Shown: one piece after another, positions 1 to 64,000 of the stretch
Layout of the letters: every line of letters starts with the position of its first letter
Position numbering within the stretch: position 1 is the first letter of the stretch
Source of the DNA: a virus
Reading direction: 5' to 3' (one strand)
Length of the DNA: 64,000 nucleotides
Virus record (IMG/VR): IMGVR_UViG_3300040786_000062
Position numbers and translations under genes: made by a program
Notes under the pieces: generated by a model
The model's database searches: none
The model's input: only the letters and a program-made list of their open reading frames with translations
What the model was told of the DNA's origin: nothing

Positions 1-239
1 ACATCAGTTCCGAAGCGTTTTGTTTGTGTTTGTAACTGAACCATCATTTCAGTTCCTGTTACCCCATCGACATAACCTGGGAAGTTTTCTACTTCATTAG
101 TTGTTGTTAATTGACCACCCGGTTGAATTCTGATATAAAACTGAGACATATGTTTGCTTGGCAGCATAAATTGCGGCAGTGTAACCTGCTGGACCAGAGC
201 CTATAATAAGACATTTAATTTTTCGATTGTTTCTGACAT
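1..239 (-). CDS. trxB: Thioredoxin-disulfide reductase, N-terminal part (runs off the window start)
   Basis: Manual translation with one homopolymer indel gives [27 protein letters not shown]...[16 protein letters not shown]...EMM, the FAD-binding GxGPAG and ENFPG signature of TrxB. Confidence 0.9.
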
Positions 240-282
240 AAGATTGTATTATAATTTTAGAATAAAAAAAGATGATATAGGT

Positions 283-1045
283 TTAATCATCACTAAAGTT
301 TTGTTCGAAGCTAAGCATCAAATTTGAGTTGTTATCTTTTATCAACATAAAGTTATCAAATATATTAAATACAATGTCTCTCTTATCATCTATACAACTT
401 AGAAATCTTTTATTTAGAATAAGACTTGCATTTCTTGTATCATCCTCTAGCCTATCGATTTCAAGTTCCCAAGAAGATGTTTCTGATAGAACAACAACAC
501 CATTAACAACATTCATATTTATTATCTTTTCATTTATATTGGATAATTTTTAATATCAAGGTAATCACTTGTTTCTATTTTAAATGACCATTTCATATTC
601 CTAGGTCTAATCTTTCTGATAGTGCTTCTTACTAATATCTCTAACTTCGTACCTTCACCACTTAACCAATTAACTTTAAATTTACCAGATGATATGTGTA
701 AAGATCTAGCAATATATAAATCACTATCATCAGGTGAAGGTTTGTATGATATGTCAAAATTTATTTTATCCATATCTTTTATAAATGCCATGTTTTTAAC
801 AAACTTTTAGCATTTGGTAGAATTATATCAATCTTGTAATCAATCTCGAAGTCAAAAAAAGTCTTTGTCGGTAGTAAAAGTTTTATATGCAAGTAAAACG
901 TTACCACCTAACATAGAGTACATTAATATATCATCATTATCAATTTTTAATTTAATCGTATCATCAATTGATGCGATTTCTTCTAATTTCGATATAAAAT
1001 ACTGAATTGTTCAGGTTTTACTTTAAGTTTTAGTTTATTTGCCAT
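283..1045 (-). CDS. Putative DNA sliding clamp (gp45/PCNA-like), frameshifted
   Basis: Three fragments join into about 250 aa: MANKLKLKVKPEQFQYFISKLEEIASIDDTIKLKIDNDDILMYSM...LMLSFEQNFSDD. Length and alternating helix/strand pattern fit a two-domain clamp, and a clamp loader is present in the window. No strong signature motif. Confidence 0.45.
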
Positions 1046-1113
1046 AGTTAGTTATAATTATTATTTATATGTAAATAATATAATTTAGTTTAATTGATTT
1101 TTATATATACTTC

Positions 1114-1518
1114 ATGATATATTTAGAAACACTTTCGGTATTTACATCAAAGAGTAAGAAAAGCGATTTGGAAAAGATATGTAAGGAAAATTTAGCATAT
1201 TTAATTGATGAAGGATATGAAATATCAGTAAACGAAATACAGACTGGTATTCATCCATTTAAAAGTGTTCATTACTCTATTGCAATAAATAATAAAGATT
1301 ATAATAAGGTACTTTTTAAATGGGATGATATTAAGTATGATTTTATGGCATTTTTCGAAATATTAACTAATAATTATAAAATTTATAAAAAATATATAAG
1401 ATTTTTTTATAAATCTGATGATAACTTCTTCTTCCCTGAGATGCATAAAGATTATAATAAGGAGCAGATATTGACTGATAATATCGATTCAAATAATGAA
1501 CTTTTAAAATTGAAATAA
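1114..1518 (+). CDS. Hypothetical protein, NLAYLIDxG paralog family
   Basis: Intact ORF. ICKENLAYLIDEGYEI matches FCDNNLAYLIDTGFDF in the gene at about 44420-44838. Confidence 0.6.
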   Translation: MIYLETLSVFTSKSKKSDLEKICKENLAYLIDEGYEISVNEIQTGIHPFKSVHYSIAINNKDYNKVLFKWDDIKYDFMAFFEILTNNYKIYKKYIRFFYKSDDNFFFPEMHKDYNKEQILTDNIDSNNELLKLK

Positions 1519-1531
1519 AAATAAAATAGAT

Positions 1532-1901
1532 ATGAGATACTTAAAAAATTTAATGAGAATGTAGAAGATACTAATGTATATGATTTTCCATCAAGAGGTA
1601 TTAAAATTAAGACTACTAAAGCAATAATGTCTTTATGATTAAGAATATCAATGATGTGTCAGAACATGGAAATATAGGTTTATTTTCTATTGCATCATAT
1701 GATTCACAATTTACACTGAAACATTATTATAACTTACCATTATTACCTTTTGATTTACCTTTAGATGAACATGGAAAATGGGTGAGTCAAAAGTGGGAAG
1801 AATTTTGTGAATTAAATAAAATAAAAACTAATAAAAAACAACCAAAATGGACTATGTATACTTCTGTTCAGAAAGCAACAGTCTTTCCAAAGAAGTTGTG
1901 A
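1532..1901 (+). CDS. Hypothetical protein with capsid-targeting-like N-terminus (MRYLKKFNEN)
   Basis: ATG at 1532, one A missing in a run, joins ORF 1635..1901. Confidence 0.6.
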
Positions 1902-1998
1902 GTTAAAGATTTTGCATTGGTTAAAAAAAAAATGAAGAATAAAAAATATAAAGTTCGATTTGATACTGATATTCTAAAATAAAAATAAAGTAAGTAAA

Positions 1999-2330
1999 AT
2001 GATTAAAAAATGGGCAGAATTTATTAAAGAAGATTTAGACTTAGATAACAAAAGTTATTTAGATTCTAGAATGCAAGAAATTAAAGATATGCTAGTAGGT
2101 ATAGCAGATGGACAGACGCTGATATAAGAGTGGGAAAATAAGAACGATCATGAGTTGTCAATTAGTTTCACTACTGATTCTCTTTCTATAGTATGAATTT
2201 GATATAGATGATTTAACAGTGTCTAAAATAGTTGGAGATACCGTTGACTTTACCAGTGATGTTGATTCAGTAGATAAAGGAATAGAGGTAATAAAGAATG
2301 ATATACACTCTATATTAGGAATAGAAGAAA
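1999..2330 (+). CDS. Hypothetical protein with capsid-targeting-like N-terminus (MIKKWAEFIKE)
   Basis: Direct translation from the ATG at 1999; continues into ORF 2219..2407 through indels. Confidence 0.6.
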
Positions 2331-2676
2331 ATAATATTTTGAATCTAAATATGAAGAACTCGTTTCAATTACTATTGAAGGTGGTTATATTAAGAATAAG
2401 TTTATAAACTTAGAGGTAAACAGGAAACTAATGAAAGTTTTGGATAGTAGATTTGGTTTAAATTTTGGTGAAATTTCCGAAAAAAAATAAGATAGATATA
2501 TCAAAAGTTTCTGAAATATCAAACTTCTTAACTTCAATAGGATTGAGAAAAAAATGAAACTAATATAGGTGATAGAAATAAATTAACATTTAATGGTATA
2601 TTAAGTCTTAAAGAGATAAAGAAACTTAAATAATTGAAAGTTTAATTAATTCCTTTTATTTTATTAATTATTATTA

Positions 2677-2684
2677 TATATTTG
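2677..2684 (+). promoter_or_regulatory. Bacteroidota-type -7 promoter box TATATTTG
   Basis: Matches TAnnTTTG; an ATG follows at 2701. Confidence 0.55.
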
Positions 2685-3563
2685 TATAAATTGTGTAAAT
2701 ATGAAATATAGTGTTGAATTTGATAAAAATATAGATAAGAATGAAAATACTGGATTAGTATATGAATTAGCATTATTTTTTAAAAATTTTTAAAAATAAT
2801 GAAATTTAAAAAGTACTGAGTTTATTAGTGTAATATCAAAAGAAGTGATTATAATAAAATTGTTACACTCTGTAATAAAAATCTCAGGTGATGTATTAAT
2901 GGGTATATTGCTAAATTATGATATAACACATATATATAAAGTAGAATTAACCACACAGAATGATAACGTGGGTCCTAGTGATATAGTTATTAATGATATT
3001 TTCGGTTTATCAATTAAATATAACACAAAATGTAATTTTAATCCAACTGGAAGGAATTTTCTTAAAGAAAGTGACATAATTGAGTATAAAGAATCACTTC
3101 CAAAATTTTCTTAGATTATAATAAAGAGAAAATCCACTTAGGTCTAGAAAAACAAAATCAGAATCTTTAAATATTATTATCAATAAATTAAAAGAAAAGG
3201 TTGTTAATAACTGGAATGATAATATTTAACAGAAAGTGAAAAAAATAGACATAGCCGCTAAGTTATATCACATGAATTCACCTATCAACTATATCATCAT
3301 TAGAATAAATAATAAGGGTGTTCTATTTGTTGATGAGACAACTTTTAACTTTGATATTAAAAATATAAAACTATCAAACTTGAATAACTCACATTATATT
3401 TTATTCTATTGTAATGAAAAAATGATAGGTAAAATGCAGGTAAAATTTAATAATGGTGTACTTGAAGGTATAAAGGTAAAGGAACACCAGACTTTATAAT
3501 TGATGGTATAGAAGTAAAGAGGGTAATGTTATAACGTCCTGGAATTTTAGTATATCATAAAAT

Positions 3564-3598
3564 AATAATGAAACCCACTAATTGTGGGTTTCATTATT
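3564..3598. terminator. Bidirectional intrinsic terminator
   Basis: Perfect 15-bp stem aataatgaaacccac-taatt-gtgggtttcattatt between convergent genes. Confidence 0.8.
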
Positions 3599-4527
3599 TA
3601 ATATATTAAGTATAGAGAAATAACCTCTACCAAACTCAATACTTAGTTCATTTATGCGTTGTTTTTTTAGTACCTTTATTAAAATTGAATTTTGTTACTA
3701 TTTCTAACCTCTCTTTATTAGTAATGGCTTTGCCTTGATTAGGGAAATGATCGTCTTTCTTAGGTTCTAAGTAGTCTATACCAAAATCTATTTCACTCAT
3801 TTTACTAAAATAGTATTCGTATGAATTTTGTTCAATTCAAACCACAAGTATTTCGACCTAATCTTAATGCACAGTCAGCGGTTGTAAAACTGCCCATAAA
3901 AAATCACATACCATATCATTTTTATCAGATGAATAGTTAATAATTTTCTCAACCAACTTACTAGGTAATTTATTCATATTTTTCATACCAGAACTCTGAT
4001 ATTCTTTATTTATTATCCATACATCTTCCATATCGGCATATTGTAAAGATCTACCAGAGATATCCTTATCTACTTGACTAAAGTATGCATTTTTATTAAA
4101 CTTAACCTTGGTCTTCTTATTCTTTGATATATAAAATATATGATAATGTGCGGACACAAACTTACTCTTAGTTGCTACACCGAAATTATACTTCCATACT
4201 ATATGATTTATAGTATATAGGTCAAGTTTGTCAAGTGCTTTATAAATTGATGATAGGTTGCTCCAACCAGATACTATATACATGCTACCATCATCTTTCA
4301 TTATTCGTTTAGCCTCTTGTATCCAATTAAAGGTAAATGTATCATAATCAGATGGTGCTTCAACATAGCCTTCTATAATAGAACCTTCTTTACGATTATA
4401 GTGTTTACCAAATCCAGTTTCATCAATTCCAAAGGTGGATCACAAATAATAAGATCAACACTTTTATCTTCTATATTTTTGCGCCAGTTATACAGTCTTC
4501 GTTATAAATATTTATTTTCATTTTCAT
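3595..4527 (-). CDS. DNA methyltransferase, N6/N4 beta class (frameshifted)
   Basis: MKINIYNEDCITG...SVDLIICDPPF (motif IV) near the N-terminus and ...MVCDFFMGSFTT (motif I) near the C-terminus. Confidence 0.88.
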
Positions 4528-4685
4528 TTTATTTTTTTATCAAGATTTCACAAATTTAAACAAGGATATCTTCGAATTAAATTAGTTTTCCTTATTATCT
4601 TATAATATAATTCATGAATGTTTAGTATTAATATCATTTAAATTAAATATACACTACTTCATTTGACATTTTGGTGTAATTTTTT

Positions 4686-4716
4686 ATAAACTTTTAAATA
4701 TTAATATGTATATTTG
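4686..4716 (+). promoter_or_regulatory. Promoter with AAACTTTT box and TATATTTG -7 box upstream of the M42 peptidase
   Basis: ataaacttttaaatattaatatgTATATTTG; ATG at 4740. Confidence 0.55.
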
Positions 4717-4739
4717 TAGTAACTATAAATAAAAATTAA

Positions 4740-5796
4740 ATGAAAATAGACAAAAAAATTTCTAAAGAAATACCTAAACAGTACATCACCTACTGGATTT
4801 GAATATGAATTAGGTGGTCAAAAAGTGTGGATGGATCATATCTCGCAATATGTAGATAGCGTAGAACTTGATAATTATGGAACATCTTATGCTATAATGG
4901 GTAATTCAAAATCGGAATTTAAAGTAGTAATCGAAGCACATTGTGATGAAATTTCATGGTTAGTTAATTATATCGATTCGAAAGGATATATTAAAGTTAT
5001 CGAAACGGTGGTTCTGATACAAGTATTGCGCCATCTATGAGTTAATCTTTGGGGTGATAAGGTCCTGTAAGTGGTATCTTTGGACATCCAGCAATTCATA
5101 TTTCGTATAGAAAGAAAGATGCTGACTTAGATTCTATTTTTTATTGATGTGGGTGCATCAAGTAAAAAGAAGTTGAAGGTATGGGTATCAATGTAGGAAC
5201 AGTTGTTACTTTTAAAGACGAACTAATGGAATTGGGTAAAACTATTACTCAGGAAGAGCATTGGATAATAGAATTGGTGGATTCATGATTGCAGAAGTTG
5301 CGAGAATGTTGAAAGAAAGGGTAAAGTTGCCTTACAAACTTTACATCGTAAACTCAGTTCAAGAAGAAATCGGATTAAGAGGTGCTCAAATGGTTGCTCA
5401 AAATATCAAACCAAATGTTGCTATTGTTACTGATGTTTGTCACGAAACATCCTCTCCTTATTATACTCAAGTAAAGAAGGAGAACATATCAGGAGCAGGT
5501 GGTGTTGTTACAAGAGCACCTGCTGTTCATAATAAACTACGTAAGTTAATATTAGATGCGGCTAAAGATAAGAAAATTCCAGTTCAGTTAAATGCATCAT
5601 CTACCTCAACAGGTACCGATACAGATGCATTTGCTTATTCTAATGGTGGTGTACCATCTGCACTTATATCTCTACCATTGAAATATATGCACTACTGTAG
5701 AAACTTGTCACAAGATGATATTAAAGTGTGATAAAGTTAATCTATGAGAGTCTTCTAAAAATAGAAGAAAATCATAATTTTAAATATGACTCATAA
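4740..5796 (+). CDS. M42 family (TET-like) aminopeptidase, frameshifted
   Basis: SPTGFE, EAHCDEI, GRALDNRIG, VQEEIGLRGA, DVCH, GTDTDAF and LKYMH metal-binding motifs appear in the expected order. Confidence 0.92.
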
Positions 5797-5800
5797 TGAG

Positions 5801-5827
5801 AAAAATCCACTTGAAAAGTGGATTTTT
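5801..5827. terminator. Bidirectional intrinsic terminator
   Basis: aaaaatccactt-gaa-aagtggattttt between convergent genes. Confidence 0.8.
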
Positions 5828-5844
5828 TAATTAATAGAAGAAGT

Positions 5845-6507
5845 AAAAATTTTATGATATTTTGCTTACCATTTGTTCTAAATACTGATATATATATTTA
5901 TGATATCGCTTCAGTGTATCACGGTTGATTGAATTTCTTATATCCACGTATAATGGCACTTTGTGTAAAATTTAATTAATTTGGTGGAGATAACTGTTTA
6001 CTAGTTTTGTTATTATCGTATAATTCTTGTGCAATTGAATAACTAAATGCCATTACTTCATCCTTATTTGAATAGTATGACTGTTTGTCATTTGGATTTG
6101 GTAGTGTGTATTCGATAGTCCTTTTGAATCTTGTTTACTGTGAATGAACTCGTGACGTAATATATTACTTATCTCGTTGCTGATAGATATTAGGTGTTTG
6201 GTGTTTATTGTGTGACCTATATTGATGACTAATCAGGGCTTCTTATTTATAGGATTTAGTAGAGCAAAGACCATTTCTCCTTGGCTTGGTGCTTCTTTTC
6301 TTGCTTCGTCTGATGGTAATTCATTATAAAATGTTTTATAATCAACAATATCAAACCCATATTTATTTGCAATTTTATTTATATCTTCATAAGATATAAA
6401 TTTGGTATCAACATCTTTCACATCATTAATAAAGATGTCGTGTCAATTTCATCATGTGGTATTATTATAGCCTCATTGAATTTGGAAAACTTTAATATTC
6501 TTTTCAT
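5845..6507 (-). CDS. HExxH zinc-metallopeptidase-like protein with capsid-targeting-like N-terminus
   Basis: Starts MKRILKFSKFNE; contains ILRHEFIHSKQ followed by YYSNKDEVMAF (candidate third zinc ligand Glu). Confidence 0.65.
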
Positions 6508-6538
6508 ATTATATATATAAAATTACTTTTTATTAATT

Positions 6539-7023
6539 CTATCTTCCCAAGTAATTCATCAATTCTATCATATTTTTTCACTGCAAATGATAATCCTTCT
6601 AGATTTTTATTAGTAACTCTTAAAAATCAATATGACTTTCTATAATCTCAACACATCTATCTTTCTGCAAGATGTCCGTCAATAGTATACCTTTTCCCCA
6701 AGGTTTGTTTTAATTCCAAATCCGGTTGCATAGAAAACAAATTTATCTTGTCTTAATTTTTTATTTTAGATGTCTCTCGACTTCGCTTATTTAGAAAGAA
6801 ATTTATCTGTTCATTTAATATTTGACGATATGATAATGCAAGTGCTTGTGTGTCTAATATTTTACCAAATTATTAGGATTTGAAATATCTATCGATAGTG
6901 ATTTGAAAGAGGGTTCGTTATCATTCCACTCAGTTCTCTTCCCATTAAAGAATTCTTCTAATTTATCATTAGTTTCCTTAACTTTTTAATTCTATCTAAT
7001 TCTTCTTGGTTATATAAATTCAT
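6539..7023 (-). CDS. UvsY-like recombination mediator (tentative)
   Basis: About 160 aa, helical, ending IESHIDFLRVTNKNLESLSFAVKNMIELMNYLGR, similar to the UvsY C-terminal F-x-I-K-N-x-I-E...G pattern. Confidence 0.45.
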
Positions 7024-7070
7024 AAATAATATTTATTATATATATTATTAATGTGGATTAGTTTATAAAA

Positions 7071-7092
7071 AAACCCACTTTTAAGTGGGTTT
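7071..7092. terminator. Intrinsic terminator
   Basis: aaacccactt-tt-aagtgggttt. Confidence 0.75.
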
Positions 7093-7569
7093 ATAATATT
7101 TTTAATTTTATATTCTCTTAGTAAGTCTGTTTTGAAAGTGCTAGATTTATTAAAGTATTAACTCTAACCTCTAATTTATTTTTTAGATACTCATCAAGTA
7201 TATTTGCCCACTTTTCGGTAAATGTATCATCCTCAATAACAACTTCGTCCATGGTAACATTAAAATCAATGCACTTGTTTCTACAATCGACTACTATATT
7301 AATATTATTATATGAACTTGTAAAATTAACATGACCTCCATTTGTGGTTGTATACGTATTATTACCGGTGACAACATCTTGTTCAACACTCTCTAAATAT
7401 ATGTTTATAGAAAGTGTCTATGCCCATATTTCATTTTTTTTGTTACTTCTATTCTTTCGTCTTCTATATTCTCAAATAGAAATGTTAAAATTCATCAAGC
7501 TCTTTCATTCAATACAATAATTTTTAATCTATAATAAATTAAAGATTTATTATATATAAATATATAGCG

Positions 7570-8084
7570 TATTGTTTAATATATTTAGTGTAATAATCTA
7601 AATCATCCCTCTTTCCATTTGAGATATATCAGAACATTCCGCCTGCATCATCTAAATGGTTTAAAACTTTTATTCTAATCTCTTTATCGTTACCAACTTT
7701 ATCAAATATTGATAAAATCATCTTCATGTCTCACCATGTCATATACATCGCTACTAATGGCACCTTTATCATATAATTCATCTAAATAATCAATAGCAAT
7801 TGACTCATTGAAAGAATTCTCTGATAGACTCTCTGTATTAAGTCCTTTTAAGAATCATATACTTCTTCAACATCATCTTTGGCGGTTGAAATATGATCAG
7901 AGGCCCAGTCATGAGAATCTAGTATTGAATCAAGTTCAGACTCATCCATTTTAACATCAGATCTACTAATCTTTTAATAGTCTTCAAATTGGAAAGAACA
8001 TATAATTTTGTTCTTTTTGTTCTTTAATACTTACTAGTTTTTTGCTTCGTTAAGTTATAATCTTGGAATTTTTAAGTTTTTCAT
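7570..8084 (-). CDS. Acidic hypothetical protein with capsid-targeting-like N-terminus (MKNLKKFQDYNLNE after indel repair)
   Basis: Manual translation; TAATATATA element upstream. Confidence 0.55.
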
Positions 8085-8124
8085 AGTAATTCTATTTTTT
8101 TTTATATTATAGTTATATATTATA

Positions 8125-9013
8125 ATTTTTATCAAATAAATACAAATCGTAAACAGCATTTCCTTTAACATTTTAATACTTTTCAAAACATCACCGGTCA
8201 CACTATCTAATACTTTAAATACCTAAACTATTTTGTTTATCAGTAACAACACATACAGTATTTCCAGGTTGTCCCATTGCACCAAGAACCGCAATATATT
8301 TATTTCAATAACTTTTTTAAAAATGATATTCTAAGTCCTGCACTATCTTTACTATTATTGATATATGCGTTTTCAAATGGTTTCAATAAGTCTATTTCAC
8401 TACCTTCTGTTTCTTTAACTTGAATATTTGAGAATTTTCTTTCTTCTGTACCAAGTGTTATATCATCTCGGTTTTGTATTTTGTTTTGATTAATAAGTGC
8501 CTGTTGATTTCTTCTTATTTCGTTGAAATCTGCCTTAGTTATTATACCACCACGCATACCTTTATCATTCATATTATATCCAGAAGGTGGTAAACGATAA
8601 AAGAACCAGTAAATGTCATTGATAGTATTCTATCAGTTCTAAACATTCTCCATATTTTTTAATATGTCTTTTATTTGATACACTCCATCCATTTAAATGC
8701 CAACCTCTAAGTAAAACTTTTCCTTGACTAGATCTACCTAGAACCATTGGTTGAATAACTCTTTCTGACCAGCAAGTTATTATCTTCTGCACCCTTGTAG
8801 TTTATTAAAATATCATACCATATCGTATAGCCTTTGTCATTACGACATCAGAATATTAATAGGTTCGTTAATGGGATATTTCCAATATCTTTGACATTCT
8901 TTAATGAAAATCGAGGAATATACTCATAATCTTCGATTAAGTTATAGTGTTGTTCTTTAACTATAATTCGACAGGTTTCTTATTATAGAATCTCTAGTTT
9001 GGTTTAAATTCAT
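8125..9013 (-). CDS. Stand-alone WYL-like domain protein
   Basis: FLINYKG...ERVIQPMVLG...LLRGWHL...WRMFRTDRILSM matches the WYL Y...R.I.P..L...W.L.A...R.FRLDRI pattern; no N-terminal HTH is visible. Confidence 0.7.
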
Positions 9014-9367
9014 AAACTATATATTAAATACATAATTCTAAAATATTTAATATAAAAGAGAAACATAATGTTTCTCTTTTGGTATAAAGTATTAGTTATC
9101 TTTTTTGTTAGACTTCAATGCTAGTGAAAATCAAGTCCAAATAAAACAGTTATCAGTCCGGCGAAATATGGTATTAAGTCCGACATATTTATTGTTTTTT
9201 TTGTATTAGTTTTAAATAAATTCAAATGCTAGTATAGAAGGAACCCAAAGTCCTATAAAAATAGCATGTTCTTTACTTCCTTGAAAGTATAAAATTTCAG
9301 AGAAAATTAGTGATGGGATAGTGAGATAAACAACAGTTTGTCTGATAATGTAAATCTTTTTAACATA

Positions 9368-9556
9368 CTATTTAATTGGATCAGTTATATCTCCTTCTGG
9401 AAGTACTTCTGTTGTATCCAACATAGGTGCAGGTGGTGGTAGTAAAGTGTCTACTACAACTGTTAATGTATCAACATCACTTGTACTAACTGCTTCATTG
9501 TTGTTTTGCAAGATACTAAAAAGTGTTGCAACTGCGATAAATGCGATTTTTTTCAA
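9368..9556 (-). CDS. Small exported or lipoprotein-like protein
   Basis: MKKIAFIAVATLFSI signal-like start, then a Thr/Asp/Pro-rich tail (DTLTVVVDT..PPPAP..DTT). A lipobox Cys appears if one deletion is repaired. Confidence 0.5.
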   Translation of the reverse strand: MKKIAFIAVATLFSILQNNNEAVSTSDVDTLTVVVDTLLPPPAPMLDTTEVLPEGDITDPIK

Positions 9557-9666
9557 TTATTTTATTTTTTGTTTGTTTTTTATCTTATATAACAAGTTTA
9601 TATTTTGTTTAGTGAAAAAAGTAAATAAATATTTTAATATATACATTTAATAAAAATATATCAAAG

Positions 9667-10350
9667 ATGTCAATTAACAGTAAAGAAGATGCAAATAAAT
9701 ATTATCAGGTAGTAAATAACTTGGTAGATGATTATATTGATAAGTGGAAGATTAAACCATCTAATTTAAAAAAAATACTTAAAAAAAGGATCTGCTAAAA
9801 TGCAGAAGTTTGTTGAAAGAAATGGTTTGAGTGATATTAATGGTATTAATAGAATATTAGATGATGTAATCGAAGATAGAGTTCATATGGAAAAGATGGT
9901 ATATTAACATTTGAGAGTTTTAAAGTTTTGAATCTGATGATTATAAAGTATCATCTATATTACAATCTTTATATAAAGGCATAGATAAAGCAGATATTAA
10001 AATGGAGAAGCTACTAGCAGACCACTTTGATGCAAATCTAAGTGATATAGACATAGTAGATGCAGACAAGCACATATTCAGAGTAACTAACTGGGACGAG
10101 AATGCAGTATTAGTTATTATATAGCAAAGAAAGAGTATGGTATAATAAAAACTAATATAAAGATTTTTTACTAAACGAATTAGTTAAAAGAGATAGATTT
10201 AATGGGACTTACTATTAAACTTGAAAATATCATCAATAAAAGATAAGTTCGAAGAACTAGTTGATAGTTTAAATGATGATAAAATAAACGAATTAATAAC
10301 CACTTCTTTAAAAGCGATGGTAATTTCAAACTTACTAAAAGGATGACTAC
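9667..10350 (+). CDS. Hypothetical protein (frameshifted)
   Basis: MSINSKEDANKYYQVVNNLVDDYIDKWKIKPSNLKKYL... continues across indels. Confidence 0.55.
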
Positions 10351-10420
10351 TATTTATGGATGAAAATAAATAATTTATGAGATATACTTTTTAATATATA
10401 CATAAAAATATTTATTTAAT

Positions 10421-11385
10421 ATGGCTGATTATATTCCATCAGGAAATACATTTAGTACGGCATCAATAAACACACTAGATCCCTTATTACTTGGATTAGC
10501 AGATAATACAAATAATTTAATTGTTGCTAAAAAATATTAGAGATTCGGTATATAGTTTATGGGATAGAATTGATACTGTTTCAATAACTGCTGCATCTGC
10601 ATCAATAGGAAGTTATACAAATTTAACCCCAGTTCCTACAACAGTAGGTGGAGTTACTGCTGGAACTACATTTAATGGTCTATCGATGTCTGCGGTATTT
10701 GACCTTTGTTATATCCATATACATCACCAATATCCACACTAAGTGCTAATAATAACCCTAGGGAATATGGTAGCTCACCTAATGTTACTTTAAGTTGGTC
10801 TATTACTAAAAGTCAGAAGATATTTTTCAAACAACACAAGAGAGTATCCACAGGATTTGGTATACCAAATGGAGGAAGCGGTACATTTCTTAATAGATTA
10901 GGTACACATAGTAATACCCCACCTCTTAGTTATACTAATTCATTTACAATGAGTGTTTATGATACTAATAACGGTCCTTATATAACAACTGCAACACTTA
11001 CATGGATGAATAGAATATACTGGGGTGCAGTACCCTCTATAAGTGCTTTAATTCCTATGTCTGCTATTAATCTTAGTGCAGTTATTTTAGGATTGACGGG
11101 TAGTCTTTTTTGGAACTGGTAAAGAACTATCTACTACAAAGTCTAAGACATATACAAATATTAATGCACAAGGTAATTATCTAATATTTGCTTGGCCTAG
11201 TAATGTTCTTAGTCCACATGATCCTTATTTTACGGTAAATGGATTACAAAGCACGGCATTTTCTAATGTTAAAGGAAACACATTCAGTACATTCATTTTG
11301 ACTAATGCAAATGGATTTACTGCGAGTTATGTCGTTATGTAAGTAATACTGTTCAAATTCACCATTAAATATAGTTATAAATTAA
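10421..11385 (+). CDS. Virion structural or fibre-associated protein
   Basis: Thr/Ser/Gly-rich beta-type sequence; TAATATATA upstream; first gene of the fibre cluster. Confidence 0.55.
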
Positions 11386-11399
11386 AATAAAATATAAAG

Positions 11400-13448
11400 A
11401 TGAGTATTAATTTTAAAGATGAGTTATCACATAGCAATCCAACGTATTCAATTGTTGATGAGTCAAATATTAGAGGAGGTAATAGAAGTATTGCGACTTT
11501 TCTAATGCTGGGCTAAGTGCTGAATTCTCAGCACTTCCAGATGAACCTAAACAAAACTATAGTACTCTTATTGATAGAAGTACAGGAGATTTATATTATT
11601 TATCAGGATTAACAGCATCACAAACATCAAGTTGGTCTATAATTAAGCCAGGTTGGTTGTAGGGAATGGTTCTTTAAATACAATAACGAAATGGACAGGA
11701 ACATCATCAGTTGGTAATAGCAGTATTACGGATGATGGAAATACAGTTACTATAAACGCTAACTTTAATGTTTTAGGAACATCATCAACTATAAATACCA
11801 AAATTTAGTAGTCAAAGATCCTATAATATTATGCAGCTACACAATCCGGCTCACCTCTACTAGACTCGGTATATTTATTAATAGAGGAACTGGTGCAACA
11901 CAAGGTTTTATATGGGATGAATCAGGGCAAGAATTTGCATTTATACAGACCCCTGATGCTTCTGATGTTATCGGTAATGTTAATATCGCAACATATTCTA
12001 ATATTAGAGCTAAAGTAATAACAGCAACTAATGGTCTATCTACACCAGTAATAACAATTACAAATGGTGCTAGTAATAATTATATACTAAAGTCAGATGC
12101 AACAGGAAATGCTTCTTGGGCAAGTACAATATCACTTGGTGGTACATCTGGATCGAGCGGATCTCCGGATCATCTGGATCAGCGGTACTTCTGGATCAAG
12201 CGGATCATCTGGTCAAGCGGATCATCTGGATCAGGATCTTCTGGATCAAGTGGAACTTCAAGGGAACATCTGGATCAAGTGGATCATCTAGGTCAAGTGG
12301 ATCATCTGGATCAAGTGGAACTTCTGGATCAAGTGGAACTTCTGGGTCAAGTGGATCTTCTGGGTCAAGGGATCTTCTAGGTCAAGCGATCTTCTGGATC
12401 ATCTGGTGCTAACGGATCTTCTGGATCGAGTGAAGGTGGGTACATCTGGACAAGTGGTACATCTGGATCAAGCGATCATCTGGATCGAGTGGTGTATCTG
12501 GTGCTAACAGATCAAGTGGTATTTCTGGATCAAGGGTACTTCTGATGGAGTACTTCTGGATCAAGCAGATTTACAGGATCAACGGATCATCTGATCGAAG
12601 TGGTGTATCTGGTGCTAATGGCTCATCTGATCAAGCAGATTTACAGGATCGAGTGGTGTATCAGGGTGTGAATGGATCTTCTGGATCAAGTGGATCATCT
12701 GGCTTAACGGGTGCTGGATCTTCTGGATCAAGTGGAGCAGGATCTCCTGGTGGAACAGGTACTTCTGGATCAAGCGGTTTGTCAGTGCTAATGGGTCAAG
12801 TGGATCATCTGGCTTAACGGGTGCTAATGGTTCATCTGGATCAAGCGGATCATCTGGATTAACAGGTGTTGCTGGATCTTCTGGCTCAGCAGGATCAAGT
12901 GGTACAAGTTTGGTAAATGGAATAACAATTACAGGACTGCTACTTATATTCCTTTATTTAATGGCACGAATACATTAACAACTAGTATTGTTACACAACA
13001 AACTATCAATGTGAATAGCACAGCACTGACAATTAACGGACAATCACAATCTGTTTATTTTGAAGTAGGTGCGCTATTACAATATTCGGTACCAACAGTG
13101 GTGAGAATAGTGAAATTTGGAACAACATCAACAACAGTTATAGGTAAATTATATTATCTATCACAAACTGCTTGGAACGTGGCCACCAATACTTCAGTAT
13201 CAACATCATCTGGTTTACTGGGTGTGGCATTAGGAACATCATCTAGTGTTGGTATGTTAGTTAGAGGTAATTCAAATCTAATCACATCAGCATTTCCAAT
13301 CGGTGATATTATATACTTATCAACAAATGGTGATATTACTAATGTTGCACCAACAAATTCTGGTAGTATAGTTAGAATTGTTGGATATTCAAGAGGTACT
13401 AGTTTCTTATATTTTTGTCCTGATAATACTTGGGCACAACTTGTATAA
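11400..13448 (+). CDS. Tail-fibre-like protein with a long (Gly-Ser-Ser)n collagen-like segment
   Basis: N-terminal anchor-like region, about 250 aa of G-S-S/G-T-S/G-A-N triplets, and a C-terminal domain ending FCPDNTWAQLV. Confidence 0.65.
12140..12905 (+). repeat. Degenerate 9-nt (Gly-X-Y) coding repeat, ggatcaagt/ggatcatct/ggtacttct
   Basis: Directly visible tandem units encoding GSS, GTS and GAN triplets. Confidence 0.9.
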
Positions 13449-13520
13449 TTTTAATTATGCTTAAATATTCAAATATAACTTTTACTTTTAATATATACTT
13501 TATTAAAATATAAAATAGAT

Positions 13521-16355
13521 ATGGCTAAGAATATAGGTACTTTAATTTCTAGTGCAATCAGACCAAATGACTCACTAGATCCAATTGCATCTGCATTTGG
13601 TAATGAAATTAAAGGAGGTTTGCATTGTTATCAAAGCATAGCACAAAGAAATGCAATAATTCCAGCTAGAATGGAACTAGGTATGCTTGTTAGTGTTACC
13701 GCAGAGAATAAAATATACAAACTTACTAGTATTGCACCTGTAACTTGGGTAGAATATGGTACTGGTGTAGGTTCTTCATCAGAATGGCAAAATTCAGTGA
13801 AGACAATTAATAGCACAAATGAGCCAAATTCACCTATTTCAGGTGATAGATATTTAATTGGTGCTACCTCATGGTGGACTGCTAATTTAAATAACATTGT
13901 AGAGTTTGATGGTTATAATTGGAACTTTGTATCACCAACCAATGGAATGTCTGTAAGAGTAGATGATGAAAATGGGTAACTTATAAGTATAATGGAGCCT
14001 CTTGGGTTAAAGAAAGAAACTCACAAGTATATAGCATAGATGCAATTGGAGATGGAGTTAACTATACTTCAACCATTTCAGACTTTCTATACACATCATA
14101 TCAAAAGGATGTTATATTTTCTCTAAGTTTAATTTACTAGCAAGCATCAGCAACTATAAATATAAATGGACTTGGTGTAAAAAATATAATAAAACCAACC
14201 GTATATGGACTTACTTCATCTATTTAAATGATATACTAGCAGGAACTATATACAGGTTGACATATGATGGTATTGATTTTCAATTAGCAAGACCATATTC
14301 AGATGAGTTTAATAATAAATATAAAATCGAGATAGGTGAATATATTGTAGTACCACCTAATACACAATATTGGTTATACGGAGATATTAATATAGAAGGT
14401 ACCTTGATAAATTATGGACGTGTGGTTGTGCAAATGGTAATATATTATCAGGTAGTATAGAGAACTTAGGAGAAGGTTCTATTGACCTTATAACGACTGG
14501 TGGTTCAGGAACTTGGTCAGCCGTAGGTATACAAGGCCGACAGGTCCTGCTGGTGGAACATCAGGGTCAAGTGGATTTTCTGGATCAAGTGGGTCATCAG
14601 GATTTAATGGAACATCAGGGTCAAGTGGATCATCAGGTGTTGATGGAAACTTCTTCGGATCAAGCGGATCAAGCGGTGTTAACGGATCTTCTGGAAGTGC
14701 TGGATCAAGCGGTATAAATGGTGTTATCGGTTCTAATTATATATCAACAACTAAAATAGGAATTGATGCTTTGATATCCAGTAATGGCTTAGAAGCAGGT
14801 ACTTTATATAAAATATCCGAGTACATCCTACTCTATATGATGATGGCACAACATCAGGAACTACAATATATCTAAATGCACTAACAACAAATAAATTAAG
14901 TAAAGAAGGACATGGAGAATTCTGGAATCTAAATATGATAAAATGTTGTGGGTTTTGGAGTTTGGTCAAATGTGAATTCTTGGACACCGACTTTAGTTTC
15001 GGGCTATTTTACCGGCAACGAGTCGATTGTTGGCGATGGCGGACAAACAGGTTATTTGTTTGGTGGTTTGCAATCAGGCTTTTGTAGCAACAAGTACAGG
15101 TTGGGGCACAGCATCTTCAATAACAGGATCTACTTCGGCAGCAACCGCAACCGTTACTGCAATTAATTTAAAATCTTATAATATTAGTGATAAAGTTATT
15201 TGGGGTGGTTATTCTTGGACGAATGTGGCTGGTTTGTAGGTGATAAAGTTGATGTTTTAATTATGGATGCAGAGTGGGTAAAAGATATTTATTCTATTAA
15301 TGATTATGATAAAGTAATTGATATTGAGTATGATTATAATAACGATTGGGTAAGTAGACGTTATGAAGTTTCTGGTAGCAATGATGTTATTCACACACTT
15401 GTAGATAAAACTTATTATGGCTGGAATTACTCAGCAATTTCAGTTTTCATGTTTGGTAATGTATATGATGGTATCTTTGGAAAAGGCGTTACCGGAGTTA
15501 AAGTTATAAATAGTTATTTTGAATGTGTGGATTCATATAATTCTAAGTTCATTAATATAATGATAAAGGATGCTGCTTATATTCAAGGTAATCGTTTTTA
15601 TTCATCAACTCTAGAAGATTTAAATTTAGATTCAGAAAGTTATATACAAAATAATACATTAATTAATGGAACTTTATATAGCAATACTTTATCAAATTAT
15701 AGCTATGTTGAATCTAATGTGTTAAATAACGGACGAATAGATTGTTGTAACCTATCATCTAGTTATATTCAAGATAATTACTTTAGAAATGGTGGTATGA
15801 GTTCTAATTCGCTACAAAATTTTAGCGGAATTGGTAATAATATTATTTATAATGGTGGTGGTATTTCTAATAACAATCTTAATTATAGTAACATATATTA
15901 TAATACTTTTTTACACTAGTTATATAGATCAAAATGAAATGTCTAGTTCTTCGAAATATATTATAATACATTTTCAGGTATTTCTGGTTATATTTATAGG
16001 AATTCTATAAATACACTTAGTAGTATTAGAGATAATGCCTTATTACAAAATTCTAAAATTATTCATAACACAGTTTCTAACTCTAGTAGAATTAATCTAA
16101 TTCATTGGCATCTGGTATTGTATTACAAAATTGTGATTTAAAAAATAATAGTTTTTCACATTAGGTATAGTGAATACTTTAACTTCAAATGTTAGATTAT
16201 TGACCATGGAGAATGGTTTAATATCGGGTATTGCAGGATCTACTATTTTAACTGCTGACTATCATAAAACGGCATATAAAAGACCTGATGGAGTAACCAA
16301 ACTAAGGTATTATAACAATAGCGATATTATGGTAATATCTGATATAACAGACTAA
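13521..16355 (+). CDS. Large tail-fibre or receptor-binding-like protein
   Basis: MAKNIGTLISSAIRPNDSLDPIA..., a DUF2793-like motif (GDRYLIGA...NNIVEFDGYNWNFVSPTNGMSVRV), a short GSS run, then an Asn/Ser-rich region consistent with a parallel beta-helix. May be more than one gene. Confidence 0.6.
14530..14720 (+). repeat. Second (Gly-Ser-Ser)n collagen-like coding repeat
   Basis: GTSGSSGFSGSSGSSGFNGTSGSSGSSG... in ORF 14513..14875. Confidence 0.85.
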
Positions 16356-16368
16356 AATAAAATACATA

Positions 16369-17105
16369 ATGATACAAAAATATTTTGAATTCGTAAAATC
16401 TGACTTGGATCCAATTAAGTCATTCTATATAAAGGATGAACTTAATCCAAAAGTATGGGAAGGTTTTGATATAAATGAAAATGTAAGAGAAGCTTTGCTT
16501 AAAATAGCAGAAGACTTTTATGGCTCTACTGAGTTAAATGCTGTTATAAAGATGTTATATTAACTGGCTCACTTGCAAATTATAACTGGTCGGAAAAGTA
16601 TTCTGATTATGACTTGCATATACTTGTTAATTTTGAAGATATTAATGAGGATATAGTATTAGTTAAAAATGTAGATGGTGCAAAAAACAATTGGAACAAA
16701 GAACATGATATCTTAATAAAAGGATGAAGTTGAAGTTTATATACAAGATGTTACTGAAACTCACAAAGCAAGTGGTATGTTCTCTTTTGAAGAATAGATG
16801 GATAACCAAACCTAGAAAAGTAGAATTCGAACCTGACGAGGAAGCAATTGAAGAAAAGGCAAAGTCTGTAATGATGGCAATTGATGATTTAGAGAAAGAG
16901 TTGGATGAAGATAAGTATGAAAAGTATAAAGAGAAAGTTGGTAAGGTCTGGGATAAAATAAAATTACAGAAAAAGCGGACTTGAAGAAGAAGGAGGTGAA
17001 TTCTCTATTGGTAATTTAGTATTTAAACTTTTACGAAGAAATAATTATATTAAAAGATAATGGACTTAAAAGAAGTGCATATGATAAACAATTTGATGTT
17101 GTATA
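16369..17105 (+). CDS. Pol-beta superfamily nucleotidyltransferase with capsid-targeting-like N-terminus
   Basis: After frameshift repair: MIQKYFEFVKS...DVILTGSLANYNWSEKYSDYDLHIL...EVEVYIQD...GGEFSIGNLVFKLLRR, giving the hGS-x(n)-DhDh motif plus a third acidic residue. Confidence 0.8.
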
Positions 17106-17120
17106 AAATAATAAATTGAA

Positions 17121-17819
17121 ATGAATATTAGAATAGCAGAGATAGAAGAAGCATTTAAAGATATATTTAGTGAAGAGGATGGTGTTGTGACATTTGAGAC
17201 TGTGTATGAGAAGTCTGATGATGAGGAATATTTAAAACTTATAATTAGTTTACAAGGACTTTCGACAGAAGATATATCTATTATACATACTAAGTTTATA
17301 TTTAAAACTGACGTAAATAAAAGACATATTATAGAAAATTCTTTTATTTACTTATATGATATAAATTGTGTTTATCATAAAGTTAAGTTTGATAATATAA
17401 TAGATCTTAAAAAGAAAATAGAAGATATAATAGAGTCTAATAACTTTGGTACAGATATACAGATATTATCGGATTTTACCGAATCTCCTGCTATGTTCTT
17501 AAATTACTATATGAAAAGAGCTAAAATTACAGAATATTCAGTATTTGATGTTGAATATGAGCCTAAGTTCAAAAATACTCCATGTGATAAAACAACATTC
17601 GACTTCAATATAAATATCAATGATAACTATGATATAGAAGTTTCTATAAATAAGGTTGATAGAAATGAAGATGATGTTGATGGTATTGACAAGTATAAGT
17701 TGCAGTTTAGATTTATGGACGAAATAGAATCTGTTGAAGTAGACTCACTTAAAAACTTACACTATTTAATTGGTTCGAATATTGCAAAGACATTAGATAG
17801 AAAATTAAAAAATAAATAG
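17121..17819 (+). CDS. Hypothetical protein
   Basis: Intact 232-aa ORF in the same operon as the nucleotidyltransferase. Confidence 0.7.
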   Translation: MNIRIAEIEEAFKDIFSEEDGVVTFETVYEKSDDEEYLKLIISLQGLSTEDISIIHTKFIFKTDVNKRHIIENSFIYLYDINCVYHKVKFDNIIDLKKKIEDIIESNNFGTDIQILSDFTESPAMFLNYYMKRAKITEYSVFDVEYEPKFKNTPCDKTTFDFNININDNYDIEVSINKVDRNEDDVDGIDKYKLQFRFMDEIESVEVDSLKNLHYLIGSNIAKTLDRKLKNK

Positions 17820-18440
17820 ATGAAACATTTAACTAAGTTTGTTAATTATATAATAGAATCAAAGGGTATAATATCTAATGAGGATTTTGATGCATTGATA
17901 ATACCTTTTCTCATATGGGTATTTCTGTTAATGTCCAAGATGATAAAACTTCAACTGTAGATGAATTTAAAGGTAGAAAATATAAAACGATATATTTTGG
18001 ACTTTCTAAAATTAAAGAAAATAATGGATTCTGGTGGTTCTCAAAACTATATATCCGATGATAAAATATGGGAATTTTTTGATGAATTATTGAATCTAAG
18101 GAATCACTTGGGTACCAAAGTTTTGATTAATTTTGGTAGAAGTACACATGGTGGTTGGTATTGTAATATTTCATATTTAGTAGGAGAAGATATTGAATCA
18201 GGTGACCAGTTTGAGTTACTTAGAGTTTATGATCAATTAAAGAAAAGCAAGGTACTGCCAGGACAGATTTTAACTATGGGATGGTGAGTAAGCTATCAGG
18301 TGATGAAATTTTAATCACTGTTAGTTATGATTTTACAAGAAGAAAGTGGAATCTATTTGTGAGAGAAATAGATTTATCTAATTTTGATGTTAATATTATA
18401 GAAAACGGATCTTCTGCTGAAATTAAAATTAAACACAAAT
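17820..18440 (+). CDS. Hypothetical protein, paralog 1 of tandem triplet (MKHLTKFVNYIIES)
   Basis: Contains DDKIWEFFDELLNL, shared with the next two genes. Confidence 0.6.
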
Positions 18441-19068
18441 GAGATATTTAAATAAATTCGTAGAGTATATAAAAAAGCAATGGAAGAAAACTTGACTTAG
18501 ATTTAGTTGAGAATGAGTATTTGGTCCCTATAAAACAACTTGGAGTTGAGGCAGATACTTATATAAGTGTTATAACAACAGGTGAGTTTTCTGGTTATCA
18601 ACTTGTTAACATAAGGCTTAATACATCAGGATTTAATAAAGTAGATAATGATGATAGAAGTCCATTATGACAAAAGAATTTGGGAATTTTAGATGAGTTG
18701 CTTATGTTTAAAATGTAGTTGATAGTTTTGGTGGTAATGAGGTTTCATTGGCACTAAGATATGATAGAGTAGATATAAACATTTATGTTAAAATAGAGGA
18801 AGATGCTAAGTATTTAACAGAGAAGTTATTAATGGAATTGGGTAAAGAACGTAGTCCAAAAATACAACTCGATTATGATTTGGATATTCCTATTATAAAG
18901 GCTTATGTAAATGGCAGTTTAATAGTTTTAATAACTTTGTGAGAAAAATTGAAGCCGATTTATCGAAATTTGATATAGAGGTTATTCAGTTGAATGAAAA
19001 ACCTTATTAACATAGCACGTTATTGGGAAGCAAAAACCTTATTAACATAACACCTAAAAACAATAAGT
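18439..19068 (+). CDS. Hypothetical protein, paralog 2 of tandem triplet (MRYLNKFVEYIKES)
   Basis: LDLDLVENEYLVPIKQLGV...DKRIWEFLDELLMFK. Confidence 0.6.
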
Positions 19069-19070
19069 AA

Positions 19071-19700
19071 ATGATACATCTAACTAAATTTACAGAGTAT
19101 ATAAAAGAAAGTAATGGAAAAGAACTAGACTTGGATTTAATTGAGAATGAGTATTTAGTACCTATAAAACAACTTGGAGTTAAAATAAATATACATAAAA
19201 AAAATGTTAACTAGGGAGACTTTGCTGGAAATAATGAAATAAGTATAAATTTTGATTTTAGTCATTTTGTTAGAGTAAATGGTGATGGAAATAGTGATGG
19301 AAATACTAATGATAAAAGAATTTGGGAATTAATGGATGAGTTGATTATGTTTAAAAAATGTTATTGAATACTATTTTTTAATAATATATCAATATGGCTG
19401 GGTCCGACAACAATAGATATTTCTATGTATACAAAATTAGAAGAGAATGATGAATATTTTATTAAAAAACTACTTGTAGAATTAAAAAGATCTTATAGCA
19501 GAAAAATACAAATTATCAGTTCTGATAATAGTATAAAAGCATATATATATGGAACTAAGAGACTTTGGGATAACTTTATAAGAAAATGAAGTTGATTTAT
19601 CAAAATTTGATACAGAGGTTATACCGTTGGATGATAAAAACAAAAATAACCGTTATTGGCAAGCAAAACCCTTATTAACATAACACATAAAAAACAATAA
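19071..19700 (+). CDS. Hypothetical protein, paralog 3 of tandem triplet (MIHLTKFTEYIKES)
   Basis: LDLDLIENEYLVPIKQLGV...DKRIWELMDELIMFK; its 3' end is similar at the DNA level to paralog 2. Confidence 0.6.
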
Positions 19701-19736
19701 TAATATTTAATATATATTATTAAAATAAAAGTTATC

Positions 19737-20160
19737 ATGGACTACGTAAAGAAAAATATAGTTAATTTTAAAGACTTTTCTAAAGAAGAAGAGAAACAGG
19801 AACTTCTAAACTTAAAGAGGTTTTGTTAAAAATAACAAAACTACATAGTTTTCTAATAATTCAAAGTATAAGTTTAATAAGGTTACTCGTAAGATGGATG
19901 AACTAAGTTTAGATATGGTTGAGGATTCAATAGAAGCAATAGAAGAAATGGATGAAAGTATTAAATATTCTTACTCTGAATTAGAAAGAAAATTAGATGA
20001 TATAATCGATTCTAACATAACTGAGATAAAATATGAAGGTGCTGAAATTGATAAAGATACTATGAAGTATGAAATTATCAATCTAATACGTGAGATAACT
20101 GGTGAGATATATAAAAAAAAAGTAGTTTTGAACTACTCTTTTTTTATAACAATTTAATTA
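19737..20160 (+). CDS. Acidic hypothetical protein
   Basis: MDYVKKNIVNFKDFSKEE start joins ORF 19894..20157; TAATATATA upstream. Confidence 0.5.
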
Positions 20161-21189
20161 AATTTAATTCTCTCATAACTGACTTAGTAACATCACCAAT
20201 TGCAATATTTTCTATTTCATAATCATCTAAATCTACCTTATTAAGTAAAGTTGAGTTCGATTTATACCATTCATAGAAAATATCATAACACATTCTAATA
20301 ATATCATCAAATTCTTTGCTATTTATATCACATTTCAGTATAATTAATGGATATAATGCTACACCCAATATCTTGACATTATATGTAATGAAAAACTATT
20401 ATTCCATTTTAATTCTGCATTAAATCCAAGTTTATCAATATTATCTAGTTTTGTTTTCAGCATCTAAAATATAGTCAATTTTTTTATCTCTATTTCGAGA
20501 TTATCTCGTTATAATGTTTAGAACTAGTATCATCGATAGTATAGTATATCTTACTATCTAATATATTAAAACCAAGATTATACTCAATTGCTAAGTTTGT
20601 CGCAAATGATTCTTCTCTATAAATAGTCATTATATCAACCAATTCTAAATTAATATCATGTTTATTGAAAAGAATTATGATATCATCATTGTATTTAATT
20701 AGAGCATCAACATAAATATCAACATTATTAAAAGTTCCGATTTTACTAATATTAGATGATATTAAACCATCTGTACCCAAACTAGTCCAATTTGTTGGTT
20801 CGAATATTCTAGAATCTCTAATCAGACTAGAAATTTTAGAAGTGGTTATACAATTTGAATACCCACTTCTAACAATTATATCTAAAATTTCATTACTACT
20901 TTGAATTTCACTAAGTCCAATTAAATTAATGTAATCAATAAGTGATGATGACTTTTCTAACTCTTTTACTAAATTTTCTCAATTGATTGTTCTACCTCTC
21001 TAATAACGTACTTGTATAAATTTCTTCAATGTTAGGTTTGTTATATATAGTGAGTCGAATTCTGGAATAGATATAGATATTTTACATCTATTAAGATTAT
21101 CACTAGACAAGTTTTTATTCATATGATAATCATTTAATTCAATGTTCTCAAATGATTTAGTTATGCCTTCAATAATTTTATTATACATC

Positions 21190-22117
21190 CGACTTTTAAT
21201 TTTTCTCCTGTCTCTGGTTATAATTCATTATAAGTAATTCCACACCTTTTCAGAGTAACACCTTCAACCTTTTTACAGCAGCGGATGGTCTATGAAACTC
21301 TTTTGAGGTCCAGAAATACTCATCTTTAGGTAAAATTTCTTCTAATAACGGAAAGTAATAATAAGAAAGTGACCATCTACTCTTTGTAGTCTTCAATAGT
21401 TCTAGTAACCTTCTATGCGAGGACACACCAAAAGTCTCTTCTGTGTCACATCCATACCAAAACAATCGTCTACCATCATCATCGTTTTTTATCTCGTTAA
21501 AACGAGCGTATGGTGGATCAAGGTAGATATAAGTATCTTCTGCGTCATGTCTTTTTATAACTCCTTCAAAATCCTCACTGTTAAACTCGGATATATTCTG
21601 TAACCTTTCTGTATACTTGTTTTTCTCTAATTTATTAATCAAAACCATTAGTTTTAATTTATCGGTTTTCTTTACAAAGCCAGTAAAACCACCTCCACGA
21701 GGATATACACTTGAAAATGATGATGTTATTAAGAATGCATATATTCCTGCCTTAGATAAGTCACCTATTTCGAAATTCATATCATCTAAAAGTCATTAGT
21801 TACATACTTTCGATATATTGCTTTATAGAAATCCCATTTCTTATCTAACTCTGTCTCTGTTGTGTATAACAAACCACCAACCGACATTAGTTTTTTTAGT
21901 TCTACTAAAACTCTTCTGGTCTTGAACAACACTGAATAAGATTTGCTTGGTGTTTATTTCTGTCATTAAATATGACATTTTCGAATTCTAAGTTAGAATC
22001 TAAATAAATAGCAAATGAGCCAGAAAAGGCTCGACATATGTTTTACAGTCTCTTGGTATTTTAGGTTATGAAAGATTGAAAATTGGCCTTTCCACCAAAG
22101 TAGGCTATGATACTCAT
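21190..22117 (-). CDS. Dam-like D12 class N6-adenine DNA methyltransferase
   Basis: MSIIAYFGGK...YVEPFSGS (motifs X and I), IFND, EDF, YIYLDPPY (motif IV), C-terminal ELLIMNY. Confidence 0.92.
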
Positions 22118-22164
22118 ATTTTATAGTTTTATTAATTATATAAAGTATAAAGTAAAAGTTTAGT

Positions 22165-22698
22165 GTGCATAGTTAACGACACCATATTTTATATAAGGAA
22201 TTTCTAAATAAACTCCAATATATGCACCCATTATTTCTTAAATAAAATATTTTCTAATCCGTCTCCTTTTAACTCTTTTCTAACTTCCATCAGAATTTTC
22301 CTAAGTGGTTTTCCTTTACCATCACAGATACCCCAAAAAAAATCTTCCAAAAATTCCTTCTATAAGTTCTTCTTCCAGTTTCTAATAGTTGTTTTTAAGT
22401 AACTCATTTTAAACTTTCTCTAATAGCAAAGTTCATAAATTCAAGTTTCTTAACATCCCAGTCTTTCTTAACTTTATCTTACTACCCAATCTCTTTACTT
22501 TTCCTGCACTTTCAATAGTAGCAATAAACTCTCTAAAATCACCAGTTGTGTAATACTTACCATCTATCAATTGTTCATCATTAGACTTCATCGCAACATA
22601 AAATGCTCAACACTTGGATATTTTATACCTTGATGTTCTATACTACAAGTATAGAAGTTTGACAGAAAACTATATCTACCTTCAAATTTATCAATCAT
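22165..22698 (-). CDS. NADAR (YbiA/DUF1768) family protein
   Basis: FLSNFY...YPSVEHFYVAMK...KRLG...LRKDWD...M...KF...LL.TG...LIEG...FWG...G.N.LGKILMEVR. Confidence 0.88.
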
Positions 22699-23583
22699 TT
22701 AATATTTCTTTAATTTTATTATCTCTTATTAACCATTCTCTATTATGCTTATACTCATCTATCCTATAAGAAGAATATGTTGATTTCCTATATTCCAGAT
22801 TCCACATCTATTATATTCAAATGGATTAAAACCTGACTTGGTTTCATTCCAATTTATATCATATGCGTTGTATGTTGGTATATGTGATTTTTTGTTTTGG
22901 TTAATGTTAAATAGTTATCATTTTTTATAAGTAATAAACCTTCGTTATTACAAGCTTCAGTTATAATCTCTATGCTTTCCTTAAACTTTTCTTCGCCATT
23001 TAGATGATATATACTACTTAGTGCTTGACTTAGGTAATATGGAATATATCCAGGTTTATTATTATTATAAAATATAAGATAGTCGTGATTTAATTGATTA
23101 TCATATAGTAGACCCCATACATAGAATATATTGTATCCATTACTTTATGTCTAGGTAAAGTTCTGTTAAAGTTCATCATCACTTCCGCTCATTGTATTTA
23201 ATTCTGTTATATATTTATTATATAATAATTTATCATTTTTTTAGTACTTCTGACCATTCGTTCAATCTTGCAATTCTAACCAACTCATTATAGTTAGTAT
23301 CATCTATTTTATTTTTTAGGTAGAAAATTGGACCCACAAGTGTTCCACTTTAACTTCCTTCCATCATATGTAATATAATAATAATCATTTAAATCAGAAC
23401 CGAGCGCCACAAATCGCTCCACCTTATTATACTCTACAATGATAAACTCTCCTTTATGTTTTTCGAATTCTCCTAAAAATTTAACTAAATTGCTATCCAT
23501 ATTTATTTACTATTTTACAAATATACTTAAAAAATAAAGTACTATTATTTTTATATATATTATATAAAAATAATTATAAAGAT

Positions 23584-24255
23584 ATGTCTTTAGAAAGAAG
23601 AAAAACTACGGAGCAGTTTATAAAAGAGTCTAAAAATAGATAAATATGATTATAGTTTAACAGTTTACACAACTCGAAAAAATAAAATAAAAGTAATATA
23701 TGATGATATAGTATATGAGCAGTTACCCGCTAATCATATGGTATATGCACCAGAGAAACTATCTATTTTATTATACCGATTATTTATAAAAAAATCAATT
23801 AATATAAATGGAAATCGATATAATTATGAAAATCTAAGGTAATCCAGGTATAAGGAAAGTTATTAATATGTAATAAGAAAGGACATGGTGAATTTTACAA
23901 ACACACATAATCATATTATGGAAAAGGTTGTCCAAAGTGTAGAGAGTCAAAAGGTAGTAAAATAAAAAGTATTTTAGATGAAAATAATATAAAATACAAA
24001 CAAGAATATAAATTTAAAGATTGTAAAATAAACAAGAACTACCATTTGACTTTTATCGAATCTATCAATACTTGTATTGAATTTGATGGTATACAACATT
24101 ATAAATCTATAAAATTTTTGGTGGAGATAAAAGATTAGAAGAACAAAAAGTAATGATAATATTAAAAATATATTGTTATAAAATATATAATTTAATAAGA
24201 ATAAGTTATAAAGAAATAAGTAAAATAAAGGATATCATAGAAACAATTATAAATA
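23584..24255 (+). mobile_element. Free-standing homing-endonuclease-like gene (DUF723-type repeats plus PD-(D/E)xK nuclease), frameshifted
   Basis: TTEQFIKES...YDYSL...K.K..IC.K.HGEF....NH..GKGCPKC.ESKG...QEYKFKDCK...LPFDFY...CIEFDGIQHY...FFGG...D.IK. Confidence 0.75.
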
Positions 24256-24284
24256 AAAAAACCATCAATTGATGGATTTTTTTT
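24255..24284. terminator. Bidirectional terminator between the endonuclease gene and the tmRNA
   Basis: A-run-ccatc-aatt-gatgg-T-run. Confidence 0.7.
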
Positions 24285-24285
24285 C

Positions 24286-24646
24286 TGAGATGACGTTGTA
24301 CTGCCCAACGTCTCTTCCTAGTTAAAAATAACTACTCATTTACAGGTTTAGTAAATTTTTCTAATTTACAAAATAACTAGTTTTTTGAATCTCATCTAAC
24401 TAATAAAAAAGTTTCACTTTTTAACTGATGACGCAGCTTGTAGAATTTTTAGAGTCTTATTACTAAGCTACTAGATCCGCTACTTGGATCATGTTGTTTT
24501 TAAGGGTCGCTACTAAGTCTTCACGAGTTCCTACTTCATTTACGTTTCCGTTTAAAATTTATCAACTAATTTATTAATCGGTTACTGTAGACCACCTGAT
24601 ACCTGCATAATTATCATAATCCAAAAAATCGATGCTAATACACCCC
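24286..24646 (-). ncRNA. ssrA: tmRNA (one-piece, about 361 nt) with a 28-aa tag
   Basis: 5' end GGGGTGTATTAGCATCGA and 3' end GAC-GTTG-GGCAGTA-CAAC-GTCATCTCA. Helix-2 strands pair: TTTTTTGG/CTAGGAAG, GATAATTAT/GTAGTTATT, GCAGG/CCTGT. Resume context is TAAAC|GGA. Tag GNVNEVGTREDLVATLKNNMIQVADLVA (24466-24549) is followed by TAG TAA TAA. It has its own promoter and terminator. Confidence 0.85.
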
Positions 24647-24688
24647 TTGTTATGATTTATATATATTATAATCTAAATATGTAAAAGT

Positions 24689-25045
24689 TTAATTTATTAT
24701 TACATTTTTATATCTAAATGCTTTTAGTGATATTTTTATATTTATCAATAACACCATTGAAGAATTTAGTTTATTACTTGTCATCTCACCATGCCAATAT
24801 TCGTCTGGTATTCTAGGTACATCCTTTCCTCTTGCACTTACCTCAACACCATTTATCTTACCATTCATAAAACCAACAGACCATGTGGTCTTCGTCAACT
24901 TCTCTATATAACCATTTGCGAATATTATCCCCCCATCCTGTTGATCCATCAACATATATATTTACCAATATTAGAATCTTTACTAAGAAGATCACTTCTA
25001 AATGGTAAATCGTTATTATTTCGTTAAAATTTTTAAATGTTTCAT
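24689..25045 (-). CDS. Hypothetical protein with capsid-targeting-like N-terminus (MKHLKxFNEN)
   Basis: ATG at 25045 joins ORF 24689..24955 after one indel. Confidence 0.55.
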
Positions 25046-25089
25046 GTTCTTATTTTTTAATTTTTCGATTAAAACAATCATATTAATAT

Positions 25090-25442
25090 TATATAAAGAG
25101 TCACTATTTATATAATCGTTTAATGAGTATAATTGTCCTACTTTTGCTATTATCACTAGGTAATTTTACTTTATAATATATTCTTTTACTTTAAAGTATA
25201 CTTTGAAGTATTCTACTAATGTCATCAGATATTCATCAACATCAGTTAATTTAAATGCTTCTTCTCGTTTAACGTGTGTTGTTACTATTTTATATTTTAA
25301 ATAGAAATATCCCAATACCCATCATTATATACTATATCAAATTCAAATCCCTTGTCTTTTAATTCGATAAGAATACCCTCGATATCCTCTTTATATTTAT
25401 CTATGTTTACACTTTCGTTAAACTTTTTTTTAAATGTTTCAT
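25090..25442 (-). CDS. Hypothetical protein with capsid-targeting-like N-terminus (MKHLKKFNES)
   Basis: Manual translation MKHLKKFNESVNIDKYKEDIEGILIELKDKGFEF. Confidence 0.55.
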
Positions 25443-25599
25443 GATCTTATTAATTTTAATTTTAACCACCATGTCAATATATAAAGATTCGAATGTTTTA
25501 TATTACTCTTTGACATTATCGTTAAACCATTTTATTACCAACTCTTTTGGAAATATATATTTACCTTCTTTATATTGTATACCACCTTTCTGAATAACA

Positions 25600-26759
25600 T
25601 ATGACGTATCATCTGAATTTATTTTATCAAAATGTTTTATATATTCATCAACATCATTAAATTCTTGTCTAATATACTTATTGCACCATCTTCATATGCT
25701 AACATATCATATTCATTAGGATCAATGTCAATGCCGAAAATATTACCAAAGTAAATATTTAGTTTACCTAAGTCCTTAAATCGTATATCATCATATCCTT
25801 CTATTTGAACTAAAATATCATCTAATATAGTTATTCTAATGTTTAGTTCATCGAACCAAGTATTAAATACTAATGTATCGCTATTATACGTATCAAATTC
25901 TAATTTATTGGTATGCATTAAATCATATCTATTTAATATGCTCTTAACGCCATTTATTGTAGATTTATTGACAAATCTATGTCTTGGTTCAAGTCTATAC
26001 TTAGGAGTATAATTAAATACAGGTCTGTCTGTTGGTAGACTCTCCCAATTCAACTTACAAGCGGCTTCAAGAACTCTTTTAGTATATCCTAGGTCAACCC
26101 ATTCAGAAGTATAATGCTCATCCCATCCACCTGCGCTAATATTAGTGCATTCTGGGATAACATCTAAGAATGTTGCTGTATCAGTATAATATGCTTGTGG
26201 ATCTGGCTTAGAATCGACTCCTAAATCACTTAGTTCAGAACTAAGTGCTTCTGAAAATTTAACAGAACAGCAAACTCTTGCTTTTGTCTTGTCACGACAG
26301 AACCCATTTGTTTTCTATCGAAGGCAACCGCTCTTTAAATTTTTTGAAAAATCAGGGTCAGCCATTAAAGCATTCTGAGAACCCATAAACCACCACTTAA
26401 AATTGGTTCTTCCCAAGAAAGAAGTAGTATGTTCCTGGTATGTTTTATCATAAATAACATTATGGTCATACCAAGTTTGTTATCACCTCTAATATTGTTT
26501 CACCGTCAGTCTTTATAATATCACCTTCTATTATATGCTTTACCTTTCATACTTTTCAGAATAGGTATCAAGGTGTGTGGTGAATAAAGTTTCAGACTTA
26601 CCCACTTCTATATAATAATTACCAATAGAATCTTTTTATATCCTGTTGGTAAGTATTTTTCTAATTTACTCTCATGTTTAAATGGAATAGTATATTCAGT
26701 TAATTTCAAAATGTATCTTTAAAATCATCTTGTGACACAGGTAACTTATTTCTTTTCAT
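25600..26759 (-). CDS. M28/M20-like zinc peptidase, paralog A
   Basis: LFTTHLDT...ILGGDNKLG...YYFFLGEE...AFDRK...CCS...YTDTATF...PECTNISAG...EH; TATATTTG lies 4 nt upstream of the ATG. Confidence 0.85.
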
Positions 26760-26781
26760 ATTACAAATATAATAATTATTT

Positions 26782-27299
26782 TTACAAAAACGGTTTATTA
26801 AAGTGTATATTTTCCTTTGCAAAGTCTTCATAGTCTTCTTCGGAAATATAAAATAAAAACTCTAATATAGTCTCACCTCTCATATTTTCATACATATCAA
26901 AATCCGATAAATATTCTGAGAATATATCAATTTGTATTGATTGTATAGACTGAAATATGGTAACCACATCAACCAATCTTTCTTTAGGGGTTAGTTTAGA
27001 TGTAATGGTAACATCATACCCTCTATTACTTACGGTGAAGTCTCTAACCCTTTTTCTTTAAGTTTACCTCTCAATACATACAAAGGTGCTCCATCTCCTC
27101 ATCTACGGCTAGTTCATCATCGCTTTTATCTCGATTATACTTATAGTCGTCTTCATTATATTCAGGAGTATCAAAATCATCATCCTCATAGGAGTTATCA
27201 TATTTACTATCATCATCTTTATCCCAAGATGAATTCCATACCATTCCTTGACCTGATTGGTCTACCGCCTCTAAAAAAATTTTTATATTTTTTTATCAT
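26782..27299 (-). CDS. Acidic hypothetical protein with capsid-targeting-like N-terminus (MIKNIKIFLE)
   Basis: D/E/Y-rich N-terminal half joins ORF 26782..26976. Confidence 0.5.
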
Positions 27300-27304
27300 C
27301 TTAT

Positions 27305-28632
27305 CTTAGTTCTATTTTAATATATGTTTCATCAAAATCACCGCAGGATAAATTTTATTTTTATTTAAAATCATTTGAACCTGTGTCAATGTTTCTGCGA
27401 TTGTACCTATTTCCGCATTATCTAAATCCAATCTAATATATATCCTATCGTCAGTACCAACCATCTTTTACTTCAAGTTCATATACGACCTTCTTTATTT
27501 CATCTATAACTACTTTATACTTTTTTTATCAACTCACTGCTCATACCTATCTTTCTTGCAGTAGGCAATGAACTCCAATCAACATTAACTGATGCCTTTG
27601 CTAATCTATCTAAATAAGTAATGTTTTGAGTTTCTTTTGCGGTGTGTTCGAAATTATACCCAACTGATATATTTGTACACTCTGGTATATCATCTATAAA
27701 TGATGCTGATCAGTATATATACCACCTGCATCCGGTGATAAATCTAATCCACTTTTGTTATATTCATCACATAAAGCATTCGCAAATTCATCAGAACAAC
27801 ATTGTCTTCCTACTTGTCTAGTTATAACTGATACCGTCTTTCTTCTATCAAAGAAACGCACCTTTAATATTTTCTAAGTAACTAGTTTTGCTATAATCAC
27901 CTGATAATAAGTTAGAACCAATACCACCCACTTCTTCGCCAAGAAAGAAATAATATAATCCAGGTACTTTGTTATGCATCATGTATAACATAACTGCTAC
28001 TCCTGCCTTGTCATCAGCACCTAATATTGAATTACCATCAGTTAGAATATGCTCATCCCCATCCGAATCAACAGTTGATACTAAATTAGTAACAAGTTGC
28101 TTTCTATCTGCGGTGTCTAAGTGTGATGTAAACATCGTTGTATCATCACCCGGTATTATCTTATAATAATTACCAAAACGATCTTTGTCTAACTTTGGTA
28201 GAAATTGTAATAATTCTTTCTCGTGTCCATGTGGATATGTCTTGGTGACTAATGATAGAAATGTTGATCTTACATTTGTAGGGTCATATTTAAATGGCTC
28301 CACGGGAATAGGAGTTGTTTTATCTTAGCAACACCACCATACTTTTTCTCATTAAACTTTCTAACAAAAGCATTAACCTCTTGTGCAGGAATATCCCAGG
28401 AAAGTACTCATTTATGAAATCATGTATCTTTATCGAGTTCCTTTTGCCACCTATAATAACATCAAATTTATATAATCTTTCGATACACTCATATATGTTA
28501 TATCGAGTATGTTTTCTAACTCAGATGAGTCGTGTAACCAACCTAGTTCGTATGCCACATAATCACCATCATCTTCTAATTCCTCAAATATTCTTCGAAG
28601 TTCTATTGAGAACTTCATTTTAATTCAGCCAT
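27305..28632 (-). CDS. M28/M20-like zinc peptidase, paralog B, with N-terminal extension
   Basis: MFTSHLDT...ILGADDKAG...YYFFLGEEVGGIGS...SFDRR...CCSDEF...YTDSASF...PECTNISVGY..EH. Confidence 0.88.
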
Positions 28633-28649
28633 TAATATCTTATATTTTT

Positions 28650-29036
28650 TTAAATTATAACTTCATTTGTATTTTTATAATCTACACTTACCTGACCATC
28701 ATTATGATCCTTTTGTTTTTACAAACTTTCTCTTGCAATAAATAACAGTTATGTTATTTAATGACTTTGCCTTACTATTCTTTTAGTGAGCTCGGCAACT
28801 TTTCTTATTATTTCTGGTGTTGGTAAATTATCTCTAACCACTATAACAGAGTGAGATCCAGGAAATCCCTTCACATGCATCCAAATATCATCACTATCAG
28901 CAATGTTAAATGTTAAATGGTCGTTTGATTTGGCATCTCTACCTATATAAACTATAAATCCATCTATATCTAATGTTCTAATATCAGGAAATTTATCTTT
29001 ACCTTCATTAAATGATTTAAAATTCTTTACTTTCAT
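28650..29036 (-). CDS. Stand-alone NFACT-R (DUF814) RNA-binding domain protein
   Basis: IYIGRDAKSNDHLT...DDIWMHVKGFPGSHSVI...A.L...SK...V.Y...V.K...G.V; N-terminus MKVKNFKSFNE. Confidence 0.85.
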
Positions 29037-29076
29037 ATTCTATATATAAAATTAAAATAGCGTAAATATATACATA

Positions 29077-29104
29077 AAAAAGACTCTAATTTCTTAGAGT
29101 CTTT
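29077..29104 (-). terminator. Terminator after the major capsid gene
   Basis: aaaagactctaa-ttc-ttagagtctttt. Confidence 0.8.
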
Positions 29105-29123
29105 TAGATTAACTAATTAATGA

Positions 29124-30773
29124 TTAGTTTAAGTATTGATCATCAGTTACTTGATAGTCATAAATTGTTTTGTGGAAACCATCCCACTTCAGCAACAGCA
29201 TATCTTGATCTAAGTAACATTCTTGGTGCAAAAGTTGCTTCAGAAATAATACTGATAGATTGTGCCATCAAGTAAGGTACGAAGATGATACCTGGTTGGT
29301 CTGGATTATTCTTTCTACCCAAAACAACTCTGTTATCATTATACTTCATGTAAGGATCGATATAGATTGAAATATCTCCAATTGAACCTACTGGGTATAA
29401 TTGTCCTTGTCCATTCATTTTAGATCTTAGCGGGTTAATTGTGTAACCAGCGATATCTTGAAGTGCAGCACCAAGACCACCGTTTGTAATTAAATACTGT
29501 GCTGGTCCAACACGTCCTTCTGTTGCGATATAGTTAGATGCGTGAGCAATCTTAGTTATCAATTTACGTTGAACAGCGTGAGTTGTTTCTCCACCTAATG
29601 TTCCATTTGCATATGATGTATCTAAATCGAAGATAGTTTGAAGAGTCAAACCTGATCCAGATCTAACTGGTGCTCCTGTTGTTCTGTTCAATTCACCCAT
29701 TTCGAAGATTTTAGCAACGATTTGCTTAGAAATTGTTTGAGACAATTCGTTAACAAGGATTGATTCCATCTTTTGAACGATATCCATACCTGTGTTTGCT
29801 TTTAATGTCTTCAATTTCAGTTCTTCTTAGAGCTGAAGATACTTCAATAGTACCAACTGCAATAGTCTTAGTTGAGATTTTCGGTCCGATAACACCAGAA
29901 TAAGTTTTATCATCTTGTTCTCTACTCATTGGATAATCACCTGAACTTAAGTTAGATGTCCAGTTTGCTGAGAAACCTGGCAATTGTCTTCTAATGCTGA
30001 AATCAATTCAATTGTTGAATCTGATGCACCAACTGTTCCGATCCAAAGAATTTGAAGAACCATTGAATTCGTAGCAGCAAATGTGTTTTTAGTAACATCA
30101 AAAGAAACTGATATTGACCAGCAGTGTTTGCTTGTCTGTATGTTCTGAACATTGGTAAACCATCTACTCTTGAGAATCCTAAAATTCAAGAACTCCTTCT
30201 TTACTAACTGGTTCAGCATTCAATAACAATGAAGCTGATGCTCGATGCTTTTAACGAATATTCTACCACCTTGTAAACCACCTTGTGTTTGTGATACCTG
30301 ATGTAGCTGCAAAATGCAGTTAATGATGCATTGATAGCAGCACCTTTTGTTGCGTTGTTCAATTTGAAAACTTGTGGTCTTGCATCTTCAGTGTCAAGGT
30401 CATCATATTGAAAATCAATATAAAGTAAATCTACTTTTGGACCTGGTGTTGGCTTAACAGCAACTAAATCCAAACCAATTGTTTGAGCAGCAATTTTCAT
30501 AGCTACTGGTAAAGGTTTTGTCCGATATCACCTGAACCAACTCCGTTTGCATAGTTACCTAAAGTTTGTCCTGCTAATCCTGAAGGTTGTGCAGCAACAA
30601 CTGCTCCCATACCTGCAACGTTACTTGCGTTAACATATGCGTTCTCATTAATTGAGTGAAATTCTGCATACTCTGACATCCAAGTAAGTTTGTCTTCTCC
30701 TACAACTCCCATGTTTTCCAAAACAGGAGACCATTTTTCATGGCTTTTGATTATCTATTCTAATCTGTGACAT
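29124..30773 (-). CDS. Major capsid protein (T4 gp23-like), frameshifted
   Basis: KKWSPVLE N-terminus; AAQTIGLDLVAVKPTPGP; IEDIKANTGMD...ILVNELSQTISKQI; GRVGPAQYLITNG; GSIGDISIYIDPY; YLMAQ...FAPRMLLRSRYA. Confidence 0.92.
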
Positions 30774-30852
30774 AATTTTTTTTTTTTTTTTTTTTTTAAT
30801 TCTATATGTATATATATCCTTTATTTTGTCATTTTTTGACAGTGTGGATTTT

Positions 30853-32899
30853 TTATAGATTAAATGTTTTAAATCTCTCCATAATAGCAGTCATATCGCC
30901 ATCTGATAACTTATCTTCTTGTATCAAACTTTGAGAAACTAATTTTCTAGATGTAGATTCAGTTTTAATGTTTCTAGTAGACCAAAATGATCAACTTGAT
31001 TTTCAGTTACTAATACTTCTTCTGGATATAATCTAGCTTGAGATAAGATAGATTTTTTAGAAGACTCATTTAACTGACCCCAGATTGGCTTCATGTTTTC
31101 AGGCATCAATCTGATTACTCTCTCTTCAAGAGTTTCATTCTTAGTAGAAAGTGATTCTGCTATCAAAGTTAGAACGTCTTTTGCTGTAAAATAACTACTT
31201 TCGCTTATGTGTAGTTTGACATCATCTTGTTCTTCTCCTGATAGAGAGTAATAACTATCTACTTGTGATTTATTTAAGAATTTCAAGAAATTCAAATCAC
31301 TGCTTTCAGAAACTTTACGTTTTTAGCTTCTGCTATTAATTTATTTATAGAATCTGAAAGTTGTGAATCACTTTCTCCATAATATTCTTCTTCACCTTCT
31401 TCATTTTCAGGTAAGTATTCTTTTGCTCATCTTCATCTTCTTCTGTTGAACAGTCAGCACCTACATAACCTGGCTGCATTTTATAATCTTCTTTGTTTTC
31501 AGGAATTTCATTCTCTTCATCTTGTTCAAATCCTGCGTCCATTAATGATGGAAATCTTTCTTCTTCACCAAATCCTTCATTTAATTTGTTTCCGTTTAAT
31601 CTTTCAACTATCATTCCTTGGTAGTTAATAGATTTATCAAGGCTTTCTGCTAAATATTCAGAATATCCGATGTTATCATCTAAATGTTCTGCGATATATT
31701 CAGAGTATGCAATATTACCTTCAACGCTTTCTGCTAAATACTCAGAATAAGCAATTGAGTTATCGACATTTTCTGCTAAGTATTCAGAGTATGAAATGTT
31801 TTATCAAGACTTTCTGCGATATACTCAGAATATTCAATGTTTTATCAAGGCTTTCTGCGATATACTCAGTATAAGAAATGTGTTTATCAACACTTTCAGC
31901 CAAATACTCAGAATATTCGATATTCTTATCAACATTCTCAGCTAAGTACTCAGAGTATCCGATGTTTTATCAAGACTTTCTGCTAAGTACTCAGAGTAGT
32001 TAATTGCCTTTCTAAATTTTCCGCTAAATAGTCATTATGCTTTGCTAATTTGCCTGTTGTTTCTTTTAAAGATTTGTTTTCAGTTACAATTATTTGAATT
32101 TTTCTGCTAAATAATCTAAATACTTACCAACTTGAGTGTTGCTGCTATTTAATTCTTCGTAGTATGCTAATAATTCGTCTAATTTCTTGGACTCATATCT
32201 CCTTTAGAGATTGCTTTTAACTTCTTTTGAGTTGTTGCAATTTCGTTTACCAAATAATGTGAGTAATCACTTAATTGTTTTTTGTTACAAATTCATTTTT
32301 GTTCATGTTGAATAGTTCGTTAATTTTGACTCATCGGACATTTCATAAATCCTAAAGTTGTTTTGTTCTATCTTACCGTCTTCACAATAACCCAAAGACT
32401 CATTTAAAACTTTTATGCTCATTTTGCAGATGCAAACCCAGGATCAGCAACAATATCATATGTGAATAATTTCTTTAATGATACTGAACCATCAGATTCT
32501 GTAATACCTGCTGCTCTTGATGATACGAAAATAGGACAACCATCATCGATAAGTGCCTTAGATTCTTTACCCCAATAGGTACTTAGTAATTTTATCTCTC
32601 CTGCAACTAGGTTCTTTTCAGAAACAAATTCTGCTTTTGTGATAATGTGAGATGCACGTGATAACGAAGTATCAAATACATCCGGGTGATCAAACTCACC
32701 ATAAACAGCACCTAGGCTGGTCATTCTTTCATTTAATTCTTCTAAGGCCGGTAAGAATTTGGTGCATTATAAATTCGCTCATTACGATTTTAACACCAAA
32801 CTCTGTAAACGTACCATTAAGAATATAATCTTTGCTGTTACCAACAGATTCTCTTATAAGAGAATCTGTTGAATTTTCTACGATTAAAACTGGTTTCAT
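30853..32899 (-). CDS. Prohead protease (gp21-like) fused or translationally coupled to a scaffold/core protein (gp22-like)
   Basis: GTFTEFGVKNRNERIY...VYGEFDHP...SHII...GCPIFVSSRAAG...TYDIVADPGF, followed by a coiled-coil, a repeat region and an acidic segment; lies directly upstream of the capsid gene. Confidence 0.88.
31630..32045 (-). repeat. Ten tandem 42-nt units encoding Y(S/T)EY(L/I)AE(S/N)(L/V)DKNI-type 14-aa repeats
   Basis: On the + strand, ta(c/t)tcag(a/t)(a/g)ta recurs every 41-42 nt from about 31655 to 31990, with one degenerate unit (HNDYLAEN). Confidence 0.92.
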
Positions 32900-33044
32900 T
32901 TATATAATTATTTTTGTAGTTCTGTGGTATATATAACATGTTCGTTATAACAAAAAAATAAAGGTGGATTTTTTATAGAACAAATAACTTTTCGGAATAT
33001 AATAGGAAGTAATAACTTTATTATATAGATAAAAAAAATAGTAT

Positions 33045-33430
33045 ATGATCCTTTCAAGAGAGATAGAAATAAAAATAACAGAAGCAAATTATTATTACTA
33101 CGAATTCTTAGGATATGAGTTGTATATTGGAGAATCTATATTAATACCAGTAGAGTTACTACCGAAGGGTTCACATTATAAGATACTATGTAAATGTGAT
33201 GGTATTGATTGTGTAGTCGAAAAGAAGTGATATATAAAAATTATTTAAAGTATGATAATAAATGGGAGAATATTACTGTAGAAAATGTTCCGAAAAGAAG
33301 AAAAAGAAACCTGAGAAGGAACTTTGGAGTTGATTATCCAATACAGAATAAAAAAAGTACACCAACGAAAAAATACTTTAGTAGAAAAGTATGGGGTTGA
33401 TAATATCTCAAAAAAAAAAAAAATAAAAAT
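33045..33430 (+). CDS. Zinc-finger plus KYGV-repeat module resembling the N-terminus of phage homing endonucleases; no nuclease domain
   Basis: KGSHYKILCKCD..C...K...Y...YYCRKC...KETL..NFGVDYPIQN...TL.EKYGVDN. Confidence 0.6.
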
Positions 33431-35272
33431 GATTAAATTAAAGAAGATAGTATACATGATGGTACTATCGAATTCACAAGTAGTGAAAATGCGTTCATAA
33501 AAATAGATGATAGTCGTGTATTCATATTTAAAAGAAACACACTAAATGCACTTAACCAAGATAAAGTTAAAGTTAAGATTATTATAAAAAATAATAAAGT
33601 TGAAGCAGAAGTAATTGAAGTTACTGAGAGATATAGAACTCAGTTTGTAGGTAAGGTACATATAAATAAGAAATTAACCTTTGTTATACTAGATAGTCAA
33701 AAGATACCAGTAGACTTTTATATAAAAGGAGACCACGATGCGCTAGATGGTCAAAAGTTCTAGTTGAACTTATAAGTTGGGAACCAGGAACCAAATCACC
33801 CAAAGGTAATATTGTAGAAGTAATTGGAAATCCTGGTGAGAATAACACTGAGATGAATTCATTATGTATGAATATGGATTACCAAATAGTTTTCCACTAA
33901 TGGTAGAAGCAGATGCTTCTTAATAAGCAGTGTAATAACTGATGAAGAAATTAGTAAAGGAGAGACTTTAGGAACATATCTACTTTTACAATTGATCCAA
34001 AAGATGCAAAAGACTTTGATGATGCGTTATCAGTAAGTATACTTGGAGACAATATTGAAGTAGGTATACATATTGCTGATGTGCATTATATAAAAGAAGG
34101 AACTGATCTAGAAGAAGAGGCTGCTAAAAGAGCAACATCAGTTTATTTAGTTGATAGATGTGTGCCTATGTTACCGGAGATACTAAGTAATGGAGTTTGT
34201 TCATTAAAACCAAATGAAGATAAACTTTGTTTTCTGTTGTTGTTACTTTAAACAAAGAAGGTGATATTTTATCTAAATGGTTTGGTAAGACCATTATACA
34301 TTCTGATAGAAGATTTTCTTATGAAGAAGCACAAGATATAATCGAAGGTAATTCCGGTGATTATGAAGCAGAAATTCTAATACTAGACACAACTGCTAAG
34401 AAAATGAGAAGTAAGAGAATTAAAGAAGGTTCTATTGAAATGGGTGGTATTGAAGTTAAATTTCAATTAGATCCTATTACAAAGAAACCAACTGGTGTTT
34501 ATTTCAAAGAACAAAAGATGCGAATAAGTTAATCGAAGAATATATGTTGCTTGCTAATAGGCTAGTCGCAAAACTATCAGAAGCAAAGTATCATAATATT
34601 TATAGAGTACATAATTCTCCTAACATTGATAAACTAACTGCATTATCTTTGATATGTAAGAACTTTGAATATAGCCTAGATGTAGAAGATACTAATAACC
34701 TTAAAGATTCTATAAATAAACTGGTTAGTGATATAAAGGGTAAACCAGAAGAAAATATGATAGAGACTCTTATAACTAGATGTATGTCAAAAGCAACTTA
34801 TACGATAAAAATGGGACATTATGGATTAGGATTCACACACTATTCTCACTTCACAAGTCCTATTAGGAGATATCCTGACTTAATAGTACATAGAATTCTA
34901 TTAGATTATTTAAATAAGAAACCTAACGGAAATCCAAAAAAGATAGAAGACTCTGCAAAATGGTGTTCTGAAAGAGAAGTACTGCAAGGGCAGAGCGTGA
35001 TTCTATTAAATTTAAACAGATAGAGTATTTAGAAGATAAACTTGGACAAGTATTTGACGGAATGGTATCTGGTGTTACTGATTGGGGTATGTATGTTGAA
35101 CTAATTGAAAGTAAATGTGAGGGTTAGATATGATAAACTATATAAAGTAGATACTGAAAATTATATTGTATATACTAAAACAGGGAATCAATAAGATTGG
35201 GTGATAATGTAAAAGTTCTTGTTAAGTCTGTTGATTTAGAACGAAGACAAATAGACTTTGAAATATTCTAAT
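33429..35272 (+). CDS. rnr: Ribonuclease R (RNB family), frameshifted
   Basis: Cold-shock/OB domains, [86 protein letters not shown]-terminal S1 domain. Confidence 0.95.
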
Positions 35273-35299
35273 ATAATAAATAGAATTATATAAATAAAA

Positions 35300-35757
35300 A
35301 TGTTTATAAGTAGAATTATTACTCTACTTATAAACATTTTTTTTATAATATATTGCTATATTGAAACAATACCACCACTACCTGTTCCACTATTAACATC
35401 TATGTCGAAAGTATAGGGATATGTACCAGGACCAAGTATTATTTGTGTTGATTGTGATGTACCTGCCGATGCTCTATTTGCATTTTAGTAACTCCATTTA
35501 TTGTTGTAAGAACTGTTACTGTTGCGGTTGATTGTGATACTGTTTCTGCAAAAGAGCATAAGATCCACCAGTAATTGTAAAAGTTCCACTCGTTGAATAT
35601 GACGCATCGGTTAGTGTTCTCGTTCGAAGACTACTAAATGTAATACTCAGAGGCTCTGATATATCAATATCATTAACTCTAAGTAATGCATTTGGTATTT
35701 CCATTTATACTTGAAACCTCTCCAATTAATTTCGTGAATATTCTACTTATTACTGAC
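35300..35757 (-). CDS. Ser/Thr/Gly-rich virion-type protein
   Basis: Manual translation; TAATATATAC upstream. Confidence 0.5.
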
Positions 35758-35789
35758 ATATAATTACTTTTTTTATGTATATATTATTG

Positions 35790-36470
35790 TTATTAAACCT
35801 GTTGAGGTGTTTTTATCAAAGTTTACATATCCAACGTTTACTGCGTTCACAATTAGTCCGCTTGTGGATTGAATATTTATGTTTCTTGAAAAATTAACAG
35901 TCTGTTTTAAAACACCACTATTATTTATATCAAATCCAGATTGTATCATAGTACCACCTGAGTATGTTTTATTTCGATATCAATATTACCTGACTGTTTA
36001 GCTCCGTACCAAACCGTTGCCATTCTGTGCTTATTGTAGATAACGAAGGATATAGATATTTTAGAAAAATTTATTAATACAGACTCAGAACCAGAAACTG
36101 TATTAGTATCATCACCTGCCCAGAAAACATATGATGTGCTTATTGAAGAACCTGATGGAACCTGAGATGTCTGTGCACCACCATATCCAACAAACTTATT
36201 GTCTAATGCTGCTACTCCTGTGTTTACTATACCTGTGAAAGTATCTAAATCAGCCCCTGCTCCACTACCCCATTTATATGTTACCACCATGAAGTCAAAT
36301 TGAATTAATGATGTATTATCTTCAATATACAGGTAGGGTTTTATTCTCTGCCATGCAGTAACTCTATCAGTTAAATCCACATTATTAAGTGATGACAACT
36401 GTGACCTAATCTTTCCGTTTATCATAGATAATCCCAATCTTGATACGGTTAATACTCTATTCGCTCTCAT
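35790..36470 (-). CDS. Virion-type protein downstream of the portal (DLDT...WAGDDT...GSESVLIN motif, possibly YfaP/DUF2135-like)
   Basis: ORF 35946..36470 plus a frameshifted tail. Confidence 0.5.
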
Positions 36471-36482
36471 TATTTAATTTAT

Positions 36483-38235
36483 TTAAAATTCAAACTCTCC
36501 ACCACCTTCTTGTGCTGCTGGTGGCTCAGGAGTCTCCGTGCTTGTGCACCTCCTTGTGCTTGTGCTCCTGCTTGTGCTCCTCAAGTTCAGGAGATTCTCC
36601 TGGCTCACCACCGAAGTCACCTCCACCTCCTCCGAAGTCATCACCGCCTCCACCACCGAATCCGCCGCCTCCACCGCCAGCACCTTCACCTGCCTCACCA
36701 CTAGCATCCTCAGCAGCAGAATTGGTATCCTTCAACCAATATCTTTCATTTTCTGCTTTTTCTTCTGGAATAATTTAAATACATTATCCATAATCCATTC
36801 AATATGAAAATAAGGCTTCTCACCATTCATAACTCCTAATAAAGTACCAACTATTGAAGACTTTTTTCTAAATTATTTATTTTCTTCCACTCTTCAAATA
36901 CTTGATTAGAAAGAAGGTAATATCGACCCCATTTATAAAACTCATCATCTTTTAATTCAGAATTCAATTAACATTTGTAATTTAATAGGCTTAACAATTA
37001 ACTCTTTAAAATTTGCTCTTAGTCTACTGATGAAGTTGTGAAACTTTATCTCATCTCTTGTCATTCTGCCGCATCAGTAACTAAGTTACCTCCACCGTTT
37101 TCTCCTTCAAATCTACTTATAGGAATTTTAGATGCTCTTTTAATGCTTTTATAAAACCAATCTAACATTGAGTCATCATTTAAGTTATGACCCTGTGGTG
37201 ACATAAGTTCCATATTAGGCGTACCACCGTCTCCCTAGGAAACCATATTTGTTTATTATATGCTAAGTGCTTAGTTCCATTTATAGACAATGTTCTAATG
37301 AATCATCCCATTCAACTTCTTCGGAATAATCATGAATCAATTGACCTATCTGTTCTTCGGCTCTTTGTCTAGACATACCCTTAATTGGTATGGTAAACTT
37401 TTGATATACCGTAGCATTGATAATATTAAACATTATTCTTGTTTGTTGAAGAATTTTTAATTGATTATATGGTTTTATCAATCCTTCAACATAAGATGTT
37501 TCTGAATATTCATTCTGAGTAGAATATGATACATAAACTATTTGTGAATCTAGAAATATTCTACGAAGCATTGGATCTTCAGGAATTGTATCCATAAATG
37601 TCCAATATTTTGCTCATATGCAGGAACTAATGTCTCAGGTCGTAATCTATTGAAACCTATAATATTTTTCTTCTTATCATCATATATAATCTCGTTTGCT
37701 ACATAACCATCAACTAGAAAGTCTTTCATCATGTTCCAAGTGGTTATACTGTCAGAAAATCCATACTTATTATATACTTTTCGAAATACTCTTGAAATTT
37801 ATCATGTACTTCTTGTATTTATTAGGCAATGCTTTTGGTGTACAAAAATCACTATCATCATTATAAACAATACACTCATCTGCAATAGTTGATACGAAAT
37901 CTCTTATCTCATCTTTAATAGAGTATTCTCTTAATATTCTACGTTTGTCACCATATGCTTTATCCAAATATGGAATAGATTTTCTGTTTAAAATCGATGC
38001 AACAGCGCGCTGCGAAAGAAGTCGTACATCGAATTACCCTTAGCAGCATAGGGATCCTCGTTTATACCAATACCCACTTGATTTCTAACTATCATATCAT
38101 CATAATTCATACCATATGATGATAAACTCTTAATATTCTACTGAATAATCCTTTATTCTCTACTGCCGAATTTGTATAAGAGAAATTTGAACTATTTTCG
38201 CTATTCTCAGAGTTATAATTATTATATGATGCCAT
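36483..38235 (-). CDS. Portal protein (T4 gp20-like) with Gly/Glu-rich C-terminal tail
   Basis: DEIRDFVSTIADECIVY, FLVDGYVANEII, SYVEGLIKPYNQLKIL...RIMFNI, QIGQLIHDY, WFP...GGTPNME, LKRASKIP.SRF, RDEIKF..FISRLRANFK; located in the head module. Confidence 0.92.
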
Positions 38236-38245
38236 GTTTTAGTTT

Positions 38246-38380
38246 TTATTATTTTTTCTTCTACAATATAAATGTACCTACCTGTAGGTGTCAATTCTAC
38301 TTTTATAGAACCATTTTTCACCCAATTAGAAAGAGTTCTCTTGTTATATTATACTTAGACATTACTTCTTTTGCTTTCAT
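38246..38380 (-). CDS. Small MerR/IS607-type helix-turn-helix protein
   Basis: MKAKEVMSKYNITRRTLSNWVKNGSIKVELTPTGRYIY (one indel repaired). Confidence 0.7.
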
Positions 38381-38837
38381 GTGAATATATATTAAAACGT
38401 TTCCTCTTTTCTATATTTTAAACAAATCATATATTTGTATATATAAATTATATGAAACTATTTAGTATGCAATTATCAGAAGTAAATCAAAGTATAAAGA
38501 AAATCTATATAATTTTCTTGATGGAAAATTTGACGAAGAATTAGGAGATTCTATTAGGATTGCTATCGAAACATCATTTCTTCTTAATCACATGGAGATT
38601 AAAGATGCTGACTTGAAAAATAAGTTCGCAAACAGACATAATCCATTCAATTCAAAAGATATAGTATTTAGTTATAGTAATATAAATATAACTCAACGTA
38701 TTTCCACTGACGAGTATAGCAGTGAGGAGTCAATTTTTCAGCATTTAGAAATGATGTTTCATTTATATCTTGTTTAGACTCCTTTCTAATCCAATATAAA
38801 AGAGATAGATTAATAAATGATATATTAGAATAAAATA

Positions 38838-39526
38838 CTATCCCTTTCCATATTTATTAACACTCTTCTGAAGTCTTTTTATATGACCTCTCATAACATT
38901 ATATTTATCAGATATTTCATTATCAATATCATAGAACTCATTTAAAGTAGATAACATAACTTCTTTATGTCTTTGTGCTCTTTTATCAAGTTTTGCATTC
39001 CATATTTGATTTAACTTATTTGGATCATATGTATTGATAGGATGTTGTGAGTATAAAAATCTTGAAAGAAGTTCAAGATGTATTCTGTGTGCAGATGCTA
39101 TTTGTATTGCATTAAATTCCATCAAAGCATACTCAAATCCTAACTTCATAAGTTCAGCATACATTCCCTGATAATCTACTTTTATAAAGTTATTTTTTCA
39201 AAGTCATCTTTACTAATAAACTTATCAAACAGCATAACTCTTATCTCTATCGGTACAAAATTAAAATTAACTGCAAGTATTATCTTATCCTCAAATTTCT
39301 TAAAATCCACCATAAAACAGGTGCATATTTTAACCAATTTGAATCATCCTTATAATGTAGAAAGTAGAACCCACCAGGGTAAATATCTTTAGTATTTATA
39401 GACTCTACATCTTTTGCAGACTTTTATACTTATCATAGAAGAACAAAGAATTATTTTAAAATTATCTGGTATACCGTTACCATTATAAAGTAAACTTAAC
39501 TTAACTCTTTCCATTAATTCAGCCAT
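38838..39526 (-). CDS. DNA end protector (T4 gp2-like)
   Basis: PGGFYFLHYKD...KYAPVFMV...ILAVNFNFVPIEIRVMLFDKF parallels the gp2 PG.hY.F.Y...FPL...GLNLHYhP..R pattern; adjacent to a gp4-like gene. Confidence 0.7.
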
Positions 39527-39571
39527 TTGACATTGTTTTATTTATATATATAAAAAAAGTAATAAATTAAT

Positions 39572-40091
39572 ATGTTAAATTCTAAACCAAATAATAAAAA
39601 ATATCACCAAGGAAATTATATACCTAATAATAAAGATAAAGTGTTAAAATTAAACTCAGAAGGTGGTGTTTTATAGAAGTAGTTGAGATATAAGATAATG
39701 GTATGGATGGATAGTAAGGATGAGGTTGTTCTATGGGGTGCAGAATGTCTTGAGATACCATATCAATTAACTCACTTTGAAAATGGTGATATTAGAGTAA
39801 AATCACATAGATATTATCCAGATTTCTTCTATAGAATGAGAATGTCAGATGGTTCATTAAAAGATGTTGTTATGGAAGTTAAACCACAAAAGAATATGAA
39901 ATGGTTCTGAAACTAAATGAGGGTAGAATGGAAGTTCCCGCAAATGGTCTAAAGAAATTGAGAGGATTTGAGTATGATTTAAAGATGGCACATAAAACTC
40001 TCAAAAGTGGCAAACTATGATAGAATGGTGTAATAAAAGGATATGAATTTATAATTGTGACTGAGTTAAGTCTTAAAAAATTCAGTGTTTA
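39572..40091 (+). CDS. Head completion nuclease (T4 gp4 / TnsA-N-like)
   Basis: YHQGNYIPNNKDK...YRSSLE.KIM.W.D....V..WGAE...IPY...HRYYPDFF...MEVKP...KW......C...G.EF...TE. Confidence 0.88.
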
Positions 40092-40290
40092 AAATTATTT
40101 TAGGACTAAAATTAGTCCTAAAATAATATTATTTATTTTGATATCAAATAGATTATCTATCTTTCTTTTCTTATTATATTAATATTTTCTTTATCAATAT
40201 AGCCGATAAAGGAGCCGTATAATCTAGCAGATAAATATGATGGATTAGAAACTATATCATATGATACCAACTCTGTTATTTGCACTTTCA

Positions 40291-40664
40291 TTATATAGAG
40301 TGTAGTCCATTTCCATCATTTGCGCTATTAATAGAAATAAGTTTTATTTGATGTTCATTATCACCTTTCTTCTTATAAAGATCGTTCCATCCCTTTGCGA
40401 GTCCTCTCTTGAAAATCTCAGTGAAGTATGCAAATGCGTTTATTGACTTATCCTCATTGAAGTTGTACCAGTTTTGGAACATATCAAGAAGTCCAGATTG
40501 ATAACAATCAAGTTTATCATCGTTACTCAATACCTCATTTTTTTTGATTGTCTTCTTTGCTAAAAGTTCTAGCATTTTTCAGCGTTTCTGGTTAGTTTAC
40601 CTTGTGCTTTGCTAACAATAACTTCTATGTATAACTCTTTGTTACTTAGATATTGCTTTTCCAT
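40291..40664 (-). CDS. Late-transcription sigma factor (T4 gp55-like)
   Basis: YLSNKELY..VIVSK...MLELLA...Y...DDKLDCYQSGLLDM...YNFNEDKSINAFAYFTEI. Confidence 0.85.
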
Positions 40665-40744
40665 TTATTTACATTTATTTTTAAATAAGTTATATTAACC
40701 TATTTTGCCTCATTCATGTTATAGGAATACTTCTGCTAAAAGTT

Positions 40745-41037
40745 TAATTAAATGGAATTTTGTGTAATGAATATAATTTTTCTACCATATTTCTATCCTC
40801 TGCTGACATAGAGCCTGTTCTACTACTTCTATCTCTAATATCTTTGATTTTTTTATGAAATCATTTAGAAAGTCTAAATGTACCGGCTCGTCATCATCCC
40901 ATCGATTAGATGGATTCCTAAGTTACTGATGCTAACCTCTGAGTATGTCGGATAAATATTTGTATAGTTTGGCGGTCTTCCGTCTCCATATCCACTTCCT
41001 TGGAAAATGATTCTTCAAATTTTTTAATATGTTTCAT
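40745..41037 (-). CDS. Hypothetical protein with capsid-targeting-like N-terminus (MKHIKKFEES)
   Basis: Manual translation; TAATATATA lies 7 nt upstream. Confidence 0.55.
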
Positions 41038-41051
41038 AGTTTATATATTAA

Positions 41052-41082
41052 AAAAATCCTCAAATAAAATTTGAGGATTTTT
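41052..41082 (-). terminator. Intrinsic terminator
   Basis: aaaaatcctcaaat-aaa-atttgaggattttt. Confidence 0.8.
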
Positions 41083-41103
41083 GTTATTTAAGTAACTAGT
41101 AAT

Positions 41104-42374
41104 TATGCTTTAGTTCTTTCTTTTGTTGAACTTCTTTAACTGCTCTAAGTTCATTAGAAGGTTACCTTTTCTTTTTCAAGATTAGAAAGTGCAGTTGTAA
41201 GAATTTCTGATTCACCAATCATTTTATAGAACCGTTAACTTTTCAATATTGAAGTTAATATCTTCAAGTTTCATAGTGATTTCTCTTTCTTTATCTTCAA
41301 GTTTTCTTTTAACTATTAATTCTTTATCTAATTTATTTTCATAAAAGTAAGTTAAGTCATAGTTAAGTTCGTTTCTAACTTCATTCACAAGTTCAAGAGC
41401 ACTTTCGTATTTGAAGAATGAATTACCATATCTTTCATCAACTCTATAAACAAAAGTTGTGTTTTTATAATTAAATGCGAACAATTCTAAATATGGGTTA
41501 ACTAAATTATTAACTCTCTTAACAACATCTAATTCAACAAATTTATCTAAATTCTTAGAAGTTTCTAAAGAACAGGATAAAAGTTTTTGTTTACAATAGG
41601 AACAATAGGAGATGAGAAAAGACTTTCTAATGTAGTTTCTGCATTAAGTTCATCATCATTTATGAAAATTCCAGTTTTTTACCAACACTTAATCCAATTG
41701 TCATATATTCTGAAATTCTGAAATTAATTCTATTCTCAGTTATTGATGAAAACTTCATAGCAGTTTCAATGTTCTTAAACTTCTTAATTGTGCTTCATCT
41801 TTAACATGTGTTTCTAATAAAGTTTTCTCGATATTATTCTCTGTTAACAAGAACCAAGAATCACTAACTAATGCTACGTGTCCTTCTTCAACTTGTTCAA
41901 CAATTGTGAAAATAGATTCAGAATTACCACCGCTTAATAGATTTGTTCTTTTTCTGGTGATGAAGTTAAATTATGTACAAACAATTTAATTTCAGGAACC
42001 CAGTCATATATCACTAATTCGTTAAGAATTTTAGACATTCTATCTTGATCACTTTCTAAATTTATTGTTTGTAATAAAACATTTATAGGCTGTCTGTAAA
42101 GTTCACCTTGATTTTTTGTATTTAAGACTCCGTACAAATTTTTCAATTCATACAACAACTCATAATTCGCCATATCATCGTTAAGACCTTCTAATAGACT
42201 CTTAACACCTTTATCGTAGGTATAAGGCTTCAAACGTTCGTTAAGAGAGTTAATTATAGTTTTTTCTGAGTACTGATTACATTCGCTCATATGTCCTTCT
42301 ACAATAACTAAAATCTCTTCTTGATCAAGAGAAGTTCTTTTGAAGTTAAACAACTCAAGTTTAAGATTCTTCAT
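41104..42374 (-). CDS. Coiled-coil-rich putative head/core protein
   Basis: ORFs 41934..42374 and 41224..41484 join across indels; many (L/I)-x-E sites; late-type element upstream. Confidence 0.55.
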
Positions 42375-42441
42375 ATTTATATTTATTATTTTTTTATATA
42401 ACGTATATATTAAAGGAAAAAAGCCACTTTTATCACTTTTA

Positions 42442-43355
42442 TTAAATATTATTATTCCTGTTATTCGCTCTCGCTTTTAGTATATTATTAAACCACTTTG
42501 ATCTCTTAGGCTCAACAAAATAACCATCTCCTTTTGATCCACCTAATGGATCTGAATTCGTAGTAGATGCTTGTGTGTTATAGAAACTTGATGTACCACC
42601 ATATTCACCAGGTTGATGAAAATAGTCAGAATAACCACCCTCTACCGAATATCCATTTAAATCAGACATACCTGTTCCATAATCTTTTGTATAACCTGGT
42701 TGGTTTACTCTATCTCTTCTAAATGCTGGATAATATGTTTGTACCTCAAAATTAACTTTCAATTTAATCATATTATCGCTAGTCAGGTTCTTTTCTCTAA
42801 CCAAGTCAATTCCATTTGTATCAGGCATTAAAATAACAGCATCAATGCTCATAAAATTATGCTCAAAATACATAAATTTATATAACCACATAGTATCCAT
42901 TATGGCTTGACTACATTTAAATATATCTAACTCACTTGATAGTAAAATATCTAAGTCATAGTTAACGGTTACCGGAACTGCTCTAACTTTACCTAAAAGT
43001 TTTCTAATTTCAACTTCGTTTTCAACAACAGTCCTCAACCAAACATTTGGATTTGCAAATTCATCACTTCTTATATTAAAACCAGTCATAGTCAAATGTC
43101 CTCTTGGTATCATATCAGTATTCAACTCAACATATCTACCGTTACCACTTGCGTCCCCAGATACAATATCATCAACGAAAGAGTCTAATAGAAATCTTTC
43201 ATCACCAGTCATCGAATAATAAAAGGAACCTCTACATTCACATCTCCTGAACTAAATCTGTTAATCCACTTAATCTGACCCTCTAAAGTATCTAAAATAC
43301 AAATTGTTAAATCTCGGAAGAACACATCTTCCATATTAAATCTATCTCCTATCAT
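42442..43355 (-). CDS. Tail terminator / sheath stabiliser (T4 gp15-like)
   Basis: MIGDRFNMEDVFFRDLTICILDTL...VEVPFYY...IPRGHL...VPVTVNYDL.I...DIFKCSQ.I...LTF.V.T.YP resembles the gp15 fold family. Confidence 0.65.
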
Positions 43356-43457
43356 ATATGTATATATAAAAATATTCTACCCTATAAAATGCAAAACTTT
43401 TGTTGTTATTTAACATATAAATTGAAATTAAATATTCAAAACTAAAATCTAAAATAT

Positions 43458-44420
43458 ATGTCAGTAAACAATTTATTACTATGGGAAAAATATCGTCCTC
43501 GAAAATTTGAGGATATTATTTTACCTAAAAGAATAAGTGAAAGATTTGAAAAGGAATTTCACAACACTATATACTATACGGACACCACGGTACTGGTAAG
43601 ACTAGTTTAACCAGGATACTTATAGGTAAATACTCTAAATTAACACCTTATTTAGAACTCAATTGTTCATTAGATACATCTATAGATGTTCTTAGAAAAG
43701 AAATAGATGACTTTTGTAAGTTCACCCGATGATGGACACTGACTCTGATATAAAGTATGTTTTTCTTGATGAATTTGATAGAGTTAGTAAATCTTTCCAA
43801 GATGCGTTCAAGGCATTTATTGAAAAGTATAATAATAAGGTTAGATTTATCATAGGAACAAACCATATAAATAAAATAAGCGATGAACTAAAGTCAAGAG
43901 TTAAGTCGGTTGGTTTTGATTGTCAGAATATAGAAGAAGAGAAATATTTAAAACAAGCAATATACAAAAGAGTTACAGATGTTATCTTACCTTCGGAAGG
44001 TAGAGAAATACCAAGAAAGATTTAATTGATATAATAAATAAAAAGTTTCCAGATTTTCGTGCAATAATTGTAGAAGTTCAAGACTATTTAGAAACAGGAA
44101 ATATTAGTAATGGCTCAAGTAACGTATCTCTAAGATAAGTTAGACTTATATAATGTTTTATATGATACTGAAATAAGTTTTGAGAAAGTATATCATTTTT
44201 AATGTCTAGTTTTGGCGCAGAAAAATTGATGTTATGATTAAATTATTGGGAATACCTTTTAGAGTGGTCTATGAAAGAGAATAAAAATATTGATAAACTA
44301 TTTGAGACAAGTTATGTAATTGCTGACTATACACAAAAGTTAGAACAGCAACAGATCCAATAATACTAGGAATGACCATTATTGGAAAGTTTAGAGATAT
44401 ATTAAAAAATCAAGTTTAAC
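43458..44420 (+). CDS. Clamp-loader AAA+ subunit (T4 gp44 / RFC small-like)
   Basis: LWEKYRP, YGHHGTGKTS (Walker A), LELNCS, VFLDEFD (Walker B), RFIIGTN, LKSR, FPDFR. Confidence 0.92.
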
Positions 44421-44838
44421 TTTATTTTAATATCTATTAGTATCTTATTTTATTGTAGTTTCTGTACTAATTTTATCTTTATTAGATTATTTACCGGAAA
44501 TTTTATATAACTTTGTTTATGAGAACTTGTAATTTTACTTTATCAATTTCGACTAAGTGGTTAATCTTAATCCTATAATATTATATTTACTATTCAGAAT
44601 AGTTAGAAATGGTATAAAATCATCGTTTATTTGACTCCACTTATACCAACTAAAAAAGACTTTTTTGTACAAATTTATTTTAAAGCGTGTCTCATATATC
44701 CATTGTTATCATAGAATATTCTGATATTTCGAAATCAAAACCAGTATCAATTAGATAGGCTAAGTTATTATCACAAAATTCTTGTAGTTCTTTTTGAATA
44801 GGATGAACATTGGATTCAAAATATTTTAAGTATCTCAT
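44420..44838 (-). CDS. Hypothetical protein, NLAYLIDxG family, with capsid-targeting-like N-terminus (MRYLKYFES)
   Basis: In-frame start MRYLKYFESNVHPIQKELQEFCDNNLAYLIDTGFDF. Confidence 0.6.
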
Positions 44839-44873
44839 AGATGTATATATAAAAATTAATATATAATATCATG
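44836..44873. promoter_or_regulatory. 32-bp bidirectional late-type promoter cassette, copy 1
   Basis: CAT-agatgtatatataaaaattaatatataatatc-ATG between divergent starts. Confidence 0.6.
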
Positions 44874-45583
44874 GATAAACTAAATAAACTATATAAATAT
44901 TTAAAAAAAAAAAGGATAAAAAATTCTTTTCTTAACCACTTCTAATAGATGGGAAGGTGATAAAGAACTGAGATCTTCTATGATAGCAGATGAGATTATT
45001 AAAAATTAGGATATGATAATATCCAATTAATAAATGTTTCTAAACTAAAATATTTCCTTGTGAAGGAAATGTTTCAACTAAAAGGGAAACACATGTGGAT
45101 TAAAATCAGCTAAATTAGATGATAAAGAAAAAATCCAACAGGTCATATTAGATGCTGGGCATCACTTAATAATAAGTCTGATGAAATGTATAAAGTTGCT
45201 AATCTTATTTTAGAATCTGATATAATAATATTTTCGGATCTATACGATGGGGTAAAATGAACGCTATCTATGCTGAACTTATTGAGAGATTGACTTGGTT
45301 AGAGAACCGACATGCTACTTTAGGTGAGTCGAATCTACTTAAAGATAAAGAGGTTGGTGTTATCGCAATCGGACATAACTGGAACGGAGCAGAAGCAATT
45401 AAGATAGAAAAGAAGTTTTAGGTTTTCGGATTTAAAACACCTGATGTTCTTTCGTTTAATTGGCAATGGACAACTGATGTGAATGATGAGGCAAAAAGGA
45501 TATGAAGACTTTGGTGATTTCTAATAGACTTTAATTTCGTAGAAACACTAAAAGAATCATTATTAAATTTAAAGAATGGATAA
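44871..45583 (+). CDS. NAD(P)H-dependent FMN reductase / flavodoxin-like protein
   Basis: ILFLTTSNR, IFPCEGNVS...CG...RCWAS...DEM......ESDIIIF.GSIRWG...AEL.IERL, GVIAIGHNWNG. Confidence 0.8.
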
Positions 45584-45616
45584 AAAAATAGAACTCTTAT
45601 TAAGAGTTCTATTTTT
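45584..45616. terminator. Bidirectional terminator
   Basis: aaaaatagaactctta-t-taagagttctattttt. Confidence 0.8.
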
Positions 45617-45624
45617 AATATTAA

Positions 45625-46566
45625 GTATTTTATAATTTTATTATAAAATGCAATATCTACCAAGTAATAGTCTTTACATTTAAATGTTATTTCTTGATTC
45701 GCTATATCTTCTAGACCACCTTCTTGATATCTAGATACAATACTCTTTATTTCATCTTCACCATCTTCTTTAATATTATAAATATAGTCATCTAATTCAA
45801 TACCAGGTTTCCAGTAAAGAGTTTTTTTATATTAGCACTTGACATATTCTTTAATTCATCATTATCTAATTTTGCTTCTTCGCTAATATGTGATATCACT
45901 ACCATAACAAACACCATCGTAACACCACTCACCTTCTTTACTTTCACCGAATATCCTTTCCCAATTATAACTCAAATCATCATAATTTCTATAATACCAA
46001 TCTTTTCCCTCTACATGAGAATACAAATCATCTATGTCATAACTCAATGGTATTTATATTTTCCTTTAGGAAGAATATATAGGGTTTACCGTAATCACTA
46101 GCAACGTTTACACTCTTTGATGTAAACACACCAACCACTCTTAACTTTATTCCAAACTTTTCTAAAAGTAATCATTAAATATATCGGAGATGTCAGTACT
46201 TGTGTCTTTGGGTATCCTATCGGTATTAGAAGATTTTTGCCAAATTCCATTATCCATCATCCGCAGCACTACTACCTCTGAACAATAATTCAATATCTTT
46301 GAAAGAACTTATTTCTGATAAAAATCACTACAATCTCTCTCTAAAATTTCAATTATATTTTCAAAATCAACATCAACTCCATTGTCATTATCCCTTATCT
46401 TTGTATAGAAATCTACATTCTCTGAAAATGAAACAGATCGACCGTTTACTCTATTGGACCAAAAGTATCATCACTTGACCATTTTTAATTGGTGCTTGTA
46501 TAAACGATAAAGCCTCATTCGTAATTTCTTTTGAATTATAACTTTTGAATTTTTTAAATATCTCAT
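45625..46566 (-). CDS. Hypothetical protein with capsid-targeting-like N-terminus (MRYLKKFKSY...TNE)
   Basis: Manual translation across indels. Confidence 0.5.
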
Positions 46567-46601
46567 AGATGTATATATAAATTTTAATATATACATCTAT
46601 G
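46564..46601. promoter_or_regulatory. 32-bp bidirectional late-type promoter cassette, copy 2 (perfect 15-bp inverted arms)
   Basis: catagatgtatatat-aaatttta-atatatacatctatg; the arms include both start codons. Confidence 0.7.
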
Positions 46602-46952
46602 ACAAATTTAATTTATAGACTTCTATATTGGTTATCCTGGACATCTATGTATAGAACACAGAATTAATAGAAGATGATTTAGTAAGAGTTGTACAAAAGT
46701 ATGAGATGATTATATTTACTAATAAAGGAGAGATACTTAATGAACCTAATTTTGGGGAGATTTTACTTCTACATGAAACAAGATTGTCAGCAACATCTAT
46801 AGAAGGAGACCTGAGAGCACAGATTGCTGATTATATTCCAGAAATTGATGGGTAGGATATGAGTTGAGTGTTGAGTTTTTTGATGATTTAACAAGACATA
46901 TCGAATATATGGTAATAAGTTTTACTATACAGGGCTATGATGTATATGCAAC
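46599..46952 (+). CDS. Baseplate wedge subunit (gp25/GPW-like)
   Basis: ELIEDD...QK.EMIIFTNKGE...EPNFG..L...L.E.......I...I..YIPE. Confidence 0.75.
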
Positions 46953-46958
46953 AATATC

Positions 46959-47333
46959 TTAAATTTTTATCCAATTATAATCAGGATATCTTTCTATTAT
47001 CTTATCCCAGAAACCACCACTAACATCTTGGTCTATTTCAATAGACCAATCCTTTTCTATATTTTTTAATATAACGTCTATTATCTTTTTAGAAAATCCT
47101 CTTTCTCCGGTTGAATTAACTATAGATTTTATAGTAATAGACTTCTTACCAAACTTTAACATAAGAGCATTTATTGGCTTTATTGAGTCTATTCTAACAA
47201 TAGGTCTACCTAGTTTATCAACTATTGAAGATGCGATAAGTGTATTGTTATTAATTTTAATATATTTAAATATACCGGATAAATCATTAGTAATACTATC
47301 GATTGTGCTATGTGTATCAAAGTCTTTAATCAT
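46959..47333 (-). CDS. GNAT-like protein (tentative)
   Basis: ITIKSIVNSTGERGFSKKIIDVI...SGGFWDKI resembles the GNAT acetyl-CoA loop and A..FW..h motif. Confidence 0.5.
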   Translation of the reverse strand: MIKDFDTHSTIDSITNDLSGIFKYIKINNNTLIASSIVDKLGRPIVRIDSIKPINALMLKFGKKSITIKSIVNSTGERGFSKKIIDVILKNIEKDWSIEIDQDVSGGFWDKIIERYPDYNWIKI

Positions 47334-47341
47334 AAGTTATT

Positions 47342-47947
47342 TTATTTTATAGGACAAAATGTTGCGCTGTATATATACTTAGGATTTCTCTTAATATTTA
47401 CACCCATTGATAAACCACAAACTTCAATATCTAATAAACACTCATCAGAACTACCACCACATATTATAACCTCTTTACCCTTTAATGTCTTAAACAAATC
47501 GTATAATTTCTTACTCATGGTTGCCATTTATGATTCTATATAAACTATTATAGTACCCTCTGATGTAGGAAAGAAGTCACCTCTTTTAATATTCCAGAAT
47601 CCTCTTTTTCTTTATCTCTTTATATACATTAACATCTAATATATTCTTGTAAAGTCTGCATTAACATCGTAGTTGTATCTCTTTTCGATAAGGTCTACTT
47701 GATTATTGAATTTATATAAATCATCCTTATTTTCTATATCTGGATTATTATCATATAGGTAGTCCTTGTCTGGGTTTTACCATCAACATGATTATCAAAT
47801 ACTTGATAAACTTTATTATAACTTAGGCAATATTTATTTAATTCTGATAGGTAATTTTTCGTAAAATTCATTAAAACTCTTTTGAACATCTATTATTATT
47901 AATATATTATTCTTTCTGAAGTTTTCAAATATTTTTATGTGTTTCAT
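47342..47947 (-). CDS. Isochorismatase/nicotinamidase-like cysteine hydrolase with capsid-targeting-like N-terminus
   Basis: MKHIKIFENF, then LIIIDVQKSF (Asp), VFDNH (metal site), IEKRY (Lys) and IICGGSSDECL (Cys); the D-K-C triad appears intact. Confidence 0.75.
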
Positions 47948-47949
47948 TA

Positions 47950-49427
47950 TTTTATAATATGTTTTTAATAATTCTATTAATTGTCTCTATTTCAGATTTC
48001 AGAATATTACTATCTATTGAGTCAATTACCTCGGTAAAGACATTATAATTTCTATCGGCTTCAAATGCTTGTATTCTACCAAAATACCTATTTAGTTCTT
48101 TAAAAAGTTTTACGTCTATTTGTATTAAGTAATTGTCTAATAAAGTTTACTTCTTCTAAGACAATTTCGAAGTCATCTAGTGTTTCTACTTTATAACTTG
48201 AAATGTGTTTATAGATAGTATCCGATAATTCATTTAATAACTCAAAACCACTCTGTGCTCACTACTTATATTCTTATCAATAAATCTAATTGTGTCGTTA
48301 ATATAAATATTAGAATCTGCGTTTTGTTTTATGGTATCGGATATTGTGTCGTTTATCGAATTAACCAGATAAGATACAGTTTTACTCCTTGTATCAATAG
48401 AATATTCCTCAGAATGTTCTTTATTTACTGTTCTAAAATATCAAACATTTTAGATGATATTATCTCTAGGTTATAAAGTGATTCGGTCCTATCTTTGGGA
48501 TGTATAAAATAAAGCATATTTCTTCCTCCTAGAATTCTAGTTATCATTTTCCCAGTGCTTTTAAATCATCGAGGTTGCCACTAATACTACTACTTTCGAA
48601 ATCTTATCAACATACCTTCCGATATTCTCGCCTCTTATAACTTCGTCGCTTTTTAGTGCCAAACTACCTTTTAGCATCTCTTCTATCTTTTTTATAATGG
48701 TAGAATTAACTTCACTCTTTTTAACTTTTAATATCTAATATTAACGAAAATGTGCAGAATTTATTGATTTTCTCACATCTCCATTTGAGGGAAAAACTAT
48801 TATCATAGCGGATAGTAACACGTTATGTGAATATGGATCTTCTTCTTGTTCTTCTTTTTGTTAGGTATCAAAATATATGCATCATCAAAATTAAAATCTG
48901 AAAGTGCCCATGATTTTTTAGATATTAACTTCCAATCATCACCATAAGGCTGAGAACCTTTTTTTCTGTCTTGTATTAGATACTTAGTACCCTGTTCAAT
49001 ATATATCTGTCCTACGACTGTATCACCCTCAATATCCATACGAGTATAGTTCCTCCTTCTATATCTTCAAAGTCTACTCTGGATAACTTTTCCCTAATGT
49101 ATAAGAACTAGGATTAGTGTCTAAGACCCACCTCTTTTAATTCCATCAACTCCGGTCATTTCTAAGTAATTACCATTCACATCAAACCAAAACTTAATAA
49201 GGCTAATTTCACCTATATTTTGATCAATAGCCTTTTTATTTAATGCCTTTTGAAAGGAAGGTATTCAAATAAATCATCTGATAATTTTGAGTATGGAAGT
49301 CGATTGTATTACAAACTAATTTTAGAGTATTTATAAACTTGTCTTTATTTTTTATATAACTAATGACACCTGAAACCTTACTAGAATCAAATGCTTCGAA
49401 TAACTTAATATATTTTAAACTTATCAT
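47950..49427 (-). CDS. Hypothetical protein(s), starting MISLKYIKLFEAF
   Basis: ORF fragments 49236..49427 and 48803..49039 plus manual joins; the number of genes is uncertain. Confidence 0.45.
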
Positions 49428-49429
49428 AT

Positions 49430-51093
49430 AACTGGACCAACTATTTCTATCTTCAACCCTTTTGATTTAAGTGAGTTGATATACTTCTTGGAATCTTTAT
49501 CTACTAAATCTCCCGATATTATAAACTTTTTAATATTATCATTTTTTACAATTTTAATAAATTCATCCATAGAGTCTAATGTATATAATATTTCTAATAC
49601 TTCTAAATTTTTGAATATAGAAAGTCTATATCTCCTATTACATCACAACTCAAAATTTGTAACTTTTGATATCAGGATTATAATCATTAATCTCTTTAAT
49701 TACAGAAGCGTCAAATTTACATTTATCAAGCGAAATAGAACTACTTTTATTCTATTGAAATATTTGAGTGTTCTAATATCAATAAACCTAAACTTCAACC
49801 AATCTAGTTTTAAATTTAAATCTAGAAATGATTCTGGTACATCAATAGTCTCTATAATTACTTCTGATAAATTTACATCAGGTGATATTATAACTTTACT
49901 CCAGTCATATATTCTACTAAGATATAACTTTTAGTATTTTTACCAATGTTTATGGCAGTTTAGAATGAAGTCTATCATGATACGGACTATCTAAATTATC
50001 ATCAGGATCTATATCAGGTGCATATACATAGGTATCAGAATCAAAAGTTTGTTTATTTCCACTATACTTAACAATCATCTCATCTATAACATTCTTCATT
50101 CTATCAGGATATGCCCTATCAAAGAAAACTTTAATAGAACCATCTTGCGTATCTATATTTCTTATTATAGTTCTTGATAACGGCAATTGATCAGAAATCT
50201 TCTCATCTTTCCAGAAAATAGGAGTATCAAACAACAAAATGCAGGTATACTATTTGGATCAAAACATTACCAAGTAGTTGTGAATTATGTGAACCTGAGT
50301 ATAAATGTTGACATGAAGAATAAAACTTACTAATAGACATATTTAAAATATCTTTAGGATTATGTGAAATTGATAGATAAATGTCTCTATTAAATATTTC
50401 AAAATCTAACTCATATTCCCTATTAGCATTATCACTTGCAAAGTTTATAAAATCTTGTAGTCTATGAAATGTATTAGAATTTATCTTATCACTAACTTCA
50501 TATCCTTCTATATCTTGTTCAATGAACTTAGTTATTAGATTATTATAATCACTCAAAACGAATTTATGTTTATCAAGTTATTACTAAATACCAAATCCCC
50601 TTTACTTTACTAACCCTTATTAGATTGTTTTCGCTATCTCTAAGAGGTTGCCCAGCATCATTCTTTGATATTATACTATCAGCAATACTATCAGCAATTG
50701 ATAATTTTCTAAATACACTTTCGTATAAAACCACAATTTGGTCTAATGATGGTGATTGTATATCAAATGAAGATAATATTTTAGAAAACTTATCAACTAA
50801 GATAGATGTATCTATCGATTTATTTAAAATATGTATAAACGGCTTTGGAAGTGTCGTAAACAAATCTAAAAGTTCTTTAATATCACAATTGCTGAAAGCT
50901 CCTAATGCTTTGTATTTATCCTCTTCGGATAATTTCCACTTACCTTGTATTATCTTATTAGTTGGGGTCACCTCATCATAGTCTAAGTACTTTTCTCCCC
51001 ATCTTTCCGAAACTTGAATAGCCTGTTTCGAAGTATAACATCTCTTATTTTTGCTTCTTTTATAAAGAAGTCTCTTGTTCTTATATACTTCAT
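49430..51093 (-). CDS. Large hypothetical protein (MKYIRTRDFFIKE...SISHNPKDILNMSISKFYSSCQHLYSG...FFDRAYP)
   Basis: ORFs 50573..50971, 50227..50556 and 49950..50237 chain across frameshifts. Confidence 0.6.
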
Positions 51094-51956
51094 TGTTAAA
51101 ATAGATTTTATTATTACTATATATTAACTTATTAATTTATATATTTGCATTATGATAAACAAATTAGATAAAAACAATATAGATAATAAAATAAGAATAA
51201 ATATGAAAGAAATTAAAATTACACTAAGAGAGTAGATTTTATAAATGTTTGTAAGACAGGAACTATAACTTACAATACAGGATATAATAAACTGGTTGCT
51301 TATATATCAAAATAGAAATGAAGAAACTGGCATTGAGTGAGTTAGTAGAAAAGAAGTTGAAGGCGAGGTTTTAGTATTATAGTAAGTGATATTGAAATTG
51401 ACATGATCAAAGAAATATTAAGAAGATCTCCTATTTTTCTGACTTATTTTACGAAATTTAATATGGAAAATATATTGGTTGTACCCGTTTTAATAATAAT
51501 ATCATTTAGTATATTATTTTATATACTAAATAACTTATATTTAAAGAATATAGAATTAAATAAATCTTTATCAAAATTATTGAATATAGAATCTAATTTA
51601 TCCAAGGAATTTGAGTTGAAATTATCTGATTCTAAAAAATTTATGATGGTAAATTAAAGAAGATACTATCTATTAATCCTGGTGATAAAGTTCTATATAT
51701 CGCATCATTATCTTTAAAAGATGATAGAACTAAGGATTTCATTATTAAATTTGAGGCAGAAGTAGTTATGAAAACAGAATTAAAGGTAAAACTAAAGGCA
51801 ATTGATTATACATCAGATGATGATTATGGAAGAGATGTTGCTAATAGAAATTCTATAATCTCTTATATGAATAATAAGTGGATAGACATAGATAACGTTG
51901 AATTAATTATAGACAACTCAACACTAAGAGATATTAAATTAGATATTATATTATAA

Positions 51957-51992
51957 AAAAAAACTTCAAATTATTAAATTTGAAGTTTTTTT
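51957..51992. terminator. Bidirectional terminator
   Basis: A-run-cttcaaatt...aaatttgaag-T-run between convergent genes. Confidence 0.75.
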
Positions 51993-52504
51993 ATCTAGAA
52001 ATCAGAATCAAACCAATCTAAAATTATATTATTCTTATCAATTATAAATTGCAACTCATCTCTTTTAACTAGTTGAAATTCGTAATGTCTACCTGTTTTA
52101 AATAATGTTCTAATAAAGAATTTCTTTATTCCAATTTACTAACTTCTCATCAATCATCAAACATAATACTTTTTTCATCCTCGCTATTATACTGTGTTAT
52201 TAAATCTCCATTATCTTTCAATAGACCTTGTTTTCCGTAGAAATAAATTTTGTCTTCAACTCCTCACCTGATAATGTATATTTAATAGTAATATCATCTC
52301 CCGGTAAAATATTTAAGTTTTCATCTTTTAAGTAAAGTCTTATCCAAAAGTAAACTTTTGATCATCTATAACTTTAGTAGAAATACTCTTATCTTCTTTC
52401 CAATTTTCAGACTCATCGGTGTCTATGTTCTTACACTGTTCTACTAAAGAATCCATGTAATTTGTTTTATTAAATCACTCATTTTTTCTAATTTTTTTTT
52501 ATAT

Positions 52505-53325
52505 TATATCGCAATCTACTTCTGATTTTATCTTTGTATACCTTCTATATTTGATATTTTAAAATCACTAACTTTTATTTTATAAAAATCTATGTTAGTT
52601 GGTAAATCTATGATTGGTTGTTGATCTAGTGGTTCTCTTTCTAATATTTCAAGAGCCGCTTCGATATGTCTATCATAAATATGTAAGTTTTGAATAAAAT
52701 GACAAAACTTACCTACTTTATAATTAAGATGTGATGCAACCATCATTTGAAGTGCAACATATTGTATCTTATTTATATATCCTGCCATTATATAATCATT
52801 ACTTCTTTGATTTAGCGTCATGTCAAGGTACATTATACCTTCCACATCTCTAACAGACCAAATTGTTTCATATGCACAAGGGTATAAACCATCAGTTTCT
52901 TTTAAGTCGGATTCTTGTAGCATATTAATAATATGTCTTCTCGAAAAGGATCATTTTAAGACCATCTAATAGAGTATTCAATAAACCCATTTCTTAACAG
53001 TAGCTCCATATCTTTGTCCGATTGTGCCATCACCAATATCCCACTCATCCCACCACATAATACCTCTATTATGCGCAGAATCTAATTTAGAGTCTTGGTC
53101 TTGGTATATCCATAAGATTTCGTTGATTCCGGTTTTAATGGCAGTATTTCGAAGTGTAGTAATTGGAAACTCACCTTTTGATACATCATATTCTTCAAAT
53201 ATTTGAGTTATAAATAAACAATGTGCATCAGTACCATCTTTATACTTAGGTCTTGGGTTCTTGTCTATGTTATTCTCTTTTAATATTCTTTTAAATTCTC
53301 TGTAATATATATCTGCTTTTATCAT
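52505..53325 (-). CDS. thyA: Thymidylate synthase
   Basis: FPITTLR, EILWIY, WWDEW, IGQRYG, RRHII, LYPCAY (catalytic Cys), NQRSND, NKIQY, NLHIYDRH. Confidence 0.95.
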
Positions 53326-53377
53326 AACAATTATATATTTTAATTAAAAAGTTCAGAATATGAAAAAATAGTTGAGT

Positions 53378-53949
53378 TTATCTAAACTCAACTATTTCAT
53401 GTTCACTTAAAGGTATTCTAACATCATTAGATAGCAAATTAAACTCTTTACAGCACTCTAAAATATAGTTTGAGTGTTCTATATAATCTTTCTTAATTTG
53501 TGGACTTAAACTACCACTTTCAAGACCCTCGGGAAATTTAACCACTGCATGTCCTAATGTTAAGTGCATCCCAAAGAATGGTTCTTTGGATAAACCAATA
53601 ACCTCTCTTATATTCTCTGCTTCTGGACAATGAACTCTTAACCACCAATGTTCACCATTAGATCTAGGCTCCAACTCGATGTAGAAGTCAATTTCTTTTT
53701 TTATTGAAAACGGCTATAGCTTGCTCAAAAGTTTCTTTATCTAGTCTATCATTAATAAAGGTGATGTGAGTGCCTCTAAGGTTTTGTTTAATTCTAAGTT
53801 AAACCTTTTCTTTAAAAACCAGGCATAGTAACTATCAAGTTCACAATCGGTTTTAATGATTGCAACTCTTTTCCAGACAGATTGTGATTTATGTTTCTTT
53901 GTAAAATCAACTGGGTAAAATCTAATATACCTCTTACTTTAATTACCAT
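53378..53949 (-). CDS. 2H phosphoesterase superfamily protein
   Basis: Two HxT motifs about 70 aa apart: LRGTHITFIND and FGMHLTLGH. TATATTTG lies 4 nt upstream of the ATG. Confidence 0.75.
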
Positions 53950-53989
53950 TCTACAAATATACGAAATAATTTTTTATTATATATAGTTA

Positions 53990-54310
53990 ATGAAACATTT
54001 AGTTAAATTTAATGAGAGTATTGAAAGTAGTGAATGGAATGATGTTGATGTAGAATATTTTAAAAATTGTTTTATTGATTTCGACAAAGGAGCGACTATA
54101 AGACCAATTTTTATGGAGAATATAAAGCAGGCTATTGTCAAATTGAAATAGAGGGTCTGTTATCAAATAAATTAGTATAGAATATTTTATAAAATTAACA
54201 GACGAAATGTCAGAAATGTATAAAGATTAAAGTATTCTAAAAGTTAAACAAACTAAAGTAGGCAGATCAACAATAAGAAACTAATGAAGATGATGATGAT
54301 TATACCTTAG
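53990..54310 (+). CDS. Hypothetical protein with capsid-targeting-like N-terminus (MKHLVKFNES)
   Basis: In-frame start; TATATA upstream. Confidence 0.55.
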
Positions 54311-54528
54311 TATATTTATAAATAGAAAAAATTATGAAAGAATTAGACAAAAAACAAATTTCAATTTTAAGAGAACAATATGTAATTAAGTATTGTAAGA
54401 ACTTAGGATGGAACCCTAACGAGTTATCAACCAAACAGATGTTAATAGTTGTGAATCAACAAGAATATATCTCTCCTATATTTAAACATATATAGTATTT
54501 ATTCATATAATTAAAAAAAGTTAATTAT

Positions 54529-55290
54529 ATGAACACAACTCATTCTTTACATATGTCATTGGATACAAACATAGCAATGATAGAATAAATAATCTAAGAC
54601 ATGTTCTGGATTGGATAAATGGCTTTCAAGGTGTTGATGTAATACTTGTAGAACAAGATAAACACAGCAAAATATCTCACTTAAACTTAAAATGTCGTCA
54701 CATTTTCTTAAAGACAAAACAACCTTATAATAGATCTTGGGCATTTAATGTCGCAATGAAAAATGCAAAATCTGGTATTATTGTATTTGGTGACTCTGAT
54801 ATAATAATGGATCCTACTCAATTTATAGAAAGTCTAAGAAGTCTAGAGAACTTTGATATGGTAAGTCCTTATAAATCAGTTTTAGATTTAAGACCTGAGG
54901 AATCACATCTTCCATTAACAGAGTTATATAAAATAAATAGACCTGGTAGAGGAGAAAATGATAATCAGAAGATAAATCCTTGTGGAGGTATTGTAATGTA
55001 TAGAGCAGACGCAATAAATAAAATTGGAGGTTGGTGAAGATTTTATAGGCTGGGGTGGTGAAGATGACTTCGAGTTTGTTAAATCAAAATCATTTCTAAC
55101 TTGGACAGAAATGCCAAATAAATGTTACCACTTGTATCATAATAGAACCGCACCTGATAAGGTTGGATATCAGAAAACACTACAATTGTTAAAACACTAA
55201 CTTCTTTATCTAAAGAAGAGTTAGTTAGACAAATAAGTACTAGTATATCAAGAATAGGAAGGAGAAATCTAAATGACAACTATTAAAAAA
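54529..55290 (+). CDS. Glycosyltransferase (GT-A fold, GT7/beta-1,4-galactosyltransferase C-terminal type)
   Basis: VILVEQD, YNRSWAFNVA, VFGDSDII (DxD), GGIV...IGGW.EDFIGWGGEDD, CYHLYH. Confidence 0.88.
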
Positions 55291-55674
55291 ATATGCAACT
55301 ATTCAGAGTCTGTAAAACCGGCTCTTCCCTTCGCAGAGTTATACTATTTAGATTATACTATTAAAATAGTGACTCACATAATAGAGAAGCTAATAAATAG
55401 AGAACTTATGATAGATGTCGTACTTGGTTTAGAAAGTGATTCAGGCGTAGAAAATAAATTTATTGAATATTTAGAAGATGATATGTATTCAACAGTTACT
55501 TCCGAAATTATGTCTATTCGTGTGCAGTATTCAAAATTTACAACAGAGAAAGATTTAGAAAGAATATTATTTTTAAAACTAGATAAATTAACCGATAGTA
55601 AACGTCTTGCGAATCTGGTAATAAAAACAAAAATGTTGTATTTGATTATTCTGAATCTGTTGAATATAACATGA
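55273..55674 (+). CDS. Hypothetical protein
   Basis: 133-aa ORF directly after the glycosyltransferase. Confidence 0.55.
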   Translation: MTTIKKICNYSESVKPALPFAELYYLDYTIKIVTHIIEKLINRELMIDVVLGLESDSGVENKFIEYLEDDMYSTVTSEIMSIRVQYSKFTTEKDLERILFLKLDKLTDSKRLANLVIKTKMLYLIILNLLNIT

Positions 55675-55957
55675 AAAGGTTGTATCTAGAATAGATTCAA
55701 TTAGTAATCTTATTAGCATAGAATCCAGAGGCGGTTATGTAAATACTATAATAATTGGTAGTAATATTTTAGAATTACCTAGTAATATTTCAGCAGAAGT
55801 AATTAGAAGTAGTTTAATTGATCCAGATAAGATAATTATTATGAATATAGTTGATACAGTTTCATCAGGATTAATTGTAATAATATTAATGATAATAGTT
55901 ACTATATGCAGGAAACGCCAAATTGGAATAGACACATCAAATCTTTTCTTGTTAAAT

Positions 55958-55986
55958 AAAAAATCCCAATTTATTGGGATTTTTTT
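55958..55986. terminator. Bidirectional terminator
   Basis: aaaaaatcccaat-tt-attgggattttttt. Confidence 0.8.
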
Positions 55987-56689
55987 ATTTAAGAGCAACT
56001 CTTAGTTTTTTATATTTTAGCATCAATTTATATATATCATCCCATTCTTCTAATGGATTTTCAACTAACTTCTCATTCCATTTATTATTACTAAAAAACT
56101 CAACTATCATTCCAACCTGAAAGTCTTCTTTATTATTAGGTATCCAATATCTCTTTGACTCTATAAATGAGAATGATAAACCTTTATAGATATAAGACAA
56201 CTCACTATCTGGATTATACATACTAAGTTCTAATAACTTCTCTGAACCATCTCTGAATAATCTTTTGCAGATTTCTCTCCTTTATACTTTATTATAAAAT
56301 ATTCCTGGTCTATTCTATTTAATATGGAAAGTGCACTCTCTTAGTGTATCATTATCCAAACCATCACTGTATGCCACTAGCGCATCATGATAGTCACCAT
56401 CATAGCTTTTCATTTCAACTAGATTATAATTCATTGTATATAATTAGAAATAATATCATCTATTCTATCAGATGATATTATTAAATATGATATGTTTATA
56501 TTTTCTAAGTTCATATTTATATATATTAAATTTACTTATCAGTAACTATAAATATTTTCAACAAGACTTCTTTAGTAAGTTGTTTAATTTTAGAAAAGAA
56601 ATCTATCGCATCTTCTAATGATGCACATTCTACTTTTCTTATTGTTTCTTTTGTTTCTTTTGTTTTCAGTGAGTATGTTTTCATTACTT

Positions 56690-57906
56690 ATATATTATTT
56701 TTAAATTCGTTATTTATTTCACTTTCAAATATAGAATTTACAACATCTCTATATTTACGAGGAAAACAATACTATCATGTACAGTTATTATTTTAATTTC
56801 AGGATATATATTCATTATTTTTTTATTATAGTATTGAATATAAGGTTTGACTCGGCTTTCTGTAGATCATATGCAAGTACTGGTAGTCACCTTTTTTTCT
56901 TTATACAACTTAATGAAATTATGTATTGTCGGGAACAATGAAACAAATACTTTATCAGCCTTACTATTTTTTCATATTTCTACCAAATAGAACTTTATAC
57001 GTAAGTTCTTTTATTACTTTTTATCACTCTCTTTAATTCCTTCATTATATATTGATAATAATTTCCACTTACCGTAAGTTCCGTAAATAGTTTTAATTCA
57101 TCTTCTTTAACCCAGCTACTTTAGACTCTGATAGTAACTTTGCTAGAAATAATGGCTGTGAGTTCATAATATCTATTTCAGGGTTTCTTCACCATCTATT
57201 AAAAGGCAATTTTTCTTATAAAGGATTTTAGTATTGTGTAATTAGTATGTAATCTACCATAATTATCAAGTGATAAAATATATGTTGATTATTTATACAC
57301 TCAACTGAATAAATATTTCTGTTATAGATATCATAATCTTGATACTTCAAAGAGTCAAGAAAAAATATTGCACGATCAAAGTCTATTTTAACACTAAATA
57401 AGTCAGTAACTAATTTAGCTCTAATATCTTCTTCAATTAGATTTTTTATCAGATGTTTCACCAATGTGTATACTATCTATAAACTTCTTTTTATACTTTT
57501 TTAAGAGTACTTTATCAAAGTTTTTATATCGTTTTATATCACTTTAAATATTTCATTATTAAGAGTATATACTCTGGATGAGATACCTTTTGGTGGTTTG
57601 ATACTAGTTTAATAATATCCTTATCAACTAAATACAATATAGTAGTTATATAGGTATCCGTATTTATCTTTCAATATTGTTGCATTTAGCGCAAACCTGT
57701 TATCTTTCTTGAAATAATATTTTAGAATTAGATTGTGTGTTATGTCAATTATATATCAGTTTTAACTTAGTATTATTAAATTGAAGTGTTTTTATAGTAG
57801 ATATATCATATAAACATTTTGGTAAAATTGAAGAGTGGATTTTTTATTATCTAGTCGTTTAGCCAAGTGGAACTAGATTCTTTCGTAATTGTGTTTTAAT
57901 ATACAT
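56690..57906 (-). CDS. Small family-A / T7-RNAP-related (TV-Pol-like) polymerase-palm protein
   Basis: DNYGRLHTNYT, motif A EIDIMNSQP, motif B K..IKELTYKVLFG, LQKAES, motif C ITVHDSI; about 400 aa with no exonuclease domain. Confidence 0.7.
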
Positions 57907-57959
57907 AGATTTTATACTAAAAACAAGTATGTTTAGGATAATTGATTTTTATTCATATA

Positions 57960-57983
57960 AAAATCCTCAATACTGAGGATTTT
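57960..57983 (-). terminator. Intrinsic terminator
   Basis: aaaatcctca-atac-tgaggatttt. Confidence 0.75.
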
Positions 57984-57989
57984 CTATCT

Positions 57990-59319
57990 ATGTGTTTCAT
58001 ATTTTTTATTTTTTTTATCAAAAGATTCGATAGGAAATTTTACCACCTTTTTCACCTTTTTTCTTTTATCATCAACTCCTTTTTCAAACTCTGAATAAAC
58101 ATCAGGATAAACTTCACCATCACCATCTACATCATATTTAATATCAAAGAAGTCACCAAATCTAACAAACCTGCTCTATTTAATTCTACTTCATGCATTC
58201 TTTTAAATAGAAACTTATATGGTTATCAATTTCATCTACAAATTTATTAAATAAAACTACAGTATTTTCAGTAAATATTCCAATCGGTTTTTTTCTTTTT
58301 TTGATAAAGATCCTAATACAACTTTAAATATATACTCTATCTTATCACTATCGTTAATATACTCTCTGGTTAGTTTATTTTTATAAGATCCGTGTTTATC
58401 TTAAATTTATCTTTATCAAAAAAACTCAGGAACAACAAAGTCAAAATCTAATAGATCTGCTTTAACTTCTGAAATATATATGTTAAATAGTTTACATATA
58501 AGGTAGATATAAATCTCATCTTTTCTATCGCCTTTAACTTAATATCTTTTAAGTTAATTGATTGGCTGAAATTTAAAAATTAACTAATATTAGTGTATAT
58601 ATCTCAACAAATTCGGTATTATTATCATCACTTAACCTCTTATATAATGGATTCAATAGTTCGAAAGAAGAATCTTTAACTCCACTTCTTATTATTAACT
58701 TCTCTATATTTTTCTGAAAGTCATTATTCATTAGAAATGAATTTTGTGAAAGAGGATTCAATAACTTATAAAAGAAAAAGTAAATGACTTCTCTCCAAAA
58801 ATATACTCTAAGTCTTCTTCACTTGTATTAATAAAATATTTAATTGCTTCTACCATTTTATCAGTTAACACACCTCTATAAACTACTGGTAATGAATCTA
58901 CATCAAATAGTCAGAATATTCATCAATCTCTTCAAGTAGAAATGTATATTTACCTGATTTATTTATTGAAGTTAGTACTAAACCATTTTTAGGCATTCTA
59001 GCATATTCAATGTTGGCGGGTTTTGGTCTGCAAAATATTCAAAACAAAACCACCACTTTTTTATTCAAAAGACTTTTTACTCTATCATCTAATGATTCGA
59101 AATAACTAATTGCTGGATTATAATAGTTCTGCATAGCCAAATCGACCATATTTATTACCTCACTTGATACAGATTTAGGTTTTATACTGAATTTTCGCCA
59201 TTCCAGTTAACCCATATCTTAGAACCTTGTACATCCTCGAATACAATTATCTCTTCACTAAATATGCTATCTAATAGCTCATCATTGTTTAAACCATTTA
59301 AGGTTGTTAGTTTGCTCAT
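57990..59319 (-). CDS. RNA-ligase-fold-like protein lacking the motif-I lysine (tentative)
   Basis: IVFEDVQGSKIWV where Rnl2-type ligases have E-K-x-(D/H)-G-(S/T); FCFEYF (motif III-like); LPVVYRG. Confidence 0.4.
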
Positions 59320-59357
59320 AACTTGATTTATGTTTTTATCAACTTATATATTGAATA

Positions 59358-59642
59358 TTAGTTTTTCTGTAAAAAAAATAATATTTCTTCTATATTCTCT
59401 TTATTAAATCCTTCTGGTAAAGGACTGCCTCCTGATTTTAAATAATCTCCATATAATTGAACATATTCATCTTCGGTATATATCCGATTACCTAACTCAC
59501 TATAAATAACATTAGTGTCTGAATTATTTATTGTTTTATTTTGAAGACCAGTCTCACCGTATGCAGGACCCATAGGACCTACAAGTTCTGTTCCGCTAAT
59601 TTCTTCATTTATAAAACTTATAAATCCTTTTATATGTATCAT
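59358..59642 (-). CDS. Small acidic protein with capsid-targeting-like N-terminus (MIHIKGFISFINE)
   Basis: Intact 94-aa ORF. Confidence 0.65.
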   Translation of the reverse strand: MIHIKGFISFINEEISGTELVGPMGPAYGETGLQNKTINNSDTNVIYSELGNRIYTEDEYVQLYGDYLKSGGSPLPEGFNKENIEEILFFLQKN

Positions 59643-60158
59643 TTATCAATCATTATTTTTTCAAAGTATTCATCCTGTTCTTGTAGTGAATATTGACTAC
59701 ACTTATTATTATAGATTATATTATATAGAAATTTATCTTGTAAAACATGAATTTCATTGTTTTTCATTAAAATAGATTTATTTTCTATTTTTAATATCTG
59801 CAATCCTATTTTACCATCTCTATCCGATAATCACAAATTACTTTTTTATTACTCTAATAAAAGTAATTTTTTTGTAAGTCAAATTCTTGATAAATACATA
59901 AAGTCTCTATCATCTTCTTCAACAAATTGATTATATAACTCTAAAATTTATTCTCTATCAGAAAGTAATTTCTTAGAAGAAATCTTATCTAAAATTCGGT
60001 TTAATTCAATCTCTTTAAAGATTCACCTAGTAGATAGTACTTTAGTGTCTTTTATACCCATGTCCATAATGATTTCTTTTATAGTTTATATATTATATAT
60101 CGAAAGCGAGTTTAGTTTAGAACTAAAAGGATTTGTATTTTTAATATATATATCACTT

Positions 60159-63100
60159 ATGGATAAACAATTATTAGACGCTCTAGGCAATTTGTCAGAC
60201 GCACTTGAAATCATGGCTGGGGTACTTCAAAATAAGAAGGGAGAAAAATCAAATACAACCACTACGTTAGTGAGTGGTGATTTTTCTAAACAATTAATAG
60301 CAATTAATGATGGAATAACATCATTAAAAGAAGATACACAAGAAATACTTAAGAATCAAGAAACTATATTAAAGATGTCTTCTAAAAAGATGGTGATAAG
60401 ACTGAACTATTCAAAGAAGCCGGTGGTGAGAAAGAGGAAAGTAGTCTTAAAAAGGTGTAGGAACTATACTACTTATAGCAGTTGGTGTATTAGCAATAGG
60501 ATTAGCACTTAAGTTGGTTGGTGATGTAGATTTTCTATCAGTTGTTGGACTAGGTTTATCAATTGTTTTAATATCTGTTGCATTTGAAAGAGTAGCAAAA
60601 TTAAAAATATCCAGCTCAGAAGCAATAAACACGGTTAAGGTAATGGTAGCGATGGCGGCGGCTATAACTATGTCATCTTGATATTACAATTTATAACCCC
60701 TATATCTTTTGCACAAGCAGCAACGATATTAATTGCAGGTTTGTTTACGGTTATATCTTTGGGATGGCTAAGTTAGTAGGAGCATTTAAAGGAAAAGATC
60801 CTAAAGAAGTTGCTATCGCTGCTAATTTTACCAATTATGTTACCAGCAATATCAATTGCAATTGCACTATCATCCTGGGCACTTTATGTACTCCTATATC
60901 ATTAGGACAAGCGATAACATCAATATTAATTGCTGGTATGTTTACGGTTATATCTTTTGATTGTCTAAACTTATAGGAGCATTTAAGGGAAAAGATCCTA
61001 AAGAAGTTGCAATGGCGGCATTGGTTTTACCAATTATGTTACCAGCAATATCAATTGCAATTGCACTATCATCCTGGGCACTTGGGTACGTTACTCCTAT
61101 ATCATTAGGACAGGCAATAACATCTATATTAATTGCAGGTATGTTTACGGTTATATCTTTGGATTGGCTAAACTAGTAGGAGCATTTAAAGGGTTAAGTC
61201 CTGGTGAGGCACTTATTAGCGCAGGACTTATGGTTTTAATATTACCTGCAATGGCACTATCAATTGCGCTATCTTCAAAGGCACTTAGTATGGTCGAGCC
61301 TATTAGTTTTGCACAATTTCTAACATCACTAGGAATTTCTATTTTATTTGTTGCACTTTCATTCTCAGTTAAATTAATATTAGAAGCACTTAAGGAGTAA
61401 ATCCAGCAGTCGCAATAGGAGCTGCTATACTAATACCGATACTCTTCGTGGCATTATCATATGCAATTGCAGAGTCATCTAAGATACTAGCAAATTCAGA
61501 ACCTATACCATTTGATAAATCATTTAAGATATTAGTTTTGGAGGAACTCTTGCACTTTTAGCTATAGGTGTAGGTTTTGCTATAAAACAATTAGGAAAAA
61601 TGACACCGGTACAGTTAGTAACAGGTGGATTGGCAGTAGTTGGTATCGCAGGAGTAATTGCGGTATCATCTCAGTTATTAGCATTAGGAACTTATAAAGA
61701 TGGTGAGTATCCGGGTCTTAAATGGGCATTAGGTGTTGGATTATCATTAGGTGCCTTTGGAACTGCAACATATTTATTAGGAACAGCTGCATTAACTGGA
61801 GGTGGATTAGGTGCGGTTGCATTATTAGCAGGTGCTGTCGCAGTTTTACTTGTTGCAGGAACAATATCAGCAACATCACATATATTAGGCACTGGCGAAT
61901 ATGGTGTGTCTCCAGTTACGAATGGGCATTAGCAACAGGACTTAGTATGGGTGGATTCGGATTAGCAATAATGGGAATTGGTACTTCATAGTAGGATCTC
62001 TTGGTTTAGGAATGCTGGCGCTTGTTGCAGGTACTAAAGGAGTTAAGTTAATAGCAGAATCGATTGTAGATGTTTCATTTATATTGAAAAAAGGAAGTTA
62101 TTCAGGAGGACCTACTAAAAATTGGGCAGAAGGTATAGGATTAGCAATAGCCTCATTCGCACCAGTTTACTCAGCACTTAGTAGTGGTGGATTCTTTAGT
62201 GTAAAGGTTAGTCCTGAGGATATGAGTAAGGGTATATTATCAATATCAGATGGAATAATTACTGCTGCTAATAAATTTAATAGCAGTACTGCGATATTTA
62301 AAAAGCACCTAGTAAGGAATGGGCAGAGGTGTAGGTACCGCAATATCAGCGTTTGCTCTGTATATGCATCACTTAATAGTGGTGGTTTCTGGAGTTTAGG
62401 TAAATCAGTAAGTCCGGAAGATATGGTATCTGGAATAGAATCAATAACTGATGGTATAATATTAGCGGCTGTTAAATTTGCAGATGCAAAGCAACTTTGA
62501 TCCTAAGAATGCTCCTAATGTTGCATGGGGTAAAGGAATAAGTTCTGCATTTAGTGCGTTTTCACCAATATTTGGATTTATAAAGATAATAATGGATGGT
62601 TTTCAAGTGGTGTAGGTAAAGTTCTGTATGTAATTGATTCTGTTGGTAATTCAATAGTAAAACTGCTAAAACCTTATTTAAGGGTAAGGAATTCTTCTCT
62701 AATGTAATTGATCCTAGTTATATGAAAGGTCTTGCTTCAAACGTTATTGATTATGCAAATTTAGCAAAATCTTTAACCGATATAAATGGAGAAGTAGGAC
62801 TTAAATCAATGTTAGATTTGATCCTATATCACAGACTGCAAAAGGTATGGTTAAATTAGCAGGAGCATATGATAAGTTAGCATCATCATTAACAAAATTT
62901 GGTGGAGCTTTACAATCAATTGATGGTGATAAAGTAGATATGATAAGAAGATTAACTGGTAACTTAGCAGTTCTTTCTGCAATGAACTCTCAGGCATTCA
63001 ATAGTATTCTAACTACATTAGAGGATAGATCAAGTGTATTTAGTAAAATATTAGATGGTAACCAGTAGCGGGTGCTACACAGAGAGCAAGCGTGGGTGAT

Positions 63101-63281
63101 AGAACAGCAGATAAAAGAGTCGGTAACACCTGTACTTAAATCTAAAAACGGAACGCTATCTCAGCAACTAGATACAGTTATTGAATTATTAGCTAATATA
63201 AATAATTCAACATCATCTCTAGATGAATATATCGCAGAAGCAACTGGTGGTAAGATAGTAACTACTAGCTTGAAAAATTAA
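60159..63281 (+). CDS. Tape-measure-like protein (Ala/Gly/Leu-rich helical repeats), frameshifted
   Basis: About 1040 aa when joined; coiled-coil N-terminus, long hydrophobic helical repeats, TAATATATA upstream. Confidence 0.75.
60700..61200 (+). repeat. About 200-nt (67-aa) tandem duplication inside the tape-measure-like gene
   Basis: ggagcatttaa recurs at about 60779, 60977 and 61179, with near-identical intervening sequence (GKDPKEVA..AL.LPIMLPAISIAIALSSWAL...TPISLGQAITSILIAGMFTVIS). Confidence 0.9.
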
Positions 63282-64000
63282 TTAATATTAATAAACTAAT
63301 TATATTTTCAAGTATAATATGATATGGGACAAATATCAATTTTAAAGAAAATAAGACTTTTTCTACTTTTAAGAAGACAATAAACTTAACAAAATAGAAC
63401 TTGAACAAACTCTAAATATTAGAGTAGATGATGCATTTAGATTGTACACAGTATTAAATATACCAGAAGAGTTTATCGGTGAGGCATATGATTTAAAAAA
63501 AATCAGACATCGATAGAATATCTGAGGGTTATATTAGAGAGTATACATCTAAATTATCAGGTTTTAAATCAAAAGGACTTTCTGAACTATACACATTTTA
63601 TGAATCTAAAAAAGTAGACAAACATTCTTATTTAATTGTTGTAGGATTTTCAATGTTTAAAACAGATAAATATTATAATAATCTTTATTATAAGGTTATA
63701 CCTTCCAGTAGTGTTGTCTATTATATATTACTTTTTTATTAAATTTTATTAAACTTTTACGCACTAATCAATTATAAACTAAAAATAAAACAAAATATTA
63801 TGACAGATAATTTTTATCTTGTATCAGAAGATACAATTACAGACTTTTCGAGGTTTTGACAAACTTACATTTCCGATCGCAATACAGATTCAATTTGTAG
63901 GTGCTAAAAAACAAAAGCAATTAATTAAAATAACTAAAGTTGCTGATAATCTTGTATTAGCACTTGGTGGCAAAGAATTATTAGTTAGTATTAATGAAGA

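Follow-up and report, generated by a model that had tools for sequence, protein, structure and literature searches.

The capsid-targeting sequence (CTS) of phage T4 is an N-terminal peptide of about 10 residues (up to 19) that ends in a gp21-type site, (L/I)-x-Glu. The targeting determinants of T4 IPIII are Tyr4 and Phe7, and processing is governed by residues 8 and 10 (PMC9026906). Reviews of T4 already propose the CTS as a means of loading varied proteins. The phiKZ-like giant phages (SPN3US, phiKZ, 201phi2-1) carry long propeptides on their ejection and inner-body proteins (PMC5694885, PMC10052503). They resemble the arrangement proposed here in having many head-loaded proteins and a related prohead protease, by which the targeting propeptides are cleaved off behind a Glu. 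However, their propeptides have 80-130 residues and no single short consensus, they are found on about 8-20 proteins, and the lineage is unrelated to the Bacteroidota-type T4-like megaphage group described below. Encapsulin cargo-loading peptides offer another parallel, since a short terminal peptide suffices there to bring unrelated cargo inside a shell of the HK97 fold. Those peptides are usually C-terminal, bind the shell directly and stay uncleaved, with no scaffold or protease step.

The window analysed here is a stretch of 64,000 nucleotides of viral DNA (IMG/VR record IMGVR_UViG_3300040786_000062). It belongs to a sea-ice/marine megaphage, and its assembly is full of indels. Roughly every fifth gene of the window begins with a shared N-terminal tag. 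Like the T4 CTS, it is a Met-Lys peptide of about ten residues with hydrophobic or aromatic residues at positions 4 and 7 and a hydrophobic-x-Glu end, and the proteins that bear it evolve fast and have nothing else in common. The phage, too, has a head module of the Gp23/Gp20/gp21 type. The differences are also clear. The sequence is MK[HY]LKx[FY].. here and MKT[YF][QK]EF in T4; about 20 genes are tagged in the window, and at least 106 in the genome of a relative, against 3-4 in T4; the bodies are mostly acidic, while T4 internal proteins are basic; and the protease is fused to the scaffold. The function of the tag is a prediction from sequence.

Tagged starts and head genes of the window

A preliminary description, made from the sequence by itself, had claimed about 20 unrelated reading frames with such a start. 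All 20 are present at the coordinates and on the strands listed below. The scores in the list come from an indel-tolerant profile scan, for which the position matrix was trained on another genome. Orthologs are included where recorded.

1532..1563, plus strand: tag MRYLKKFNE; one added A needed in an A-run; profile score 16.3
1999..2031, plus strand: variant tag MIKKWAEFIKE; ortholog W01_132222 begins MIKKWGDFIRE
6475..6507, minus strand: variant tag MKRILKFSKFNE, behind TTTATATATA; ortholog begins MKHLKKFNLFE
8045..8084, minus strand: variant tag MKNLKKFQDYNL..; indel repair required
16369..16401, plus strand: loose tag MIQKYFEFVKS on a nucleotidyltransferase-like gene
17820..17861, plus strand: tag MKHLTKFVNYIIE; member 1 of a paralog trio; profile-scan match
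18439..18477, plus strand: tag MRYLNKFVEYIK(E); member 2 of the trio; profile-scan match
19071..19109, plus strand: tag MIHLTKFTEYIKE; member 3 of the trio; profile-scan match
25013..25045, minus strand: tag MKHLK(I/x)FNE; indel repair; profile-scan match
25410..25442, minus strand: tag MKHLKKFNE; indel repair in an A-run; profile-scan match
27267..27299, minus strand: variant tag MIKNIKIFLE; indel repair; ortholog begins MKLKKYKDIFE
28653..29036, minus strand: NFACT-R domain gene with variant tag MKVKNFKSFNE, behind TTTATATATA; adjoins the capsid gene
41005..41037, minus strand: tag MKHIKKFEE, behind TTAATATATA; profile score 19.6
44806..44838, minus strand: tag MRYLKYFES, behind TTTATATATA; profile-scan match
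46534..46566, minus strand: tag MRYLKKFKSY, behind TTTATATATA; indel repair; profile-scan match
47345..47947, minus strand: gene with tag MKHIKIFEN; ortholog is the tagged W01 protein MKYIKTYEN (204 aa); profile-scan match
49395..49427, minus strand: variant tag MISLKYIKLFE; start confirmed
51055..51093, minus strand: variant tag MKYIRTRDFFIKE; ortholog (575 aa) begins MKWILPRNRFINE
53990..54022, plus strand: tag MKHLVKFNES, behind TTATATATA; profile-scan match
59604..59642, minus strand: variant tag MIHIKGFISFINE; start confirmed

The scan gave 12 hits in the window; ten shuffles yielded 0-1 and the reversed sequence yielded 3. Of the 12 hits, 11 are starts in this list. The remaining nine starts (1999, 6507, 8084, 16369, 27299, 29036, 49427, 51093 and 59642) follow the pattern more loosely and are longer by one or two residues. 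For several of these nine, the ortholog in LR756502, a clean 642-kb relative with about 949 ORFs, is tagged as well. A correction of +/-1 inside an A/T homopolymer is needed for seven of the 20 starts (1532, 8084, 18439, 25045, 25442, 27299 and 46566). Such one-base repairs, invoked already in the preliminary description, are justified in general because the window is an indel-ridden assembly. All of its conserved genes (capsid, portal, protease) are broken across frames relative to LR756502, and the short-read contigs of the best-matching sample differ from it by about 3 substitutions and about 42 gaps over 3.5 kb. Long ORFs in the window were not restored by any alternative genetic code.

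The bodies behind the tags are unrelated for the most part, as had been proposed; the trio at 17820, 18439 and 19071 are the only paralogs among them. In about 12 window genes the tag is kept while a homolog in LR756502 is not detectable. The further statement that the bodies include enzymes is weaker: the NFACT-R domain at 29036 alone is solid, and the nucleotidyltransferase at 16369 is marginal. Position behind a late-type element is clear for six of the 20 genes (6507, 29036, 41037, 44838, 46566 and 53990), while most others lie inside operons.

The same window contains a T4-type head module:

29161..30770, minus strand: T4 Gp23-type major capsid protein; candidate N-terminal propeptide ends in FHSINE, followed by NAYV
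30865..32899, minus strand: gp21-like (S77) prohead protease fused to scaffold, read across three frames with indel errors
36712..38172, minus strand: T4 Gp20-type portal protein

The capsid and portal proteins match Gp23 (3.7e-28) and Portal_T4 (1.3e-57). The protease has a strong match to the PHROG head maturation protease (6e-28), and its match to Pfam Peptidase_S77 (4.6e-4) has 20.2 bits, below the curated cut-off of 27. The scaffold part contains ten [LI]AE[SN] sites at a spacing of 42 nt (about 31653-32027). Both these ten repeats and the INE-N site in the capsid N-terminus are found in LR756502 as well as in the window.

The tag in the relative LR756502

A strict pattern, M-[KRIN]-[HY]-[LIVF]-[KRTNSQ] at the ORF start, is found on at least 106 of the 949 ORFs of LR756502, against 15 of 3,848 internal Met positions. 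The earlier impression that tagged genes far outnumber those of T4 was thus an understatement, since they make up 11% or more of the genes in this genome. The same pipeline recovered T4's own tags. The consensus is M-K-[HY]-[LI]-K-x-[FY]...hydrophobic-x-E, 11 residues in length. Residue 4 of the strict set is L, I, V or F by definition, but is enriched genome-wide too (L 2.2-fold, I 1.9-fold). Residue 7, which was not part of the selection, is Tyr or Phe in 92 of the 106 proteins. Glu is found at positions 7-14 in 99 of the 106 and at 8, 9 or 11 in 90. Relative to the first Glu, 78 of the 99 have a hydrophobic residue (I/Y/L/F) at P3, and 41 of the 99 have Ser at P1'. The position of this Glu varies and is less fixed than in T4, and a well-placed Glu is absent in about a quarter of the strict-tag proteins.

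The tagged proteins could be one huge paralogous family in which a conserved first helix belongs to the fold and the bodies have diverged beyond recognition. Tandem arrays of tagged genes and small paralog clusters fit this explanation, and most bodies are without a known domain, so that remote homology is possible. However, blastp sorts the 106 bodies into 90 clusters, across which body homology was not detected. Identity between non-homologous tagged proteins reaches background at residue 12, and the drop is abrupt there even in tagged pairs with homologous bodies. The lengths range from 58 to 575 residues and the domains behind the tag are clearly different (NFACT-R, DUF4314, lysozyme, HNH, SET). 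A single family of this kind is therefore very unlikely.

About 6 in 100 tagged proteins match Pfam (HNH, lysozyme, SET), while untagged proteins of matched length match 50 families, including ThyA, ClpP, NusG and a sigma factor. Housekeeping enzymes are avoided by the tag. The host-type element TAnnTTTG precedes 5% of tagged and 17% of untagged genes. The element [AT]ATATATA is present at 80% of tagged and 38% of untagged genes that have their own upstream region (Fisher p=1e-7). With the same spacing, this element also precedes one gene for a baseplate hub and one for a tail fibre. Among 10 large genes that were tested, these were the only two recognised as tail genes, and together with the head genes they are the basis for calling the element late. 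It ends 4-8 nt before the ATG of tagged genes, and the corresponding mRNAs may be nearly leaderless.

The closeness of the element to the ATG fits another explanation, in which the first 30 bases are conserved as nucleic acid in the service of the neighbouring promoter, leaderless initiation, a translational repressor site or cassette recombination. The first codons may then form the mRNA 5' end, and where codon 2 encodes Lys it is AAA in 84%, compared with 61% for the genome as a whole. Apart from this Lys-2 preference, codon variety at the conserved positions equals or exceeds that of the genome. His is coded by CAC and CAT in a ratio of 32:31, Tyr by TAT and TAC in 23:20 and Lys-5 by AAA and AAG in 35:35, and four Leu codons are used. 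In addition, the gap to the upstream gene is no more than 25 nt for 62 of the 106 tagged genes, and the element is near only 18 of those 62; most tagged genes are within operons and do without it. Nothing was found in a reverse-pattern control. Conservation as nucleic acid is accordingly extremely improbable, and the tag is selected at the amino-acid level.

Lineage versions and probable function of the tag

Related phages have versions of their own: MKYIKEYEEF[IL]xE in LR756500, MIKKFx[LI]FE in LR756501 and MKT[LI]xxL[YF]E[AS] in PAU, all with the common ending hydrophobic-x-Glu. The LR756500 version MKYIKEYEEFILE and the MKT[LI].. of PAU are visibly near T4 MKTYQEFIAE, the window version less so; the peptide is too short for statistics. 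PAU (Sphingomonas (Sphingobacterium) phage PAU, GenBank JQ362498) is a cultured relative by portal similarity. Its consensus differs from that of the window and LR756502 and its tagged set is smaller, about 25 genes, which cluster as a block with the genes for portal, protease and capsid in its midst. A tag is present on the scaffolding protein gp152 and also on gp142 and gp154, labelled 'internal capsid protein' by the depositors (JQ362498). A homology search did not reproduce these labels, and the literature searched gave no publication describing the PAU tag or supporting its annotation, and no virion proteome of any tag-bearing phage. The cultured relatives PTm1 and MA9V-1 have the same head module and no obvious tag.

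It is important to separate what is observed from what may follow. The tag exists, is N-terminal only, and is carried by unrelated fast-evolving proteins together with a T4-type head module and late-type promoters. The likeness to T4 capsid targeting proposed earlier holds in length, residues 4 and 7, the hydrophobic-x-Glu end and the gp21-family protease. It extends to the matching sites in scaffold and capsid propeptide, the late-type promoters, the scarcity of the tag on housekeeping genes, the selection as peptide and the tags of the PAU head module. On balance, it is therefore somewhat probable that the common N-terminus serves as a capsid-targeting propeptide of the T4 type, on a much larger scale than in T4, with the proteins packed, trimmed and injected with the DNA. 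The tag would probably dock late proteins, soon after their synthesis, onto the scaffolding core while the prohead assembles, and a gp21-family serine protease would probably remove it by a cut after Glu. The protease would cut the same type of site ten times in the scaffold to which it is fused and once in the propeptide of the capsid protein. Inside the head the mature bodies would be retained, to pass into the host together with the DNA. In this sequence of events we infer core binding, cleavage, retention and injection.

The tag might instead be an address for another single phage or host partner, such as a late-protein chaperone, a Clp-type protease adaptor or an assembly or sorting factor, the T4 likeness being convergent. 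The N-terminal position, portability, peptide selection and lineage variants would suit any dedicated reader just as well. A Clp protease (ClpP) is encoded in LR756502, and most tagged genes there are found in arrays at a distance from the head module. A predicted complex of scaffold and tag gave no support for binding, yet this is not evidence against it. What such a partner leaves unexplained is the hydrophobic-x-Glu common to tags, scaffold repeats and capsid propeptide, and the tags on the PAU scaffold and on genes neighbouring its portal and protease. We consider it unlikely.

Another possibility is that the tag does lead to the prohead core, but that most tagged proteins are accessory core or scaffold parts, degraded and expelled at maturation. 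T4 gp22, gp67 and gp68 have this fate. The tagged scaffolding protein of PAU is in agreement, the interior of a very large capsid may call for a good deal of filler, and the acidic bodies (pI below 7 in 78%) resemble scaffold proteins and not basic DNA-binding ones. However, 90 unrelated, rapidly diverging bodies that include lysozyme, HNH nucleases and SET look more like effectors, and this fate for most of the tagged proteins seems quite unlikely.

With capsid targeting as the preferred function, the name 'undescribed system' given earlier is too strong, because the mechanism proposed is that of the T4 CTS, which is known, and the loading of varied proteins has already been suggested in reviews; the scale and the lineage-specific sequence are new. 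The concept is thus not novel, and what is gained is scale, generality and a clear system for tests. Cultured PAU makes the capsid-targeting idea directly testable. More than 100 tagged genes per genome also make it less certain that all of them are injected cargo. It is a possible but doubtful extension that one decapeptide pre-loads a hundred or more varied, fast-evolving proteins (10-20% of genes), delivered with the DNA as a first-strike kit against host defences.

If this were so, the diversity of the injected proteome would be about tenfold that of any on record for phages, and every member of the cargo could be read directly from the genome sequence. Provided that the tag works like the T4 CTS, the cargo of uncultivated megaphages could be listed in the same way, with about 20 proteins in the window and more than 100 per genome. 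'Dark' genes without function would gain a location, the capsid interior, and a time, the first seconds of infection, and would form a large reservoir of candidate anti-defence proteins. This would also help to explain the non-DNA contents of very large capsids, and would provide a natural, lineage-specific loading peptide for engineering Bacteroidota phages.

The N-terminal tag in the window and in the relative LR756502

All 20 gene starts that the preliminary description reported in the window with a common N-terminal tag, of the general form M-K-[HY]-[LI]-K-x-[FY] and closing with hydrophobic-x-Glu, were found at their places. In a scan with a position matrix trained on a different genome, with one homopolymer indel allowed, the window scored 12 sites; ten shuffled sequences gave 0-1 each, and the reversed sequence gave 3. 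The 20 starts include eleven of these 12 sites; the nine remaining starts are looser versions of the tag, one or two residues longer.

The state of the assembly is important for these starts. The window (G+C 25-35%) is syntenic with the uncultured 642-kb phage LR756502, with an amino-acid identity of roughly 40-80%, and in this comparison all conserved window genes, including those for the major capsid protein, portal and protease-scaffold, are broken across two to three frames. The longest ORF in the 64 kb is 269 codons (table 11), and long ORFs were not regained under reassignment of TGA, TAG or TAA. Contigs assembled from public short reads of a sea-ice metagenome contain 62% of the sampled window words. 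Per kb they differ from the window by about 1 substitution and about 12 gaps; at 16308-19795, for example, the 3.5 kb compared show 3 substitutions and 42 gaps. The few substitutions and many gaps rule out a set of pseudogenes and identify the window as the sequence of a real phage whose assembly is full of indels. The fragmentation of ORFs is due to assembly indels, and the one-base repairs in A-runs made in the preliminary description are therefore legitimate in principle.

Sequence related to the window is also found in seawater, ice and sediment metagenomes. The phage may belong to a marine megaphage lineage known from long-read data, a sister to LR756502 and LR745206 (PMC9723777). The segment 12298-14637 is rich in repeats, with higher G+C and short Gly/Ser/Ala-type repeat units, and metagenome contigs connect it in many alternative ways, with skips of 59-2,271 bases; it may be a strain-variable collagen-like or fibre repeat region. 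No tRNAs were found in the 64-kb window. ARAGORN made no tmRNA call anywhere in the window, including the earlier candidate at 24334-24637, a stretch that a contig of a marine metatranscriptome library spans. On the minus strand, a "peptidase" family known from phages (the LR756502 ortholog is assigned to phrog_4191) is present in two paralogous copies, 26018-26718 and 27521-28324, with the capsid gene on one side and the tagged genes 25045 and 25442 on the other.

LR756502 was taken whole, with about 949 ORFs called. The strict pattern M-[KRIN]-[HY]-[LIVF]-[KRTNSQ] is present at 106 ORF starts, against 15 among 3,848 internal Met positions. This is an undercount, since many variants escape the pattern, for example MVKKYFEFINE and MIIKKYNDFVNEE. 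Seven of the window tagged genes have a likewise tagged ortholog in LR756502, while about twelve keep the tag and have no detectable homolog there. The exact nonapeptide MKHLKKFNE was found in 68 stretches of IMG/VR contigs, 67 of which encode homologs of LR756502 proteins; these stretches contain 148 tagged ORFs altogether. The tag is thus a hallmark of the megaphage lineage of the window and LR756502.

Tagged genes could in principle represent a single ancient paralogous family. When the first 14 residues of the 106 LR756502 proteins were removed, the remainder fell into 90 blastp clusters. Among non-homologous tagged proteins the identity is 0.13-0.40 at positions 7-11, which are not part of the selection pattern, and is at the background of 0.07 from position 12 on. 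A frameshift-tolerant comparison of the window bodies upheld their description as unrelated for most, the sole related group being 17820, 18439 and 19071. A paralogous family is thus largely excluded. The same is true of a signal acting in the nucleic acid, because synonymous codons in the LR756502 tag vary freely (His CAC/CAT 32:31, Tyr TAT/TAC 23:20, Lys-5 AAA/AAG 35:35, and four codons for Leu). It follows that the peptide is what is under selection.

Content, arrangement and promoter element of the tagged genes

The tagged set is very large, and few of its members resemble known proteins. Pfam matches were obtained for only about 6 of 100 tagged LR756502 proteins, namely to HNH nucleases, a lysozyme and a SET domain. 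With untagged proteins matched for length, 50 families were hit, among them thymidylate synthase, ClpP, NusG and a sigma factor. It had been stated that the tagged bodies include enzymes; in the window the sole solid domain assignment is NFACT-R at 29036. The majority of tagged LR756502 genes are grouped in arrays at a distance from the head module. Long tandem arrays of up to ten consecutive genes with 4-nt ATGA overlaps occur at 10-36 kb and 419-426 kb, and 49 of the 106 strict-tag genes are at record positions below 100 kb.

Among LR756502 genes having their own upstream region, the element [AT]ATATATA precedes 80% of tagged and 38% of untagged genes (Fisher p=1e-7), while the host-type TAnnTTTG precedes 5% and 17%, respectively. 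In many late-type genes, tagged and untagged, the form T(T/A)ATATATA ends 4-8 nt 5' of the ATG. It occurs genome-wide in LR756502, and examples in the window are as follows.

6508-6530, T(T/A)ATATATA element
29037-29060, T(T/A)ATATATA element
41038-41060, T(T/A)ATATATA element
44839-44860, T(T/A)ATATATA element
46567-46590, T(T/A)ATATATA element
53965-53989, T(T/A)ATATATA element

Many of the window tagged genes had been placed behind this late-type element; this could be confirmed for 6 of the 20 only. In LR756502 the element has equal spacing before one baseplate hub gene and one tail-fibre gene, the only two of ten large genes tested that PHROGs identified. In a second class, which includes the portal and capsid genes, the element is located 18-30 nt upstream, and that of the protease gene is likewise further upstream. 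The TAATATATA element is therefore a candidate late promoter, an assignment made from few identified structural genes. The distance of only 4-8 nt before the ATG implies that the late mRNAs would be leaderless or nearly so.

Comparison with the T4 capsid-targeting sequence

It is important to compare the tag with the capsid-targeting sequence (CTS) of T4. The T4 internal proteins bear the peptide MKTYQEFIAE, which is sufficient for packaging and is removed by a single gp21 cut; about 1,000 internal protein molecules remain in the head (PMC8442874, PMC3012670). Amber-suppression work on this peptide assigned residues 4 and 7 chiefly to targeting and residues 8 and 10 to processing (PMC9026906). 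The tag resembles it in Met-Lys, a hydrophobic residue 4, an aromatic residue 7 and Glu at 8, 9 or 11. Among 99 Glu sites in the LR756502 tags, 78 have a hydrophobic residue at P3 and 41 have Ser at P1'. The same pipeline applied to T4 as a positive control recovered IPII, IPIII, the gp24 propeptide and the IPI start MKTFKEF. In T4 a CTS-like start, MKTFKEFIKE, is also seen in gp61.1 (NC_000866 18966-19130), a 54-residue hypothetical protein whose gene adjoins the primase gene.

The head proteins of LR756502, and by synteny those of the window, are of T4 type: a Gp23-type capsid protein, a Gp20-type portal and a head maturation protease fused to the scaffold. The match of this protease to PHROG is strong, and that to Peptidase_S77 is below threshold. 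In both phages the scaffold bears ten repeats of 14 residues with [LI]-A-E-[SN] in each, and the capsid protein has INE|N directly ahead of the Gp23 domain. These sites are of the type with which the tag closes.

The likeness is not complete. The position of the Glu in the tag is not fixed, and the tagged bodies are mostly acidic, whereas the T4 internal proteins are basic. The tag might instead be a docking label for some other partner. A complex prediction of the protease-scaffold with residues 1-45 of a tagged protein gave a score of 0.00, "no answer", and counts neither way; AlphaFold2, given one tagged protein as a single sequence, returned an uninformative model (mean pLDDT 56, N-terminus below 50).

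Tags in related phages and the putative role of the tag

The relatives by portal similarity are 630-735-kb phages, LR756500, Lak phages, cultured Bacteroidota jumbo phages and PAU. A de novo survey of N-termini in relatives revealed lineage-specific tags, all with the hydrophobic-x-Glu ending: MKYIKEYEEF[IL]xE in LR756500, which is very close to the T4 CTS, MIKKFx[LI]FE in LR756501, and MKT[LI]xxL[YF]E[AS] in about 25 genes of PAU. A comparable CTS-like tag was not found in PTm1, MA9V-1 and Lak-C1, so the system does not extend to every T4-like jumbo phage of Bacteroidota. In the paper on MA9V-1 the data are SDS-PAGE only. In Lak-C1 (MK250029, about 155-306 kb) some nine small ORFs (65-125 residues, TAG = Gln) start with MIKFK(K/E)K, which may be a Lak-specific shared N-terminus that lacks the hydrophobic-x-Glu ending.

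The tagged block of the cultured phage PAU surrounds the head genes: gp142-146, portal gp147, gp149-150, protease gp151, gp152-154, and then capsid gp156. In the depositors' annotation gp142 and gp154 are "internal capsid protein"; ten tagged PAU proteins gave no informative match to PHROG, and these labels were not reproduced by homology. The scaffolding protein gp152 is itself tagged. Tagged proteins could also be components of the core, with degradation as their fate instead of delivery.

The reading that we favor, by a small measure, is that the tag serves as a capsid-targeting propeptide of the T4 type, on a scale far beyond that of T4, with putative packaging, cleavage and injection of the tagged proteins. 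Scaled very roughly from T4 (~1,000 molecules per 170-kb head), a 640-kb head might retain a few thousand internal molecules, or perhaps tens of copies each for 100 or more tagged species. By this scaling a large tagged cargo would be physically feasible. No prior description of the tag, or of large CTS-tagged sets in huge phages, was found in the literature. The system had been proposed as undescribed. Its kind is already known; what is new is the scale, the lineage-specific sequence of the tag and the availability of PAU as a test system.

Follow-up and report, generated by a model that had tools for sequence, protein, structure and literature searches.

Rescue of stalled ribosomes by tmRNA (SsrA) and its partner SmpB is the main bacterial ribosome-rescue system, and parts of it are already known to be carried by huge phages. 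The standard one-piece bacterial tmRNA, represented by Rfam model RF00023, has a length of about 360-380 nt and a fixed order of modules: a 7-bp acceptor stem with G3:U70 and A73, a reduced D region, a long helix 2 that replaces the anticodon arm and closes the pseudoknot/mRNA domain, PK1, a UA-containing resume context before a G-initial codon, a start-less tag frame with hairpins, three downstream pseudoknot-like elements, GAC before the T arm, and a T arm with the loop UUCRANY. Alphaproteobacterial and jakobid-mitochondrial tmRNAs are instead encoded by circularly permuted genes giving two-piece RNAs, of which the mitochondrial forms lack a tag, and G replaces U at the first T-loop positions, as GG in place of UU in the R. 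americana (Reclinomonas) mt-tmRNA and as a G for U342 in Caulobacter (PMC1168896). Tags of 8-35 residues and Gly resume codons fall within the known range (PMC3968760), while mollicute tmRNAs reportedly carry long, Lon-directed tags of about 27 aa, in which the length goes with a change of protease specificity (Gur and Sauer 2008). Among huge phages, Al-Shayeb et al. 2020 (PMC7162821) stated that tmRNAs and SmpB are carried, with tmRNAs assigned by ARAGORN only.

The locus described here lies in a 64,000-nt stretch of viral DNA (IMG/VR record IMGVR_UViG_3300040786_000062), referred to below as the window, and is a tmRNA gene read on the minus strand (Table 1). The initial annotation had proposed a phage tmRNA at this position with a long 28-aa tag and a non-canonical T loop, and this observation was confirmed, the translated frame giving exactly the peptide it had listed. 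ARAGORN finds no tRNA or tmRNA anywhere in the window, and Rfam finds nothing in the whole window at gathering thresholds, while a search of a 1.4-kb excerpt at E up to 10 gave only a chance U4 match. These detection criteria are operational rather than biological.

Table 1. Features of the tmRNA gene and its flanks, all on the minus strand of the window; column numbers refer to the alignment of 31 copies.
Feature	Coordinates	Sequence and local support
Candidate promoter motif	24662-24689	AACTTTT-N10-TTATAATATA; not a sigma-70 consensus; one match in the window against 0.01 expected; the same block lies upstream of the homologs
tmRNA gene, 5' G1 to discriminator A	24286-24646	361 nt as assembled; nearest relatives 363-364 nt
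Acceptor stem, 5' strand	24641-24646	GGGGTG, 6 nt; homologs have 7 (GGGG-N-UG); column 1 is a private deletion in the window
Helix 2, 5' strand	24601-24628	Pairs with 24315-24347; 24 pairs 95-100% paired, 6 of them with double changes
Pseudoknot 1	24561-24600	S1 AUCGG/CCGAU, columns 50-54:70-74, nearly invariant, with a private G-to-A change in the window (AUCAGG...CCGAU); S2 3-5 bp, columns 58-60:88-90, 2 of 3 pairs covary
Resume context	24550-24555	UUAAAC
Resume codon	24547-24549	GGA
Tag reading frame	24466-24549	28 codons
Hairpin inside the tag frame	24502-24533	Columns 121-131:144-152; 5 of 8 pairs with double changes
Second hairpin, just before the stop codon (helix-5-like)	24474-24490	Columns 164-169:175-180; 84% paired against at most 51% when slid; covariation score 0.318 against at most 0.14; also picked up as an inverted repeat by the terminator scan
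Stop codons	24457-24465	TAG TAA TAA
Pseudoknot region downstream of the tag	24347-24437	PK2 S1 and S2, PK3 S2 and PK4 S1 85-98% paired with compensatory changes
PK2	24414-24437	
PK3	24376-24413	S1 seen by eye only
PK4	24347-24369	S2 seen by eye only
Helix 2, 3' strand	24315-24347	Includes the conserved ACUAA-CCUGUA block, aligned to ACUAAGCAUGUA of RF00023
T arm	24293-24311	ACGTTG-GGCAGTA-CAACGT; 6-bp stem; 5 of 6 pairs covary, 97.8% of cells pair
T loop	24299-24305	GGCAGUA
Acceptor stem, 3' strand, plus discriminator A	24286-24292	CATCTC, one C short of CATCTCC, plus A; column 401 is a private deletion in the window; next bases GAAAA, no CCA
Intrinsic terminator	24255-24275	5-bp stem, 4-nt loop and T7 run; 3 terminator-like sites found against 0.0 expected

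The window has a G+C content of 25-38% and encodes a T4-type Gp23 capsid protein, an RNB exoribonuclease, a D12 methyltransferase and an M42 peptidase, each as a fragment. The only related records in the phage collection are the 462-735-kb "uncultured phage" genomes LR745206, LR756502, LR756504, LR756501/3 and LR756500, all but LR756500 exceeding 630 kb, which are the huge Mahaphage-clade genomes of Al-Shayeb et al. 2020 and are predicted in that paper to infect Bacteroidetes (PMC7162821). Under table 11 the longest ORF of the window is 269 aa, and ORFs of at least 100 aa cover 45% of it, whereas loci from relatives show coverage near 1.0 and ORFs above 700 aa. Recoding (TGA=W, TAG sense) was considered as a reason for the short ORFs, but no single reassignment restores long ones, tblastn shows frame switches rather than in-frame stops, and the relatives use all three stops at full coding density. 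When proteins of relatives are aligned to the window, each gene is split over 3-5 reading frames; RNase R, for example, runs through frames 2,1,3,2,1 over 33437-35268. The window also has fewer 5- and 6-base homopolymers and more 4-base ones than relatives, and it was concluded to be an indel-rich assembly, probably with homopolymer compression, and not a recoded genome.

Homologs were first found by blastn in LR756502 and LR745206 at 72-74% identity, and exact-pattern scans seeded on the invariant UAUGCAGGUAUC block found the element on 16 IMG/VR contigs and about 25 metagenome contigs of up to 476 kb. In total, 30 further distinct full-length copies were collected from LR745206, LR756502, IMG/VR and metagenome contigs of up to 642 kb, giving 31 sequences with the window. 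A pattern scan of one genome for each of 185,579 prokaryotic species returned 12 matches, all by chance and none a homolog, and the family is therefore seen only on viral or metagenomic contigs. ARAGORN, applied with flanks, detects none of the 31 copies, and an in-silico swap of the T loop to TTCGAAT did not rescue detection, so the loop is not the only obstacle. With Rfam, the copies L001 and L002 gave only chance snoRNA/lncRNA matches. Given only a 406-nt stretch of the closest clean copy (L006), however, Infernal aligns RF00023 weakly but end to end (model 1-374) on the correct strand, matching the acceptor, the GCAUGCC, the UAA...resume and the ACUAAGCAUGUA blocks at 16.2 bits, E 1.1e-4, against a gathering score of 47.

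In the tRNA-like domain, all 30 non-window copies start GGGG(A/G/C)UG and end CA(U/C/G)CUCC-A, giving G1:C72, G2:C71, G3:U70, G4:C69, a covarying 5:68 pair (AU 16, GC 6, GU 5, CG 4), U6:A67 and G7:C66. G3:U70 is 31/31 in the alignment and the discriminator is always A, followed by CAA, CUA or similar tails and never by CCA. As assembled, by contrast, the window copy lacks one base in each acceptor strand, has G.U at 2:71 and 4:69, has no G3:U70 and no 1:72 pair, and taken literally might not be chargeable. The one-base insertion on each side proposed in the initial annotation matches what all 30 homologs carry. At one position of the T stem the pairs are UA 11, GC 8, AU 7, GU 4 and CG 1. The loop is NGCRRNR in all copies, with the variants GGCAGUA, GGCAGUG, GGCGGUA, AGCAGUA, CGCAAUA and GGCAGAA, mostly the first two, and the canonical TΨCRANY is absent; since exceptions with G at these positions are documented in accepted tmRNAs (PMC1168896), that sequence is typical rather than defining. 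The loop nevertheless lacks U54 and U55, the sites of the m5U and pseudouridine modifications and part of the D/T-loop interaction that SmpB binding needs (PMC3968760). GAC, which precedes the T stem in bacterial tmRNAs (PMC1168896), is invariant in the homologs and GAG in the window, where it follows the block ACUAAACCUGUA. Compared with E. coli there is one extra base pair between GAC and the loop, and RF00023 aligns 13 nt where the model has 11, so that the acceptor/T stack is 7+6, or 13 bp rather than 12. A possible sixth pair has been recorded in Dehalococcoides (PMC1168896), but the combination seen here, in an unpermuted gene, is unusual.

For the whole RNA, a structure of 69 pairs in 13 helices was proposed, comprising the acceptor, helix 2 in four sections, PK1 S1 and S2, the first hairpin in the tag, PK2 S1 and S2, PK3 S2, PK4 S1 and the T arm. 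Across the 31 copies, 96.6% of cells form a standard pair, against 32-49% when the 3' partners are slid by 1-3 columns; 29 pairs show changes on both sides, against 8-11; and the covariation score is 0.349, against at most 0.12. For each of these measures, 0 of 500 shuffles reach the observed value. PK3 S1 and PK4 S2 can be drawn in individual sequences but were not counted, because the alignment register is ambiguous there. That the structure exceeds chance rests on this family-wide covariation, since the single-sequence fold is not better than shuffles (z = -1.06). An all-against-all column pairing scan was too noisy in AT-rich sequence with G.U pairs allowed, and an RNAalifold pairing of columns 86-92 with 271-276 was dropped in favour of PK1 S2.

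The tag frame is open in 31/31 copies at 27-29 codons, alignment gaps inside it are 3 or 6 nt, and entropy at codon positions 1, 2 and 3 is 0.374, 0.317 and 0.563. In 19 of 31 copies, no in-frame ATG, GTG or TTG occurs in the open stretch upstream. The frame starts with GGA, GGC or GAC after (G/U)UAAA(C/U), and the consensus is (A)GNVNEVGT(R/S)EDLVAALQNNM.... Its N-terminal two thirds, including the block NEVGT(R/S)EDLVA, are better conserved than the C-terminus, which varies (LVA, AVA, ATV, AMV, VVA, VIA, ELV, ETA or VLA) rather than being ALAA, and part of that conservation coincides with the two RNA hairpins. Compared against the known range of tags (PMC3968760), the frame fits an internal start-less tag frame with a conserved -5 to -1 context, an Ala or Gly-type resume codon and a non-polar C-terminus. 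The triple stop is peculiar to the window, as 27 relatives stop at a single TAA and two (copies L054 and L058) at TAG.

In relatives the gene sits in an intergenic gap, for example between 7719 and 8206 in copy L004, within the same neighbourhood as in the window: Dam methylase, NADAR, tmRNA, M28-like peptidase, NFACT-R-like protein, major capsid protein and RNase R. A conserved upstream block, AAACTTTTTTGA...TATTATATATA(C/T)nTTTG, precedes most copies, and 17 of 31 carry TAnnTTTG, the Bacteroidota -7 promoter box, 25-35 nt upstream of G1. The window does not, its clade keeping the candidate motif of Table 1 instead, and a sigma-70 scan upstream of the window copy is at chance level. Every copy is followed by a hairpin plus T run, of unrelated sequence.

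Potential partners were sought in the related genomes. A full-length SmpB (PF01668, E about 1e-50) is encoded in LR745206, LR756502, LR756504, LR756501 and a 385-kb IMG/VR contig; none was found within the 64-kb window, although in relatives SmpB lies more than 100 kb from the tmRNA. RF00023 gives nothing over its cut-off anywhere in LR745206 or LR756502, only tRNA-sized sub-threshold matches, so this element is the only tmRNA candidate to go with their SmpB. A full RNase R lies about 9 kb from the gene, in synteny. The related genomes also encode 1-3 ClpP-family paralogs and, in 3 of 4 records, a PolyA_pol/CCA-adding-type enzyme, while protein searches found no ClpX zinc finger, no Lon_C, and only a partial AlaRS-like ORF, in LR745206.

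In the supplementary GenBank file of Al-Shayeb et al. for the genome corresponding to LR745206, SmpB and RNase R are annotated, but the tmRNA position, 204891-205271, falls in an unannotated gap between CDSs ending at 204803 and starting at 205413; the parts of that file examined show only CDS features, so this alone does not prove that the authors missed it. The 2025 tmRNA database paper drew viruses from RefSeq (PMC11915505), and no paper in the literature searched contains the core peptide of the tag. Other tmRNA types occur in related megaphages. The LR756504 gene (280507-280863) passes Rfam at 65 bits, has a 5-bp T stem, encodes CCA and carries a 24-codon tag that starts DNVN and ends AVAA, while LR756501 has a sub-threshold candidate at 21 bits with a 33-codon tag; ARAGORN misses both. 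Long tags therefore seem general in this phage clade, the GGCAGUA form being one branch of it. Compared with the permuted tmRNAs, this gene is unpermuted and one piece, and has a long tag and its pseudoknots, of which one stem each of PK3 and PK4 was seen by eye only. Compared with mollicute tags, the length is similar but there is no sequence similarity.

The initial annotation's interpretation was supported, as every structural claim that could be tested held up: helix 2, PK1 and the T arm covary, the tag frame and resume context are conserved, the GGCAGUA-type loop is a family trait, CCA is never encoded, the gene is one piece, the guess of one missing base per acceptor strand is borne out, and the association of the loop with alphaproteobacterial two-piece tmRNAs has literature support. 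Three qualifications apply: the 28-aa tag is long for Bacteroidota but within the known range, the LVA ending, listed there as a known ClpXP-active ending, is not conserved, and the routing of tagged products to different adaptors or proteases remains a hypothesis. Of the features listed in its favour, the terminator was found, whereas the promoter and the triple stop were only partly confirmed.

With high confidence, the locus is interpreted as the ssrA gene of a Mahaphage-type huge phage that probably infects Bacteroidota. In this view, the gene would be its own transcription unit, RNase P and 3' trimming would release an RNA of roughly 363 nt, CCA would be added after transcription, a CCA-adding-type nucleotidyltransferase being encoded by the related phages, and AlaRS would charge the RNA through G3:U70 and A73. 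The RNA would then bind SmpB and enter stalled ribosomes, where translation would resume at GGA and append (A)GNVNEVGTREDLVATLKNNMIQVADLVA. The architecture, the covariation, the coding signature of the tag and the co-occurrence with SmpB and RNase R in related genomes are demonstrated by the analysis, whereas expression, processing, charging, SmpB binding, the tagging of proteins and their subsequent fate are inferred.

The first alternative is that the window copy is truly degenerate, being a pseudogene or a non-tagging decoy that is not alanylated. It differs from the other 30 copies at six otherwise invariant columns, several in functional elements, against 0-3 private changes in other copies: the G missing from the 5' strand, the C missing from the 3' strand, G to A in PK1 S1 (an A.C mismatch), C to U in PK2 S2, which still pairs, C to G in GAC, and one base near the stop codon. 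Furthermore, a phage tmRNA that lacks a tag frame and inhibits the host system is known for mycobacteriophage DS6A (PMC11915505). However, every conserved protein gene examined in the window is also broken by frameshifts, roughly every 300-500 nt, which a viable phage could not tolerate; at that rate about one indel would be expected in 363 nt, so two are not surprising, and both lie in or beside G or C runs. The homopolymer depletion fits deletion-type errors, and the tag frame, terminator and upstream motif are intact. Assembly error is thus very likely, though unproven, and a truly damaged copy unlikely.

It is still less likely that the element is a structured non-coding RNA or small-peptide mRNA, such as a tRNA-like element fused to a 28-codon ORF, that only resembles tmRNA and does not perform trans-translation. 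Both dedicated detectors fail, the T loop and 6-bp T stem are non-canonical, and, unlike in bacterial tags, the C-terminus is not the conserved part. Against this, the full set of tmRNA modules is present in canonical order and covaries, with one stem each of PK3 and PK4 seen by eye only, the alanine identity set is invariant in the homologs, most copies have no start codon, RF00023 aligns globally, and SmpB, which is not known to have any role other than partnering tmRNA, is encoded by genomes in which no other tmRNA was found. Although tmRNA genes are common integration sites for genomic islands (PMC11915505), a host tmRNA fragment carried as attP or captured from the host can be all but dismissed, because the gene is full length with its own upstream motif and terminator, sits among capsid-module genes of large, apparently lytic phages, has no homolog among the species genomes scanned, and carries a tag unlike the GETNYALAA-type tags of Bacteroidota.

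A more speculative possibility, considered unlikely but not excluded, is a semi-orthogonal trans-translation system in which the altered tmRNA elbow, with its GG-type T loop and 13-bp acceptor/T stack, is matched to the phage's own SmpB and the long tag, with its conserved NEVGT(R/S)EDLVA core and variable end, is not a host ClpXP degron but sends rescued products to a different fate, such as the phage ClpP paralogs, another adaptor, or no degradation at all. Together with phage RNase R, this would let the phage clear stalled ribosomes on its own terms during infection.

The two closest published >630-kb phage genomes, LR745206 and LR756502, which have an annotated SmpB but no tmRNA that the tools find, do carry a tmRNA that neither ARAGORN nor the Rfam threshold detects, so surveys of phage translation genes undercount tmRNAs; a covariance model built from the 31 copies would allow systematic annotation. 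The long tag, conserved mainly outside its C-terminus, raises the testable question of which protease or adaptor reads it during infection. Finally, a one-piece tmRNA can carry the GG-type T loop so far reported only in the permuted alphaproteobacterial/mitochondrial lineage, here on a 6-bp T stem, which bears on how SmpB, EF-Tu and the T-loop modification enzymes recognise the tRNA-like domain.

All conserved protein genes examined in the window are split over several reading frames relative to the intact orthologs in related phages, and homopolymers of 5-6 nucleotides are depleted, so that the window looks like an unpolished long-read assembly, for which ORF-based annotation will be unreliable. 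Among the genes affected in this way is an RNase R-type exoribonuclease, which lies about 9 kb from the tmRNA and whose intact ortholog has the OB_RNB-CSD2-RNB-S1 architecture and is annotated as Ribonuclease R in the published LR745206 file. The positions of these and the other features are listed in the table below.

Positions of protein genes, tmRNAs and promoter-like motifs in the window and in related phage sequences
Sequence	Position	Strand	Feature
Window	1-64000		Conserved protein genes split over several reading frames
Window	33437-35268		Example of a split gene
Window	29161-30776		Example of a split gene
Window	30865-32899		Example of a split gene
Window	33437-35268	+	RNase R-type exoribonuclease
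Window	28650-29036	-	NFACT-R-like protein
LR745206	202508-202897		NFACT-R-like protein
LR756504 (L088)	280507-280863	-	tmRNA passing Rfam
LR756501 (L090)	718388-718731	-	Sub-threshold RF00023 match
LR756502	58622-59143		ClpP-family paralog
LR756502	112104-112634		ClpP-family paralog
LR756502	364599-365000		ClpP-family paralog
LR745206	75197-75721		ClpP-family paralog
LR745206	123568-124089		ClpP-family paralog
L002 (carrying a tmRNA homolog)	1436-1443		-7 box TAnnTTTG upstream of the tmRNA (example)
L001 (carrying a tmRNA homolog)	1470-1477		-7 box TAnnTTTG upstream of the tmRNA (example)
L004 (carrying a tmRNA homolog)	7201-7719	-	NADAR-domain gene
LR745206	205763-206236		NADAR-domain gene

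The tmRNA of the related megaphage LR756504 passes Rfam with 65.2 bits and has a 5-bp T stem, the loop UGUCGUAA, an encoded CCA and a 24-codon tag, DNVNSFEQ...AVAA, although ARAGORN still misses it. The 735-kb phage LR756501 has only a sub-threshold full-length RF00023 match of 21.1 bits, with a possible 33-codon tag and unclear 5' and 3' ends. SmpB is present in that genome. This match may represent another divergent or interrupted tmRNA.

The surroundings of the tmRNA also show conserved elements. A Bacteroidota-type -7 box, with a TTTG about 19 nt further upstream, precedes 17 of 31 tmRNA copies, which fits the predicted Bacteroidota host, while the clade of the window has a different conserved block. 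Additionally, a gene encoding a NADAR-domain (YbiA-like) protein is a conserved neighbor of the tmRNA.

Other genes carried by these phages may be linked to ribosome rescue and to the fate of its products. RNase R degrades non-stop mRNAs during trans-translation in bacteria. Directly after the capsid gene, between the RNase R and the tmRNA, sits a small protein annotated as "Fibronectin-binding protein A", an NFACT-R-like domain of the RqcH/FbpA family, which could provide a second link to ribosome rescue. The megaphages LR756502 and LR745206 carry two or three ClpP-family paralogs, but neither a ClpX zinc finger nor Lon was found in them; one of these copies may be the prohead protease, while the others could be partners for the tag.

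Follow-up and report, generated by a model that had tools for sequence, protein, structure and literature searches.

The locus described here occupies positions 24286 to 35272 of the window, by which we mean the whole 64,000-nucleotide stretch of viral DNA that was analysed (IMG/VR record IMGVR_UViG_3300040786_000062). These 11 kb include a tmRNA and the gene for a stand-alone NFACT-R domain protein on the minus strand, a gene for an RNase R-family exoribonuclease on the plus strand, and capsid and prohead protease genes between them. The phage is an uncultivated huge phage of the Mahaphage type, and the records closest to it are two genomes, of 635 kb and 642 kb, from Al-Shayeb et al. The sample from which this giant phage derives is of a cold aquatic type.

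Reading frames in the window are broken by missing bases at approximately one per 200 nucleotides, and open reading frames of at least 120 amino acids cover 28% of the window versus 81% in relatives. The frame shifts are all −1 and lie at A/T runs, and homopolymers of five to six bases are depleted while 4-mers are enriched. The missing base is present at the junctions in contigs from four public runs, of which three belong to other studies, and amino-acid conservation is unbroken across every frame shift. The frame breaks are an assembly artefact that reflects a systematic loss of single bases.

By its predicted gene content, the 11-kb stretch is part of a head-morphogenesis module with portal, protease-scaffold and capsid genes, all of which are on the minus strand and were located by tblastn with the proteins of a related locus, L002. 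The gene for a T4 gp23-type major capsid protein is found at 29120..30780, where it is spread over three frames, and its L002 orthologue matches PF07068 at 93.9 bits. The adjacent gene (30865..32899) apparently encodes a prohead protease fused to a scaffold rich in YSEYLAESLDK-type repeats, an identity placed mainly by synteny and accompanied by a weak S77 match (E=0.005). The gene for a T4 gp20-type portal protein (36780..38175; L002 orthologue, PF07230 at 194.9 bits) lies just beyond the 11-kb stretch. Two M28/PepT-like paralogues (26018-26671 and 27315-28309, minus strand) surround a p169 homologue (26839-27033, minus strand), and these also were found with the L002 proteins. Both paralogues score far below established cut-offs (Pfam M28, E=0.0099; NCBIfam PepT-like, 34.5 bits with a cut-off of 274). 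The original prediction had noted multiple peptidases in the vicinity, of which the prohead protease-scaffold is the main one, and for the two M28/PepT-like proteins the label is weak. The nearby "peptidases" are head-maturation or unassigned proteins, and not tag-directed proteases.

The tmRNA is located at 24286..24646 on the minus strand, with a 5' end of GGGG(G)UG and a 3' end of CAUCUC(C)A, and its locus is conserved in 59 full-length related huge-phage loci, 46 of which are unique. Analysis with RNAalifold and local counts finds 97% of cells paired, compared with 36-47% when the partners are slid, and compensatory changes occur in 30 of the 51 pairs. The acceptor stem (GGGGAUG/CAUCUCC) has the covariants GGGGAAG/CUUCUCC, GGGGCUG/CAGCUCC and GGGGGUG/CACCUCC, such that acceptor positions 5 and 6 covary. 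The G3:U70 pair is present in 43 of 45 aligned sequences, and the two other rows are explained by alignment misregister. An A discriminator follows the acceptor stem in all relatives, and CCA is not encoded. G3:U70 and a discriminator A constitute the identity set of AlaRS. The 3' half of the tRNA-like domain (24286..24311) comprises the T-arm (24293-24311), the 3' strand of the acceptor stem and the discriminator, which coincides exactly with the start coordinate given in the original prediction. Helix 2 has 22 pairs that are 96% paired, 12 of them with double changes. On the basis of its anatomy and covariation, this element is judged to be a genuine one-piece tmRNA, although of a derived type.

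The elbow of the tRNA-like domain is remodelled. The T-stem consists of six pairs, five of which covary, with 3-30 double changes per pair, and the T-loop is GGCAGUA in the window and GGCAGUR in 30 of 45 rows. The third loop position is still a C and the fourth still a purine, but the arrangement differs from a canonical T-arm, which has a 5-bp stem and a 7-nucleotide UUCRANY loop. The analogue of the D-loop lacks the GG dinucleotide. Because of this remodelling (T-loop GGCAGUR with an extra pair, D-loop without GG), the gene is missed both by ARAGORN and by Rfam models, whose scores do not exceed 11 bits. ARAGORN makes no tmRNA call in the window and, with default parameters, calls none of the 46 unique copies; three copies tested at thresholds relaxed down to 80% also gave nothing, and at 60% just inconsistent "permuted" calls were obtained. 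Rfam has no match to the window copy at the gathering score or at E<=10. The sole RF00023 match to this derived tmRNA scores 8.6 bits (gathering score, 47) at the 3' end of the copy in LR756502.1, and the L002 copy scores 10.5 bits with the alpha_tmRNA model and 10.6 bits with tmRNA_permuted. No second tmRNA was found in the two closest genomes, in which the best RF00023 matches are tRNAs.

At 24577..24600 (minus strand) lies a hairpin whose loop base-pairs with an NRAC element further downstream, which creates pseudoknot PK1. The two sides covary (GUCA:UGAC, GUUA:UAAC, GUAA:UUAC and GUCG:CGAU, or in a longer form GUUGUCU:AGGCAAC versus GUUAUCU:AGGUAAC). An A at 24597 that breaks the PK1 stem in the window is a G (C on the plus strand) in all four public runs. 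The pseudoknot ends 8-13 nucleotides upstream of a GGN codon, which is one of two in-phase candidates for the resume codon. The long reading of the tag frame has 28 codons from UAAAC|GGA (24466..24549, minus strand), and the short reading has 15 codons from UAGUA|GCG (24466-24510, minus strand); the stops TAG TAA TAA follow at 24457-24465. In all 45 sequences the short frame stays open over 14-16 codons, whereas the other two frames are erratic, and all indels in the tag region are multiples of three. Its last residue is V or A in 44 of 45 sequences. The upstream in-phase frame is also open and is conserved as a peptide. The RNA contains an internal frame that lacks a start codon, encodes a non-polar C-terminus and has its stop within a hairpin, as is typical of tmRNA tags. 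The spacing of PK1 favours the long reading, and the tag is probably 27-30 amino acids in length.

An intrinsic terminator hairpin is predicted just 3' of the tmRNA (24262..24275, minus strand) by a scan that found three terminators where 0.0 were expected, and relatives have a hairpin followed by a T-run at the equivalent place. The box TAnnTTTG occurs 19-37 nucleotides upstream in 28 of 46 copies; its background frequency is 0.65 per kb. A contig from an RNA (metatranscriptome) library spans 24334-24637, which could also reflect DNA carry-over and does not by itself establish transcription. The window copy is imperfect at both ends, presumably through single-base assembly deletions, and none of the matches listed corrects these end bases.

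The SmpB protein is encoded in all six complete Mahaphage genomes that were checked, far from the tmRNA. In both of the closest complete genomes, SmpB scores 167-177 bits, passes the NCBIfam equivalog cut-off, is full-length and retains its C-terminal tail. One close complete relative also encodes a GGQ release-factor-like protein of 138 amino acids, and the other has a homologous open frame. The SmpB and GGQ genes are more than 100 kb from the tmRNA region. Neither of the two closest genomes contains an EF-Tu domain 3 or a complete AlaRS. Based on their distribution, only tmRNA and SmpB behave as a conserved functional pair, and the other genes appear to be inherited separately.

The NFACT-R protein (28650..29036, minus strand; approximately 129 amino acids) is encoded directly downstream of the capsid gene. 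The truncated frame in the window matches PF05670 at 30.5 bits (cut-off 29.8) and the intact L002 orthologue at 61.3 bits; assembly errors disrupt the C-terminal portion of the window copy. The protein shares with RqcH, Rqc2 and NEMF the PF05670 domain and the GR(D/N)xxxND...DxWxH...PGSH motifs, and it aligns to the C-terminal region of RqcH and EfbA models (RqcH_arch positions 453-521, EfbA positions 448-546). However, it lacks the NFACT-N, HhH and coiled-coil parts, which in RqcH-type proteins bind tRNA-Ala and the 50S subunit, and so does not have the full set of domains of an RqcH/NEMF rescue factor. An RqcH-like function cannot be assumed, and a role at the ribosome or on tRNA is suggested by the domain alone. 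A leader at the N-terminus is conserved across the N-termini compared and resembles the T4 capsid-targeting sequence, so perhaps the protein is packaged in the head.

The RNase R-family 3'-5' exoribonuclease (approximately 33410..35271, plus strand) was identified by Pfam and NCBIfam matches and comprises OB/CSD1, CSD2, RNB and S1 domains. In the window, three separate pieces, each in a different frame, span positions 1-325 of the 326 in the RNB model, and OB_RNB and CSD2 are recognised as well. The gene looks broken, with approximately ten single-base deletions, because the assembly loses single bases; short-read contigs restore a missing A or T at 33752, 33955 and 34229. The L002 orthologue reaches 655.6 bits with TIGR02063 RNase_R, above the equivalog cut-off of 597.85, and against the E. 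coli-type model PRK11642 it aligns to positions 93-723 of 813 at 362 bits (cut-off 982). The CSD1-CSD2-RNB-S1 layout is common to the phage protein and to bacterial RNase R (TIGR02063; E. coli Rnr). In contrast, the phage protein (634 amino acids) lacks approximately 64 N-terminal model positions, has no N-terminal HTH-like region, and also lacks the basic, K-rich C-terminal tail of the E. coli type (positions 724-813). According to Ge et al. in 2010, this tail is reportedly needed in E. coli for the decay of non-stop mRNA linked to tmRNA. The phage enzyme probably contributes to the decay of bulk or structured RNA.

The reading that best accounts for these observations, to which we assign a probability of about three in four, is that the phage has a genuine tmRNA working with its own SmpB, and that NFACT-R and RNase R are separately inherited accessories within the head module. 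The tmRNA would be transcribed from its own promoter, trimmed at both ends and provided with CCA, and host AlaRS would charge it by means of G3:U70. The phage SmpB, whose gene is more than 100 kb distant, would bind the tmRNA, and host EF-Tu would deliver it to stalled ribosomes. Translation would then resume on the tag frame and free the ribosome, leaving a phage-specific tag of probably 27-30 residues that ends in Ala or Val. The RNase R and NFACT-R genes would have entered, moved within or left these genomes independently of the tmRNA.

A more speculative extension, which we consider rather unlikely, is that the elbow has co-evolved with the phage SmpB to give a private form of trans-translation that is partly orthogonal to that of the host. 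If so, the long phage-specific tag could have a fate unlike that of the host ssrA tag, such as degradation by a different protease or by none. In this reading, an NFACT-R protein delivered with the capsid would be at work on the ribosomes or tRNA of the host within the first minutes of infection.

Alternately, the tmRNA, NFACT-R, RNase R and peptidases might be a co-selected rescue cassette, for example against host RNase or tRNase defences, as the original prediction proposed. The three genes are real, as indicated by the tmRNA anatomy and by the Pfam and NCBIfam scores, and they lie inside 11 kb. The lineage also encodes SmpB and a GGQ-type protein, and in bacteria there is a functional link between RNase R and trans-translation. 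Moreover, most relatives keep the tmRNA and NFACT-R within approximately 2.5-6 kb of each other, which amounts to a degree of linkage. However, a unit of the three genes is not supported. They are on both strands, with capsid, protease and portal genes between, which agrees with the caveat in the original prediction that they are not one operon. Its other caveat, that no smpB is visible in the window, also holds, as a search of the window found none. SmpB and the GGQ protein are distant, the peptidases have other assignments, and RNase R lacks the basic tail. RNase R is approximately 155 kb from the capsid module in the complete relative LR756502.1, and is absent from its usual portal/DUF7487 site in approximately 25 of 80 related loci, most of which keep the tmRNA; approximately 20 related loci that mostly keep the tmRNA lack NFACT-R. 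Among six complete genomes, a tmRNA-like RNA is found in six (one weak, at 21 bits), SmpB in six, RNase R in three and NFACT-R in two; the genomes without RNase R include Lak phages and a 735-kb genome, and Lak phages also are without NFACT-R. The expected co-occurrence of the three genes therefore does not hold, and their independent distribution, which the original prediction had named among the grounds for abandoning the idea, is largely what was found. We consider a cassette improbable.

It is also imaginable that the RNA descends from a tmRNA but has given up trans-translation, and acts as a decoy or inhibitor by titrating host AlaRS, SmpB or EF-Tu or by occupying stalled ribosomes. The absence of the canonical UUC from the T-loop and the extra T-arm pair could impair recognition by EF-Tu or SmpB, the D-loop side of the elbow is remodelled as well, and standard models fail to detect the RNA. 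An earlier case of an inhibitory fragment of a phage tmRNA is cited in PMC11915505, and the tag-less tmRNA of mycobacteriophage DS6A is reported to act as a decoy or inhibitor. However, a decoy would need neither an open tag frame with a conserved non-polar end, nor G3:U70, PK1 and the pre-tag motif, nor a full-length phage SmpB, all of which are retained, and this explanation is quite improbable. That the broken frames are real, and the window a decaying, pseudogenised element with three non-functional genes, might be supposed from the low coverage by open reading frames and the shifts in RNase R, but is refuted in practice by the bases present in the four public runs, the exclusive −1 shifts at A/T runs with their homopolymer bias, and the uninterrupted amino-acid conservation.

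Compared with standard bacterial SsrA (RF00023, E. coli type), the phage tmRNA shares a 7-bp acceptor stem that carries G3:U70 and a discriminator A, stacking of the T-arm on this stem, the lack of a D-stem and a long helix 2. In both, PK1 lies approximately 10 nucleotides before the resume codon, which follows a U-A-R-N-N sequence, the tag ends in non-polar residues and the stop codon is within a hairpin. Each also has one or more additional pseudoknots and measures approximately 360-385 nucleotides. It differs in that its T-loop is GGCAGUR instead of UUCRANY, with nine nucleotides that include an extra covarying G-C pair replacing the 7-nucleotide loop, in the D-loop analogue without GG, and in the unencoded CCA. 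Its tag is probably 27-30 amino acids, whereas the mode for tmRNA tags is 10 (PMC11915505). Related Mahaphages have tmRNAs that Rfam detects and T-arms that are increasingly canonical. The Lak megaphages, reportedly described by Devoto et al. in 2019, belong to the same Mahaphage clade and likewise pair a tmRNA of their own with a phage-encoded SmpB. The T-arms of Lak tmRNAs are canonical, however, and these RNAs score above the Rfam threshold (48-54 bits), neither of which is true of the present tmRNA. The occurrence of tmRNA and SmpB in huge phages was already published (Al-Shayeb et al. 2020, PMC7162821), so the idea of phage-encoded ribosome rescue is covered by existing work. ARAGORN was the program used there to call tmRNAs, and as it detects none of the present genes, the tmRNA of this lineage was probably left uncounted. 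What is new is the derived form of the tmRNA, its probable tag of 27-30 amino acids and the capsid-adjacent NFACT-R.

The element at 24286-24646 (minus strand) is conserved non-coding DNA that specifies a derived tmRNA. This RNA family, which is invisible to standard tools and pairs with a phage SmpB, is the most valuable result of the analysis and a by-product of it. Among 80 related loci collected from IMG/VR by a capsid-protein search, nhmmer finds the element in 63 (59 full length, 46 unique). In most cases it lies downstream of the capsid gene, at a distance of 2.4-6 kb. The acceptor stem comprises 7 bp (GGGGAUG/CAUCUCC), with G3:U70 conserved throughout and with compensatory changes at positions 5 and 6 (GGGGAAG/CUUCUCC, GGGGCUG/CAGCUCC and GGGGGUG/CACCUCC). 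The discriminator is A. The T-arm is directly stacked on the acceptor and covaries strongly, and helix 2 comprises 22 pairs. A hairpin loop participates in a covarying pseudoknot (PK1), which was resolved sequence by sequence, and a second pseudoknot-like element is formed by pairing of UCAC with GUGA. A column-wise covariation scan for more pseudoknots is limited by poor alignment quality in the variable body. Overall, 97% of the cells assigned to pairs in the alignment are paired, versus 36-47% with slid partners, and 30 pairs exhibit double changes, versus 10-15 in slid controls.

The 3' end of the tmRNA is followed by a terminator hairpin. The box TAnnTTTG, the Bacteroidota -7 promoter consensus, occurs 19-37 nt upstream of the RNA in 28 of the 46 copies, where the background frequency is 0.65 per kb; a scan for sigma-70 promoters revealed no excess over chance in this AT-rich DNA. 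A metatranscriptome contig spans 24334-24637 and, as an assembled contig rather than raw reads, is compatible with expression and not proof of it. The error-free tmRNA of the window is expected to have the ends GGGGGUG...CAUCUCCA.

The tag region includes a near-invariant GAAGAYNUAGUA, followed by an open frame of 14-16 codons in all 45 aligned sequences. The C-terminal residue of this frame is Val or Ala in 44 of the 45, the two other frames are erratic, and all indels are multiples of three. The frame is also open further upstream, with the conserved peptide NG(N/K)(V/T)NEV(G/A)(T/S)(R/K)EDLV. Both candidate resume points, for a short tag and for a long one, share the context U-A-R-N-N followed by G. 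The upstream GGN codon begins 8-13 nt after the end of PK1, and in E. coli tmRNA the corresponding spacing to the resume codon is 11 nt. Because the spacing to the upstream codon is canonical, a long tag of 27-30 residues is somewhat favored over the short one, at roughly 60:40. The long tag of the window would have 28 residues and end in LVA.

The nearest public records are the uncultured huge phages LR756502.1 (642 kb) and LR745206.1 (635 kb), which have 70-79% nucleotide identity to the window and are syntenic with it at ~21-41 kb. Both are Mahaphage genomes, with Bacteroidetes as predicted hosts (Al-Shayeb et al. 2020, PMC7162821). The window has a G+C content of 29% and unusually short ORFs under table 11: 28% of its DNA lies in ORFs of at least 120 aa, versus 81-82% in the two genomes. 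An alternative genetic code is rejected as the cause: coding density stays below normal whichever stop codon is reassigned, and the frames of the relatives are open when read with table 11. The frame breaks are assembly deletions, not biology. Every break shifts the frame by -1 while homology runs on across it (the RNase R frame path is 2>1>3>2>1>3>2>1>3>2>1), and compared with the relatives the window has fewer homopolymers of 5-6 bases and more 4-mers. Moreover, contigs of four public runs, of which three belong to other studies, have an extra A or T at 30510, 33752, 33955 and 34229, among the junctions listed; at least 158 more indel rows exist beyond the junctions named. The single-base deletions are systematic over 1-64000 and located at A/T runs, at a density of about one per 200 nt within genes, so any ORF-based reading of the window needs homology-guided frame correction. 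For example, tandem YSEYLAE(S/N)(L/V)D(K/N) repeats in the protease-scaffold gene (31630-32040) are spread over all three frames solely as a result of these deletions. The public run that best covers the window is labelled as an ice metagenome, and runs with less overlap, which share only 0.06-0.13 of words, are labelled seawater, ice and sediment.

Each of the two closest complete genomes encodes one full-length SmpB (167-177 bits), which scores above the equivalog cut-off of NCBIfam and whose alignment with solved SmpB structures includes their C-terminal tail. SmpB also occurs in every Lak phage, as well as in the 636-kb and the 735-kb genome. The two closest genomes contain no second tmRNA, and their best RF00023 matches are tRNAs. 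EF-Tu domain 3 was not found in these two genomes, and AlaRS is absent or fragmentary, so charging and delivery of the tmRNA presumably must rely on host factors. The AlaRS fragment is a 292-aa open frame in LR745206.1 (368019-368711) with a partial catalytic core (PF01411 positions 25-140 and 282-342), and has no counterpart in LR756502.1. All six complete Mahaphage genomes encode an RF-1/GGQ-domain protein. The Lak phages have it at full length, and the four remaining genomes have a short frame. Its characterization comes from the LR745206.1 copy only, a 138-aa ORF with the GGQ motif; the frame in LR756502.1 lacks an ORF that begins at a common start codon. In tRNA arrays of relatives, ARAGORN assigns 2-nt or 4-nt 'anticodons' (gt, gtag, tcta) to tRNA-like genes in three loci (L086:1501-1588, L087:1996-2069 and L093:2039-2114), which may be frameshift-suppressor-type or otherwise odd tRNAs.

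The stretch with the tmRNA is the head module, with the order portal, DUF7487, RNase R, protease-scaffold, capsid, NFACT-R, two M28/PepT-like proteins and tmRNA; NADAR and Dam genes come next. The RNase R orthologue scores above the NCBI RNase_R cut-off. Two parts of E. coli-type RNase R, the N-terminal region and the basic C-terminal tail, are absent from it. The NFACT-R gene (28650-29036, minus strand) is located directly after the capsid gene and encodes solely the NFACT-R domain of RqcH-type proteins. Its conserved N-terminus is MxKKYxxFxE followed by (S/G)KKDKFP, and the neighboring protein p169 starts MKINKYKKFLE. The leader M-x-K-K-Y-x-x-F-x-E is common to NFACT-R and p169 (26839-27033), with orthologues at 7281-7670 and 5375-5884, respectively, in L002, a related locus with intact genes. 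This leader presumably resembles the T4 capsid-targeting leader, which is cut after Glu by the prohead protease. The resemblance suggests that NFACT-R and p169 might be packaged into the head and trimmed by this protease. A second, divergent M28/PepT-like paralogue (26018-26671, 29% identity) lies between the p169 homologue and the tmRNA, an interval that contains one M28/PepT-like copy in L002. At 21217-22698 (minus strand), the NADAR-domain gene is directly upstream of the Dam-type adenine methyltransferase gene, and most relatives keep this pair downstream of the tmRNA. Just past the portal module is a gene for a TnsA-like endonuclease N-terminal domain protein (39572-40089, plus strand; orthologue L002:18207-18731, PF08722, 43 bits).

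The original prediction regarded the tmRNA, NFACT-R and RNase R genes, within 11 kb (24286-35272), as a candidate phage ribosome-rescue toolkit. All three are indeed present, as judged by the conserved RNA structure and by domain and cut-off matches, and the toolkit reading itself has support in part. The lineage also carries a dispersed set of ribosome-rescue genes, which has been published in outline for huge phages (Al-Shayeb et al. 2020, PMC7162821). However, the 11-kb neighborhood is not a conserved functional unit. Every one of the 80 loci with a sufficiently long flank has the tmRNA. About 25 loci have no RNase R at its site and about 20 no NFACT-R, and most of these retain the tmRNA. 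In LR756502.1, ~155 kb separate the RNase R gene from the capsid module. SmpB and a tmRNA-like RNA (in one case a weak 21-bit match only) occur in all six complete Mahaphage genomes, but only three have RNase R and two NFACT-R. RNase R and NFACT-R are therefore distributed independently of the tmRNA, which cautions against reading proximity in a 640-kb genome as functional linkage.

ARAGORN and Rfam report no tmRNA in the window or in relatives of its lineage. For this element, ARAGORN relaxed to a 60% threshold yields only inconsistent 'permuted' calls, and Rfam at E<=10 only noise-level matches. Standard tools miss the RNA because its T-loop has the sequence GGCAGUR in place of UUCRANY, with an additional covarying G-C pair that closes the loop, its D-loop analogue lacks the GG dinucleotide, and CCA is not encoded by the gene. 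Since phage tmRNA and SmpB have been described before, the general idea offers nothing new, and the practical point is detection. A whole lineage of the largest known phages, represented by at least 59 contigs, carries a tmRNA that would escape ARAGORN, the Rfam models and BLAST searches of existing tmRNA sets. Thus, censuses of phage translation genes undercount, and calls of 'SmpB without tmRNA' in these genomes are wrong. Three Mahaphage genomes (LR756504.1, Lak-A1 and Lak-B5) have RF00023 matches of 48-65 bits, above the gathering score, yet ARAGORN reports no tmRNA in them, so ARAGORN-based tmRNA counts in huge phages are too low.

In Lak-A1 and Lak-B5, the T-arm of the tmRNA is canonical and the D-loop contains GG (Rfam 54 and 48 bits, respectively). 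The tmRNA of the 636-kb genome has an aberrant loop (65 bits), the tmRNA-like RNA of the 735-kb genome reaches 21 bits only, and those of the window lineage score at most 11 bits on Rfam models. ARAGORN calls none of these RNAs. The clade is a natural series from a canonical to a remodelled elbow (Lak phages, 636-kb genome, window lineage), with its own SmpB in each, and makes directly testable the old question of which form AlaRS, EF-Tu and SmpB require.
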